From: Mobula hypostoma
Lineage: Eukaryota
Length of the DNA stretch: 64,000 nucleotides
Assembly (NCBI RefSeq): GCF_963921235.1
Contig: NC_086110.1
Location: 13,206,001-13,270,000, forward strand
Direction: 5' to 3'
Part shown: one piece after another, positions 1-64,000 of the stretch
Numbering within the stretch: position 1 is the first letter of the stretch
Layout: every line of letters begins with the position of its first letter
Made by a program: the position numbers and the translations under genes
Notes under the pieces: generated by a model
Told to the model about the DNA's origin: nothing
The model's database searches: none
Seen by the model: only the letters and a program-made list of their open reading frames with translations

Positions 1-130
1 TTATTTCTCCTATTGTTTAGAATATCTTCTAATACATTACCCAGTTATCTGTAATACCAACTAGTCCATAATATCTCGGCTTATTCCGAGAGTCCATCTT
101 GAACAACGGCAAACTAGATACAAAATTGGA

Positions 131-216
131 GCAACACACATAAAAATTGCTGGTGAACGCAGCAGGCCAGGCAGCATCAACAGGAAGAGGTACGGTCAGC
201 GTTTCCGGCCGAGACC
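131..216 (-). mobile_element. Short Penelope terminal (pLTR) fragment with 7-bp TSD
   Basis: Matches the Penelope terminus seen at 39630-39740 (GCTGGTGAACGCAGCAGGCCAGGCAGCATC); AATTGGA at 124-130 and 217-223. Confidence 0.7.
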
Positions 217-223
217 AATTGGA

Positions 224-1285
224 AAGCAAGTTCATGGGAAACTGAAAGATCTGAGGGTAAGTAATTCACCTGGATCAGATGATGAACATCCCAGGATTCT
301 GAAAAATGTTGCTCATAAGATTGTGGATGTTTTAATAAGGTCTTTCAATAATAACTAAATTCTTGAGTGGTTTCGATAGACAAGAAAATTGTAAATGTCA
401 CTCCACTCTTCAAGAAGCCTGAAGGCGGAAAAGGGAAACTGTAGGCCAGTCAGTCTGACCTCACTGGTTGACAAGATGTTGGAGTCCATCATTAAGGATC
501 AGGTCTTAGGTTAGCTGGAGACACATAATAAAACACGCACTATTCAGCATAATTTCCTGAAAGGAAACTCTCGCCAGACAAATCTGATTGAATTATTTGA
601 AGGAATAAAAAGTAGGATAGATAACGATAGGCAGAATCGGTTGTTGTGCACTTGGATTTTCAGAAGGCCTTTGACAAGGTACCACACACAATGCTGTTAA
701 ACAAGCTACGAGCCCAAAGTATTACAAGAAAGATATAGGGTGGATAAAGCAGTGGCTGGTTGGTAAGTGACAAAGAATGGGAATAAAGTGAGCATTTTCT
801 GGTTGGCTGCCCGTGACTAACGGAGTTCCACAGGGATCTGCGCCGTGACCGATTCGTTCAATGTTATCTGTCAATGATATGGATGGTGGAATTGATGGCT
901 TTGTTGCAAAGTTTGCAGACGATATGAAGAGAGGTGGAGAGGCAGGTAGTTTTAGGAAATAGAGAGGCTACAGAAGGACTGAGACAGATTAGGAGGGCAG
1001 GCAAAGAAACGGCAGATGGAATGCAGTGTCGAGAAGTGTGTGAGCATGCAGTTTGGTGGAGGGTGTGAACGGTTTGTATATTTTCTAACTGGAGAGAAAA
1101 CACAAAAAGAAACATTCAGGTGGAAAGGGACTTGGGAGTCCGTGTGCTGTATTCCATACAGGTTAATTTGCAGGTTGGGTCTGTGGTCAGGAAGGCAAAT
1201 CCAATGATCGCATTCATTGCAAAAGGACTAGAATATAAGGGCAAGGATGTAATGTTCAGACTTCATAAAGCACTGGTGAGGCGTG
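224..1285 (+). mobile_element. Degenerate CR1 LINE RT fragment
   Basis: Codons for DFQKAFDKV (~655-680), GVPQGS (~822-840) and KFADD (~910-922); frameshifted; similar to the CR1 at 31575-33450. Confidence 0.85.
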
Positions 1286-1527
1286 AGGTGTCACGGCGTA
1301 TTTCGCATCTTGGCCCCCGAAGAACAATGTTTCTATTCGAAGTGTGTGTGTATGGTTGAGCAACAATAAACAGAACATGAAACTGAAAGGATTTATTAAA
1401 TACTGGTTAATACTGGCGGGTAACTAATTTGATAGTTGAACGTCATGCTAGTTGGAGGGGAGATAAGGGAAGTTACCTGTACTGATATGGATTGAAAATA
1501 CTCAATATAACTATGATTTTACTCAAG

Positions 1528-1821
1528 CTCCTCCAACTCCATTGGAAATTGTTCCTGTTGGAGGGTTTTCGTTTCCTCGAAAGCTCCTTTGTAAAACGGC
1601 TGCCTTCTACCCGGAGGAACTAGAAATCGTTTGGCAAAGAAATAACAAGCAAATTCGCACTGGAATAGAGAGTGTGAAAAACCGAAGCGTGGATGGCTTG
1701 TTCGAAGCTTTTCGTTTATTGGAATTCACGCAGTCTACTTGGGAAAAAGATGTTTACACCTGCCTGGTGTCGCATGGCTCCCTCACGGTGCCTGCCAGTT
1801 TCCGCTTCGTCCAGGACCAAG
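1528..1821 (+). CDS. Gene A, Ig C1-set domain exon (phase 1-1)
   Basis: tcaag|CT...CAAG|gtaaga; 294 nt; xPPTPLEIVPVGGFSFPRKLLCKTAAFYPEELEIVWQRNN...VYTCLVSHGSLTVPASFRFVQDQ; C1 hallmarks CxxxxFYP, W, YxCxVxH; paralogous to 47140-47436. Confidence 0.93.
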
Positions 1822-2428
1822 GTAAGATAGTGTCTTGATGAAGTCATGATGTTGGATCTCGGCCTTAAACGTCGACATTTTAGATCTGCCTGATCGGCTG
1901 AATTCCTCCATTTTATGTGTTATTCTGAATTTCAGCATGTCCAGAATCTTCTGTGCTCAATGTAAATGGAAGTCTTTACAAGTCATAGTTTGTGGGTTAA
2001 ATGTGACCTTGTTAAGAACAGTAACTGAACAGCTACCCAAACACGGAAGAATGACTAATTTTGAAGTTTAGTAATTGACAGGGAATATTAAACGTGAACG
2101 GTGTTCAAAAGTTAAAGTGTTATTCCCGTCGGTGTTAATCGTGTAGGAAGAATCAAGAAATTGAATTCCTGCAATATTTGTAAGATAGCAAACGTTTGAA
2201 CATTTGCTAAAAATATGACAAAGCAAAACTTAAACTCTAAAAGACATAGTAATATAACAAAGGTGAGAATATGCATTTCGTATCTTACGATATATTTCCC
2301 GATCGTGTGTACTGAGATTTGAAACGAGCCTGTAAAATATTTTGGATTGTTGATTCTCATGTGTGCATTTGTTTTTAGATGAAGAAATGCTTCATAGTTT
2401 CTTGTTTTTCCCCCTATTGATCCACAAG

Positions 2429-2527
2429 GCGCTGATACTAAATTGATTCTCTCATATACACTGAAGGGATTGGCAATTTTAGCACTGATAATGGTTTTGG
2501 TGACAGTCAACTTCAAGAGATCGCACG
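2429..2527 (+). CDS. Gene A, transmembrane exon with intramembrane Lys
   Basis: Pyrimidine tract + cacaag|GC...CACG|gtaaga; phase 1-1; GADTKLILSYTLKGLAILALIMVLVTVNFKRSH; aligns without gaps to the gene B TM exon over the TM segment. Confidence 0.85.
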
Positions 2528-3124
2528 GTAAGAACGATGATCGCTGAGAAACATCACCACTATTCGTCCAAACAGATGCGTTAATGATATTTAACTGCAA
2601 AAGAGTAAATGCCCTTTACAAAATGACTGGACATGGATTGCGATTTTCGAAGTCAGACTCAGTGATAATACTCAGTTACAATAGAAGGTAGATCTTAAAA
2701 TTCAACTATTTCATCAGTCCACTCGAAGTATTACACATCTCATTCACAAATGCTTTTCTATGATTTTGGAGTTCTTCAACTGTTTTAAGTGCAATGGCAG
2801 ATCTATACTTTGAAGCGTAAAGAACACTGTCGAGCTCGTGCATGTCTCATTGATTTTAATTTCCATTTGAGCGACAGTATTTAAGTGTAGTACGGCCACT
2901 GATATACTATTATCACTTTATAGCTTCGTTAAAAGTCAAAGTTTATTGAGCATAATGCCATGAGGTTGACGCGGAACACACTGTATTCGGACAATTGATA
3001 TCACCAAATGCTTTCTGAAATATCCGTACCTTGCGCAGTTCGTCTTACACAATGAATTCGATTCGTATCAAACGAATAAAGTCCAATTTTTACAATACAA
3101 ATAATTTATTTTATTTTTCTTAAG

Positions 3125-3168
3125 GGATTAACAGAAGTTCTTCGAACAGATGTCAGAATGAGGAGCCG
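3125..3168 (+). CDS. Gene A, 44-nt cytoplasmic exon (phase 1-0)
   Basis: tttatttttcttaag|GG...CCG|gtaggt; GINRSSSNRCQNEEP; bridges the phase-1 TM exon to the phase-0 terminal exon; same length and donor as 54877-54920. Confidence 0.8.
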
Positions 3169-5234
3169 GTAGGTGAACTGGATCGTCTTCTTTCAGAGCC
3201 ATGTATACGCATAGTAGAGATATTATAAATTTATTTTGTTCCACAACATTTTGGAATGCAGTAGGGAAGAATGAAACCATTCTGTCTGACGACTTTTTTT
3301 ATTTTGAAGTATATATCCAAGATGTATTTGAATATTCCTGTTGAATATGCTTCAAATCGTCTTTGAGGATTTAACACCAGTTCATAACCGGTTGCATTAA
3401 GGTGCACGGTAATAGTAACTAATGGAAGTTAAGCTGTTACTCATACTTCGTGTGACGAATAATTAAATACAAATCTAAGACTAGGATGTTTTAGATGTAA
3501 AATGTCGGTTTACGAGAATTGCGATGTAGTGGCAATCGGAAAATACAGTACACGCACGAATCATTTCGCAATATATGTTACATTTGATTTGAACGCACAG
3601 TAAGCAAGATTAAAAATGCAATGAAATCTTGCTTTGGAACGTAATATGCAGTTTTTAACCCCGATTCCCAACAAAGATTCACACAGCAGTGCATAACCTG
3701 CAATGTAATCGAATATGCTTCCAATTAAATCTTGTACTATCTGGTGCACAATGATACCCAAGCGAAACTCCACAATACACCTTCTACTCCACGGGGCTAC
3801 GCTGAACGATGATCATCCTCAATTTGGAAAGAAATGCCTGAAACATATAAATGTATTGTCATCTCCCATTTTGGATTCAAACCAGATATTAAAAACCTAT
3901 AACGACATCTTTGGAGGGAGAAATAGTTGTTCCTTCAGATTGAACCCCCTTCCCCAGAAAGCAACGTAAATGTTAGCTGTTTCTCTTTGCTCTCGTGTTT
4001 CCTGATCCACCGTAAGTTTTATTTATTGATAAATAAAGCATATTCAAATTTCAAATTTACAGCAGTTTAATGTTATTAAATTTGTCCCACCGGGATTCTC
4101 CTAACAGCATATATTAAATATTTATCGGTTGTATACCCATCTGTCTATAACTGGAAACGTCTTCTTGTGTTCCATTAATCGCCTTCCCAATTTTAGCACA
4201 TATTTTTACTTTTACGTAACAATAGCTGCTGCAGCAACTTTTCACATCACCAAAACAAGAATGTCATATATAATACTGGTTTTATTATAGTAGAATTCCG
4301 TAAGTACTTTCATCAGTGTTCGTAGCACTTCCTGGAATGAAGGACTGCTAATGCGAGTAATACCTAAGTTGAAGCTAGAACATTCAAGATAACATTTTTA
4401 CTGTTGTTGTATTGCTCTGGTATGCTATGTCATTGTTTCAGCCAAAACAAATGCTATTTTAACTATTTACTTTAACGGGCATGTCCAACTGCTCTAATTA
4501 TTTCAATCGTAGTTTAATTGATGCATTAGTAAAACCAATCACCTCAACAGCGGGCAAGATGCCTCTCCCATATTTGCTGCCTTAATTACGTAAGTACATC
4601 AGGTCTTGCCATTTGTTTCAAGGTTCATAACTTAAATAATGCGAGCTTTAAGGGTCAGAGGTTCGAATTGCACCGAGGGGACGAAATCTGGTCATGCCAA
4701 TCATTACAATTATTTGACGGGGTGTGTAAGGGAAACGGATCGGATAAAACCCATGCAAAAAAAAACTTAGAGGATCGTAACTACAGATATGACAAAAAAA
4801 AAAGAAACAAAAGAGATGGCCAGAACTGAGAAACGCCTCGATAGATAGGAAGGTTTTAACTGGTTTGGAAATCTAATGTACACATAGCGATTTCCCGCCT
4901 GAAATGGATTTGGTATCCCACTCCTATAAGATATGCGGACAATATTTTTGTGCGCAGCCAAAATGTTACTCCAACCATTTAAAATGCTTTTCTATGATTA
5001 CATGTTCCGAATCGAACTTAGTTCATGGTCACTGACCTCTGTAATCGTTAGCAGTATTAAATGTGTTTTCTCTAGCAGGCTGAACAAGGAGCGGTTGAGC
5101 ACGCCACTGCTTATAATTCACTAAATATGAGGGAGAGCACAGGATTTCGCAAAGATCGACAACAAGAAGTGCGCATTATCTAATCTCAGGTAACGCCGAC
5201 AGATTAGCTTGAATAACATGAATTTGGTTTTGAA

Positions 5235-5472
5235 ATATAGCACTGTAACAGAGCCATCCGGCAGAACTAGTTCGTCCCGCCCAATTACACCCATGTGACC
5301 AATTAGCATACTCAACAGTTCGTCTTTGGAATGTGAGAGGAAGTCAGAGCGCCCGAAGAAAACCGTACGGTCATGGGGAGACGAACAAACACACTATTTA
5401 GGGGCGGAAATTCAACCTGGATCACTGCTGCTGTAATACCGTTACGCTAGCCTCTACGCCATCGTGCCACCC
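5235..5472 (-). mobile_element. tRNA-derived SINE (HE1-like), degenerate
   Basis: Minus strand begins GGGTGGCACGATGGCGTAGAGGCTAGCGTAACGG, with a B-box-like GGTTGAATTTCC; truncated homologue at ~24640-24775. Confidence 0.6.
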
Positions 5473-5503
5473 AAAATGTATATAAGACCAACATATATTT
5501 GAA

Positions 5504-6195
5504 CATTATTAGATTATGAGAACGCTCAGTCCCTTTTTATTAACATTTAGAAATGCATACATGCATTAAGAAATGATAAAATGTTTCTCTGGAGTGATAT
5601 CACAGAAAACAAGACAGACCAAAGAACACTGACACAACCACATAATTATAATATATAGTTACAGCAGTGGAAAGCAATACCATAATTTGATAAAGAATAG
5701 ACCATGGGCACAGTAAAATAAAGTCTCAAAGTCCCGAGTCGATCAACTCCTCAGTCCCCGATAGCAGGCGGCAAAAGGGAGAAACTCCCTGCCATAAAAC
5801 TCCAGGCACCGTCATCTTGCCGATTTCTTGGAAGCAGCCGATCCTAGCCGACACTGAGTCCATCCGTTCGAAAACTCCGAGCTTCCGACCAGCCTTTCCG
5901 ATACAGCCTCCCGAGAGCCATCCTCTGCCGAGCGGCTTCGACCTCTCCCCAGCCGCTGAAACACGGAAAGCCGAGGATTTCCGGGCCTTCTGCTCCGGAG
6001 ATATCCGGTTACCACACAGCACCAACGGCAGCGAAGCAGGCATTTCAGAAGCTTTCCAGGTGTTCCGCTGTTATCTCACGTCTGTCTCCATCAAATCAGA
6101 ATTGCTCACGGTCCCCTACTTGACAGATAACAGTTTTTCTTCACCGAAGTGGCCGCGGGCGCTGTCGTCACGACGCCATCTTCTCCCCCTCCCGG
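5504..6195 (-). mobile_element. Unclassified ~0.7-kb non-autonomous retroposon, copy 1
   Basis: Reverse complement of the GGAGAAGATGGCG... element at 14081-14765 and 24841-25535; TAATC-type tail. Confidence 0.75.
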
Positions 6196-6299
6196 GGGGC
6201 TCATTTTACAAAACTGAGCAGACATTTGGCACTTTAACAAAATGTAGACTGCACCAGAGCTCACCCTCTTTCACCGAAAATGAACCTGGTACCATTTAC

Positions 6300-6820
6300 A
6301 ACTGAACGCTCTCGAAATATAATCACCTTTTACTTCAGTCCGGGTCGACTCCAACCTGAAGGCATGAACATTGATCTCTCGAACTTTTGAACTATTTCAT
6401 CATCCCCCTTCTCTTTTTTCCCTATTCCTAATTCTGGCTTCCTTTCACCTTTTCTCTTCTCCCCATCTGCCCATCACTTCCACTGGTGAGCCTCCTCCTT
6501 CCATTTCATCCAGGGTCCACTGTCACCTTCTAAAAGATTCCTTCTTGCACCCTTTTCCTTTTCCACCTATCACCGTCCAGCTTCTACGTCATTCCATCCC
6601 CGATCATTCACACAGTTTCTTACTCACCCGGTTTCTCCTATCACCTGCCATCTTGTACTCTTTCCACACCCTGTTATTCTAGCTTCTGACCACTTCTTTT
6701 GCTGTCCTGATGAAGCGCTTCGGACAGAAACGTCGACAGTAAGCCTTCATACATGCTGCCTTACCTAATGAATTACATCGGCATTTTCTTGCATTTCTCA
6801 AGATTTTCAGCATCTACAGG
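6300..6820 (+). mobile_element. Degenerate Penelope 3' end/pLTR
   Basis: LQPEGMNID-like end, C/T-rich tract, CTGATGA...GAAACGTCGAC motif at 6702-6739. Confidence 0.75.
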
Positions 6821-7466
6821 AACCCTCGAGATTATCTTTTTTCCATTGCTTTTACGAATTTAATTTCATATGTTATGTGCAAACGAGGAAACACTAAAAA
6901 GCATGAAACTAGATATAGCCATCCTTTCCAACGCCTATTACCAGCTCCATAATGGACATGAATAACTGATCCAACCGAACTTTGGTGTTATTCATGGAAA
7001 TATCGAACAGTGACAAAACAGTAACCATACGGCATGGATCATGACAGTGTCTGTGAGCATTTGGAGTTCTGCAGGAAACACCCGGAAGATCTCTTGACTG
7101 AAACGTTTGCGGCAATCAGACACATATAACACAAAAAAATGCGCTTGCATTTTGAGGTAGAGAAATATTTTGTACTATACCTGTTTAAGGAGTTACCTAC
7201 TCTCCCAAGTCGATTTTGTTAAAATTTATTTCAAGTAAGGAAAGAAACGCTTATATTTCAGTGGGACGACACAGGTTCTTGGAGTTGAAATACCACATGA
7301 ATCAAAAAGCAAAATTTTGAAAAAAAAGGCATAAACTTTGTGTAAAGTGGCAGACACCTAAAATTGAAAACTTATTAGTGCATAACTAATTTATTTTATA
7401 ATTTTTGTTTCAATTTGTCAACTCGATGATTGTCGATTAACCACTAATTTCAAATTATTTTCACAG

Positions 7467-7598
7467 ACTAAAAGAAATGGAGCTGACGATCTGGCTTACG
7501 CCGCTCTGCAGCTTCCCGATTCCAAGAACACCTCAGCAGCCGAACATCAAAACCAACATATATTGTATACAGATGTAAATGCATCAAGGAAACTGTGA
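7467..7598 (+). CDS. Gene A, terminal cytoplasmic exon with two ITIMs
   Basis: ttattttcacag|ACT...TGA; TKRNGADDLAYAALQLPDSKNTSAAEHQNQHILYTDVNASRKL*; LAYAAL and ILYTDV both fit (I/V/L/S)xYxx(L/V/I). Confidence 0.82.
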   Translation, partial: TKRNGADDLAYAALQLPDSKNTSAAEHQNQHILYTDVNASRKL

Positions 7599-7791
7599 AG
7601 ATGAGAACCAACTGGAGTTCAGAACTATAGTTTGTAAAGGACTGCAGGCACCAGGCATTGCTTCGTTCCATTTCTTGCATTCAGACAAAAGCTTGTTACT
7701 CGATATCACATGTATAAGTTGACAAGATAAGCGATCATTTTAGTCATCGAAGTTCCTGTGATTTATTTGGGGCGATTATCACTGGAAAAAT

Positions 7792-7797
7792 AATAAA
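7792..7797 (+). promoter_or_regulatory. Candidate polyadenylation signal of gene A
   Basis: AATAAA about 195 nt after the stop codon. Confidence 0.45.
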
Positions 7798-10726
7798 AGT
7801 AAGAAATGTAAGAATAAGATTGTGAATAAGCCAATCTGCCTCTCTCTACTGCCCGGTCATTCAAGAGGATAATGTTCAACCATAATCTCCATTGAACAGT
7901 CTCCGATCATTCCATGAAATAAGCCTACTTTGGCTTATGTACCCCCACCCCAGGATATTCCCTCCAAAATCCTCAAAGGATGAAGGATGAAGAGAAATCA
8001 GAGATTAGTCACCGCCGGCGAGAGAAACTTGATTTGCAGGGTAAAAATCGCTAATGGAACAGTCATTCTTGCTCACTTACGTCAACGTTCAACCGAGGGA
8101 TATATAGATTTGAAGATATGAAAAAAACCGCAAAGTATTCTCGCGATAATACCTCTGTGCCTAAGTATTGATCAGTAAATGTCGTATGATAAAAAAAAAT
8201 CAGTACTCTTCTGTTTCATATACATTCACAGATTGTTGCTCAATATTAGTTGTAAAATGCAACTGCACTATCACATGGTAGTAACCGGAATCTCAGGGCA
8301 CCCAAAGGCAATAGAAATGCATTGTAACCTGTGGGCCTGTACCAGCCCACACTGAAGTAGAGGAGATACGCACATGGTCACATTAAAGGAGGTCAGGTTT
8401 AGACTAGTCATAACATTGGACCGAAAAACGTGGACATTGGAAAGTAGATTTATATAGAAATCACGTGTCTGGATGTGTACTCTCCAAGAATATGGTGCTT
8501 TGCACAGAGCTCCTCACCGATTAATAACTGCCCAATTGCCCAGTAGAGCAAAATAAACCTGAAATGTGCCCAGCATTTATTTGGCCAATAGTCAGCAAAT
8601 TGACGTATTAATTTCGGTTCAGGTAGATGTATGTGTGACATAACAGGGTGAGCATCCTGTTATAATAATACATTATTGTTGCTAATCACGTCAGCGTGGT
8701 TGGTGGATAAGGTGCGGAACGAAGGATGGCGGGGAGTAGGTACAGGGAACATCGACAGTGAAATAATTCCCCTGTCTGATAATGCAAACAACAATCTATT
8801 CCTGAAAGAGTTTCGGTATTCCAGATAAATTGGCAAAAAAATAATAGAAACGTACATGCTTCGAAATGAGAGTGGGCCGCTCAGACCTGTTCTGCTGGAT
8901 ATGCTGGCTGAGATAGATTTCCCGATGAGAATCATTCATTCACTTCATTCTCCTAGGTCACTTCACATTTCAAATCTCGTCGATTTCTCCACTTTCAAAT
9001 ATTGTTTTGATATTTACTTTCAGGTAAAAATGCACAGTTATATCTTGTTCGTAGTTGACATATCGTTGTACTCTTATCTTTCTTACTCATTTCTTCAATT
9101 ACTCATTAAAAACACAAATAGCCGTTTGTCATTTCTCTGAAGGGCAAAGTCACAAGAATAGACCATTTTCACAAGCGTGCGCAATGCTGGTGATATGTTC
9201 TAAAGTCCTTTTCTGGACTTATTCAGTTTCAGCTCAGATCAACATCGTTTCAAACTTATATCATTATTTGCTCGCAGTGGAGAATGCCCTGTGCAAAAAG
9301 AAAAGTAGTGCTGTCTAATACTGATGCAAAAGGACATGTGCACCATATTTATTGCGAAAAAGATCAGTACAGTCTAATGAAGAAAGTAAATAAGCACAAT
9401 ATATAAACGATAATCGGTTCAGGGATTTTAAATATTTATAAACTTGCAAATTCCTCTGAATCATCCCAATCAAGTGCATCCGGTCATTGCGGTGGCCTGA
9501 GAGACGGCGCCCTCTCTGATTGCTGCGCTGTTACGACGTTAACTTCATACTGCCCCTCCCCCAAGTCTATCGCTTTGCGCTGTTACAATCTGTTTAGAAA
9601 CACTCTTCTCACTCCTAGCAAACAATACAATAAACGATAAACTCTATCTTATTCGCGAAACACCCGACGTGATTTTGAACCTTGGCTTCTCACTTCGGTT
9701 CATTTCAGAATTAGAAAGCGAAATCTCGGTTAAAAAATGTTTCGGAGAATCACTGAGGATGCATTATACGCAAAATGCGTTTATTAAGCATCTAAAGTAA
9801 AGATCGCTTTGCACTGCCGACTGAGCAGCATTAATCCCATGATATTGTTTTCTTGTGTGATCACGATTTCCCCCATTAACTGTCCAATATATATCCTTTA
9901 ATCAATCTTAATAAAACATCTTTGACTCGACAGTTATTATATGTCTTTGCAGGAATCTGCAACGAGCAAATTGGATCAAAGCTTTGTTGTTACGCTTCCA
10001 AACACTGCACTATTCCATCCCACTGCCACCAGGTTCGGTTATGGCCCAAGTGCGGAGCGAGAGACACTGAAGTGGGTCGAGAGTTCACAAAACTTTATTG
10101 CGAGCAGTGTTAAACGGAAAATAAAACTATAAACGCCAGGCCAAACAGGGCCGTTAACTAAAAAACTCAGCGGGAGGAGAGGCCAACACTACTGCTGAAA
10201 AGAACATTTAAGAATTAAAAGAAGATCATGAGTCTTCAGAATCAGTTGAAACGTAAGTCCAATTTCTCGGGGAAGACCGAATGCAAACAGGCAGCGAAGC
10301 ATTGCTGTGTTCTGTCCAATTCTCGACAAGCACTTGGACGACAAGTATGGAGTTAAATACTATCACGATTACATAATAATTAGCTGAAACGTGCATATTC
10401 ACAAGCGCAATTGTATATCTACTGTGCTGCCGAATCCGTGGGTGTGACACCCACGAGCTTGGTTCCTCCTGTCACCGGTCGTACACTTCTTTTTCACATT
10501 TATATATTGCGCATCTTCCCTTTACACACTAAACCCCGAGTCCTCAACTCAAAACATTAAACACCCGCATTGCCCGGCCCACCAAATCCGTCGAGTAATT
10601 TCCTTTTATTTCAATTATTATTTGACATTTTCAAAGATGCTTGTGAATATTCCGAGGAACAATGAAGTTGAACCGTAATTCCATGCAAGCACGGTATATT
10701 TTACCCTAAAGCTTTATGATTATATA

Positions 10727-11858
10727 CAGTGCCATGCAAAAGTTTAGGCACCCCTGGTCAATATTTCTGTTACTGCAAATAGCTAAGCGAGTAAATATGA
10801 ACTGATTTCCAAACGGCATAAAGTTAAAGATGACACGTTTCTTTACTATTTTAAGGAAGATTACTTTTTTTTTTATTTCTATCGTTTACACTTGCAAAAT
10901 AACAAAAAAAGGAAAAGGGCCCGATGTAATAGTTTGGACACCCAGCATGGTCAGTACTTGGTAACACCCCCTTGGACAAGTATCACAGCTTGTAAATACT
11001 TCCTGTAGCCAGCTAAGGGTCTTTCAATTATTGTTTTGGGGATGTTCGCCCATTCTTCCTTGCAAAATGCACCTACCTCTGTGTGATTCTTGGGCCGTCT
11101 TGCATGCACTGCTCTTTTGAGGTCTATCCACAGATGTTCGATGATGTTTTGGTCGGGAGACTGTGAGGGCAATAGCAAAACCTTCAGATTGCGCCTCTTG
11201 AGGTAGTCCATTGTGGATTTTGACGTGTGTTTAGGATCAACATCCTGTTGTAGAAGCCATCTTCTTTTCACCTTCAGTTGTTTTTTTACAGACAGTGTAA
11301 TGTTTACTTCAAGAATTTGCAGGTACTTAATTTAATACATTCTTCCATCTACTAGTGAAATGTTCCCCTTGGCACTGGCTGCAACACAAGCCCAAAGAAT
11401 GATCGATCCACCCCCGTGCTTAACATTAGGAGAGGTGCTCTTTTCATGAAATTCTGCACCCTTTAATCTCCAAACATAACTTTGCTTATTGCAGCCAAAA
11501 AGCTCTATTTTAACTTTATCAGTCCACAGAGCTTTTTACCAAAATTCATCAGGCTTGTTCAGATGTTCCTTTGCAAACCTCTGATGCTGAATTTTGTGGT
11601 GAGGACGCAGGAAAGATTTTCTTCTGATGACTCTTCCATGAAGGTCATAGTTGTGCAGCTGTCGCTGCACAGTAGAACAGTGCATCGCCACTCCAGAGAC
11701 TGCTAAATCTTCCTGAAGGTCTTTTGCAGCCAAACGTTGAGTTTGATTTGCCTTTCTCACAATCCTACGAGCAGTTCTATCGGAAAGTTTTCTTGGTCTT
11801 CCAGACCTCAGCTTGACCTCCACCATTTCTGCTAACTGCCATTTCTTAATTACATTAC
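10727..11858 (-). mobile_element. Tc1/mariner DNA transposon, truncated, frameshifted transposase
   Basis: TA|CAGTG terminus at 10725-10731; minus ORFs with QQDVDPKHTS, SQSPDQNIIEHLW and RSGRPRKLS. Confidence 0.92.
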
Positions 11859-12130
11859 TGTTACATACCTTGTGTGTATCTTGTGACTGTTTAATGACCA
11901 TGATGTAACTGAGTATCATGTGACCATGATGTAACGGTCTTGTGATGGTGGGGTGATGTAGTTTTCCCGCCAGTGTGAGGTCAGGTGATGACATGTTCTC
12001 AACAGGTTTATAACGGGGAACCCCTGTAGTTACGCAGTTGACTCGTTATTTAATTCGTCAGTTACTCCGTTATGATGCGTATTCGTCTCATGACGCAGTT
12101 TCGTTTTAAAGTAGTGTTTTACTAACTATT
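11859..12130. mobile_element. LTR-like fragment interrupting the Tc1
   Basis: Starts TGTTACA exactly where Tc1 homology stops; internal ATGATGTAAC repeats; lies near the Gypsy RT fragment. Confidence 0.45.
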
Positions 12131-12134
12131 GTAA

Positions 12135-12568
12135 GTCTAGTATTGGAAAGGGAAGACCTTAGTAATGTACGGGAAATGAATATCTGAAGAGGCATAATAT
12201 GATTAACAATTGGCAGCATGGCTTTGTCAATGGCAGGTGGTGCCTTACCAGCCTGATTGAATTTTTTGAGGATGCAGGTAGAGTCGTAGATGTAGCGTAT
12301 ATGCCATTTAGCAAGATGTTTGATAAGGTACCTAGTGCAAATCTAATTTAGAAAGTATGGAGGCATGGGATCCAAGGGGACATTGCTTTGTGGATCCTGA
12401 ACTGGCTTGCCCACGGAAGGCAAAGAGTAGTCGCAGACGGGTCATATTCAGCTTGGAGGCCGGTGACTAGTGGTATGCCTCAGAGATCTGTTCTGGGAAC
12501 CCTACTCTTTGTGATTTTTTATAAATGACCTGGATGAGGAAGTGTATGTTTTCTATGTTTCTATGTTT
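12135..12568 (+). mobile_element. CR1 fragment
   Basis: FDKVP and SGMPQ-type codons; TTCTATGT tail at ~12549-12568. Confidence 0.75.
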
Positions 12569-12569
12569 T

Positions 12570-12945
12570 AAACGTGGTTACCACAGCCGTTTTGGGAATA
12601 TCCTCAGAGCACACAAGCACCTGATGGGAGCACAGAACTAAGGCACTTTTGGCAAAATTTTACTTTCGGTTAAACGTGCCCGAATGTCTGTGACCGGATA
12701 ACGATCTTCGGTGGTCACCTTATTAAGGCGTCGGTAATCGCCACATGGGCGGCAACCACCATCGGACGTGGGTACCATATGGACAGGCAAGGCCCAAGGG
12801 CTATCCGACCGGCGTACAATGCCAACTCTTTCCACTTTGGCATATTCAGCCTTCGGGGTTGCCAGCCAGCTTTACTGGGTCCAGTCTACACACGCGGACG
12901 TGGGCTGGAGGGCCAGTTGTGGAAATGTGCTGCTTTACCCAATGT
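12570..12945 (-). mobile_element. Gypsy/Ty3 reverse transcriptase fragment
   Basis: ORF 12638-12835: GIVRRSDSPWALPVHMVPTSDGGCRPCGDYRRLNKVTTEDRYPV. Confidence 0.85.
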
Positions 12946-12954
12946 TTTGTAACT

Positions 12955-15515
12955 GTAATAGAAACATAGAAAACCTACAGCACAATACAGGCTCTTCGGC
13001 CTACAATGCTGTGCCGATCATGTACTTCTGAAATTACCTGGGGTTACCCATAGCCCTCTATTGTTCTAAGCTCTATGTACCTATCCAGGAGTCTCTTAAA
13101 ATATATTATCTTATCCGTCTCCACCACCGTCGCCGGCAGTCTATTCCACACACTCACCACTCCACTCTCTGCGTAAAAGGTTTACCGCTGACGTCTCCTC
13201 TGTACCTACTTCTAGGCATCTAAAACTGAGCCCCCTCGAGCCATTTCAGCTCTGGGATAAATCCTCTAACTATCCACACGATTAATGCCTCTCATCAACT
13301 TATACATCTGTATCAGGTCACCTCTCATCATCCGGCGCTCCAAGGAGAAACGGCCGAGTTCACTCAACCTATTCTCATAAGGAATTCTCCCCAATCCAGG
13401 CAACATCCTTTTGAATCTCTTCTGCACCCTTTCTATAGTTTCTACAATCTTCCTGCAGTGAGGTGACCAGAACTCAGCACAGTACACCAAGTGGAGTCTG
13501 ACCAGGGTCCTATATAACTGTAACATTACCTTTCGCTCTTAAACTCAATCTCATTGTTGATGACGACCAATGCACTGTATGCCTTCTTATCAACAGCAGC
13601 AGCATTGAGTGTCCAATGGACTCTTACCACAACATTCGTCTGAACCTCCACACTGCCAACAGTCTTACCATTAATACCTGTCATTATATTTGACCTTCCA
13701 AAATAAATCACCTCACATTTATCTGTGTTGAATCCATCTGCCACTTCTCGGCCAAGTTTTGTATCCTATCGATGTCCCGCTGTAACCTCTGATAGCCCTC
13801 CACATTATCCAGAGCACTCCCAATCTTTGTGTCATCAGCAACTTTATTAAAGCATCCTTCCACTTCCTCATCCATGTCATTTATAAACATTACGAAGAGC
13901 AGGGGTCCCAGAACAGATCCCTGAGGCACACCACTGGTCACGGACCCCCATGCAGGATATGACCTTTGCACAGCTACTCTGCCTTCTGTGGGCAAGCCAA
14001 TTCCTGATCCACAAAACAAGGTACCATTTGATCCTAGGCCTCCTTCCTTTCTCAGTAAGGCTTGCATGCGATACCTTATCAAAGAGGCAGGGAGGAGAAG
14101 ATGGCGGCGCGACGCAGCTCGCAGCGGCCACTCTGGTGGTAATGCCTGCTTTTGTCAGATAGGGTGCCGTACACAATCCTGACTTTGATGGAGACGGACG
14201 TGAGACACGGAGGAACATCTGGTGAAACTTCTGAAATGCATGATTTGCTGTTGTTCCTACTGTGTGGTCCAAAATCTCAGGACGGGAAGGGCCCGAGTCC
14301 TCGGCTTTGCTTGTTGTTCGGCGACCGGGGCGGTGTCGAATCACTCGGTAGAGGATGGTGCTCGGAGCGGCTGTGTCGGAGAAGCTGGTCGGAGGCTCGA
14401 AGTTTTCGGACCGGGTCAGAGTCTATTGCGGTCGGGTGCTTCCAATGGTGCTGCAGCGGCAAGTTTGCGGCGCTTGGAGGTTCACAGGAGGGAGAGGTTC
14501 TCCCTTCTGCTGCCTGTGCGACATGATGAGGCTTTCGGGACTTTTAGGCTTTTTTGCCGTGCCCATGGTCTGCTCTTTATCAAATTATGGTATTGCTTTG
14601 CACTGTTGTAATTATATGTTATAATTATGTGGTTTTGTCAATTTTAGTCTTGGTTTGTCCTGTGTTTTCTTGTGATATCATTCTGGAGGAACGTTGTATA
14701 ATTTTTTGGTGCATGCATTTCTAAATGACAATAAACGAAGACAGAGTGTCCTCATTATCTCAATGCCTTGCTGAAATACATACAGACTACATCTATTGCT
14801 CTACCTTCATAAGCGTTTAGTCACATCCTCCAGAAAATTAAATCTGGCTCGTAAGTCACGACTTGCCTTTGGGCAAGCCATACTGATTATTTCTAATCAT
14901 ATTATGCCTCTCCAAATATTCATAAATCATGCCTCTCAGGATCGTTCCCATTAATTTACCAACCACTGTCGTAAGACTGACTGGTCTACTCCATTTCTTC
15001 AATAATACAACAACATCTGCAACCCTCGAATGCTCTGGAAACTCTCCAGTCCCCATCGACGATGCAACGATCATTGCCAGAGGCTCGGCAATCTCTTACT
15101 TCGCCTCCCACAGTACCCTGGGGTACATCACGTCCGCTTCCGGAGACTTACCTGACTTGATGCTTTCCAAAAGTTCCAGCTCATCCTTTTTCTTAATGTC
15201 TATATGCTCAAGCTTTTCAATCCACTGTAAGTCATCCCTGTAATCGTCATGATACTTTTTCGTAGTAAATACTAAAGCAAAGTATTCATTAAGAACCTCC
15301 GCTTTCTGCACCAGTTCCATACACACTTCTCCACTGTCACACTTGGTTGGTCCAATTCTCCTCCGTCTTATCCTCTTGCTCTTCACATACTTGTAGAATG
15401 CCTTGGGATTTTCTTTAATCTTGCTCACCAAGGCCATCTCATGGCCACTTCTGGCTATCGTAATTTGATTCCCAAGGTCCTTCTTGCTAGCCTCACAATC
15501 TTCTAGATCTCTATC
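12955..15515 (-). mobile_element. CR1 LINE, 5'-truncated and degenerate, interrupted at 14081-14765
   Basis: Minus ORFs with [31 protein letters not shown]; tail at ~12960. Confidence 0.9.
14081..14765 (+). mobile_element. Unclassified ~0.7-kb retroposon, copy 2, nested in CR1
   Basis: CR1 sequence resumes on the far side (CCTTATCAAA | ... | TGCCTTGCTGAAAT); homologous to 24841-25535. Confidence 0.8.
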
Positions 15516-15593
15516 ATTAGGATTAGGTAATAGGTTTTTTGAACTTATTGAGACGGTGTCCTGAATTACTCCGATGAACTGTGCTTTTTAAAA

Positions 15594-15601
15594 CAGAGAG
15601 A

Positions 15602-15647
<46 letters not shown>

Positions 15648-15680
15648 TAGATAGATAGAGAGAGAGAGACAGAGACAGAG
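15594..15680 (+). repeat. (GA)n microsatellite inside the LTR
   Basis: Directly visible. Confidence 0.95.
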
Positions 15681-16297
15681 GCGAAGACAGCTCAGAGTTT
15701 GTTTATACTTTCTACAAGGACGTTCCCTGCTTGTAAGTTCTTACAGAGAGAGAAGGGAAGGAGATACTTGAGACACAGTTGCTATTCAGAAAGGTGAGAT
15801 AAATAAAAGGTCAAAAGATAGACCGACAGTCACATGGTTTTGGACACTGAATGAGCTTTGTTGTGCCCACAGAAAAGGCGGGCTTTGGAGAATCGATCAG
15901 GCGGGTCGCCAGTGGCTCTCGCAGTAAAAAGAACGGTCCCTTTGTTTCTGGTCGCAGTCGGTGACTTCTAAAAGAATTCGGAGGTCAACGGGAAGATTGA
16001 CGGCGTCAGCTTACTTGAAGACTCAAATCTCTCCCTCTCTCAATACCATGAACTGACCTGAACTTTACTCATCATCGTAAGACTATCTATTTACCCCTAG
16101 ACTTGAAGAAGCTTGGTTTTCATATATTTGAACCCTTACTAATATATGTAATCATTGCTAACCTATTTGATATATCTGCATTTAAATTACTGTATTGTGT
16201 AGTTACTAATAAATGCCATTAGTTAATAGCAATAATGGACTCCAAATGTTTTCTATTTCTGCTGGTTCTTTATCCCGCACCGGGTACATGACAAAAT

Positions 16298-16316
16298 TGG
16301 GGGCTGCGTCCGTGAT
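16298..16316 (+). other. Primer-binding site, tRNA-Pro type
   Basis: TGGGGGCTGCGTCCGTGAT, 4 nt after the LTR end; differs from TGGGGGCTCGTCCGGGAT by one insertion and one substitution. Confidence 0.7.
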
Positions 16317-19277
16317 ACGAACAAATTGGTTGGGGGCCTGTTTGGTTTGATTGGGGAAAATTCGTTTTGATTTGGGTGTGTGGAAAAAGAGCAGAAATGG
16401 ATGTTAGGAAGTTTCTGAGATCGCCAGACCCAGTGACTTTGAAGGAAGCTGAAAAGGATGATGTGCGGGAAGTTGCTAACAAATTGAGAATTGAGGTAAA
16501 GAAGGGCATGACGAAGGTAGAAATTCAAAGGAAAATAGCTGAATGTTATGTCTCTATACAGGAATTTGATGGAGTTAAAGAGGTTTCCTATAGGGAAAGA
16601 GGAGGTCCAGGTACAATTGGAACAGATGTAGTTCGAGAGATTTAAATTAGAGATCGAGGAAGCAAAGAAACAGAGAGAAGAGGCAGACAAACAGAGAGCG
16701 TTCGAGAAGGAGAAATGGCAACGTGAAGATCAAGTGGTAAACCGTGGTGAGGGGTTTAGCGTCAGAGAGGAATTAAGTTAGTACCTCCATTTGATGAAGC
16801 AGAAATTGATAGGTTATTTCCCACATTTCGAGAAAGTGACCCATAATCGGAATTGGCCGAGGGATCAGCGGGCTTTTCTACTACAGAGTGTGATTAGGGG
16901 GAAGGCTCAGCAAGCATATACTGCCCTGTCTCTTGAAGACGCAGATGATTATGATGCAGTGAAAGACGATGTGCTTAATGTTCATGAGCTAGCTCCAGAG
17001 GCGTACCGACAAATGTTTCGAGGTTTGAGGAAGCCTTGGAACCAAACGTGTGTGGAGTGTGCCGAATGAGAAACGTGTGCACTTTCATCGTTGGTGTGCT
17101 TCAAAAGAAGCGGATGAGGATATTGACAACTCGAAAGAGTTGATGTTGATTGAAGAGTTTAAGAACTGCGTCTTGGCTGAAATAAGGATGCACTTAGATG
17201 AGAAAACGGCAGCGACACTATCAGAGTCTGCTTGTGATTTCCACACTTACTTATATATATATAATCATCGCTAACCTATTCGATATATCTGCAATTATAT
17301 TATTGTATTGCGTAGTTACTAATAAATACCATTAGTTAATAGCAATACTGGACTCCAAATTGTTTTCCATTTCTGCTGGTTCTTTAACCCGTCACGGGGT
17401 AGGTGACATTATCGTAAGTAATAATTTGAAGTAATGATTTTCTTCATTGATTCAGCCTTTTAACTTAGAAGACCAAACTCATAACAGCAATTCGCTGGAG
17501 ATTTCTCGAAAGCAACTGAATAGTTACATTGTAAATCTGACTAATACCGATATGAAGAAAAGAAAATCTACAGATGCTAGAAATTGAAGCAATGCAGACA
17601 AAATGATGTAGAAATTCAGCTTACTGATATGAGCTGAAGACGAAAAAGAAAGTATGGCCTGAAAATGTGATTGGATCAGCCATGATCGATAGGGAGGTTC
17701 TTAGTCCCGTTAAGCTTCCCTGTTATTTGTGGATATGCAGAGGAACGAATGGAAAACAGAAAATGACGATCATAGCGATCCAGGAGAGAGTTGAATCAAA
17801 AAAAAGCAGTATTATGGTAGTCTCTAAACTGCTTCGAGTAGTCGATATTGTGCACTGTACCATTCTCAGTTCGTGATCTTGGAGTATACGTGCAAATAAC
17901 ATTCTAAATATTTATGAGTGGGCTGCGGACGCGGGAAGCATCTGGTGAAATGCTGGGGACACTAGTAATATCTCACAGGAACGAGAGTTGTTTGTTCATG
18001 TGTGTAAAAGAATTGGATTCCCCACTGGTGAAATAATCTGACTTCTTCAGTCTTTGCTGCTTCAATCTGTCACGTACAACCGCATGGATCGCAGTAAATC
18101 TTTCCCCTTTAACTGCCTATCACTTCCTTACCAGGATCCACCGAGAACTCTCCAACTCTTACTCCACTGTTTCACGACCTTTTAATACTGGCTAACTCTC
18201 CTCTTTCTTTTCATTCCTGAAGGAGTCTAGACCAGAAAAGTCGACCTTCCACTTCGCTCCATAGATGCTGCTAGACCCAATTTAGGCAGGCTTCGCTGTA
18301 CTCCTTCCAAGAAAATGTTCAAAATAGTTCGCAAGTGTGGCTAAACCAATTCATTGCACCTTGCTGCAGCATGTCTTTCTGGTCATACACCAAGTTCTTT
18401 TCAATCGACGTTAGCATTTTGCGGCATATATCTAGCTTCATATTCTACCTATATCTTTTGCAAACCACAAAATTACATACCGAGTTTGTTGTTGTAGGTG
18501 AAACCATATTCACACTTTCTCTCCTCAGTTCCGACGTACTCGTGTTCGTTATCGCCCCCTCCTGCTTCCATCCATTCAGCGCACACACATTTCACACAAG
18601 GTCTTCCCCACCCACACCTGCCGCTAGTTTCATCTGCCTTTCACTTTATTCTAATGGCTCGCTTTCATTTATATGTTGGATTGCAGCACTGATAGCCTTG
18701 GTGTTCCTGTTTATCGCCCTCCAGAATCTGTATCTAGCATCACCACCCAACCATCGTTGCACCCGATGTGCCTCAGCAGATGAATGTTCTTCGAAAAGGC
18801 GTACTCATCTCGCGGATCATTTAAACCTCCGGAGATCAGGAGCTTTATGGATTATGGTAGAGTAAGAAACAGATTAAAATTCCATATTCGATTAGTATTA
18901 AGTGGCCTAACAAAATAGATATGTAAATAGGATAACGGTTCAGCTTGCTGACAATTGAATATGGCATGCTAGAAATATGTGCAAGGAGTTATGTTTCTGG
19001 AGACGCAAGTTGAAACCCCACATCCGTGAATCATGAATCCAAGTATTTAAATTAACATATTAAAATTTTAAATGAGTGTATTCGTGTGCACCTGGATATT
19101 TTCCTTTTTTATTCCCACTGCCCATTTGAAACGCAACCAGTTTATATCATTATGTTCCATTCTTTTGAATTTTCACATCCTTTCAAAGCTGATATCTGTC
19201 AACTTTCTGTCTGCAATTCGGAAATGCGAATGATTGCATGCGAGCTTTTGCAAGTTTTCTATAAAAAGATGATCGGT

Positions 19278-19814
19278 ATAGAACATAGAATAGTACAGCA
19301 CATTACAGGGCCTTCAGCCCACATTGTTGTGCCGATGCTCAAACCCTGCCTCCCATATAACGCCCCACCTTAAATTCCTCCATATACTGTCTAGTAGTCT
19401 CTTAAACTTCAGTAGTGTATCTGCCTCCACCACTGACTCAGGCAGTGCATTCCACGCACCAACCACTCTCTGAGTAAAAAACCTTCCTCTAATATCCCCC
19501 TTGAACTTCCCACCTCTTACCTTAAAGGCATGTCATCTTGTATTCAGCAGTAGTGCCCTGGGGAAGAGGCGCTGGCTATCCACTCTATCTATTCCTCTTA
19601 ATATCTTGTACACCTCTATAATGTCTCTTCTCATCCTCCTTCTCTCCGAAGTGTAAAGCCCTAGCTCCCTTACTCTCTGATCATAATGCATACTCTCTAA
19701 ACCAGGCAGCATCTTGGTAAACCTTCTCTGTACCCTTTCCAATGCTTCCACATCCTTCCTATAGTGAGGCGATAGGAACTGGACACAGTACTCCAAGTGT
19801 GGCCTAACCAGAGT
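19278..19814 (-). mobile_element. CR1 3' fragment
   Basis: ORF 19533-19796: EYCVQFLSPHYRKDVEALERVQRRFT. Confidence 0.9.
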
Positions 19815-20889
19815 TAGGCCTTTCTGCTTACTTAAATGAGGAACTACTTGTAAAAAAAAATGAACGATGATTTCCGCTTATCCTGATAATTCAGCCCTCG
19901 GGATTTTGGTATCACTTTTAAATGTATTAGACTACATCTTCCAAAGTGATGGTAGTATAAATCATGTCAAAATTCGCAGATTACATGAAACAGTATCCGT
20001 TTCGGGTCACTGAGTATTAGTTTGTTATTTGATGACTTTAACGTGTTCCTAACGAAGACGAGTTGGAAAATACATCTGAGAATTTGTTGAAAGTCCTGCC
20101 CCATCGCTGAACCAGAATAATTTTTCTTTCATACGGACTCGCAGAAAGACGTGACAAATTTGTACAAGGGCTTTAATTCTCAAAAAGAAAGTGCAGGAGC
20201 ACCTGGAATTAGACGTACCTTACTCGCAGGAACTGAACAAAAATCATTGTACATTACAGAAGGTGAAATGAGAAGAAGATACTGCAGTGAAGAGGTTTTT
20301 GAATGGACACAGGAATGTGCAGTGACTTGTGAGATACAGATCATACGCAGCTAGTAAAGAGTTAGTTTGATTTGTCATCGTGTTCGTGACAGACAGCTTT
20401 GCCGAAGGTCGAAATCGTGTGCTGTACCCGTCCATCGTACATTGAAAGCAGTGTTAATGGGGTAAGGAGCAGGTAGGAAAATGGCATGATGAGACATTAT
20501 GAGCTATCTTTTAACCAAAATATTTCCAGACGAATGAAAGGGGAAGGGAGGTCATGCCTTCATTTGTTTAGCTCATATGTAGCGAGGTCGTTCATGGAAA
20601 GAAGGGTAATAACCGAAACTAGCACTGCCGATGTTTGTAAGTCGAAATTAAGCAGAAAACTTTGGGAATCCTAGGCCAGTCAGGGACCTTCTGTGAACAG
20701 GCGAAAATTATCAACGAAGTGTTATCACGATTACTCTCTCAGCCAATGGTGCCTGGCGTTCTGGGATATTCCCGTCACTTCTGCCCAATAGTATAAACAA
20801 TAGCTTTAATTTTGCAGTCAGGGTAACTCCAACACAGCTCCCTATTATTTTAATAAAATAATAATCAAAATTTCGTTGAAATATTTATG

Positions 20890-21305
20890 CTATCACGAGA
20901 GGCTGGATACATTTGGGTTGTTTTCTTTGGCGCTTCGGAGGCTGAGGGGAGATCTGATAGAGATTTATAAGATTATGAAAGGCATAGATTGAGTTGATCT
21001 GTTACCCAGAGTTGAAATGTCTAATACAAGAGGACATACATTGACGGTGACATTGAAAAGGTTCAAGGGGGTTGTTAGGGGCAAGTCTTTTGCTTAGAGA
21101 GTTGAGGTTACCTGGCATACCCTGCCTGGTATGGTGATAGCGGCAAGTACAATACAATCTTTTAATAGACATTTGGATAGGCATATGGATGTAACGAAGG
21201 ACATGGATCAGGTGGGTGTGGTTAGTGATTGTGTGTTTTGATTTGCTTTTTAGCTGGTTTGGTGCAGCATTATGGGTCGAATGGCCTGTTGCTGTGCTGT
21301 TCTCT
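20890..21305 (+). mobile_element. CR1 3' fragment, degenerate
   Basis: RRLRGDLIEIYKIMKG codons at ~20935-20985. Confidence 0.75.
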
Positions 21306-22704
21306 TTTAGAAAGACATTGTTGAAAACATTTGGGAATAGCCATCCAATGAAGGTCGGGACGTAGAATGGCGCGACGTTTCAATGGATTATCTCGTGGAA
21401 TGGACAAAAGTTTCTAACAAATTACAAATCTGGATTCACAGTCAGCCCGTATGCCTAACCAGAGCTGTGCTTAACAGTTGGAAACATCTTGATTTTTCGG
21501 ACATTATCAGAAATATTCAAGTATTTGAAAATTATAAACCGATAAATTAAATACCTAAAAAACACAAATTCATCTGACGGACAGTAACCAAGTTAAAAAT
21601 GTAATTAAATCTTGTTTTGTTGAAATGGTCTTTACAATATTAAATGCAGTTTAATCCCGATCCGCAACAAAGATCCACACAGCAGTGCATAACCTGCAAT
21701 GGAATCGAATATAATTGTAATCAAACCTTGTAGTACTGTATGTGGTGAACAATGATAACCACATGTTAAACGAAACTCCACAAGGCACCTTCTTGTCCAC
21801 GATGCTACACTGAATAGATATCATCATGAATTTGGGAAGCCGAGCCTAAAACGGATAAAAGTATTGTCGACTCCCATTTGGATTCAAACCAGAAAATAAT
21901 CTGTAGTCACTGACGGATTTTGGAAATGGAACCAGTTGACATTCCATACTGAAGACCCTTCCGCAGATTGCAACGTAAACGTTAATTATTTCTCTTTAAC
22001 TGGTGGTTCCTGATCTACTAAAAATTTGTGTGTTCTATGTCACTGTTTTGTTTCATGTTTCCTGCACTACAGTGTTATTATTTTTTTTCCCTACCTGGAT
22101 TCATTCTCCTGATAACATTTGTCTTCTTGGGTTTCATTAATCACTTTCCCCAGTTTAACGCATTTAGTTTTAATTTTACCTAACGACCTTAGGTGCAAAT
22201 GAAGCGATAGCAGCAACTAGACTAAGGTAGTCATACATACATCACTGATTTCATTATAGTAGAGAGCCGCTGAAACTTCTACCAGTGCTCATAACACCTC
22301 CAGAAATGTAAGGCTACTTCTTCGAGTAATATCTAAGTTAAAGTTGAAGCGTTCATGATTAAATTTTTACTATTATTTTATTACTCTGGAATGCTATGCC
22401 ATTATTTCAGCAAAACAAACGCCATTTTTACCATTTACTGTAGCGACTACGTCCATGTTCTCTACCTACTTCGATCGTAATTTAAATGATTTTCCAGCAA
22501 AACCAATCAAATCAACGGAGGCCCAGGATGCCGCTCCCGTGTTTCGGGTTGAGTTAAGCGAGACTTAGTATCGGGACTTGCCAGTTGCTCCAATATCCTT
22601 AACTTAAATAATGTGAGTGGTAAGGGGCACAGGCTCAGTATGCACCGTAGGGACAAACTCTGGTCGCGACAATGATTATAATAACAGAGAACCTCATCCT
22701 ATTC

Positions 22705-23650
22705 ATAGGACTGTTATAAGCGGTGATTTGAAAATCACCGCAACTTTTCGCAACTCGCCACATTCAACATGACCCCACCACTAAGCACATCTTTCCCTCT
22801 CCACCCTCTCTGCTTTCCGCCGGGACCACTCCCTCCGCGACTCCCTGGTCCACACGTCCCTCTCCATGGATTTCCCACCCGGCACTTATCCCTGGAAGCC
22901 GACGTGCTACACCTGTCCTTACACCTCCCCTCTTGCCGCAATTCAGGGCCCCAAACAGTCCTTCCAGGTGAGGCAACACTTCACTTGTGAGTCTGTTGTG
23001 GTCATCTATTGCATCCGGTGCTCCTGGTGCGGCCTCTCTACATTGGTGAAACCCGACGCAGACTGCGGGACCGCTTTGTCGAGCACCTCCGCTCCATCCG
23101 CCACAACAGACAGTATCTCAGTTGCCAGCCACTTCAACTCTGCTTCACGTTGCCATTCGGTTATGTCCATACATGGCCTTCTCCACTGCCGTGATGAGGC
23201 TAAACTCAGACTGGAGGAGCAACACCTCAGATACCGCCTGGGTAGTCTCCAGCCCCTTGGTATGAACATTGAATTCTCCAACTTCCGGCAATTCCCTCCC
23301 CCTTCTGTCCCCCATCCCAGTTTCACTCTGACCCCTCCCCCAGCTGCCTATCAGCTCCCTCATGGTTCCTTCTCCTTCTACTACCTATTGTGCATTCCCT
23401 TATACCTTCGTTACCTTTCCTACCTATTCCCTCCCTGCTTCGCCTCCCCAACCCCTTTATCTTTCCCCTTACTGGTTTATCGCCTGGCACCTAGCAGCCT
23501 TCTCCTTCCCACTTTCCACCTTCCCACCTTATTTAGAGGGCCTCTGCCCCTTCCCTCTTCAGTCCTGATGAAGAGTTCCGTTGTGAAACTTTGACTGATC
23601 CTTTCCACGGATGCTGCCCGACCTGCTGAGTTCATCCAGCGTTGCTTTGC
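22705..23650 (+). mobile_element. Penelope-like element 3' part (GIY-YIG endonuclease + pLTR)
   Basis: ORFs 22866-23594 and 23009-23194: VIYCIRC, LYIGETRRRL, GMNIEFSNFR. Confidence 0.9.
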
Positions 23651-23777
23651 TTTGAAAATCTAAACATAAAGACTTCCAGCCTGAAACCGTCGAGATCCCA
23701 TCTCCGGTATAATGTATGGACTTTTTTATTGTGCGCAGACAAAATGTTAATCCAACAATTTGTTTATCCTTGTTGTC

Positions 23778-24483
23778 CTCTGACCCCTGTTTCCATCCAG
23801 GGGGTCAGTGTGGACATGGTGGAGGACTGCAAATACCTGGAGATACGAATTGACAATAAACTGGACTGGTCAAAGAACACTGAGGCTGTCTACAAGAAGG
23901 GTCAGAGCCGTCTCTATTTCCTGAGGAAACGGAGGTCCTTTAACATCTGTCGGACGATGCTGAGGATGTTCTACGAGTCTGTGGTGGCCAGTGTTATCAT
24001 GTTTGCTGTTGTGTGCTGGGGCAGCAGACTGAGGATAGCAGACACCAACAGAATCAACAAACTCATTCATAAGGCCAGGGATGTTGTGGGGATGGAACTG
24101 GACTCTCTCGCGGTGGTATCTGAAAAGCCGATGCTGTCTAAGTTGCATGACATCTTGGTCATAGTCTCCCATCCGCTACATAATGTACTAGGTGGACACA
24201 GGAGTACATTCAGCCAGATACTCATTCCACCGAGATGCAATACAGAGCGTCATAGGAAGTCATTCCTGCCTGTGGCCATCAAACTTTAAAACTTCTCCCT
24301 GGCACGGTCAGGCACCCTGAGCCAATAGGTTGGTCCTGGACTTATTTCATAATTTACTGGCATAATTTACATATTACTATTTAACTATTTATGGTTCTAT
24401 TACTATTTATTATTTATGGTGCAACTGTAACGAAAACCAGTTTCCGCCGGGATCAATGACGTATGAATATGACTATGACTATG
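23778..24483 (+). mobile_element. Rex1/Babar non-LTR retrotransposon 3' fragment
   Basis: RLYFLRK, MFYESVVASV, SHPLH, RKSFLPVAIKL; (ATGACT)n tail; smaller pieces at ~26800-27125 and ~51590-51745. Confidence 0.85.
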
Positions 24484-24840
24484 GTTTAGGTTTTACAACT
24501 CTAAGTTAGTTTATGATCACTTCGCTAACCTGAACCACAGGGAGAGCAAACCATTTCGCAAAGATCGACAACAGGTGGACCGCGTTATCTATTCCCAGAT
24601 AAAGCAGAGAGATTAGGGTGAATATGATACAGATTTTAATTAGAGATATACCACGGTAACAGACCCTTCCGGTGCATCTAGTCCTTGCCGCTCAGTCACA
24701 CCCATGTGACTAATTGACCTCCTAACCTGAACGTCTATTGAATGTGGGAGGAAATCGGAGTACCCCAGGAGGCTCATGTTTATATATATAATCATCATCC
24801 AAGAGGAAATTAGTTTTACAAAATTGAGGATACCGAACGT

Positions 24841-25535
24841 GAGGAGAAGATGGCGACACGACGCAGCTCGCAGCGGCTTCTATGGTGGTGATGTCTGTTA
24901 TTTATCAAGTAGGGTGCCGTGCACAATCTTGATTTGATAGAGAGGGACATGAAAGCACGGAGGAACATCTGGTGAGACTTCTGAAATGTCTGCTTCGCTG
25001 CTGCTGCTACTGCGTGGTCCGAAATCTTCGGAGGGGAGGGCCCCGAGTCCTCGGCTTTCCTTGTTGCTTCGTGGCTGGTGTGCGGTCGAAGGGCTCGGCA
25101 GAGAATTGTGCTTCGTGCTCAGTGCTCGGTGTCGAAGGGCTGGTCGGAGGCTCGAAGTTTTCGGACGGACTCCTGAGTCCGCTGCGGTCGGGTGCATCTA
25201 ATGGTGCTGCATCGGCAAGTTTGCGGCGCCTGGAGGTTCATGGCCGTGAGAGTTTCTCCCTTCTACCGTCTGCGTGAGATGGTGAGGCTGTCGGGACTTT
25301 GAGACTTCTTTTTTTTTACCGTGCCCATGGTCTACTCTTTATCAAATTACCGTATTGCTTTGCACTGTTGTAACTATATGTTGTAATTATGTGGTTTTGT
25401 CAGTTTTATTCTTGGTTTGTCCTGTGTTTCTTGTGATATCATTCTGGAGGTACATTGTGTCATTTTTTAATTAATGCATTTCTACACGACAATAAACGAG
25501 GACTGAATGTCCTCATAATCTAATGTAATCTAATA
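24841..25535 (+). mobile_element. Unclassified ~0.7-kb retroposon, copy 3
   Basis: GAGGAGAAGATGGCG start; AATAAA then TAATCTAATGTAATCTAAT tail. Confidence 0.8.
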
Positions 25536-27125
25536 CCATTGACACTGTAACAAACTATAAAGTGCGTCATATCTAATCTCCTTTCAGTGAAAAGTAGCCA
25601 ATCACCACATACAACTTCACATTCTGGTACAAGCATAATATTCTCTTCTATCTGGGGACACTCCAACCTGAAGGCATAAAGGTCGATTTCTCTAGCTTTT
25701 GGGAATTTTCCCATCATTCCGTTCTGTCATTTTCCTTTCTCAGTTCTGGTTCCCTTTCACCTTTTCTCTGCTCGTCATTTGTCCATCAGGCTGCTCCCAC
25801 CCTCTGGCTCCACCTTCTACCATGTTGCAGGGTCCACTGTCCTCCCGTATTCGAGTGCTTCATACACCGTTTACCTTTTCCATCCGTCACCACCCAGCTT
25901 CTCACTTCATTCCCACCCCAATCATCCACATACCTTCGCATTCACCTGGTTTCACCTGTCACCTGCTACCTTCCCCGCACCCCGTCCACACCTTTCATAT
26001 TCCGGATTCTGATGCCTCTTTTCCAGTCCCGATAAAGCATCTCTGCCAGAAACAATCGATAGTTTATTTACCTTCTTGCAAGCTGCCTTACATAATGAGT
26101 TCCTTCAGTATTTTGTTTGCATTCTTCAGGATTTCCAGCATCGGCAGAATCTATAGAGATTGTTTTTTCGTTGCTTTTACGGATTTAATTTGATAGGCAA
26201 TCTTCACGTGAGGAAACACCAAAAGGCACGGAACTGGGAATGCTATTCTTCCCAAAAGCCCATTATCAGCTCCATAATAAAGACGAGTGTCTGGATAATA
26301 ACCGAGGAGAACTGAACTAGCGGAAATACCGAACTGTGACAAAACTGTAATGTGAGAGCCTGACTGAATAAAATACCAACGTTCATTCTATGCGTTATGC
26401 GCTGTCCACTGACGACAACGTCCATGTGCATGTAGAGCTGTGTTGGCAGGTGCAGCTGAGCAAACAGCAGTGAGCTTTACAGCCGAAACGGGATGCGGCA
26501 ATCAGGCACAGATGATGCAAAATGCGATTTTATTATAAGTTAGCCAATTAGTTTGTACTATAACTGCTACTTCAAGGATTTCTCTACTCTCTTAACCTGA
26601 TATTGTTAAAGTTCTTTTTTAAGTAAGGAAAAAAAAACGCTAATATATAAATCATAAAGGCATATCTTGAAACAACGTTGACATAAATTGTATACAAAGT
26701 GAAAGCAACCTGAAGTTCATTACTTATGAGTACATCTCTAAATTATGTTACAATCCTGTAATTCATCCAGTCACTAAATGCTCGATTATAGGCCACATCT
26801 ACAATGTCTCCCATCCACTATATAATGTACTGTCTGGGCACAGGAGTACATTCAGCCAGACACTCAATCCCTTGAGATGCAACACAGAGCCTCACAGGGA
26901 CTCATTCCGGCTTGTGGCCATCAAACTTTACAACTCCTCTCCTGGAGGGTCCTGGAGGGACACCCTGAGCCAATAGGCTGGCCCTGGACTTATTTCATGG
27001 CATAATTCACATATTCCTATTTAATTATTTATGGTTTTATTACTATTTAATTATTTATGGTTCAACTGTAACGAAAACCAATTTCCACCCGGATCAATAA
27101 AGTATGCCGATGACTATGACTACGC

Positions 27126-30100
27126 CACGTGCACCGAGCTGCAGCTCCTGACAGACTCTGTTAGGGATCTAAAGCTGTGGCTCGATGACCTACTGTTTAT
27201 TAGGCAGAGTGAAGAGGAGATAGAGAGGAGCTACAGGGAGTTAGTCACCCCAAGGCTGCAAGAGTTACATAAGCGGGTGACGGTCAGACAGCGAAGGGAA
27301 GAGGTCAGATAGTAGAGAGCACCCCTGTAGCCGTCCCCCTCAGCAATCGTTATCTCGTTTTGGAAGTGGTTGTGGAGGATTACTTGACAGAGTACGACCC
27401 CAGCGATCGGTTCTGCGGCACTGTGTCCGGTTCCGTGGTGCACAAGGGAAAGAGGAAGATGAGGAATGCAGTAATCAAAGGTGATTCTATAGCGAGGGGA
27501 TCAGCCAGGAGGTTCTGTCAGCCTGATAGAGATACCTGCATAGCGCGTTGTCTCCCAGGTGCCAGGGTACGGGCTGTCTTGGATCGTGTGCAGAGTATTC
27601 TGAAGGGAGAGGGTGAACAGCCAGAAACCCTGGTGCACTTTGGTAATAATGACAAAGATAGAAAAAGGGAGGAGGTCCTGAAGTGAAAATTCAGAGAGAT
27701 AGGTAGGAAGCTGAAAAGGAGGATCTCGAGGGTACTAATCTCAGGATTGCTGCCTGTGCCACCTGCTAGCGAGTGCAAGAATAGCATGATCAGGCGTATT
27801 AACGTGTGGCTGAGAGACTGATGTAGGGGGCAGGGCTTCATATTCCTGGATCATTGGGGCCTCTTCTGGGGGAGGTACGACCTGTACAAAACGGACGGAT
27901 TACACCTGAACCCAATGGGGTCAACTGTGCCAGCGGACACATTTAATAGAGCTGTCAGGGGGCGCTTAAACTAATTTAACAAGGGGTTGGGAACCGGAGT
28001 GACAGGGTCGAGGAAGGGGAGAACAGAAGTAAATCAAATATAGAGTGCAACAGAGATTACAGAAAGAACAGGCAGGAAAGGAGGCTTAATCACAGCCACT
28101 AAATGATTTACAATGCAATACAGGTGTGGTGCAGTTAAACCAGAAAACAACAAATACTGAACTGAAAGTGTGATTTTTTAATGCACGCAGCATAAAGAAT
28201 TAAATGGACGAACTTGAAATTCAGCTACAGATTGGCAAATATGACGTTGTGTCCATCACTGAAACTTGGCTAAACGATAGCTGCCATTGGGAGCCTAACG
28301 TCCCAGGTAACACAGTGTATTGGAAAGATAGGTTAGTAAGGGATGGTTTGGCTCTGTGTATAAGAAATCATATTAAATCATTATAAAGAGATGGCATAGT
28401 GTGGAGACACTATGAGTTGAGTTAAGGTAAAGGGACCCTAAAAGCAGTTTTATACGGGCCCCCAAAGGGCAGCCGGGATGTGTATTTCAAATTACAGCAG
28501 GAGGTAGAAAAGGCGTGTCGACAGACAATGTCATGATAATCGTTGGGGATTTTAACATGGAACTGTATTGGAAAAACCAGGTCAGTACTGAACCTCAAGA
28601 GAGAGAATTTGTAGAATGTTCAAGGGAGAACTTCTTAGAACAGCTTGTTGTTGAACCCACCAGGGCCCGGTTGTGCTGGATTGGGTGTTGTGCAATGATC
28701 CGGGGGTGTCAGATAGTTTAATGTTAAAGAACCCTTAGGGAACAGAGATCACAATATAATCGAGTTCACATTGAAATTTAAGAGGGAGAAATAAAATTCA
28801 GTGTGTCAGTATTTTACTGCAATAAAGGAAAGTACAATGGCATGAGATAAAAACTGGTCGAAGCTGACTGGAAAGGAAAGACAGCAGAGCCGCAATGGCT
28901 GGAATTCCTGCAAAAAAATGAGGGAAGTGCAAGACAGATATATTCGAAATATTAAGAAATTTTCAAAGGGAAGAACGGTACCACTATGGCTGTCAAGTGA
29001 AGCAACAGCCAAAGTAAAAGCAAAAGAGAGGGCAAACAAGGACGCCAGAGCTAGTGCGAAGATAGAGGACTGGGAAGCTTTCAAAAACTTGAGGAAGGAA
29101 ACTAAGAAGGTCATTCGGAAGGAAGACTTAAATTATTAAAAGAAGCCAGTGACTGATGCTAAGAAAATACCAAAACCGTTTCTTTAAGTGTATAAAGGGT
29201 AAACGAGAGTCGAGGGTAGGTATAGGTGCAATACAAAGTGAGGCTGAAAATATTGTAATGAGAGATGCACAGATGGCAGAGGAACTGAATGCATATTTTG
29301 CATCAGTCTTCACAGAGGAATACATCTGCAGAACACCGGACATTCAAGTGTGTCGAGGAAGTGAAGTTTATGTAGTGCAAATTACGACTGAGAAGGTTCT
29401 CAGTAATTTTAAGCGGCTGTGCGTGGATAAATCTTCTGGGCCTGATAGAATGTACCCTCAGGTTGTGAAGGAAGACGCTGATTGCGGAGGCATTAACATT
29501 AACATTAACACTGATGTTTGAAGAATCGATAGATTATGGCATTGTACCGGATGACTGGAAAATTGTAAATGTTACTCCGCTATTTCAAAAGGGTGGGAGA
29601 CAGCAGAAAGTAAACTATAGACCAGTTAGCCTGACATCAGTGGTTGGGAAGTTGTTGGAATCGATTGTTAGTGATGAGATTAAGGCGTACATGCAGATAC
29701 ATGACAAGATAGGTCAAAGCCAGCATGATTTCCTGAAAGGAAAATCCTGCCTGACAAGCCCACTGCAATTCTTTTAGGAAATTACAAGCAGCGTAGACAA
29801 AGCAGATGCAGTAGACGTTGTCTAATTTGAATTTCAGAAGGCCTTTGACAAGGTGCCGCACATGCGGCTGCTTAGCAAGATCAGAGCCCATGGAGTTACA
29901 GGGAAGTTACTAGCATGGGTGGAGCATTGGCTGGTCGGCAAGAAACAGAGAATGGGAAGAAAGGGATCCTATTCTGGCTGTCTGCCGGTTACTAGTGGAG
30001 TTCCACAGGAGTTGGTGTTGGGACAGCTGCTTTTTGTGATGTAATTTGTGGCTAAATTTGCCGATGATAGGTGGAGGAGCGGGTCGTGTTCAGGTAATAT

Positions 30101-31200
30101 CGAGCCTGCGGAGAGACTTAGATAGTTTAGGGGAATGGGCAAATGAAATACCATAAACAACAGGAATTCTGCAGATGCTGGAAATTCAAGCAACACACAT
30201 CAAAGTTGCTGGTGAACGCAGCAGGCCAAGCAGCATCTATAGGAAGAGGCGCGGTCGACGTTTCAGGCCGAAACCCTTCGTCATACCATGAAATACCATG
30301 TTGGAATGTGTGTGGTCATGCACTTTGGTGGAAGAAGTATACAAGCAGACTAGTATTTAGATGGTCAGATAATTCAAAATGAAGAGGTGCAAAGGGACAT
30401 GGGAGTCCTTGTGCAAGATACCCCAACGGTTAACCTCCAGGTTGAGACGGTTGTGAGGAAGGCGAAAGCATTGTTGGCATTCATTTCTAGAAATACTGTA
30501 TAGAATATAAGAGCAGGGATGTGATGTTGAGGTTCTACAAGGCACTCGTGAGATCAGATGGAATTTTGTGTGCAGCTTCGGGCTCCTTATTTTAAAAATG
30601 ATATGCTGACATTGTAGATGGTGCAGAGAAGATTCAGAAGAATGGTTCCAGGAATGAAAGGGTTACCGTATGAGTTACGTCTTGTAGCTTTTGGGCTGTA
30701 TTCCCTGCAATTCAGGGCGATCTCATAGAAACTTTCCGAATATTAAAAGGCCTGAACAGTTTAGATATGGCAATGTTATTTCTCATGCTAGGGGATTCTA
30801 GTACAAGAGGGCACGTCTTCAGAATTGAAGGACGTCCATTTGCAACTGAGATGTGGATAAATTACTTCAGTCAGAGGGTGGTATATCTGTGGAATTTGTT
30901 ACCACGAGCGCCTGTGGAGCCATACTGATCGGGTGGACTTAAGGCAGAGATAGGTAGTTTCTTGATTAGCCAGGACATCAAAGGGTATGGGGAGAAGGCA
31001 GGGGAGTGAGGATGAATGGAAGAATTGCATCAGCCCATGATGGTAAGGCGGAGTAGACCGAATGGGCCGAATGGCCTACTTCTGTTCCTATATCTTATGG
31101 CTTTATGGTCTTACGGTCTCAGCAAGAAGTGGTGGAGCAGACCCTATCGGCAAAATGGCCAGAATCTGCTCCTATAACTTATGGACTTATGGTTTTACGG
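27126..31200 (+). mobile_element. Long degenerate CR1 (SGNH-esterase ORF1, APE endonuclease, RT)
   Basis: GDSIARG, GNND and DGLH esterase motifs; SITETWL and VGDFN endonuclease motifs; RPVSLTSVVGK RT motif. Confidence 0.88.
30155..30287 (-). mobile_element. Short Penelope pLTR piece nested in CR1 with 12-bp TSD
   Basis: ATGAAATACCAT at 30143-30154 and 30288-30299. Confidence 0.75.
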
Positions 31201-31574
31201 CTGATTTGCTTCATCTGCATCCTCGTTTTCCCACCTACCTGTCACCCATTCTGCCCACTTGCTGATTGAGGATTGGCCTGAATGGCGGGTGGCTGGGGTC
31301 GATTTCCCATCATTCATTGACTTCGTTCATCCAGGTCACTTTGCATCTGAAATCTCTTCGACCTTTCCACTCATCCATACAGTTTCTATTTCTACATTCA
31401 AATAAAAGTACCGAATGTGATTTCTTATTATTAATTGACAGGATCTTTGTACTCCCATCTTTCTTATTCATTTTTCATCCATTGATGAACAAAACACACA
31501 AACAGCCGATTGTCAGTTCCTTGAATCGCAAAGTCACAAGAGCAGACCCATTCAGCAAGCAAATGTGAAGTGCT

Positions 31575-33450
31575 AGAACATAAAAACGGACTGTAAAAGC
31601 TTTTATAGATATGTAAAAAGGAAAAGACTGGTAAAGACAAATGTAGGTCCCCTGCAGACAGAAACAGGTGAATTGATTATGGGGAGCAAGGACATGGCAG
31701 ACCAATTGAATAATTACTTTGGTTCTGTCTTCACTAAGGAGGACATAAATAAACTTCCAGAAATAGTAAGGGACAGAAGGTCCAGTGAGATGGAGGAACT
31801 GAGTGAAATACATGTTAGTAGGGAAGTGGTGTTAGGTAAATTGAAGGGATTGAAGGCAGATAAATCCCCAGTGCCAGATGGTCTGCATCCTAGAGTGCTT
31901 ACGGAAGTAGCCCAAGAAATAGTGGATGCATTAGTGATAATTTTTTTCAAAACTCGTTAGATTCTGGACTAGTTCCTGAGGATTGGAGGGTGGCTAATGT
32001 AACCCCACTTTTTAAAAAAGGAGGGAAAGAGGCACCGGGGAATTATAGACCGGTTAGCCTAACGTCGGTGGTGGGGAAACTGCTGGAGTCAGTTATCAAG
32101 GATGTGATAACAGCACATTTGGAAAGCGGTGAAAAGATTGGACAAAGTCAGCATGGATTTGTGAAAGGAAAATCATGTCTGACGAATCTCATAGAATTTT
32201 TTGAGGATGTAACTAGTAGAGTGGATAGGGGAGAACCAGTGGATGTGGTATATTTGGATTTTCAAAAGGCTTTTGACAAGGTCCCACATAGGAGATTAGT
32301 GTGCAAACTTAAAGCACACGGTATTGGGGGTAAGGTATTGTGTGGATGGAGAATTGGTTAGCAGACAGGAAGCAAAGAGTGGGAATAAACTGGACCTTTT
32401 CAGAATGGCAGGCGGTGACTAGTGGGGTACCGCAAGGCTCAGTGCTGGGACCCCAGTTGTTTACAATAAATATTAATGACTTGGATGAGGGAATTAAATG
32501 CAGCATCTCCAAGTTTGCGGATGACACGAAGCTGGGTGGCAGTGTTAGCAGTGAGGAGGATGCTAAGAGGATGCAGAGTGACTTGGATAGGTTGGGTGAG
32601 TGGGCAAACTCATGGCAGATGCAATTTAATGTGGATAAATGTGAAGTTATCCACTTTGGTGGCAAAAATAGGAAAACAGATTATTATCTGAATGGTGGCC
32701 GATTAGGAAAAGGGGAGGTGCAACGAGACCTGGGTGTCATTATACACCAGTCATTGAAAGTGGGCATGCAGATACAGCAGGCGGTGAAAAAGGCGAATGG
32801 TATGCTGGCATTTATAGCGAGAGGATTCGAGTACAGGAGCAGGGAGGTACTACTGCAGTTGTACAAGGCCTTGGTGAGACCACACCTGGAGTATTGTGTG
32901 CAGTTTTGGTCCCCTAATCTGAGGAAAGACATCTTTGCCATAGAGGGAGTACAAAGAAGGTTCACCAGATTGATTCCTGGGATGGCAGGACTTTCATATG
33001 AAGAAAGACTGGATGAACTGGGCTTGTACTCGTTGGAATTTAGAAGATTGAGGGGGGATCTGATTGAAACGTATAAGTTCCTAAAGGGATTGGACAGGCC
33101 AGATGTAGGAAGATTGTTCCCGATGTTGGGGAAGTCCAGAACGAGGGGTCACAGTTTGAGGATAGAGGGGAAGCCATTTAGGACCGAGATTAGGAAAAAC
33201 TTCTTCACACAGAGAGTGGTGAATCTGTGGAATTCTCTGCCACAGGAAACCGTTGAGGCCAGTTCATTGGCTATGTTTAAGAGGGAGTTAGATATGGCCC
33301 TTGTGGCTACAGGGGTCAGGGGGTATGGAGGGAAGGCTGGGGCGGGGTTCTGAGTTGGATGATCAGCCATGATCATAATAAATGGCGGTGCAGGCTCGGA
33401 GGGCCGAATGGCCTACTCCTGCACCTATTTTCTATGTTTCTATGTTTCTA
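31575..33450 (+). mobile_element. Young 5'-truncated CR1 LINE
   Basis: ORFs 31990-32361 and 32340-33353 ([16 protein letters not shown]); (TTCTATGT)n tail. Confidence 0.95.
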
Positions 33451-36287
33451 TAACGTATTCATTGTCAGCTCACTTAACTGTCGTTTCATCCCCGTAGCAA
33501 TATTTGCTGGCATTGTAGAATACCCTGCATACAAAATGAATAGAGCTTTCTAAAAATGATAGAAAAGCACGAGCGTGCACGACATTGCCAAAACCTCATT
33601 TGGCAATTGTTTCTTAATGAACTCAATGGAAAACACATTTCAGAAGCGGTGGATACAATAACTGTATACATCAATATGTATGCCTATTGGAGCTCTCATT
33701 CGCGAATGAATATTACACATTTTAATAAATATCATGTTGAAATTTATGCTTACAATTGTTTAAACCGGTAATCCTATCAATGTCTTAGGAGTTACTTAAT
33801 AGTTTCAAAAGGAGAAAAAATTTCGGGTCATAGAATGATGTGAAATAAATATTATTCTGTAATTGCGCAGCTAAATAACTAATTTGACTCAATGTAAATA
33901 TAAGAACACAACAAATAACTGATCTTAGCATCTCGTAAGCATTCACTGAATTGTGGTCTAACTCACATGGAAACAGATATATACAGGTATTGAATTCACT
34001 TGTTAAAGCTTCATGGCAACGCAGTGTGCAACTTAAAAATATTTACAGCGACTAAAGTTGGTACCTCGAAAGGTAAGATTTAACTGTTCCGACCGGCTGG
34101 ACTGCGAAGGTAGGATTTGATTTTCCTGTAGGGTAGGGACGTCCGGCATGGTAACTCAATGAAGATACCGGGACCGTACCATATTTACAAATCGGAATGC
34201 AGGTGGGAGGGCATTGAGTCCCTGGTGGCCATCGTTGTACTTTGCACTTTGTGGATGGAACGTACAGATAGCAGATTGAAATAACATTGTTTATTCACAG
34301 AGTATCCTTTCTGCATGATGATGAGAGGCATTTTTTCCCAATTAAAGTAGTACATCCACCACTGGACGAATCTATGTCGACGATTCTATATGGAGACGTT
34401 TTCTCCAGAGAAGTATAGTACTCGTCTGTAATGAACGCAACGTGAAATTTTTGTACAGGAAGATGCAGCTTTACTATGATTCAAAGCTGTATGTAAGTTT
34501 CGAATCAACGGTGATACCTAAAATGTTGACAGTGATAGGTTGCCAAAGACAGCAAAAATGAGGAAGGTTATGTACACAGCTCAATTCATCAGGAAACCAA
34601 CCTCCCTTCTATGTAGTCTGCATGTACTTCCCATCACTGTCCCCTGGAATATGCGTGGGTGCGCCCCGCGTGGTAACTGAAGGACTCCCGTAGACGTTGC
34701 TAATATAACTTTTAAATCTATGTAAATATAATTATAAAATGCCATGCAATTAATTGTGTTGGTGTATATAATCCATATGTATTCTAAATAATACACATAC
34801 CACAACCATTACAGTGTAAAATTTTAGAGCTTCAACCTATTACATTGTCAGTTTTTTCAAGTTGAAACGCTGTTAGAAATTGTAACAGTAAGCTCAGAAT
34901 GGAACTCGGTAGATCATTGTTAATAAACCGTCAGTCCGTACATAATCCTTTCACACACCATGGCAAAATTTCCTGCTTGGAGCAATTGGTGGTCCGTGCT
35001 GCTGTTAAAAATTAAGTACTGGGAACGTTGTTTCCCTCGCCCAAAGAAAAGCAACCAGGCTAATCAAGGGCATATCCTCTTCAAAGACTGATGGAGGGTT
35101 GATTGGTTATACCTCTCTATATATCAGGGGTTTTCAACCTTTATACGCCATCGACCCTCAGCATTAACGGAGGTTGGGAACGCCTGTCAGAGATGGCGCT
35201 TGACGTGCTGATTTCCTCCAGCATTTTGTGTTTGTTATTCTGGATTTCAGACTCGTGTGATTTGCTCTGCCGTTAGTACTGACAGGACATACTGGAGGTA
35301 TATTAGAAGCGTTGATGCACAAAGGGATTTTAGGGTGCACGTAACAACGACCCATCACGATCCATTGAGAAGGCGTTTAGCCTCCTTGCCCTCTTGGTAG
35401 TATACTGACATGAGCTGGGACAACATGCTGTACCAATAGATAACGGCCAGGCAGGTCATGGATTGTTGTGTGCTCTTCTGGTCACCACAGATAGCACGTA
35501 ATAGAGTTAGAACGATTGCAAAAGAGATTCTCTGGGACATTGCCTGGAATGGAAGGTTTTACTGGCAAGGAGAGATTGGATAGACTCTGGAGTACTGGTG
35601 ACTGAGGGATAACCTTATGAATTTGAAAAAAAATAACAGTTGTTACGGACATTAATATAGAAAATACTCATAGCTCTTTTTTTCAATACAGGTGATCTAA
35701 AGCTGGAAGCCATAGTTGTGAACTGACAGAGAAAATATTTAAAGGGGATCTGGGCACGGCATGGTTTTCTAACGGAGAGAAAACGGCAGGGATATAGAAC
35801 AAGCTGTTAGAGGAAGTGGTACCGTGCTGGAGGCAGGTAAGAACGGCTACGTAAATATTTTCGTTCTGAATGGATGAAACGGGTGGAAGAGCCCTCTGCC
35901 ATGATGCACGCCAGGATTCAATGTTTTCTTTCAGCTAAAGATCTACAACAAACCACTCGTGCAGGTTAACAGGAAATTACAAGTGGCAGAGAATAGAAAT
36001 ACGCTAACGGTCCCGCTGATAATATTATGAAGAGCCTTTGTGGTTACAATTTACATGTGTTTCAAAAACCGATTCGCGGACTGTTGTTTTTTTTTAAAAT
36101 GCTCGACGTTTAGTTTACAGCCAATGGATGTTTTTTTTTTAACATAGAGTGATTTCAAGGCCTCTTCCTCGCAACCAAAAGTTTCTACTGTTTTTCTGCG
36201 AAATCCGTGTTTCGATTCTAGAAAGAGAATTCTGGAAAGAGAATAATGAGATGTTTCATCGCAATGTTAATAAAACAGAATTTTAAG

Positions 36288-37679
36288 TGTCACAAAGGGG
36301 GGCGTTGGAAACGGACCCAAATGCAAGACACAGACACTGAAGTACAAGGAACAGGGCATGACTAGAGTAGGGACGTGACAGGATACAGACAAGGAGCAGG
36401 GACAAGAGCGCACACAAAGCTAGGTCATGGACCAGACAGGGAACCCGGACAAGGAACTAAGATTTAGGAGCCTGGGCTAGGGAAAGCTGGACCAGGACTA
36501 GAAATTATGGACTAGGAGACAAGGCTTATAATCCGAGCCAGAGACAGGACAAGGACCCAGAAGCTGGGTGTTGCTTCGGGCTCGAACCCCAGAAACAGGC
36601 AAGGACATGACATGGCTTCAGGACAGGACGTGTCTAGAGGCATGAGCTTGGAAACAGGCTGGGGATTTGGCTCTTGAGGCTTGAGAATGGGGTCTTGCCT
36701 CTTGAGGCTTGAGGCTTGAGGCTGGGGTCTTGCCTCTTGAGGCTTGAGGCTGGGGTCTTGCCTCTTGAGGCTTGAGATTGGGGACTTGGCTCTTGAGGCT
36801 TGAGGCTGGGGTCTTGGCTCTTGAAACTTCAGATTGGGGTCTTGGCTCTTGGGGCTGGAGGCTGGGAGCTGGGGTCTTGGAATTTGAAGGTTGATAACTC
36901 GGAGGCTGGAGCTCGGAGACAGACTGCTAACTGTACATCAACATCGAGCAGGGATTTATTCTTCGAAAAGCCGGGACTCATCTTTAACATGGCAACAACA
37001 TGGGACAGGTCAGTACATAGCCATAGAGCCGGGACTTATACTTAGACAAGCCGGGACTCAACTTCTTGTCCACACCAAAGTGGGACAGGACATTCCGTCG
37101 GATAAAGGCAGAACGGCCTTACCCAACAGAGGCAAAGACAAGACAAGACAGGTCCCCCCAGAAGGGCAACGGCAGAACGGCCTGACTTACCCCCCCGGAG
37201 GCGAGGACAAGATGAGACAACCACCGAGAACGACAGACAGTTCCATCTCTGCATCGTGGTTGCTCCGAGTCGCAGTTCGGCCAGCAACCTCAGCTGGTAG
37301 AGGAACAGCCGGATCCCTACCTAGCTCGGAGTGGCTGGCAGCCAATCAGCTGGCCCGGGAAACAGCCAAATCCATACAGCAAAGACAGCTCCGACTACTG
37401 ACAGCATGGCTCCATGAGCGGATGTTTCCCCAACGCGGTCTAAAGCTGGCAAGTGGCCGCCCTAGCCTTCCACTGGCAGGTTGCTCCCAGGGAATCTTGA
37501 CAAGAGAAACCAGCAGCTCACACTCGACAGCAAGGCCACTTAAATTTCAAGCCCTAAGATGGGAATCAGGTGACTATGATTAACTCAAACAGACGAGGGA
37601 CAGCTGGAAGACCCGCAGTCCAGAGTTCACGGACCGGACCGTGAACCGGAATGCGGATTTCACGGACCGGACCATGACA
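36288..37679 (-). mobile_element. Solo LTR with 5-bp TSD
   Basis: TGTCA...TGACA ends; TTAAG at 36283-36287 and 37680-37684; related copy in opposite orientation at 63060-64000. Confidence 0.85.
36650..36885 (+). repeat. Degenerate minisatellite (GGGGTCTTGSCTCTTGAGGCTTGAGGCT-like) within the LTR
   Basis: About 7 imperfect tandem units visible. Confidence 0.85.
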
Positions 37680-38039
37680 TTAAGTTTTAACCTTTAACCG
37701 TATCGAATACTGACAGCCTTCCAAGCGTGAACCGTTACACCATGAGCGACTATTTGGAGAATGATTGCTGTTTATTATCATTTAAGGCAGAAAATAATGA
37801 AATGTGGTCGGTTATAGACGTCAGATCGCACAGTGAAACAAAGAAGTGACCGTTCTATGAATAAACGGATATTATTTGTGCAATTTATTTCACAACTGAG
37901 CTGGATTCTAGACTGACATAGCAATGTAAATAACTTTGAAATGTTGCCAAACTTGTACTAAGATGGGTGAAGACGTCAATTCGTTTCGAATCAAAAAATG
38001 TAAATCTAAATGAAATGAAGACATCTTAAAAATTATGGC

Positions 38040-38830
38040 TTCATCACATCCATCCAGGGCCACCAACAGTGAGGCAAAACCTCCCCTGCGAATCGGCTAG
38101 GGTAGTATTCTGTAGCCAGAGCTACCGATGCGGCCTTCTCTACATGGGTGGGACTCGGCGTAAACTGGGGACAAGTTTTTCAAGCCCCTCCAGTTCATCC
38201 CAAATTGCGGAATTTGCTAGTGGCCAATTGTTTTTATTCCTACCCATTCAAGTTCTGACATGTCCGTTCATGTCCTCTTCTACGTCTTCATGAGGTTACC
38301 CTCTGGGTGCGCGAGCAACACTTCCGGATTCAGTTTAGGTAGCCTCCAACCTGACGACATGAACATCGACTTCTCCTTCAGGTATTTTTCCCTCCCATGT
38401 CTCTCTTCTGTTCCCACCTCTGTGCTCTTATCTTCTCTGCTCTCCTGCCTATAACTTTCACTTCTGTCCCACTTCCATCCCTTTCTCCAGTAGTCTACTC
38501 TCTTCTCCTAATAGATTCCTTACTCTCCAGCTCTTTGCATTTTCAGCCTCTTAGCTCCCAGCTTCTTACTTCATCCCACCGCTCAACTGCACACGCTCCA
38601 CTCCGCCTCCTCTAAGCACACTCAAACTCGCTTCACCTATCACCTTTTAATTTACCTTTCTTCTCACCGCCTTTTTATTCTGGATTCTTCCCTCCTCCTT
38701 TCCTGTCCTAATGTAGCGTCTCGGACCGAAACGTGGACCGTTGATTAATTTCCATAGATGCTGCCTGATCCGCAAAGTTCACCTTGTGTGTGTTATCCTG
38801 GATTTCCAGTGTTTGCAGAATCTTTTGTGC
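38040..38830 (+). mobile_element. Degenerate Penelope 3' end
   Basis: LYMGGTRRKLG; LGSLQPDDMNIDFS; decayed pLTR. Confidence 0.75.
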
Positions 38831-39712
38831 TACTGATATGAATGTTCTTTTATCATTCATTTGAGAAAATATTTGGCATTAGCAGAAAATGGAAACACTG
38901 GGAGCGAAAGATAATGTGCTGTATCTGACGGAGAAGTTCTTCGATAGCTGCCGCTGAGAGAAGGGTAGAAGTAGCCTACAGCATGCTGAAGACCCTTTGG
39001 TCTTGGGCCCGCTCTTCTCACTATGTTATCAAAAACTTGAATGAAGGAACACAAGACCATGGGGATGAATGTCAGGTTAGATAGCACAGTAATTTCTGGA
39101 CAACAGCAGCAAAATTATCACAGAAAAAAACGATGTACACAAAAATAGAGGAAACATGGAGATTAACATTTGATCATAGAGCGTCAGGGACAGCAAAGCA
39201 ATTCTAAGATTTCTGATCGATCGCCCGGTGTATGGTTGCAAATTAAGGGATTGATTTTGTTTCCGACTCTTTCATTCTCCCGACTCTACCAAGCACCCTT
39301 CACGTTATAGTGCAAGTGCAGTGGAATTTGCAATCCTTGCATTATGCCTGTAGTACTTTTAAACTATGACAGCGTTCCTGATGGCTGCGGAAAGATTTTA
39401 TGTGAGAACGACATGCTCATGGTAATAGTCAGATATTGCACAATTCGTGGGGTTTTCCGATTAGTCCGACATGCCTCTTGAGAAAATTAATTCTAATAGC
39501 CTTGAGAGTTAAGTGGGACTGTCAAATCCAAAACGTTTTTGAACATCTGATTTATTTGTTTTGGTAGAATTAAAAACTTCCCAAATTCTCCAAAAATGAA
39601 AACAGAAATTACAGCAAACAGCAGAATTCTGCAGATGCTGGAAATTCAAGCAACTTACATCAAAGTTGCTGGTGAACGCAGCAGGCCAGGCAGCATCTAT
39701 AGGAAGAAGCGC

Positions 39713-39748
39713 AGTCGACGTTTCAGGCCGAGACCCTTCGTCAGGACT
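39713..39748 (-). ncRNA. Minimal hammerhead ribozyme motif (Penelope type)
   Basis: Minus strand AGTC-CTGACGA-AGG(GTCTCGG)CCT-GAAAC-GTC-GACT. Confidence 0.75.
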
Positions 39749-41031
39749 AACTGAAGGAAGAGTGAGTAAGGGATTTGAAAGCTGGAGGGGGAGGGGGAGA
39801 TGCAAAATGATAGGAGAAGACCGGAGGGGGAGGGATGGAGCCGAGAGCTGGACAGGTGATAGGCAGAAGGGGATACGAGAGGATCATGGGACAGGAGGTC
39901 CGGGAAGAAAGACGGGGGGGGGTGACCCAGAGGATGGGCAAGAGTTATATTCAGAGGGACAGAGGGAGAAAAAGGAGAGTGAGAGAAAGAATGTGTGCAT
40001 TAAAAAGAGTAACAGATGGGGTACGAGGGGGAGGTGGGGCCTAGCGGAAGTTAGAGAAGTCAATGTTCATGCCATCAGGTTGGAGGCTACCCATACGGAA
40101 TATAAGGTGTTGTTCCTCCAACCTGAGTGTGGCTTCATCTTTACAGTAGAGGAGGCCGTGGATAGACATGTCAGAATGGGAATGGGATGTGGAATTAAAA
40201 TGTGTGGCCACTGGGAGATCCTGCTTTCTCTGGCGGACAGAGCGTAGATGTTCAGCAAAGCGGTCTCCCAGTCTGCGTCGGGTCTCACCAATATATAAAA
40301 CGCCACATCGGGAGCACCGGACGCAGTATATCACCCCAGTCGACGCACAGGTGAAGTGATGCCTCACCTGGAAGGACTGCTTGGGGCCCTGAATGGTGGT
40401 AAGGGAGGAAGTGTAAGGGCATGTGTAGCACTTGTTCCGCTTACACGGATAAGTGCCAGGAGGGAGATCAGTGGGGAGGGATGGGGGGGACGAATGGACA
40501 AGGGAGTTGTGTAGGGAGCGATCCCTGCGGAATGCAGAGAGAGGGGGGGGGGGAGGGAAAGATATGCTTAGTGGTGGGATCCCGTTGGAGGTGGCGGAAG
40601 TTACGGAGAATAATATGTTGGACCCGGAGGCTGGTGGGGTGGTAGGTGAGGACCAGGGGAACCCTATTCCTAGTGGGGTGGTGGGAGGATGGAGTGAGAG
40701 CAGATGTACGTGAAATGGGGGAGATGCGTTTAAGAGCAGAGTTGATAGTGGAGGAAGGGAAGCCCCTTTCTTTAAAAAATGAAGACATCTCCCTCGTCCT
40801 AGAATGAAAAGCCTCATCCTGAGAGCAGATGCGGCGGAGACGGAGGAATTGCGAGACGGGGGTGGCGTTTTTCTTCCCGGACCTCCTGTCCCATGATCCT
40901 CTCGTATCCCCTTCTGCCTATCACCTGTCCAGCTCTCGGCTCCATCCCTCCCCCTCCGGTCTTCTCCTATCATTTTGCATCTCCCCCTCCCCCTCCAGCT
41001 TTCAAATCCCTTACTCACTCTTCCTTCAGTT

Positions 41032-41067
41032 AGTCCTGACGAAGGGTCTCGGCCTGAAACGTCGACT
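41032..41067 (+). ncRNA. Minimal hammerhead ribozyme motif (Penelope type)
   Basis: Stem I AGTC/GACT, core CTGACGA, stem II AGG/CCT, GAAAC, GTC cleavage triplet. Confidence 0.75.
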
Positions 41068-44000
41068 GCGCTTCTTCCTATAGATGCTGCCTGGCCTGCT
41101 GCGTTCACCAGCAACTTTGATGTAAGTTGCTTGAATTTCCAGCATCTGCAGAATTCCTGTTATTTGCTGTAATTTCTGTTTTCGTTTTTGGAGAATTTGG
41201 GAAGTTTTTAATTCTACCAAAACAAATAAATCAGAGACAGGGTGAGAAGAGGAATAGTCCAGATAGTTGTGAGAGTCAGTAGGCTTATAGTAGACATCAG
41301 TGGATAAGCTGTCTCCAGAGACAGAGACAGAAAGATCTAGAAAGGGGAGGGAGGTGTCAGAAATGGACCAGGTAAACCTGAGGGCAGGGTGAAAGTTGGA
41401 GGCAAAGTTAATAAAGTCAACGAGTTCTGCATGCGTGCAGGAAGCAGCGCCAATGCAGTCGTCGATGTAGCGAAGGAAAAGTGGGGGACAGATACCAGAA
41501 TAGGCACGGAACATAGATTGTTCCACAAACCCAACAAAAAGGCAGGCATAGCTAGGACCCATACGGGTGCCCATAGCTACACCTTTAGTTTGGAGGAAAT
41601 GGGAGGAGCAAAAGGAGAAATTATTAAGAGTAAGGACTAATTCTGCTAGACGGAGCAGAGTGGTGGTAGAGGGGAACTGATTAGGTCTGGAATCCAAAAA
41701 GAAGCGTAGAGCTTTGAGACCTTCCTGATGGGGGATGGAAGTATATAGGGACTGGACATCCATGGTGAAAATAAAGCGGTGGGGGCCAGGGAACTTAAAA
41801 TCATCGAAAAGTTTAAGAGCGTGAGAAGTGTCACGAACATAGGTCGGAAGGGATTGAACAAGGGGTGATAAAACAGTGTCGAGGTATGCAGAAACGAGTT
41901 CGGTGGGGCAGGAGCAAGCTGAGACAATAGGTCGGCCAGGACAGGCAGGTTTGTGGATCTTGGGTAGGAGGTAGAAACGGGAAGTGCGGGGTGTGGGAAC
42001 TATAAGGTTGGTAGCAGTGGATGGGAGATCCCCTGAGCGGATAAAGTCGTTGATAGTGTGGGAGACAATGGCCTGGTGCTCCTTAGTGGGGTCACGATCG
42101 AGGGGTAAATAAGAGGAGGTATCCGCGAGTTGTCGCTGTGCCTCGGCAAGGTAGAGGTCAGTACGCCAGACTACAACAGCACAGAAATTACAGATTACCT
42201 TTTTTTTTAACTCCAAAGTAATGTTTTTTCTTAGTTATTGGCACTTTGAAACAGATCAAACACCGGTTTTAGCAGTGATTACATTTCAATTAACAAGCAT
42301 TTGAGGATTTAAATACAGTCTGGCCAATATCTGTAAGGTGTATTTTAAACTGATAACACATCTGTACTTTGTTTTACCCTAGAGTGTGATTCTCATTATT
42401 CCCTTCTATTAACCAATACGAGAATATTGCTCTCACCTCCAAAAATCAGGTTGGTATTTTTTCACATTTTTTTACTTCAATGCTTGGTCAATCTACTGTG
42501 CAATTCCTGCCCTGGTTTAACTAACCAAAGCACAACTCTTCGCAAATGTCCGAGTTATATTCTATCTGCAATTGCTTGCCCTACTTTCGCAGTTTATTGT
42601 CGCAGTTATCTTTCAGTCTAATATACCACCAATTTCGTTGCACTCCGAAATATATTACCGAAGTTAAAAGATATTTTCATCTGAATATTTTGGAGATGAC
42701 AAACAATACTAGAACTGGAACCTACCTGTTCAGTACACCACTAGTTGCAAGCGGTCATTCTTGATATCAAATTTCCACTGTCACCGTCTGACTCCCTCTA
42801 CAAAACCAACGTTGTGTTCTTGTGCTCAGGTGGCTGGTTCACCCTGGCTCCCGTGTCATCTAGTTTTCTATGGAGGCCTGCCAGACGGGACCTTGCAATT
42901 CCAGTTGCTGCACTCAGCAATTTTCTTCATCGCCTCTTCAAAACAACGCAATCAACTTTGTGAGTTGAGATTCCAAATTATATATCCATTTTACGGTCAC
43001 TATTTCAACCTTTGTCTTTCCAAATTGTGATAGATTCTCTCTCTCCAATCCCCTGCAGTATCTTTTCACGCACCGATGTTGGGATCGCCAACTTCAACTC
43101 TCCTCTTGTCCTTGCAAATCTTCTTAAATAAATGCACATTTGTCACTCTCCAATGCTGCCGTAATACAGTCCTAGTTAATGACGATACTGATATCTTTGA
43201 AGTAGGCCTTACAATTTCTCCTCTAGCTTCTCACAATGTCAAAAGATACACTTGATTAGGTGCCGTCTGTTCATCACATGGACTGTATTTTTACACCGCG
43301 AGCACCCCGTTCCCCCCACGCTTCCGTTTTTTTCATGTGCATCTGTTAGAAAATAATCCCCCCCCCCCCCACCTTAATCCCTTACGATCCCTGATTTTTA
43401 ACACAGTGATGGGAAATAATAATTTACAGCCGGGTAATTGCGATTTCTCGGTGGCTATTTCCCCATTTCCTCTTGCTTTATATTCAGAAGTTGTATCATG
43501 CTAGCTGTGTGCTCTCATGATTTCATTCAGGTGCACTATAATAGAGCTTAATCTCGGGAATTGCTTGAACCCGTTTCCTATGGATGAGGCAGATGTCCTT
43601 TCTTCGAAACATTGTTTCAATGTCCTCGTGAACCGCAATTCTCTAATCCTGTTTGCCTTGCCATTCTCTCCACCAGTATCACTTATGCATATTAGCGGCA
43701 TTTAATAGAGGGCATCGCCTTGAAATAACAGAGCAAGAATAAATGAGGTTTTCGAAGCAGGTACATCACGCAGTGCTACAAGAGAGTGTTGATTTAATCA
43801 CAAGAGTAAAGGGCATTCAAACATGCCCACTAAGAGGCAAAAAAGTGCGGTGTAGTCCACGTCCGATCATATAGAATTATGATCAATACAGACATTATTG
43901 GTTGGAAGGCATTTTCCAGTGCTGTACTTGAATTACTTAACGGTTATGATTAAACAACTTGCTCTAGCTTATATCGTTTATAAGCAGTGAATCGGGAAGG

Positions 44001-44631
44001 ACTAGAATATAGAAAACGCCCCTTGCGAATTCGGAACGGTCGTAGGGCGACATGTGGAAGTGGTAAAGGACTGAATGAGAAGGAATCTGACAGGGGAGGA
44101 TATTGGATCATTGGAGAAAATGAAGGAGGAGCAGCATCAAAGCGAGGTGAGGCGAAGAGAAGGGATAAAAAGGGACCCAGAATGGGAAATAGAAAACGAT
44201 GAAAAGTGTACGAGAGAAATTACTGAAAGTTGGAGAAATCAATGCTCATGTCAGCAGGTTGGAGGCTGTAGAGAAGGAATATAAATCCACCTATCAAGTG
44301 CCATCTCTTTACCTCCCCCTCCCCCCACTAATCACCTGCCAGTTTATGCGCCTTTCCCTCCCCTATTTCCTTTTTGTGACTTCATCCCCCTTTCTTTCCT
44401 GTCATGAAGAAGGATCTTACTCCGAAACATCGACTGTTTGTTTTTCACTATTGATGCTGCCTGACCCACTGAGCTCCGGTAGCACATTTTGGGCTTTCCT
44501 CGGGATTTCTGCAGAATTTCTTGTATCCAAGGCATCGACATAGCCTTGACCATGTGACTTCATAAATAATGATCACTTGCTTATAATATCCTATGAATTC
44601 CTAACTTTCAGGTAAACCACTCTCATTGGCA

Positions 44632-44686
44632 ATGTCGTTGGATGCAAACGTTTGGTGTTTGGCTCTTCTCGCCGCGTTTTGGCCAG
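44632..44686 (+). CDS. Gene B, leader (signal peptide) exon
   Basis: ATG...CCAG|gtacgc; MSLDANVWCLALLAAFWP, phase 1; in frame with the V exon. Confidence 0.8.
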
Positions 44687-44860
44687 GTACGCTTAATGTT
44701 TTGTGCCCAATCTACGAATCAAATATGCTATAACATTATACATTTGATACCCCCAGCAAATTTAGCTGTTGCAAATATCCATTTTTCTGCCTATTTTGTC
44801 TGTTGATTCTTTGTACAGTGTGTGCAACTGTCTTCATCATTTTCACTTATGCTTTCTCAG

Positions 44861-45166
44861 CCGCAAAAGTGACTTCGGCCAAAGTGGAACAATTCCCTCC
44901 AATCTTAAACGTCCCAATCGGTGGAAATGAATCCATGTTCTGCAAATTTCCAATATTACAAGATACTGCTGAAGTTTCGTGGTGGAAGTCGGGTCAGAAG
45001 GCACTTATAGAACCAGACAGCAGAAATCAGTTCAATGTGAAGAAAGGCAGGGGGACATTTACCCTCCTGAATGTGAGATATGCGGACGCCGGCTTGTATT
45101 ACTGTCAAGTGAAAAGTCAACAACAAATATTCGGAAATGGAAATGGCTCTCAGCTTATTGTGTTAA
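44861..45166 (+). CDS. Gene B, single-exon VJ-type Ig variable domain (NKp30/NCR3-like spacing)
   Basis: gctttctcag|CC...TTAA|gtaagt; 306 nt; MFC...SWW...DAGLYYCQVKSQQQIFGNGNGSQLIVL. Confidence 0.95.
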
Positions 45167-45924
45167 GTAAGTGTCTTTATTCCTGGAAGTAGAAAATTTT
45201 CATCGCTTTGCATTTTAGCAAAAGCAAGATTGCGGAAATGTTGTGAAATGGTATTAAGATTAATGCTGGTTTAGGATTTGTGCAACTAGTATGCTTTATA
45301 CCTTTCAAAAAAGAAAAAAAATATCATTTTGGCCTTTTTTTCGGATTGTTCTGTTTATTACTTCGATGTGCTTCTGGAGATTGGTTTTTGCTCCACTTAT
45401 TATTTGGACCGTTACTATTTCCAACCATATCTTTGTTATGCCTATATTCCTACACAACGCCCCACCCTGTGCCGCCTTGACCTATTGCTCAACGAGCCCT
45501 AACAACTTTAAACAATCAAAAGCTTTAAACAGCGGATGAACTGAACCACTGAATTTTTAGACGACGAGTTTGATTCGGGTTAGCTCATTCGATATAGGGA
45601 GCTGTGGACAAGTTGCGTTGAAAGCAAATCACAAGCCAACGAAGTCAAAGCGAAGCATTGTCGAGGTTAAACGACATTCGCCCATTCTTCATCCCGCTTT
45701 TATACATATCGACGTATTTCGCCGATTTCGTTCCAGTAATTGCTTAAACGCATAGCTACAAATATTTATAAGTAATTAATAAACATCGTTCAGTCTGCCA
45801 AACACTCGAAGAACTTTTGCGGAACGGTGAACATCGAAACACCGTAATCAACGGTTCGGTAAATTCACTGAGGAACATATTCACCTTCCATCTGAAGCCC
45901 AAAAGCAAACAAAGCCACTTCATT

Positions 45925-46710
45925 AATATAACCATGTAACCATATAACAATTACAGCAAGGAAACAGGCCATCTCGGCCCTTCTAGTCCGTGCCGAACTC
46001 TTACTCTCACCTAGTCCCATCAACCTGCACGCAGCCCATATCCTCCATTCCTTTCCTGTCCATATAGCTGTCCAATTTAACTTTAAACAACACCGAAACT
46101 GCCTCAAAAACTTCTGGTGGAAGCTCGTTCCACACGGCTACCACTCTCTAAGTAAAGTAGTTACCCCTCATGTTACCCCTAAACTTTTGCCCTTTAACTC
46201 TGAACTCATGTCCTCTTGTTCGAATCTCCCCCACTCTCAATGGAAAAAGCCTATCCACGTCAACTCTATCTATCTCCCTCATAATTTTAAATACCTCTAT
46301 CAAGTCCCCCACCCCCCGCCTCAACCTTCTACGTTCCAAAGAATAAAGATCCAACTTGTTCAACCTTTCTCTGTAACTTAGGTGAAAATTCTAATAATTT
46401 TGCTCTGTACTCTCTCTATTCTGTTGACAACTTTCCTATAATTCGGTAATCAAAACTGTACACAACACTCCAAATTTGGCCTCACCAATGCCTTGAATAA
46501 TTTCAACATTACATCCCAACTCCTATACTCAATGCTCTGATTAATAAAGGCCAGCATACCAAAAGCTTTCTTCACCACCCTATCCACATGTGATTCCACC
46601 TTCAGCGAGCTATACACTATTCCTAGAATCCTCTGTTCTATTGCATTCTTCAATGCCCTACCATTTACCATGCATGTCCTATTTTGATTAATCCTGCCAA
46701 AATGTAACAA
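45925..46710 (-). mobile_element. CR1 3' fragment in the V-C1 intron
   Basis: Minus ORFs LYSLERRRL and KAFGMLAFI. Confidence 0.85.
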
Positions 46711-47139
46711 TAACGGGACGTATGTGTAAAACCTCTACAGTGAGAAACAAAGCTTGCTCCGTCTGCTGCTCCACAATGCCGATCCCATTGAAACCAGCAT
46801 AGTTATGCAGATTCACTGACTCTCATTTTGCGTTAATACAAAATTGAGCAATGAAGAGGCAGAAGTTGGAACAAATATTGTCTGTTTGAAGAAGAAATGA
46901 AGTCAATCCCAGCACGCGCTAAGTCTGCCGCGTTCATTCCAAACAGCTGTGCGTTCCCCACCTGACACCAGCACATCTATGTTGTCATGTTTATTTGCCT
47001 ACTGAAACAATTAATAACTGACAAATTCATGCGATTTCAAACCACCGCAATGATAGCATTGAGAGTGGTAGCTTAAAACAGAGAATACGTTCGATCAAAT
47101 AATAGCTAAATATTCTACGTCGGTGTTATTATTTTGTAG

Positions 47140-47436
47140 CTCCGCCGACTCCTCTGAAAATCATTCGTGTTGAAGAAGGATCACCTAAATCCCGGAAACT
47201 CATGTGTAAAACTGCAGCATTTTATCCTAAGAAATTAGACGTCTTTTGGCGAAAGAATAATATGGAAATTCTCACCAAAATAGAAACGTCAATACATGAG
47301 ATTTCAGAAGGATTTTATGAGGCTTCCAGTACTTTGGAAGATGCGCAGCCTGCTCAGGGAAAAATGGTTTACACCTGTCTGGTAACTCACGAAACGCTCC
47401 AAGTTCCTGCCAGTTTCAGCTATATTATCGAAGAAG
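47140..47436 (+). CDS. Gene B, Ig C1-set domain exon
   Basis: attttgtag|CT...GAAG|gtaaga; 297 nt; PPTPLKII...CKTAAFYPKKLDVFW...VYTCLVTHETLQVPASFSYIIEE. Confidence 0.95.
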
Positions 47437-47629
47437 GTAAGACCAGAAGCATTTAAAGCAAACTTCGACCTGTATGAGAATATGCCTGGAGAGCTGTAAA
47501 AACACGAGAAAGAAAATGTGAAATCTCACTTTTTTTCAAAGGGGTAAAGTTAACGTGTGTACCATTTTTACATTATTTACAGCCTAACGCATGCAAGGAA
47601 ATGTGTGTGTCAACGACAAAGGTAGAACA

Positions 47630-50600
47630 AGGAAAGAGATCATGATGAGGGATTTTGAGCAGCTAGGGACTAACCTGAAAAGCATAATCGAAAAAAGAGG
47701 TAATGTCTAGATTACTGCCTGAGCTACGTGCAAATTGGCACAGGGTTAATAAGGTTAGACAGTTAAATGCGTAGCTCAGAAATTGGAGTGGGAGATGTGG
47801 GGTTGAATTCATGGGAATCTGGCACCAGTATTGAGGGAGCTGCTTCATTCGGACGGGCTCCACCTGAACCGTGATGGGACCTGCATCCTGGTGAATCACT
47901 TAACTAGGGTTGTGGATAGGGTTTTTAAAGTATGTAGCATGGGGGTTGGTTCATTAGATTGGAGAAGTATGGATAAAATAAAAGTGAAAAGTGTGGATAA
48001 CGATAAAGTAAAAGCAAAAGATAAAAAAGAGAAAAGTGAGGGTAGAATGCAGAAAAGTAAAGCACATAAAAGACAAAGATCACTAGATTTTAAAGGCACA
48101 ATGCCTGTAAGGGCATTTTATCTGAATGCTCGTGCTATCCGGAACAAGGAGAGTGAACTTGTGGCACAAATCAGTATAAGAGCGTATGATTTAGTGGCCT
48201 ATACAGAACCGTGGTTGCAGAATGGATATAACTGGGAATTAAATACCCAAGGATATCCGGTGATACGGGAGGATAGGCAGGAAGGTAAGGGAGGTGGGGA
48301 AGCGCCCTAAATTAAAGATGAGAGCAGGGCGATAGAGAGAGACAATATAAGATCTCAGGAGCAGAATGTTGAATCCGCCTGGGTAGAGATTAGGAATAGT
48401 AAAGTGAAAACAAACGTTGGTGGGAATTGTCTATAGGCCACCGAATAACACAATTACAGTGGCACGGGCAATAATCCGAGAAATATCAGAGACATGTAAG
48501 AATGGAATAGTAGGTATCGTGGACTTTAACTTGCACATGGATTAGGTGAATCAAGTTGGTCGAGGCAGTCTTGAGGAGGACTTGTGAGAATCGAAACATG
48601 CTAGCTTTCTTCAACAGCATGTTGCTGAACCTACAAGGGAACATGCTATCTTGCATCTAGCGCTGCGAAATGAGACAACTAAAATTACCAATCTTGTCGT
48701 TGGGGATCCTCTTGGAAAGAGTGATCACAGCATGACTTTCTTATACACATGTAGGGCGCAATAATTCGATCTAACACCAGTATATTATACCTACGAGGGC
48801 GACAACAAAAATGATGAGAGAAGAGATGTATAATGTCAATTGGGAATACAGGCTATATGGTGGGACGTTTGAAGAACAGTGGAATACTTTCCAAGAGATT
48901 CTTCACGATGCTCAATAGCAGTATATTCCAGTTAAAAGCAAGGACAGTAAGTGCGGGGAGAGCCAGCCTTGGATAATGAGGAAATTAAACGATAGACAAT
49001 AGACCATAAGTGCAGGATTAGGCCATTCGACCCTTCGAGCCAGGACCGCCATTCACTGTGATCATGGCTGATCATCCACAATCAGTATCCAATACTTGTC
49101 TTATCCCCATAACACTTTGATTCCGCTATCTTTAAGAGCTCTATCCATCTCTTTCTTGAAAGCATCCAGAGACTTGGCCTCAACAGCCTTCTGGGGCAGA
49201 GCATTCCATACATCCACCACTCTCTGGATGAAAACGTTTTCCCTGAACTCCGTTCTAAATGGCCTACCCCTTATTCTTAAACTGTGGCCTCTAGTTCTGG
49301 ACTCATCCATCAGCGGGAACATGCTTCCTGCCTCCAGCGTGTCCAATCCCTTAATAATCTTATATGTTTCAATAAGGTTCCCTCCCAGCCTTCTAAATTC
49401 CAGAGTATACAAGTCCAGTCGCTCTAATCTTTCGACATATGACAGTCCCGCCAACCCGGGAATTAACTTTGTAAACCTACGCTGCACTCTCTCAATAGCA
49501 AGAATGTCCTTCCTCAAATTTGGAGACATAAACTGCACACAGTACTCCAGGTGTGGTCTCACCAGGGCCCTGTACAGCTGCAGAGGGATCTTTGCTCCTA
49601 TACTCAATTTCCCTTGTTATGAAGGCCAGCATGCCATTAGCTTTCTTCACAGCCTGCTGTACTTGCATGCTTGCTTTCAATGACTGATGTACAAGAACAC
49701 CTAGATCTCGCTGTACTTCCCCTTTTCCTAACTTGACTCCATTTAGATAATAATCTGCCTTCCTGTTCTTACAACGAATGTGGACAACCTCATATTTATC
49801 CACATTAAACTGCATCTGCCCACTCACCCAGCCTGTCCAAGTCACCCTGCATTCTCATAACATCCTCCTCACATTTCACACTGCCAGCCAGCTTTATGTC
49901 ATCGGCAAATTTTCTTATGTTACTTTTAATTCCCTCATCTGAATCATTAATATATATTGTAAACAGCTGCGGTCCCAGCACTGAACCCTGCGGTACCCCA
50001 CTGGTCACCGCCTGCTATTCTGAAAGGGACACATTAATCGCTACTCTTTGTTTTCTGTCAGCCAGCTAATTTTCAATCCATGTCAGTACTCTGCCCCCAA
50101 TACCATGTGTCCTAATTTTGCCCACTAATCTCCTATGTGGGACTTTATCAAAGGCTTTCTAACAGTCCAGGTACATTACATACACTGGCTCTCCCATGTC
50201 GATTTTCATAGTTACATGAAGGCATCAAAGAAGGCATCAAACTAAATGCTAGTGCGTAGAAAGTGACCACGAGTAGTGGGAAACTGGAAGACTGGGAAAA
50301 CTTTAAAAAGCAACAAAGAACCACTTAGCAAGAAATGAAGAAAGGGAGGATAGATGATGAAAGTAAACCAGTATAAAATATTAAAACGGACAGTCAAAGT
50401 TTGAATAATTATATAAAGCGGTGTCCAAAGTGAACGTAGGTCCCTTGGAGGACGAGAAGGGGAATTGATATTGGATAATGAGCAATTGGCCGAGGCTTTG
50501 AATGACTATTTTGTGTCGGGTTTCACCGTGGAGGACACGCCTAACGTGCCGAAGAGAGATGCTATGGATGCAATGGGAGGTGAGAACCTCGATACAATAG

Positions 50601-52220
50601 CTATTACTTAAGAGGTAGTGCTGAGTAATCTTGTGGGTCAAAAGATGCACAAATCTCAAGGTACTGAAAGAAATAGCAGAGATTTTAGTTGTGCTATGGT
50701 GAGAATTTACCAAAATTCACTTGACTCTGGTCAGGTCCCGGCGGATTGGAAGAAGGCGAATGACATTCGCCACTGTTCAATAAAAGATGTAGAGAAAAAT
50801 CAAGTAACTATAGGCCAGTTAATTAACACCTGTAGTTGGGAAAATGCATGAAGCTGTATTTAAATAAGAAATTGCGAAGCAGCTCTGAAGAAATGGATCC
50901 ATCAGACAGACTCAGCATGGGTGAAGCAAAGGCAGGTCCTGTTTGACTGGAGCTTTTTGACGATATAACAACTGCAGTAAATAGAAGGGAGCAGATGGAC
51001 GTTATAAACTTGGATTTATAGAAGACGTTCGGTAAGGTGCCAGATAAAAGACGAATTCATGAGATAAGAATGTATGGAGTTGGGGGTGATGCATTAGCAT
51101 GGATAGAGACTCGGCCAGCAAGTAAAAAGCAGATAGTTGGGATACACGGGTGTTCCTCTGGTTAGCCAGCAGTGGTGAGCGGTGTGTCAGAGAGGGCGCA
51201 ATTATTCACGATATACGTGAATGATCTGGGAGAGGGGGCCGAGCGCACTGCATCTACGTTTTGCTGATGACACTAAATTGATTAAACAAACAAATTGTGC
51301 TGAGGATATGGACAGTCTACAGAGAGATATAGATATGTTTAGTGAGTGGGCAAGAGTCTGGCCGGTAGAGTACAATGTTGGTAAATGCGAGGTCATCTAC
51401 TTTGGAAGGAAAATGGAAGATCAGATTATTATTTAAATTGTGCAAGGTTGCAGCGTACTTCTGTGCTGGGAGTGTTTGTGCATGGATCGCAAAATGTTGG
51501 TGAGCAGTTGCAGCAGGCTATCAAGAAGGCAAATGGAATGCTGGCCTTCACTGCTGGAAGGATTGAAATTGAGAACAAGGAGGTTATGCTGCTGTCTAAG
51601 TTGCATGCCATCTTGGTCAATGTCTCCCATAAATTACATATCACTATTTAACTATTTATGGTTCTATTACTATTTATTATTTATGGAGCAACTGTAACGA
51701 AAACCAATTGCCCCCGGGATTAATAAAGTATGACTATGACTAACTGTACAGGGTACTGGTGAGGCCACATCTAGAGTACTGCGTACAGTTCTGGTGTCCT
51801 TACTTGATGAATTATATACTGGAGGCAGTGCAGAGGATGTTCACCAGATTGATTCTGGAGATGAGAGGGTTAAGCTATGAGGAGAGATTCAGTCGCCTGG
51901 GAAATTTGTTTCCACTGATAGGTGAGACTAGAACTAGGAACATCGCCTCAGATTCGGGAGAGTAACCCTAGAATGGAGATTAGGTGGAACTTATTTTCTC
52001 AAAGAGTGATTAATCTGTGGAAATCTCTGACCAATGAAGCAGTGGAGTCTACCTCACTAAATATACTAAAGACAAGGTTGGATATATTTTTGAAGAGCAG
52101 GGCAATTCAGCATTATGGGAAAGGCAGGTGGATGGAGATGAGTCCCTCATCAGATCGGCCATGATCTTATAGGCTCGATGGGCCAGATGGCCTACTGCTG
52201 TTCCTATTTGTTATGTTCTT
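47630..52220 (+). mobile_element. Degenerate long CR1, interrupted by an antisense CR1
   Basis: SDGLHLN (esterase), YLNARAIRNK and AYTEPWL (APE), FADDTK; the nested minus copy lies at ~49000-50215. Confidence 0.85.
49000..50215 (-). mobile_element. Younger CR1 3' portion nested antisense
   Basis: ORFs 49101-49607 and 49805-50008 ([16 protein letters not shown]). Confidence 0.9.
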
Positions 52221-54250
52221 ACGAAATTCCTGCATTCATTCATAGCCTATTACATAAGAAGCACTCCGATATATATTTAAAAATATTAAATCAGAAAAAA
52301 CACAAATACCAAAAGAGGTATTTCGACAGATGTCGAGGTACATGGTCGATGAAGTAGATTTTATCATTACTATTTTCCATGAGGAAATGTGAAAAAGGTA
52401 AGGTCTTGCGTGGAGTTCAACAAATCATCGGGAATATGATTTTCTGGTTGCAGAGTGGTGTTCTGCAGGGGCTGGTATTGGAACTATTTCTTTTTCCACG
52501 ATGTATCAATAATTTTAATGACGGAATTGATCGCTTTGTGGCAATAGTTTCAAAAGAAGGTGGGGTAATATAAAGTATATACTCCAGCAGAATTACTGTA
52601 ATAACGACCTGTGATAATGGCATGTATATGCACTCTGGAGTACAATGCAATTCTATTTCTTTTCCTATTAGTCCAACCCAGCTTTAGTTTCCTGAAGATT
52701 GAAATTTCTTTGAGACTGCCAGAAATTTCACAAATAAATGTTGTGACCGGAAGATCTCTTTATAATGGCCATCACTTATATTTTTATGTAATATTACTGA
52801 CACCGAAAGCAAATGACATGGATGTCATATTATATCGAATACAGTTCAGTTCCATTACTTTCTCTATCCAATTGACCGTTGCATACGTTTGTGGAAAGTC
52901 AACTATTTTCCGTCGTGCACTTTTTCGCTAATCTTTAGTCATTTGTTGGATAAAAATCAAGATTTACAAATGGAAGATCCTGAAAAATTGAGTATTTGAT
53001 AACCCTGGGTAAAATAATTTGAAAAATATGTTTTACTTTGATAAATTGTGTGTAAACGACATACAGTATGTTTGCATTAACTAAAATCTCAAGCGAGAAA
53101 TAGAATATGTAATTAGAAGATCAGGAATGATGTGAACATTACCTTTTGCACGGTATATCAGCATGACAAAAGACAATTTTATGTAAGGTTGTTCAAAAGG
53201 TTCTGTGAATTGAGAATACGATACGTAGATAGGATTCTCGCTGAGAATATTAAGAGGCAGTTTCCTTCGGCCAGATGTAGATTCCTTGTCGTGATAAAAG
53301 TCGGTCCTGAGAGATTTCTTCACTCTGTTGGAAGATCTTTGTAAGTTCAGAATCGACGCAGCTGAACAGTGTAGGAGAAGATTAAGCAAAATTTTGGAAG
53401 TTGGTCACGTTTGCAAATAGTCAAATCATATTTATGTTTCAAATGTTTATAATTGATATTTAACTACATCCATTGTTCCATATTCTGCTCTTTTTTTTTA
53501 ACTATTTGCGCAGTCCTACGTCTTTTGCTACCTCTGCATTTAAAACTGGAATTCTGTCGGCAAGTGTCTTTGTTGCATTACTTAATCAAAACCTGCCCGT
53601 TTGTCCACCCCCCCCCCCCCCAGGTTTTAACCAGGTATCTTGTCGCTTCTCATATATGGTTCGGATTATGCTTTTTAATATTCTATTAATGCATCTTGTA
53701 ATGTTTTGTGAAAGTAAAAAGTAATTTTCTCTTGTTTGCCAGTAGGATCTACTGAGACAGTTTTCGAGTGACAGTTTGGAAAGAAACGATGTCATTTCGA
53801 ATCTGCCATCAAACTATCTACAAAGGCATCGTAAAAAGATAAACTCTCTTAATTCAAATAAAAAAATACTTACTGTAAAGAACTAAAACACAAACAAGAG
53901 AATATCTGTAGATTCTGGAACTGCAATCAACACACACAAAATGTTGCAGGAACTCAGCAGGCCAGGCAGCACCAGTCCTGCCAAGAGTCTCGCCCGAAAC
54001 GTCGACTACTTTTCTCCACAGGTGGTGCCTGGCCTGCTGAGCTATTCTGGCATTTCGTGTGTGTTGCCCTGGAAAGAACCACGATGCAAGATTATCTGTT
54101 CGCTCCATAAGTCCTATCATGACATTAAAACTCGTGTCATACTGCGTCTCTTGCCTGAATTACCAATTAAACTACTCTAATTTCTTGTCTCACGGTCTCT
54201 GTAAATTTATATAAGTTTCACAGCTTCTTCTTTTTTTTTACATGGTCCAG

Positions 54251-54353
54251 AAGACAGGAATAAACCTTTGATTCTTGGATGTGCATTGGGCGGAGTGGCA
54301 ATTGTAATTCTGATTATAATTTTGGTAACAAGCGGAGTTAAGAGAAAACGGTG
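54251..54353 (+). CDS. Gene B, uncharged transmembrane exon ending in phase 2
   Basis: T-rich tract + gtccag|AA...CGGTG|gtaaga; EDRNKPLILGCALGGVAIVILIIILVTSGVKRKR; an alternative in-frame acceptor at 54222-54223 is possible. Confidence 0.85.
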
Positions 54354-54876
54354 GTAAGAACATGAATGATTTGACAAGTATTTCAATTTATTACCTCTAC
54401 AGAATGAAAAGAGAGATGATAATGAAAGAGTCAAGATTTCCAAGACATTACCCAGTTCATATTGGTCAATACTAATTATAAATAACAATATAATTTTACA
54501 TTCCCGTTCAAGTTATCCGATCATCCCTTGCACCTACGATTTTCAGTCACTTGGGGTTTTCAGGCCGTGACTTCCAGCGGCGAATTTACACAAGTAATAA
54601 TAATCTTTCTGCTGTAGGTTCGTTGTTTTGAGATATAACATGGCTGATACTATGATGCCACCACTCTGGCCTTTCAATCAAAATCTATATCCACCACATT
54701 CATTAAGGGTCATGCACAACACATTTCATGGCCACAATGTGCGCTGATACTATTTTGAATATCTGTCAAGAGTTGCAACTTTCGTCAAGAAATATGATTG
54801 CAATCCAATACGCAACTTTAAATTTTCTACCATTACCGCTATTATTTAAGTTGTTGTATAATTTTAAACCCATTAG

Positions 54877-54920
54877 CTATTAAAACAATTTCTGAGGAAG
54901 CAAGTCAGAGCGGAGAACTT
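54877..54920 (+). CDS. Gene B, 44-nt cytoplasmic exon paralogous to 3125-3168
   Basis: cattag|CT...CTT|gtaggtgaa; same length and donor context; xIKTISEEASQSGEL when read in phase 1. Confidence 0.7.
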
Positions 54921-54964
54921 GTAGGTGAAACAGCTTTTATTTTTGCTTCTGAGAACGATATATT

Positions 54965-56465
54965 AGCAACATAGAAAACCTACAGCACAGTACAGACCCT
55001 TCGACTCACAAGGCTGTGCCGAGCATATCCTTACCATAGAAATTACCTGGGGTTACCCATAACCTACTTTTCGGATCTCCATGTATCTGTCCAGGAGTCT
55101 CTTAAAAGACCCTATCGTTTCTGCCTCCCCGCCGCCGCCGGCAGCCCATTCCACGCACTCACCACTCTCTGAGTGAAAAAAAAAACTACCTATGACATCT
55201 CCTCTGTACCTACTTCCATGCACCTTAAAACTGGCCCTCTCGTGGAAGACATTTCAGCCTTGGGAAAAAGCCTCTGACTACCCACACGATCAATGCCTCT
55301 CATCATCGTATACACCTATATCAGGTCACCTCACATCCTCCGTCACTCCAAAGAAAAAACGCCGAGTTCACTCAATCTGTTCCCATAAGGCATGCTCCCC
55401 AATTCAGGCAACATCTTTGTAAATCTCCTCTGCAACCTTTCTAAGGTTTTCACATCATTCCCACAGTGACGTGACCAGAACCCAGCATCGTACTCCAGGT
55501 GTGGTCTGACCTGTGTTCAATATAGCCGCAACATTACCTCTTGGCTCCTAAACTGAACTGCACGATTGATGAAGGCCAATGCGCCGTATGCTTTCTTAAT
55601 CAAAGTGTCAACCTGCACAGCAGCTTTCAGTGTCCTACGTATAGACTCGGACCCAAATATTCTTCTGATCCTCCACACAGCCAAGAGTCTTAGCATTAAT
55701 ACTATATTCTGTCATCACACTTGACCTACCAAAATGAAATACCTCACAGTTATCTGGGTTGAACTCCATCTGCCACTTCTCAGCCCAGTTTTGCATCCTA
55801 TCAATGTCTTGCTGTAACCTCTGGTAGCCCTCCACAATATGCACAACACCTCCAACCTTTGTGGCATCAGCAGACTTACTAACTCACCCTCCACTTCTTC
55901 ATCCAGGTCATTTATAAAAATCAGTAAGTATAGGGATCCCAGAACAGATCCCTGAGGCAGGCCACTGGTCACCGACCTCTACGCAGAATATAACCCGTCC
56001 TCAACCACTCTTTGTCTTCTGTGAGCAAGCCAATTCTTGATCCACAAAGCAAAGTACCCTTGGATCCCATGCCTCCTTACTGTCTCAAGATGCCTTGCAT
56101 GGAGTACCTTGTCAAATCCCGTCCCCATTGATGATGCAAATATCATCGCCAGAGGCTCATCAGTCTCCTCCCTCGCCTCCCGCAGTAGCCTGGTGCACAT
56201 CTCGTCTGGTCCCGGTGACTTATCCAATTTGATGTTTTCCCAAAGGTCCAGCACACCCGCTTTCTTAACATCTCCATGCTCATGCTTTTCAGTCCGCTGT
56301 AAGTCATCTTTACAATCACCAAGATCCTTTTCTGCAGTGAATATTGAAGCAAAGCAGTCATTAAGTACCTCTGCTATCTGCTTTGTCTCCATATACACTT
56401 TAGCACTGTCACACTTGATTGGTCCTATTCTCCAACGTCTTATCCTTTTGCTCTTCACATACTTT
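54965..56465 (-). mobile_element. CR1 LINE, degenerate, internally deleted
   Basis: Minus ORFs SGLPQGSVLG and KSKRIRRWRIGP. Confidence 0.85.
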
Positions 56466-57999
56466 TTGGTAGAGGAAGATTATGATCAATTACAACCTAG
56501 GCATGGATATGTCTGTGAGTGCATGAGAACCGATGACAATCTGAGCTGTACAACGCTGCTTCAATGGTCCGTAGTTCCCGAGGAGTACAAAGGTGACAGT
56601 TGTCCCTGCGTAAGCTGTTGGGGAAAGGAGGAAAAAGCAAATAACTGCTGAAGGAAAAAAAATGGTGACGAGAAAGCTAAATAGCATGGGAACCAGGGTT
56701 AGCCAGGCGACTGAACACGACAGCACCGAATTAGTTTAGTATAATATCAGAAGGTGATAGTGGAGATTTCCTATTCAAAAATGAAGGCCTGCAATTGCTG
56801 ATGTACTGAATAGGGCAGTTCAGGTTTCAGTACTGTTTGTCATTTAGTTCCGAACCACCTAAGAGGATAACATTGTTAACATCTTTAATACCTTCGGGGA
56901 GGCAACGAAATTCCTGATGCAATAGAATGCAAAAGCTAACCAAGACAATAAACTGGGAAATGCTCCTTCAATTTCAGATATGATTTAACTTGGACAATGG
57001 CGAAGTGTTGCATTTTAGTTGGTTAAAATAAATCTGGAATTACACAGTAACTTGCCCTGGGGTTTGAAGTAGAACGCAGGGACTGAGGGCAAGTGGCGAC
57101 GAAGGTGGACAGAATGGTACAGAAGGTGTTTGTCACAATTGACACAACAGTGGGGACAATGTGTGCAGGGTCTGGACTGTCCTGTTATACTATACACGTC
57201 GTTAGTGAAACACGAAGAGTATTCTGTGCGTTACTGATCGCCCAGCTATAGAAAACTCATGACAGTCCTTAACACAGTGCAGAAAGGACTTAGGAGTTTG
57301 TTATAAGGACAGCAAGCTTTTAGCTGTAGCGAGAGACTGGGGCTATTCTTTCATGAGTACAAGAGGTTGAGAGATGACCTTATATAGGAATATAAAGTGA
57401 CGAGGGGGGTAGGCAGACCTAGGTTACAGTTTTTTACCCAGGATAGATTAATAGAAATCAGAATACAGCAATTCAAAGTGTGATAGAAAATATTTAAAAT
57501 GGCTCTAGGGAAGGTTTTCAACAAATAGGAGCTTGGTAAAAGTAAAATGTACCAGATGGGTTCGGTAGCAATGTGTGCAATACAGTTAGATTGGTATGTT
57601 AAGTAATGTTGAGACCAAAAGGATTTCAAGAGACAAAAATGGTCCTCTGGGAGACCAGAATGATAATCTACGCATGGAGCCAAAAGAGAATGGGGAGATC
57701 TTAAATGTATTTTTTGATCTGTATTTACTCGGGAGATGGACACAGGGTCTGTAGAAGTGACGCAAAACAACATTGAGGCCATGGTCTTGTATTTCCTCAT
57801 TCGAATCTAAGAAAATTCCGTCTAGGACGAAAGGGAAACCAGCATGACTTATTACTGTATGCTCCTTCTTCCCTTCTCTTATCTCCAGCTATCTAAGGTA
57901 CTCTCCGTCCGATCCAACACGTTACCTTTAGTCCCCAGTATAGTTACTTTCCGCATATGTCAAACATTTTCTCCAAATGCTCGTTAAAGAGTATTCACA

Positions 58000-58760
58000 T
58001 CAGTAACAGAAGAAATTTTCCAGAGTTGCAGGCAATCCAGAACAACACACACAAAATTGTAAAGAAACTTAGCCGGGAATGAAGCATGTATGGAAGAGAA
58101 TAAACAGTCGATGTTTCGAGCCAAGACCCTTCATTAGCATTGGAAAGGAAGAGGGAAAATGCCAGAATATAAAGATGGGGGAGTGGAAGTAGGTCCAACT
58201 AGAAGTTCATGGTTAAACCCAGGTGAGTGGGGGAGAGGCGATGAACTAAGAATCTGGGAAATGACAGAAGGAAAAGGAAAATACTGTAGAATAAGGAGTT
58301 TGATAGGATATTAAATTAGACCTTGGGAGAAAGGGAAGGAGGAAGGGCACCATAGAAAGGATATAGGTAGGTGAGGAGAAGAAGTAGGAGGCCAGAGTGT
58401 GGAACAGAAGAAGAGGGAAGGGAGAGAGAAAAATTAATGAAAGAAGAAATCCGTGTTCATGCCTCAGGCTGGAGGCTACCTGGACTGAAAATGAGGCGTT
58501 TATCCTCCACCCTAGGAGTAGCCTCATGGTGGCAGAGAAGCCGAGAACCAAAATGTCGAGACAAGAATGGGGATAGGAAGAACAATGACTGGCCACCGGA
58601 ATTTCCACTTTTTGTGGATGCAGTGGAGATGCTTGAAAAAGTGATCCGCTAATTTATGTTATGTCGCACCAACGTAAAGTTGGTCACGTCGGAAGTACCG
58701 GACAGAATAGACAAGCATAATAGATTCGGAGATGAATGTGTTGCCTCACCAGGACTGACT
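58000..58760 (-). mobile_element. Degenerate Penelope 3' end
   Basis: pLTR-like 58010-58140; minus-strand VASSLRHEHGF end motif. Confidence 0.65.
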
Positions 58761-59018
58761 ATTTAGGGCCCTGAACGGCGCTGAAAAATTATATATCTCA
58801 AGTATAATTTTCATGTTGTCTTGGCCTGACAGGAGCATTTTCCTTCTATTTGGATTTACATTTTTGATTCGAAACCAAATGCTGTCTTCACCCAGGGATC
58901 TGCTCACGTCAGTACAAGTTTAAGAACACTTCATAGTCATTTACAGAGGAAAGTCAGTCTAGAATCTATCTCAGTGTTGTAATTCATCACAAAAATAACA
59001 AAAAGCTTTTTTTCATAG

Positions 59019-59040
59019 CGAGTCCACTTCTGTTTTAAGG
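59019..59040 (+). CDS. Tentative 22-nt micro-exon of the gene B tail (phase 0-1)
   Basis: tttttttcatag|CGA...AAGG|gtatgt; would link the 44-nt exon in frame to 60953. Confidence 0.25.
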
Positions 59041-59084
59041 GTATGTTCAGATACATAGAAAAAAACATTGACAAATGTATTCTA

Positions 59085-60636
59085 TATACCTTAACGAGGT
59101 GGTTTTAGAAATCTTGGACGCATTGGTAATCACTTTCCAATGTTCTATAGATTCAGGATCAGTTCCTGTGGATTGGAGGGTGGCTAATATTGTGCCACTT
59201 TTCAAGAAAAGAGGGAGAGAGAAAACGGGGAATTATAGACCGGTTAGTTTGACGTCAGGAGTGGGAAAGATACTGGAGTCAATTATAAAAGATGAAATTA
59301 CTACACATTTTGATAGCAGTAACAGGATAGGTCCGAGTCAGCATGCATTTACGAAGGGGAAATCGTGCTTGTCTAATCTTCTGGAATTTTTTGAGGATGT
59401 AGCTATGAAAATGGACAAGGCAGAGCCAGTGGATGTATTGTACCTGGACTTTCAGAAAGCCTTTGATAAAGATCCACATAGGAGATTAGTGGGCAAAATT
59501 AAGGCACATTATATTGGGGGCAGAGTACTGACATGGATTGAAAATTGGCTGGCTGACAGGAAACAAAGAGTAGCGATTAACCGGTCGCTTTCGGAATGGC
59601 AGGCGGTGAGCAGTGGGGTACCACACCGTTTAGAGCTGGGACCGCAGCTGTTTACAATATATATTAATGATTTAGGAAAGGGTATTAAAAGTAAAATTAG
59701 CAAATTTGCGGATGACACAAAGCTGGGTGGCAGCTTTGAAATGTGAGGAGGATGTTATGATAATGCAGGGTGACTTGGACAGGCTGGGTGAGTGGGCAGA
59801 TGCATGGCAGGTGCAGTTTAATGTGGATAGATGTGAGGTTATCCACTTTGGTGGTAAGAACAGGAAGGCAGATAATTATCTAAATGGAATCAAGTTAGGA
59901 AAAGGGGAAGTACAACCAGATAGAGGTGTACTTGCACATCAGTCAGTGAAAGCAAGCATGCAGGTACAGCAGGCAGTGAAGAAAGCTAATGGCATGCTGG
60001 CCTTCATAACAAGGAGAATTGAATATAGGAGCAAAGAGGTCCTTCTGCAGCTGTACAGAGCCCTAGTGAGACCACACCCTGAGTATTGTGTGCAGTTTTG
60101 GTTTCCAAATTTGAGGAAGGACATTCTTGCTATTGAGGAGTGAAACTTAGATTCACAAGGTTAATACCCGGGATGGCGGGACTGTCATATGTTGAAATAT
60201 TGGAGCGACTGGGCTTGTATACACTGAAATTTAGAAGGATGAGGGGAGATCTGATTGAAACATATAGTATTATTAAGGGATTGGACACGTTGGAAACGCT
60301 GAAGGTAGGAAACATGTTCCCGCTGATGGGTGAGTCCATAACCAGAGGCAACAGTCTAAGAATAAGGGGTAGGCCATTTAGAATGGAGTTGAGGAAAAAC
60401 TTTTTCACCCAGAGAGTGCTGGATATGTGGAATGCTCTGCCCCAGAAGGCAATGGAGGCCAAGTCTCTAGATGCTTTCAAGAAAGAGATGGATAGAGCTC
60501 TTAAAGATAACGGAATCAAAGGTTATTGGGATAATTGAGGAACTGGATACTGATTGTGGATGATCAGGCATGATTACAGTGAATGGCGGTACTGGCTCGA
60601 AGGGCCGAATGGCCTACTCGTGCACCTATTGTCTGT
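59085..60636 (+). mobile_element. 5'-truncated CR1 LINE
   Basis: ORFs 59075-59746, 59706-60143 and 60140-60538 with RT motifs. Confidence 0.92.
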
Positions 60637-60952
60637 TAAAATTCCGACTAGATTCCATTATTTTCTGATTCAAATTAAAATAATTCTCAACCCTTCTCTA
60701 TGTATTCGCTAATGACAAGCTAGGCAAGGTTCTCGGCCCGAAAATTCAACTGTCCTTTCCTCTCCATTGATGCCATCTCACGCTTTGACCGCTGTGTAAA
60801 CAAAATGTTACTCTTGACATTGATATTGCTTTGAGTTTTTCTGTACTACTGTGTATAACTGATTCCGCAATCGATATAGCCAAAAATTAATATGTTAGAA
60901 TTGTACTTTTATTTTGACTTTCTGATGACCCTTTACTTTTTTGTCTTTGCAG

Positions 60953-61071
60953 AATGCTCAAGCTTTAGAATCGAAACACGGACGTTGCAGAACAACATGA
61001 GAAACTTTTATTTCGGAGGAAGAGGATTCGAAGTCACTTATTTTAGCATTGAGCCATTGTCTGTAACCTAG
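60953..61071 (+). CDS. Tentative terminal exon of gene B with ITIM-like VTYFSI
   Basis: Strong acceptor ctttacttttttgtctttgcag; phase-1 frame open to TAG at 61069-61071; AATAAA at 61086-61091. Confidence 0.35.
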
Positions 61072-63059
61072 ATGTCGAGCTCAAAAATAAACAAGTCTGC
61101 AAATCGATTTTTTGTGCTACATGCAAACTTTACCCACAAAGGCTTTCCATGACATCATTAGGCTCGTTCATGCAGTTCTATTTTCTGCTATTTGTAACTT
61201 CCTGTCGACCTGGGTGAAAACTTTGTTGCAGGTCTTTAGCTAAAAGAAGAAATTGAATCGTAGTGTACAGACGGAAGGGGCCTGCCTCGAACATTCGGAA
61301 CGAAATATTTATGTACCTGTTACTTTCCTTCCTCTGTCACGGTACACTTCCTCTGGCAACTTGTTGTATACATCCAAACTCATCTGTGTAAAAACCCTGC
61401 CATGCAGAGTTCTTTAAATATTTCTTCTCTCGATTCAGAACGATGTCCTCTGGCTATAGTTCCCAGGCTTGGGAAATTGACTGCGAGTATCCACTATATT
61501 AATGTCTGTAGCAATGTTTATCCAAATCTCATGTTATCCTCCAGCCCGCTGTTCTCCATAGTGAACAACCCATTTCTATACAATTCATGCATGCCACCAT
61601 AGTCTCCCCTTCACGGCAATATCCCGGTGCATCTATACTGCAATCTTTCTAACTCTACCATGTGTATTCTATCTTGTGGTGACCGGAAGTGCACGCAACT
61701 CTCCAAGTGCGGCCTAGCCAATGGCTACAGCTGCAACATGACCTCTCAACACTCGTCAATACACCGTTAAGAGGGCAAGTAGGCTAAACGCCCTCTTATC
61801 TAATATCCTGATGTCTCGTCTTTTCAGGAGACAATCCATATGCCCTCTAAGGTCCCTCTGTAAATCAACGTTTCCGTATACTGTATATTTCCTGTCTGTG
61901 TCAATGGTCCAGTAAATCATAAACACAAGAGATTCTGGAGATGCTGAAATCCAGAGCAATAAACACAAAATCCTGCAGGAACTCAGCAGGTCTGACAGTA
62001 TTAGTGGAGAGGAATGAACTGTTGGCTTTCCTGGCCGAGGACCTTAATTAGCCTGGTTGCTCTTCTTCGGGAGTGGGAAGCAACGTTCCCTATAATTTTC
62101 CAGCAGCGTGGACCAACCATTGCTCTGAGCAGGAAATTTTTACACCGCCTGTGAGAGGATTATGCACGGGCTGCCACTATCTTAAGAGTATGCTATCGAT
62201 TTCCATTCTGAGTTTGTTGTGACAATTTGTACCAGTGTTGTAACGTGCAGCACTGACAATCTAAGTACGTTGAAGTTCTAAAGAATTTTACATTAAAGTT
62301 GTCGTATATTCATTATGCAGAAAAGTTATGAGTTATATTCATTAGCACACAGTCATATGGTATTTCACAAATGTATTAACATAGATTTCATAATCTTAAA
62401 AGCATAATTTCAAAATTCGATTAACATTATCTCAAAGAAAACTCCAGCTGCGTGACAGCAAATGCTATGTGCGCAGGAGAACTTCAGTTACTGCGCGGCT
62501 GCATACCCGCACAGCTTAATGGGAACAGTGGGGTCAAGTGTATACAGACCACATTGAGAGGAGGTTGATTTTCTAATAAACTGAACTGCGTCCACAAACT
62601 TCTGTATTTTTTTTTATTGTCTTGGGCAGTCTCCCGCTGTCAACATTTTGAATAATTTCCTTGACTTGAAACTTACAAAGAGCTTTGAATCACATCAAGG
62701 TTGAATATTGATGTACAGAAAATTCACATTGTGATCAATACAGACGCGAATTCCCCCATATAACCATATAACAATTACAACACAGAAACAGGCCTTCTCG
62801 GCCCTGCCGAACTCTTACTCCCCCTTCGAAAAAAATATCATTTTCATGTGGACACGTCGATAAAGTACTCGACCAGAGACGCATGTAACATTTTCGTTGG
62901 ATTAAAAAAGGGGTCGTGCAGAAAAACGTACCCAATGAATAAACAAAGCAATCCCCATTGTCTTCCATTCACAAAGTTTATTGCAGCGACAAACCACTTA
63001 TTTGGAAATGTCGATAAAACCTGAAACTTTGAGTAACATTTCAACGAGGGCCAGTGGAG

Positions 63060-64000
63060 TGTCATGGTCCAATCTGTGAAGTCCGCGTTCCGGTTCACGG
63101 TCAGGTCTGTGGACTACGGTCTCCGGGTCTTTCGGCTGTCCCCTGTTTCAGATGCGCTTAATCATAAGCACCTGATGCTCGTCTTGGTGCTGGGAATATA
63201 AGTGACCCAGCGTTCGAGTGTGGTAGCTGATTCCTCACGTCAGTATGCTGTCCTCTCCTCCGTGGGGTAAGTCAGGCCATCTTTGCCGTTACCCTGTGGT
63301 TGGATCTGTCCCTTCCTGTCCTTGCCTCTGTTGGATGAGTCAGGCCCTCCTTGCCGTTACCCTGAGGCTGGACTATTCCCTATCCTTCCCCTTCCTTCTG
63401 AAGCCTTGCCTGCAAACTGTGTATGGAGCCTTGGCTGCAACCTTGTCAAGTTCAAACACCGGAGCGAGACCGAAGCTTTGCCGTTTGCCGCTACCTACTG
63501 TTGGGAAATTTCTCTGTGTCCACGCCTTCGCTTGGTAGGTCCGGCCGTTTCCCGTTACCTTGTGTCGGGAACCGTCTCGTCGTGTTCAGTAATCCGTGTA
63601 TGAGTCCCGGCCCTACGTCCTGCTCTCAAGGAGTTGTCCCGGCTCTGTGTTCCAGGTTCCTGTCTCTCAAGTCCAAGGCTCCATGTTCCCGTGCTGGAGA
63701 CCGAGGCTCTATGTTCCTGTCCTCCCCAAGTCCAAGCCTCTGTGTTCTGTGTTCCGGTCGTTGCAAGTCCAAGGCTCCGAGGTTCCCGTTGTCCCAAGTC
63801 CAAGGCTGGGCTGTTTCTGACTACCAAGTCAAAGCTTCGTGTTCTCGTCCCGTCCATGTGCCTCGTCCTGTCCACGTGCTTCGTCCTGTGCTGGAGTACC
63901 CTTGTCTTGCCCAGGAGTCTCTTTTTCTGTCTTATAGCCTCGCCTAGTCCTGTCTCCCAAGACTACGTCATGTCTTCGCCTAGTTCCACAGTCCGAGCCG
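63060..64000 (+). mobile_element. LTR of the same family as 36288-37679, cut by the window end
   Basis: TGTCATGGTCC start matches the reverse complement of the 37679 end; internal CAAGTCCAAGGCT repeats. Confidence 0.8.

Follow-up and report, generated by a model that had tools for sequence, protein, structure and literature searches.

The window, that is, the 64,000 nucleotides of Mobula hypostoma contig NC_086110.1 analysed here, holds, at a probability of roughly 0.68, two members that are intact and pieces of one or more others, all from a cartilaginous-fish family of V(J)-C1-transmembrane (TM) receptors that would work in the manner of SIRPs, gene A being of activating type and gene B tail-less. 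The + strand carries the 3′ part of gene A and gene B with its leader, germline-joined VJ, C1 and TM exons. An earlier note on this DNA had described two paralogous genes sharing the order (L-VJ)-C1-TM-44-nt exon-tail; the order is found from leader to TM in gene B and from C1 onward in gene A, but the leader and VJ of gene A lie outside the window. In the debate over the origins of antibodies and T-cell receptors, non-rearranging VJ-C1 genes hold a central place, and to our knowledge only a few such families (SIRP, PRARP, UrIg) have been described. Genes A and B apparently belong to a large, seemingly unstudied shark-and-ray family that goes under contradictory database names.

The family has 108 members among the proteins collected and was seen only in cartilaginous fish. 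With an HMM of the C1 domain, all members reach 94 bits or more, and no other C1 domain exceeds 52 bits (top 150 of 1.84 billion representatives); in the databases searched, no non-chondrichthyan protein, bony vertebrates included, rose above the generic C1 score. Nearly all family proteins have the V-C1 build. All strong matches are chondrichthyan, and their automatic NCBI names are inconsistent, disagreeing even for near-identical proteins: many members are called SIRP-alpha-like or NCR3LG1-like, and PD-L1-like also occurs. No publication describing the family was found in the literature searched. The family build would be that of a type I receptor with a signal peptide, a germline V(J) domain, a single C1-set domain, a TM segment and a variable tail, and the family table contains ITIM-tailed members, short-tailed members with a charged TM segment, and members with neither feature. 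Long-tailed members, in which ITIM/ITSM-like tyrosines go with an uncharged TM segment, would presumably recruit SHP phosphatases, and short-tailed members, whose TM segment often contains K, R, D or E, would presumably couple to an ITAM adaptor. Adaptor coupling, SHP recruitment and cell type are what we infer; a search of the literature on cartilaginous-fish DAP12 returned nothing usable.

Gene B lies on the + strand. Its 5′ untranslated exon includes at least 42353-42449 and is followed by a leader exon (44612-44686) with an ATG at 44632 and an end in phase 1, both placed by RNA joints, by a germline-joined V(J) exon (44861-45166; 306 nt, phase 1 to 1), by a C1-set exon (47140-47436; 297 nt, phase 1 to 1; Pfam C1-set E 4e-9) and by a stalk/TM exon (54251-54353; 103 nt, phase 1 to 2). 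The V framework and a J-like FGNGNGSQLIV are unbroken in the single exon 44861-45166, so no rearrangement is needed, and the proposal that these are non-rearranging VJ-C1-TM genes, with V and J contiguous in one genomic exon, is borne out. The predicted junctions of gene B are likewise supported by RNA contigs from a closely related (sister) species, 97-98% identical to the window, which join leader to V, V to C1 and C1 to TM. GT..AG joints are present in X1 contigs at 42445>44608, 44683/6>44858/61 and 45166>47140, and one 856-nt X1 contig spans the end of the C1 exon (up to 47436) and the TM exon (54249/51-54353). Runs labelled with the window's own species gave no depth on the gene B exons. 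Between window and transcript, 10 of the 12 coding differences in gene B are nonsynonymous, a proportion that also fits relaxed constraint. The RNA evidence covers gene B; for gene A no RNA run is listed.

In the exon and phase plan that the two genes were said to share, leader, V exon, C1 exon and the entry of the TM exon are all in phase 1; the end of the TM exon is in phase 1 for gene A (99 nt) but in phase 2 for gene B (103 nt). An assembly error as the source of the extra base in gene B was rejected, as contigs of three runs (X1, X2 and X3) cover the 103-nt TM exon gap-free. By placing the TM exon in phase 2 the extra base would leave gene B tail-less: all three candidate continuations of the exon stop within 0-2 codons, and the protein would end just past the KRKR stop-transfer residues. 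The homologue of the 44-nt exon (54877-54920, + strand) would yield CY-stop; it had been counted as a working part of gene B, a view contradicted by the RNA contigs, which bypass it (zero depth). We infer that the TM exon joins an exon at 60953, where a candidate 3′ terminal exon (60953-61071, + strand) is homologous to the tail exon of Hemitrygon P0172. Joining the phase-2 TM exon to this exon brings an immediate TGA, and 61071, where the earlier note ends the cluster, is the stop in the phase-1 reading; the 646 nt that follow the TM exon in the X1 contig map outside 54354-60149. The TM segment of gene B has no charged residue and carries a Cys at its outer edge. Gene B would be a tail-less receptor like SIRP-gamma, and could serve in adhesion, be a decoy or act via a partner chain.

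Gene A is also on the + strand. Its exons in the window are a C1-set exon (1528-1821; 294 nt, phase 1 to 1; Pfam C1-set E 1e-12) that is 97% identical to that of M. birostris P0165, a stalk/TM exon (2429-2527; 99 nt, phase 1 to 1), a 44-nt cytoplasmic exon (3125-3168; phase 1 to 0) located by tblastn with P0003/P0165 and bounded by AG/GT, a 111-nt cytoplasmic cassette exon with a TAYNSL motif (5079-5189; phase 0 to 0) between the 44-nt exon and the tail, and a last exon (7467-7598) with an intact ORF that encodes the ITIM/ITSM-like motifs LAYAAL and ILYTDV and ends in TGA. A Lys codon (AAG, 2464-2466) falls within the hydrophobic span of the TM segment, one third of the way in; the residue is the same in M. 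birostris P0165, and Asp occupies the site in Hemitrygon P0179. For the tail of gene A, the 44-nt exon and the ITIM exon had been recognized earlier, but the stop-bearing 111-nt exon ahead of the ITIMs had been missed. This exon is interrupted in frame by a TAA (5181-5183) at a position that is Tyr in paralogues, and because of that upstream stop, translation reaches the last exon only when the 111-nt exon is left out. Given the TM lysine and the stop in the cassette ahead of the ITIM exon, gene A most probably yields, as its main product, a truncated-tail receptor of activating type. The same route, in which a TM lysine is coupled with a nonsense codon before an ITIM exon, is known from KIR and SIRP-beta.

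Skipping of the cassette preserves the frame because the exon runs from phase 0 to phase 0, and an inhibitory-tailed isoform of gene A would then be possible. Gene A could even be mainly inhibitory, if the 111-nt exon were normally skipped and the product combined the TM lysine with the LAYAAL/ILYTDV tail; the open last exon with both motifs and the in-frame skip are in keeping with this, as is P0164, which is exactly such an isoform, lacking the 111-nt exon, from a paralogue. We regard this as unlikely, however, because good AG/GT splice sites flank the 111-nt exon, because the exon is present in the sole NCBI orthologue model retrieved from M. birostris (P0165) and in the model P0179 from Hemitrygon, each of which terminates at the same residue as the gene A stop, and because in the family a charged TM segment almost always accompanies a missing ITIM tail (14 of 15 members versus 16 of 40, a relation of TM charge to tail type that is non-significant with relatedness allowed for, in 6 independent pairs and at low power). 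The truncated, activating-type product is the reading preferred here. The presence of the stop and a charged TM residue in M. birostris, and likewise in Hemitrygon, there with Asp, suggests at the level of sequence a maintained state and no recent decay. The clade to which gene A belongs is expanded in stingrays and devil rays.

A paired activating and inhibitory couple consists of receptors with near-identical ectodomains and opposite signalling modules, and genes A and B had been put forward as candidates for such a couple. Their C1 domains, judged by eye to be 45-50% identical, proved on computation to be 48-49% identical; the V domains are 52% identical (with gene A represented by its orthologue P0165) and the ectodomains about 50%. 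The TM and tail modules differ as had been claimed, with a TM Lys and a stop before the ITIMs in gene A as against an uncharged, tail-less form in gene B. If A and B were a matched pair, they would bind the same ligand and send opposite signals, A inhibiting through its two ITIMs and B being uncoupled or the activating partner; their linkage on the same strand, common architecture and differing tails are compatible with this, and so is the occurrence of inhibitory-type and charged-TM members in the family as a whole. Such a pairing is nevertheless highly improbable. Ectodomains only about 50% identical argue against a matched pair directly, and the orthologue of gene A is far closer to ITIM-bearing paralogues encoded elsewhere (P0162/P0164; V 81-86%, C1 80-86% identical). 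In the tree, the separation of the A and B lineages is older than that of the electric ray Narcine from stingrays. Gene B, lacking a charged TM residue, is no classical activating partner, and the TM lysine is found in gene A itself, together with the stop before the ITIMs. A couple with opposite modules does occur at the level of the family, between P0165 (TM Lys, truncated) and the close ITIM-bearing P0162/P0164. On these sequence comparisons, genes A and B are old batoid paralogues that are neighbours through birth-and-death and do not form a matched pair, with gene B in an older batoid lineage; they are candidate activating and non-signalling receptors in rays, and the window alone shows no new mechanism.

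Two decayed fragments are found between the genes. A partial duplicate of the 3′ part of gene A (21577-26646, + strand) is colinear with 3593-7256 at 65-74% nucleotide identity, and its pseudo-exon at 24521-24604 has lost the 5′ half and has a donor changed from GT to AT. An inverted duplicate of the gene B 3′ region (34423-36246, − strand) matches 60938-62746 and contains a pseudo-exon (36178-36240) with a 2-nt deletion. The earlier note had placed a decayed third unit here; decayed sequence is indeed present, but as two separate fragments without V, C1 or TM exons, and neither tblastn nor the family HMM, run over all six frames, picked up V, C1 or TM sequence of a third copy in the window. 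Nor does the window contain a match to the tail of P0005, an M. hypostoma protein.

The same fragments could be taken as marks of a decaying locus in which at least one of the two genes is a dying copy, with the nonsense codon in A and the frame-disturbing base in B as further marks; the high share of nonsynonymous differences in gene B points the same way, as do the lack of listed RNA for gene A and of RNA for gene B in the runs labelled with the window's own species. This explanation is improbable, since the reading frames of the V, C1 and TM exons are unbroken, with splice sites and the canonical Cys/Trp in place, the sister species makes correctly spliced gene B transcripts that include the extra base, and the stop and charged TM residue of gene A are common to the M. 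birostris model, the Hemitrygon model having the same stop and an Asp in the TM segment. A multigene family that evolves by birth and death, as had been suggested, is supported by lineage-specific expansions, by decayed fragments between the genes and by the tail nonsense codon and the phase change. The window exemplifies two changes of signalling, in gene A a TM lysine together with a premature stop that precedes an ITIM exon still intact, and a one-base phase change that removes the whole tail in gene B, as well as the decayed copies left by family turnover.

By analogy, the closest working counterpart of the family is the SIRP alpha/beta/gamma group. SIRPs, which bind CD47 or surfactant proteins, likewise begin with a V domain that does not rearrange and has a J-like G strand, and continue with C1-set domain(s) and a TM segment, and a single family includes ITIM-tailed inhibitory forms, short-tailed forms with a TM Lys/Arg, and tail-less uncharged forms. 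The tail motifs of the ray family, LTYAxLxL ... xxYAxV, recall the tyrosine pairs of SIRP-alpha. The differences are that SIRPs have two membrane-proximal C1 domains (V-C1-C1) and the ray genes one, joined directly to the TM exon in RNA; that the V domain of the ray family is short and I-set-like in Pfam; that lungfish SIRP-like C1 domains score 27-43 bits with the C1 HMM, as against at least 94 for members of the ray family; and that the searches recovered the ray family from cartilaginous fish alone. Neither the C1 HMM nor the C1 tree gave sequence evidence placing the family specifically with SIRPs.

Predicted structures lead to a similar comparison. A model of the V exon of gene B alone (pLDDT 92) has VJ-type domains as structural neighbours; NCR3 is among the top ones (E 6e-8, TM-score 0.72-0.75), and CD79B, CD8-beta and Ig-kappa V match the model as well as NCR3 or better. 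For the V-C1 model (pLDDT 90.7) the best superposition is on domains d1-d2 of SIRP-alpha/beta (TM-score 0.76-0.79), and the lowest Foldseek E-values are to Ig kappa (8e-13) and Fab light chains, with TM-scores to light chains of 0.42-0.47. Profile searches of the PDB were dominated by multi-domain proteins and did not discriminate between families.

Genes A and B might in principle be plain orthologues of a described family with the same build, whether SIRP proper, chicken PRARP or NCR3LG1/B7-H6. The SIRP-alpha-like and NCR3LG1-like names given by NCBI would fit, as would the two-domain superposition on SIRP-alpha/beta and, for PRARP, a VJ-C1-TM build. We nonetheless consider plain orthology very doubtful: the ray genes have one C1 domain where SIRPs have two, with C1 spliced straight to TM, no protein from outside the cartilaginous fish exceeds the generic C1 level, and the automatic names conflict among near-identical proteins. 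As to B7-type proteins, B7/butyrophilin models superpose less well on the V-C1 model (TM-score 0.62-0.70), and the C domain matches C1-set in Pfam with E 1e-12 as compared with 0.03 for the B7/butyrophilin-type C2-set_3. PRARP genes occur linked and have a VJ-C-TM-tail build; in the C1 search no bony-vertebrate protein rose above the generic score. A passage in PMC10751288, which cites Fu et al. 2019, presents PRARP of chicken and other non-mammalian bony vertebrates as non-rearranging VJ genes that are relics of antigen-receptor precursors.

Membership in NCR3, in UrIg or among rearranging receptors was rejected on architecture. NKp30/NCR3 resembles the ray genes in its VJ-type V domain but has no C1 domain, whereas ray transcripts include a C1 exon located between V and TM. 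Immunoglobulin light chains and TCRs share the V(J)-C1 order and phase-1 introns, but the ray V and J form one exon, the ray genes have their own TM segment and signalling tails, and the predicted ray V-C1 arrangement is extended and not elbowed. UrIg and UrIg2 are shark non-rearranging VJ-C1 genes (PMC12227049) and are thus cartilaginous-fish genes in which a germline-joined VJ is followed by C1. UrIg2, however, has the domains V-C1-C2-C3 and is similar to an antibody heavy chain (PDB 9dmx), in contrast to the one C1 domain, TM segment and signalling tails of the ray genes; within UrIg2, the gene B C1 domain finds its best PDB match in the third constant domain, at the generic level.

A more far-reaching reading would make the family a third surviving lineage of non-rearranging VJ-C1 antigen-receptor precursors beside UrIg and SIRP/PRARP, one retained by cartilaginous fish alone, with dimers forming through the conserved Cys/Gly-rich outer edge of the TM segment and with gene A as a single-gene polarity switch. 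The stop-bearing cassette, conserved since the divergence of devil rays and whiptail stingrays, would then determine the presence or absence of an ITIM tail on the TM-lysine receptor. We hold this reading as a speculation with little chance of being right. With regard to genomic surroundings, a table of the white-shark MHC places several 'NCR3' genes beside AIF1, and no white-shark protein was among the family names looked up. In about 10 kb of DNA flanking a Callorhinchus member, the only gene seen is another member of the family.

The window DNA is gap-free, and a motif scan of all its stop-free stretches picks out three exons, two of C1 type and one of V type, each on the + strand. Gene structures were determined with shark and ray proteins as guides and splice sites read directly. 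Gene A, present by its 3′ part, comprises a C1 exon (1528-1821), a 99-nt TM exon (2429-2527) whose hydrophobic span includes a lysine codon (2464-2466), a 44-nt exon (3125-3168), a 111-nt exon with good splice sites (5079-5189) and a last exon (7467-7598) encoding LAYAAL and ILYTDV. Gene B comprises a first exon that is untranslated and ends near 42445, a leader exon (44612-44686, ATG at 44632), a VJ exon (44861-45166), a C1 exon (47140-47436), a 103-nt TM exon (54251-54353), an exon homologous to the 44-nt exon of gene A (54877-54920) and, from 60953 onwards, a candidate terminal exon. Phase 1 is kept throughout the leader, V and C1 exons, whereas the TM exon ends in phase 1 in A and phase 2 in B. 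The C exons of A and B match the Pfam C1-set (E 1e-12 and 4e-9) and are 48-49% identical between their C1 domains, in line with the estimate of an earlier note on this DNA. The gene B V exon, which Pfam places among Ig_3, I-set and V-set, reads on from the framework, by way of YYCQV, into a J-like strand (FGNGNGSQLIV) in one unbroken exon, so V and J are joined in the germline, as that note had claimed.

When a profile of both C1 domains was run against 1.84 billion protein representatives, 259 matches fell below 1e-10. On per-domain rescoring, V-C1 proteins score 94-144 bits on C1, and no domain of any other protein exceeds 52 bits; these others are Ig heavy chains, MHC class I molecules and multi-C1 proteins of lungfish and coelacanth. 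A full-length profile search, which preselects candidates via shared words, added no further convincing relative; outside the family, its top score was the 52 bits of a sturgeon MAG-like protein. Every named member belongs to one of these genera: Mobula, Hypanus, Hemitrygon, Narcine, Pristis, Amblyraja, Heterodontus, Heptranchias, Chiloscyllium, Scyliorhinus, Mustelus, Cetorhinus and Callorhinchus; the automatic names vary from SIRP-alpha-like, NCR3LG1-like, Ig-lambda-like and TCR-beta-like to PD-L1-like, MHC class II-like and tapasin-related. Among the papers searched, none describes the family. For white shark, a supplementary listing has five or more genes with the annotation 'NCR3' beside AIF1 within the MHC (NC_054485.1, 101.9-102.3 Mb; PMC10751288); they may be true NKp30 genes or members of this V-C1 family.

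For a B-type V-C1 ectodomain modelled with AlphaFold (pLDDT 90.7), Foldseek returns similar E-values across Ig kappa/lambda, SIRP-alpha/beta, TCR-beta, TAPBPR, B7 and butyrophilins. SIRP-alpha and -beta provide the best two-domain superposition (TM 0.76-0.79, rmsd 3.7-4.2 Å), whereas light chains reach merely TM 0.42-0.47 because the V-C angle differs. The nearest folds to the model of gene B's own V domain (pLDDT 92) form a VJ-type group of CD79B, CD8-beta, Ig-kappa V, NCR3, TCR-alpha V and CD7, in which NCR3 is not prominent. Within the searches made, the family is best described as SIRP-like, single-C1, non-rearranging VJ-C1 receptors found only in cartilaginous fish. It files among the paired Ig-like receptors and not as SIRP, because its single C1 departs from the SIRP domain number and these comparisons show no specific grouping of its sequences with SIRPs. 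The tandem VJ-C1 receptor cluster described in the earlier note is real in its main outline, with corrections to the 111-nt exon of gene A, the use of the 44-nt exon in gene B, the third unit and the pairing.

Among 108 family members, long tails with LTYAxL or xxYAxV motifs pair with an uncharged TM, and short tails often pair with a TM that contains R, K, D or E. The ITIM tail is missing in 14 of 15 charged-TM members versus 16 of 40 uncharged ones in the rows of the C1 tree (Fisher p 5e-4), an association that contains only six phylogenetically independent contrasts and is not significant by sign test. In gene A, the 111-nt exon reads QQEVRII-TAA-SQ where paralogues have RIIYSQ. The Mobula birostris model P0165, with a C1 97% identical to that of gene A and the same TM lysine, ends exactly at the gene A stop residue, as does the Hemitrygon model P0179, which has aspartate at the lysine position. 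Since the charged TM and truncated tail occur in both devil-ray and whiptail-stingray models, comparison of the sequences argues against recent decay of the gene A tail, with the orthology of P0179 left unsettled by the C1 tree. The opposite charges at the residue homologous to 2464-2466 (Lys in P0165, Asp in P0179 of Hemitrygon akajei), beside an identical stop residue, could reflect different partner chains, subject to the same uncertainty of orthology.

The earlier exon model of gene A overlooked the 111-nt exon, and nevertheless corresponds to a real isoform type, because this exon runs from phase 0 to phase 0 and is skipped in P0164, an isoform of an M. birostris paralogue in which the 44-nt exon is joined directly to the ITIM exon. 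The intact last exon of gene A may still be used, and an ITIM-tailed product could be made by such skipping; that it is the main form is rather unlikely, given a stop residue common to P0165 and P0179. The truncated product is favored as the main form, with a probability of about 0.6; the lookup listed no RNA runs for gene A. The most likely reading of gene A is an activating-type receptor derived from an inhibitory ancestor.

The C1 tree places gene A beside P0165, in a clade whose 22 members are all stingray or devil-ray sequences. Gene B falls with M. hypostoma P0005 and Hypanus P0010, to which Narcine is sister, and the A and B clades lie within one batoid clade nested among shark members. 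With the ITIM-bearing P0162 and P0164, the gene A orthologue shares 81-86% identity in V and 80-86% in C1; with gene B it shares only 52% (V) and 48% (C1). Another member of the A clade is thus the natural inhibitory partner of gene A, and A and B do not form the matched pair that was proposed. In two Mobula proteins, P0169 and P0173, the ectodomain is of the A clade (C1 82-85% identical to gene A), the TM is of gene-B type and contains Arg (ILIFRSALGG), and the tail is short, a combination that suggests exon exchange between the two lineages.

Transcript evidence for gene B comes from RNA contigs of a close relative (run X1), 97-98% identical to the window; the gene B exons lack depth in runs labelled with the window's own species. 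GT..AG joints connect first exon to leader, leader to V, and V (45166) to C1 (47140). One 856-nt contig covers 47330-47436 and then contiguously 54249-54353, so C1 is spliced straight to the TM exon, and the predicted leader-V-C1-TM junctions are recovered in the related species. The TM exon is covered gap-free in three runs, and its extra base is genuine. The remaining 646 nt of the contig map outside 54354-60149, and the 44-nt exon homologue has zero depth in the RNA contigs. The exon at 60953 is the likely continuation, being homologous to the terminal exon of the Hemitrygon isoform P0172. All three possible exits from the TM exon stop immediately or within two codons (TG+A giving TGA at 60953, Cys-Tyr-stop through the 44-nt exon, Arg-Trp-stop by donor read-through), so little would extend beyond SGVKRKR in the cytoplasm, and gene B is predicted to be a tail-less receptor form.

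In run X3, a 251-nt contig (depth 4.2) links the gene B leader exon (44620-44686) straight to the TM exon (54247-54353) and leaves out V and C1. Since each junction is phase 1, its product would be a signal peptide plus TM with no Ig domain; the contig may be splicing noise. Across the coding exons in 44632-47436, 10 of 12 differences between window and related-species contigs are nonsynonymous, which is compatible with fast adaptive change as well as with relaxed constraint; the contigs may also derive from a paralogue.

A third, decayed unit had been placed between the genes. A family HMM in all six frames found no V, C1 or TM exons in the window beyond those of A and B, and what is present is two decayed fragments. 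The first (21577-26646, + strand) copies gene A introns and the 111-nt exon (3593-7256) at 65-74% identity; its pseudo-exon (24521-24604, + strand) has lost the 5′ half and donor site and has TAT at the gene A TAA position. The second (34423-36246, - strand) copies the gene B 3′ region (60938-62746), with a 2-nt deletion in its pseudo-exon. The remaining intergenic and intronic DNA is rich in transposons, including reverse-transcriptase ORFs (32340-33353, 59075-59746) and, just upstream of the gene B first exon, a Penelope-like element (39546-42216, - strand; RT and GIY-YIG ORFs 40041-42216) with a 370-bp inverted repeat (39546-39914 with 40866-41235, 98.6% identity). An inverted LINE-like pair (48998-50217 and 59397-60637, 87.5% identical) flanks the gene B TM region. 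Intronic repeats at 45800-46800, 54950-56550 and 59150-60149 have summed contig depths in the thousands in all RNA runs; they reflect plentiful RNA derived from transposons and are not exons of gene B. Within the first decayed duplicate, an ORF at 23642-24289 has a Pfam match to ALKBH8_N (E 3e-11) and probably belongs to a retroelement, not to a host gene.

Follow-up and report, generated by a model that had tools for sequence, protein, structure and literature searches.

The exon studied here is most probably the V exon of an expressed, non-rearranging receptor gene that encodes a leader, a joined VJ-type domain, a C1 domain, a TM segment and a short tail, and whose product is a molecule of the SIRP/PRARP kind. 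As part of the same reading, the gene is very probably not an orthologue of NKp30, the receptor with which an earlier note on this DNA had linked it. The exon lies in a stretch of 64,000 nt that was analysed as a whole (the window; Mobula hypostoma, lesser devil ray, assembly GCF_963921235.1, contig NC_086110.1, positions 13,206,001-13,270,000, forward strand). The gene that contains the exon is referred to as gene B, and an upstream paralogue in the same window as gene A; the features of both are listed in Table 1.

The V and J-like parts of the exon are contiguous and in one frame, and the peptide quoted in the earlier note is present in a single exon whose borders are exactly those given there. 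The exon is preceded by ctttctcag and followed by gtaagt, with phase 1 at both ends, and the 101 residues of the V domain are read once the last base of the leader exon is added. Both cysteines, with 53 residues between them, lie in the usual Ig contexts, and the exon ends in YYCQVKSQQQIFGNGNGSQLIVL. Pfam matched the exon product to Ig_3 (1.1e-7), I-set (5e-7) and V-set (6.7e-7); the last of these extends over residues 55-101 and takes in the J part. No heptamer-spacer-nonamer signal (RSS) was found anywhere in the 64-kb window, which bears out the claim that none separates the V and J-like parts; the nearest bare CACAGTG is more than 1.4 kb from the exon, and the window total of 7, against 8.2 expected, is at chance level. 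The two sequons that had been pointed out, NES and NGS, are likewise both there. Structure prediction, which had been proposed as a check, gave an AlphaFold model of the V domain with a pLDDT of 90.5 and a V fold. Its strands are A, A', B, C, C' (a single residue), D, E, F and G, with C'' absent; a non-strand break at residues 93-95 lies between strands 88-92 and 96-100.

The exon is spliced into a gene with an intact leader and an intact C1 exon. The leader exon is a 100% match to residues 1-18 of the RefSeq model P0194. The VJ exon had been described as fused to a C1 domain; a true C1-set domain is indeed joined to it, but by splicing and not within the same exon, since the C1-set match falls on a separate exon 2 kb downstream. 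The PDB matches of the C1 exon included Ig C, UrIg2, MR1 alpha3 and SIRP. Contigs of a public run (X1) carried the GT..AG joints 44686>44861 and 45166>47140 and covered the leader, VJ and C1 exons, while unique intron DNA was uncovered. The VJ exon is thus a real spliced exon, and its transcription is read from a run that is only guessed to be RNA. With a difference of about 2-3% from the window, the run X1 contigs may derive from another mobulid or individual. Gene B is already in public annotation under a misleading name: P0194 (M. hypostoma, 258 aa), called 'natural cytotoxicity triggering receptor 3 ligand 1-like' in RefSeq, shows 100% identity to gene B across the leader, V, C1, TM (to 54324) and last exons. 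The M. birostris orthologue, P0193, has an open frame and is 96% identical in V and 93% in C1.

Table 1. Positions of the features discussed in the text, counted from the first letter of the window.
Feature	Position	Strand	Details
Leader (signal peptide) exon, gene B	44632..44686	+	MSLDANVWCLALLAAFWP + 1 base; phase 1; donor gtacg
VJ exon, gene B	44861..45166	+	V domain of 101 residues, Cys27-Cys81, J-like G strand
Sequon N-E-S	44926..44934	+	Just before B strand; family consensus at this site is N-V-T
J-like motif	45127..45162	+	IFGNGNGSQLIV; from alignment of the family
Sequon N-G-S	45142..45150	+	Two residues beyond the family's usual N-G-[ST]
High-copy repeat in V-C1 intron	45843..46730	.	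Summed contig depth 10^3-10^4 vs 0-40 on exons
C1-set constant-domain exon, gene B	47140..47436	+	Phase 1 to phase 1; Pfam C1-set 2.8e-9
Stalk/TM exon, gene B	54251..54353	+	EDRNKPLILGCALGGVAIVILIIIL(VTSGVKRKR); from sequence and paralogue comparison
Last coding exon of RefSeq model	60953..61000	+	NAQALESKHGRCRTT then stop; 100% tblastn match, 60953-60997
C1 exon, gene A (upstream paralogue)	1527..1826	+	48% identical to gene B C1
TM exon, gene A	2428-2529		Intramembrane Lys
Tail exons, gene A	5079-5180, 7455-7598		Tyrosine motifs AYNSL, LAYAAL, ILYTDV
Long retroelement ORFs	22866-24289, 32340-33353, 40041-42216 (-), 49096-50180, 59075-60143		LINE or Penelope-type reverse transcriptases

Relatives of gene B were sought with an exhaustive HMMER search, in which the V exon returned 517 proteins at E <= 0.001. 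Among the best 150 of these, the single-V matches whose source was checked all came from rays, sharks and chimaeras. With the members added by word-indexed searches, there are more than 60 single-V matches, all from these three groups, and they belong to a multigene family of cartilaginous fishes, the typical members of which are V-C1-TM proteins with tyrosine-motif (ITIM-like) tails. Nearly all members have V, C1 and TM, many with two or three tyrosine motifs in the tail, and most have one C1 domain, a few having two. Many members other than gene B are also short-tailed, so a tyrosine motif in the tail is best treated as a mark of subtype and not as a criterion of membership; the tails of a Narcine relative and of the gene A clade do carry such motifs. 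Gene B has the family's order of leader, VJ, C1 and TM exons, its phase-1 junctions and the linker PPTPL that opens C1.

On the family V profile, V domains of the family scored 93-140 bits and anything else 58 bits or less. In a V-domain tree, made by a quick search on 106 columns with SH-aLRT as its only support measure and with NCR3, SIRP, PRARP, IgL and TCR sequences left out, gene B (P0194) grouped with its M. birostris orthologue, then with P0004 and a Hypanus sequence, and then with Narcine (SH-aLRT 94-97). P0004 is a M. hypostoma paralogue that is 83% identical to gene B. This batoid clade was nested in a chondrichthyan clade (SH-aLRT 91). By tree and by profile score, then, gene B is placed within the family. 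Word-indexed searches, whose queries were a full-length member and both the full-length and the V-domain profile, recovered cartilaginous-fish proteins only, together with one frog TCR alpha V fragment. Among AlphaFold DB clusters, the sole close one was a bamboo-shark member of the family at 35% identity; the rest were at 21% or below, and no bony-vertebrate V-C1 protein exceeded 21%. Variability among close paralogues was 1.54 bits in the FG loop and about 1.0-1.3 bits elsewhere, a difference so slight that it marks out no clear ligand-binding hot spot or hypervariable loop. NCBI names the members variously SIRP-alpha-like, NCR3 ligand 1-like, Ig lambda-1-like, TCR beta-like, tapasin-related-like and PD-L1-like, and we found no description of this chondrichthyan V-C1-TM(-ITIM) family in the accessible literature.

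Comparison of whole domains produced a wide field of relatives. Foldseek placed IgNAR V, TCR V beta, CD79b, IgL V, VpreB and PD-1 first when the V model was compared with the PDB, and CD79b first among Swiss-Prot models, where NKp30 stood at ranks 14, 22 and 27. VIA-align gave Z values of 14.7 for NCAM2 Ig1 and IgNAR V, 13.5 for CD79b, 13.0-13.4 for IgL, TCR and PD-1, and 12.7 for NKp30 (46th), which is effectively a tie. Identity in the structural matches to NKp30 was 22-23%, towards the upper end of the values in those lists. CD79b and IgNAR V are, like the V domain of gene B, short V domains; they differ from it in having no C1 of this kind and another gene context, and they share 18-25% identity with it, so their position at the top of the structural lists seems to reflect the fold and does not establish kinship. 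A V-C1 model built on the paralogue P0004 (pLDDT 91.6) found its best PDB matches in antibody light chains (E about 1e-15, 20-25% identity). When whole PDB sequences were ranked with V profiles, titin, contactin and other multi-domain proteins dominated the lists. Beyond the cartilaginous fishes, the V domains closest to those of the family belong to reptile tandem VJ-like ITIM receptors (55-58 bits per domain; hhalign 99.4%), and a profile of these reptile tandem V domains, when compared with the PDB, did not single out NKp30 either. The ectodomain is antigen-receptor-like, with VJ and C1, and no known family claims it firmly.

The reptile proteins, P0056, P0075, P0102 and P0112 from turtles, a gecko and a viper, have two to five tandem VJ-like domains. 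Their J ends read, for example, GNGTGTQVTI or GRGNGTRVTI, their tails contain VTYADL or VVYAEV, and their NCBI names are pIgR-like, titin-like, FcRL5-like and obscurin-like.

Descent is a separate question from architecture. SIRP resembles the family in its non-rearranging VJ-type V domain followed by C1-set domain(s) and TM, in the paired tyrosine inhibitory motifs of the SIRP-alpha tail, and in having inhibitory and tail-less or activating paralogues side by side. PRARP, from bony vertebrates, reportedly has a non-rearranging VJ exon, a V-C1 ectodomain in non-avian species, a TM segment and possibly an ITIM, and its genes are said to occur in pairs; it has the same architecture as the family, the comparison being one of architecture alone and not of sequences. 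Such likenesses would follow if the family were the strict cartilaginous-fish orthologue of SIRP or PRARP by common descent, which we consider possible but rather doubtful. Besides the paired tyrosine motifs in the tails of many paralogues and the name 'SIRP-alpha-like' that NCBI gave automatically to many members, this reading can draw on the full-length V-C1 family profile, which the SIRP-alpha and SIRP-gamma ectodomains matched over V and the first C1 with totals of 101.9 bits (summed over two stretches) and 89.1 bits, respectively. On the same profile, however, a whole light chain reached 87.9 bits in a single stretch, and light chains and UrIg2 score about the same as SIRP; a lambda V-C stretch gave 68.9 bits and a UrIg2 V-C1 stretch 58.6 bits. 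SIRP has two C1 domains, whereas most members of the family have one, and gene B has a single C1 exon between V and TM and no V-C1-C1 order. The V domain of gene B is also short and lacks C'', and the gene has neither an ITIM nor a charged TM residue. SIRP is missing from the top V-domain and F-G lists, and the AlphaFold DB clusters described above likewise speak against a bony-vertebrate orthologue. The relation to SIRP or PRARP is one of architecture only. That PRARP is a VJ gene and that VJ-C1 genes are held to be antigen-receptor precursors (PMC10751288) is in keeping with common descent.

At its 3' end, gene B can be read in two ways. The TM segment, LILGCALGGVAIVILIIIL, is free of charged residues. 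In the RefSeq model an internal donor after 54324 is used, with which the P0194 exon ends in LIIIL and is joined to the exon at 60953, the acceptor of which reads ttttttgtctttgcag. The donor typical of the family, at 54354, leaves phase 2, and reading on through it meets a stop at 54355-54357, after KRKRW. At the end of the TM exon a Hypanus model reads CGG GGT AAG and the ray CGG TGG TAA, a difference that suggests one extra base. With two donors that give different tails, the 3' end is ambiguous. A tyrosine motif is absent from either possible 3' end, and no family tail (ITIM) exon was found from gene B to the end of the window; gene A does have such exons. P0194 and P0193 both end in a TM segment and a short basic tail, and the models of the closest relatives of gene B end in three different ways.

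The out-of-phase family-type donor could mean decay of gene B. The gene would then be a decaying copy that has undergone a one-base phase change in the TM exon and lost its signalling tail, and the VJ exon would be a relic; the stop after KRKRW, the lack of ITIM exons downstream and the three kinds of ending among the closest relatives can all be read in this way. We think this improbable, because the gene has intact, spliced exons for the leader, V and C1, the orthologue in M. birostris has kept an open frame at the identities given above, and both Mobula models retain the TM segment and short basic tail. If gene B is instead an expressed receptor of the kind proposed here, it is probably a non-signalling or partner-dependent counterpart of the inhibitory paralogues and would serve as a decoy or paired receptor, as the lack of ITIM exons in either 3' end and of a charged TM residue would suggest.

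The earlier note had gone further than a V-C1 receptor and, from the spacing of the F and G strands, had proposed a structural intermediate between NCR3-type receptors and TCR/IgL chains. Across the family, the V domain ends with the consensus YYCxV-x(7)-GNG[TS]G[ST]xLxV. The Phe or Trp of Ig and TCR J segments is replaced by Asn in nearly all members, and with Asn at the aromatic position the family does not match the canonical J motif [FW]-G-x-G-T-x-L-x-V. The spacing from Cys to GxG is nearly constant in the alignment of all members and is therefore a family trait. Human NKp30 PDB chains aligned with the F-G part of gene B over 26 on 26 residues (12.5 bits, E about 1.4) and with the family F-G/J profile over 31 on 31 positions (27.5-27.9 bits, E about 1e-5), and the equal lengths imply no net gap. 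The proposed NKp30-type spacing therefore stands as an observation, but it is found throughout the family and is aligned equally well by TCR alpha and light chains. No other non-rearranging receptor reached the first 60 places among 177,635 PDB sequences on the F-G/J profile, yet NKp30 did no better than TCR alpha V-J, which was level with it at 27-32 bits; IgL scored the same as or better than NKp30 on the F-G comparison, light-chain V-J aligning over the same stretch. The 23-residue motif alone matched no Ig-family chain, its only match being a nitrilase at E = 1.

The sequon that adds to the likeness is a derived feature within the family. P0193 and P0194 read GNGNGS where P0004, P0006 and P0012 read GNGSGS, and within the clade of gene B NGS at this site is confined to the two Mobula orthologues, so that its NKp30-like position is due to a derived Ser-to-Asn change in gene B and its M. 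birostris orthologue. One distant chimaera member has GNGNGS independently. On these comparisons the likeness to NKp30 appears to be real but narrow, confined to a short motif that TCR matches equally.

In gene B as in NKp30/NCR3, a VJ-type domain occupies a single exon, GxG follows a non-aromatic residue, Cys and motif are equally far apart, and an N-G-[ST] sequon falls at the matching position. NKp30 is without a C domain, as stated in the earlier note and as fits the human protein of 201 residues with its V domain at 19-128, whereas gene B has a spliced C1-set exon. The NKp30 V domain is longer, with about 68 residues between its cysteines, and NKp30 signals through a charged TM residue, which the TM of gene B lacks. 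The family might be a branch of the NCR3/NKp30 lineage that retained an ancestral C1 and is intermediate to TCR/IgL. The gapless profile alignment, the shared non-aromatic residue and sequon position and the presence of NKp30 among the structural matches are what it has in its favour, and we nevertheless judge it very unlikely: the motif alone is not significant, TCR alpha and IgL are equal or better on the same profile, the matching sequon arose within Mobula, and NKp30 ranked 14th or lower for the whole V domain and 46th by Z (12.7 against 14.7 at the top). The short V domain without C'' and the uncharged TM of gene B also count against it. There is an even slimmer chance that the family is a sister lineage of NCR3 which preserves a pre-RAG state of VJ-C1 membrane receptors, with NKp30 as a derivative that has lost its C1 and with the shared GxGxG[ST]xLxV and the G-strand-bulge glycan as an ancestral mark of an unpaired V domain.

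The proposal of an intermediate is only partly supported. As a description of domains and of the J motif, 'intermediate' is apt, in that gene B combines a non-rearranging VJ domain and a true C1 with a non-canonical J motif; as a statement of descent it is unproven and draws in part on a lineage-specific substitution, and NKp30 was not singled out by whole-domain comparison. VJ-joined genes of the IgSF include CD79, NITR, SIRP, CD8, NKp30 and PRARP, and VJ-C1 genes are also known, while NCR3 is a VJ-only gene (PMC11599192, PMC10751288, PMC12227049). A VJ domain and C1 on a membrane anchor is thus not a new intermediate, being already found in SIRP, PRARP and UrIg/UrIg2 (PMC10751288, PMC11599192, PMC12227049). 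The elasmobranch UrIg/UrIg2 genes have a non-rearranging VJ exon and a split leader, followed by three to eleven C1-type domains, and their products form dimers (PMC12227049). Gene B differs from them in its one C1, its TM and its different J motif. UrIg is reportedly secreted.

Antibody light chains and TCR have the V-C1 ectodomain in common with gene B, light chains being the best structural match; gene B differs from them in that it lacks both an RSS and a separate J segment. That gene B derives from a rearranged IgL/TCR gene, as a processed or germline-joined copy, was rejected and is hardly credible, despite the light-chain matches of the V-C1 model and the automatic names 'Ig lambda-1-like' and 'TCR beta-like' of some members, as light-chain identity is only 20-25%, gene B has its own TM exon, the J motif is without Phe/Trp across the family, the retained introns show that the gene is not processed, and the same exon structure in chimaeras, sharks and rays indicates that the family is old and did not arise by a recent joining event.

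Under the preferred reading, that of an expressed, non-rearranging receptor, the gene B protein would be a type I membrane glycoprotein whose V domain is predicted to bind a ligand. In antibodies and TCRs the region of the G-strand bulge forms the V-V interface, into which the J aromatic residue packs. The Asn that the family has in place of this residue usually lies inside a sequon and would put a glycan at or next to the bulge. With a glycan there, the V domain would be expected to work unpaired, as in NKp30 or SIRP, and not as half of a V-V heterodimer. We think that the V domain does work unpaired, a suggestion that comes from the motif. A homodimer prediction for the gene B ectodomain scored 0.00, a value that counts neither for nor against pairing.

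Non-rearranging VJ-C1 genes serve as models of antigen receptors as they were before the RAG transposon split a V exon, and the family described here is large, old (from chimaeras to rays) and misnamed in public annotation. The exon itself adds little to this, since gene B is already in RefSeq and its NKp30-like detail is largely a lineage-specific substitution on a common VJ-domain motif.

Gene A, the second member of the family in the window, is represented by its C1, TM and tail exons, the V exon falling outside the window, ahead of position 1; the C1 of gene A shares 83% identity with the M. hypostoma model P0026. A tail-like open stretch also stands isolated at 24521-24604 (FANLNHRESKPFRKDRQQVDRVIYSQIK) and shares 71% identity with P0158, a Hypanus model. 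It has no V, C1 or TM exon in its vicinity and may be the relic of a third copy of the family. Long retroelement ORFs fill the intergenic space and the 6.8-kb intron between C1 and TM. The repeat depth over 45843-46730, in the V-C1 intron, was seen in all four runs, from two organisms, and overlaps ORFs at 46148-46710 that resemble reverse transcriptase. The 5' exons of the paralogue model P0004 that match repeats at 38260-38379 and 40053-40169 are spurious.
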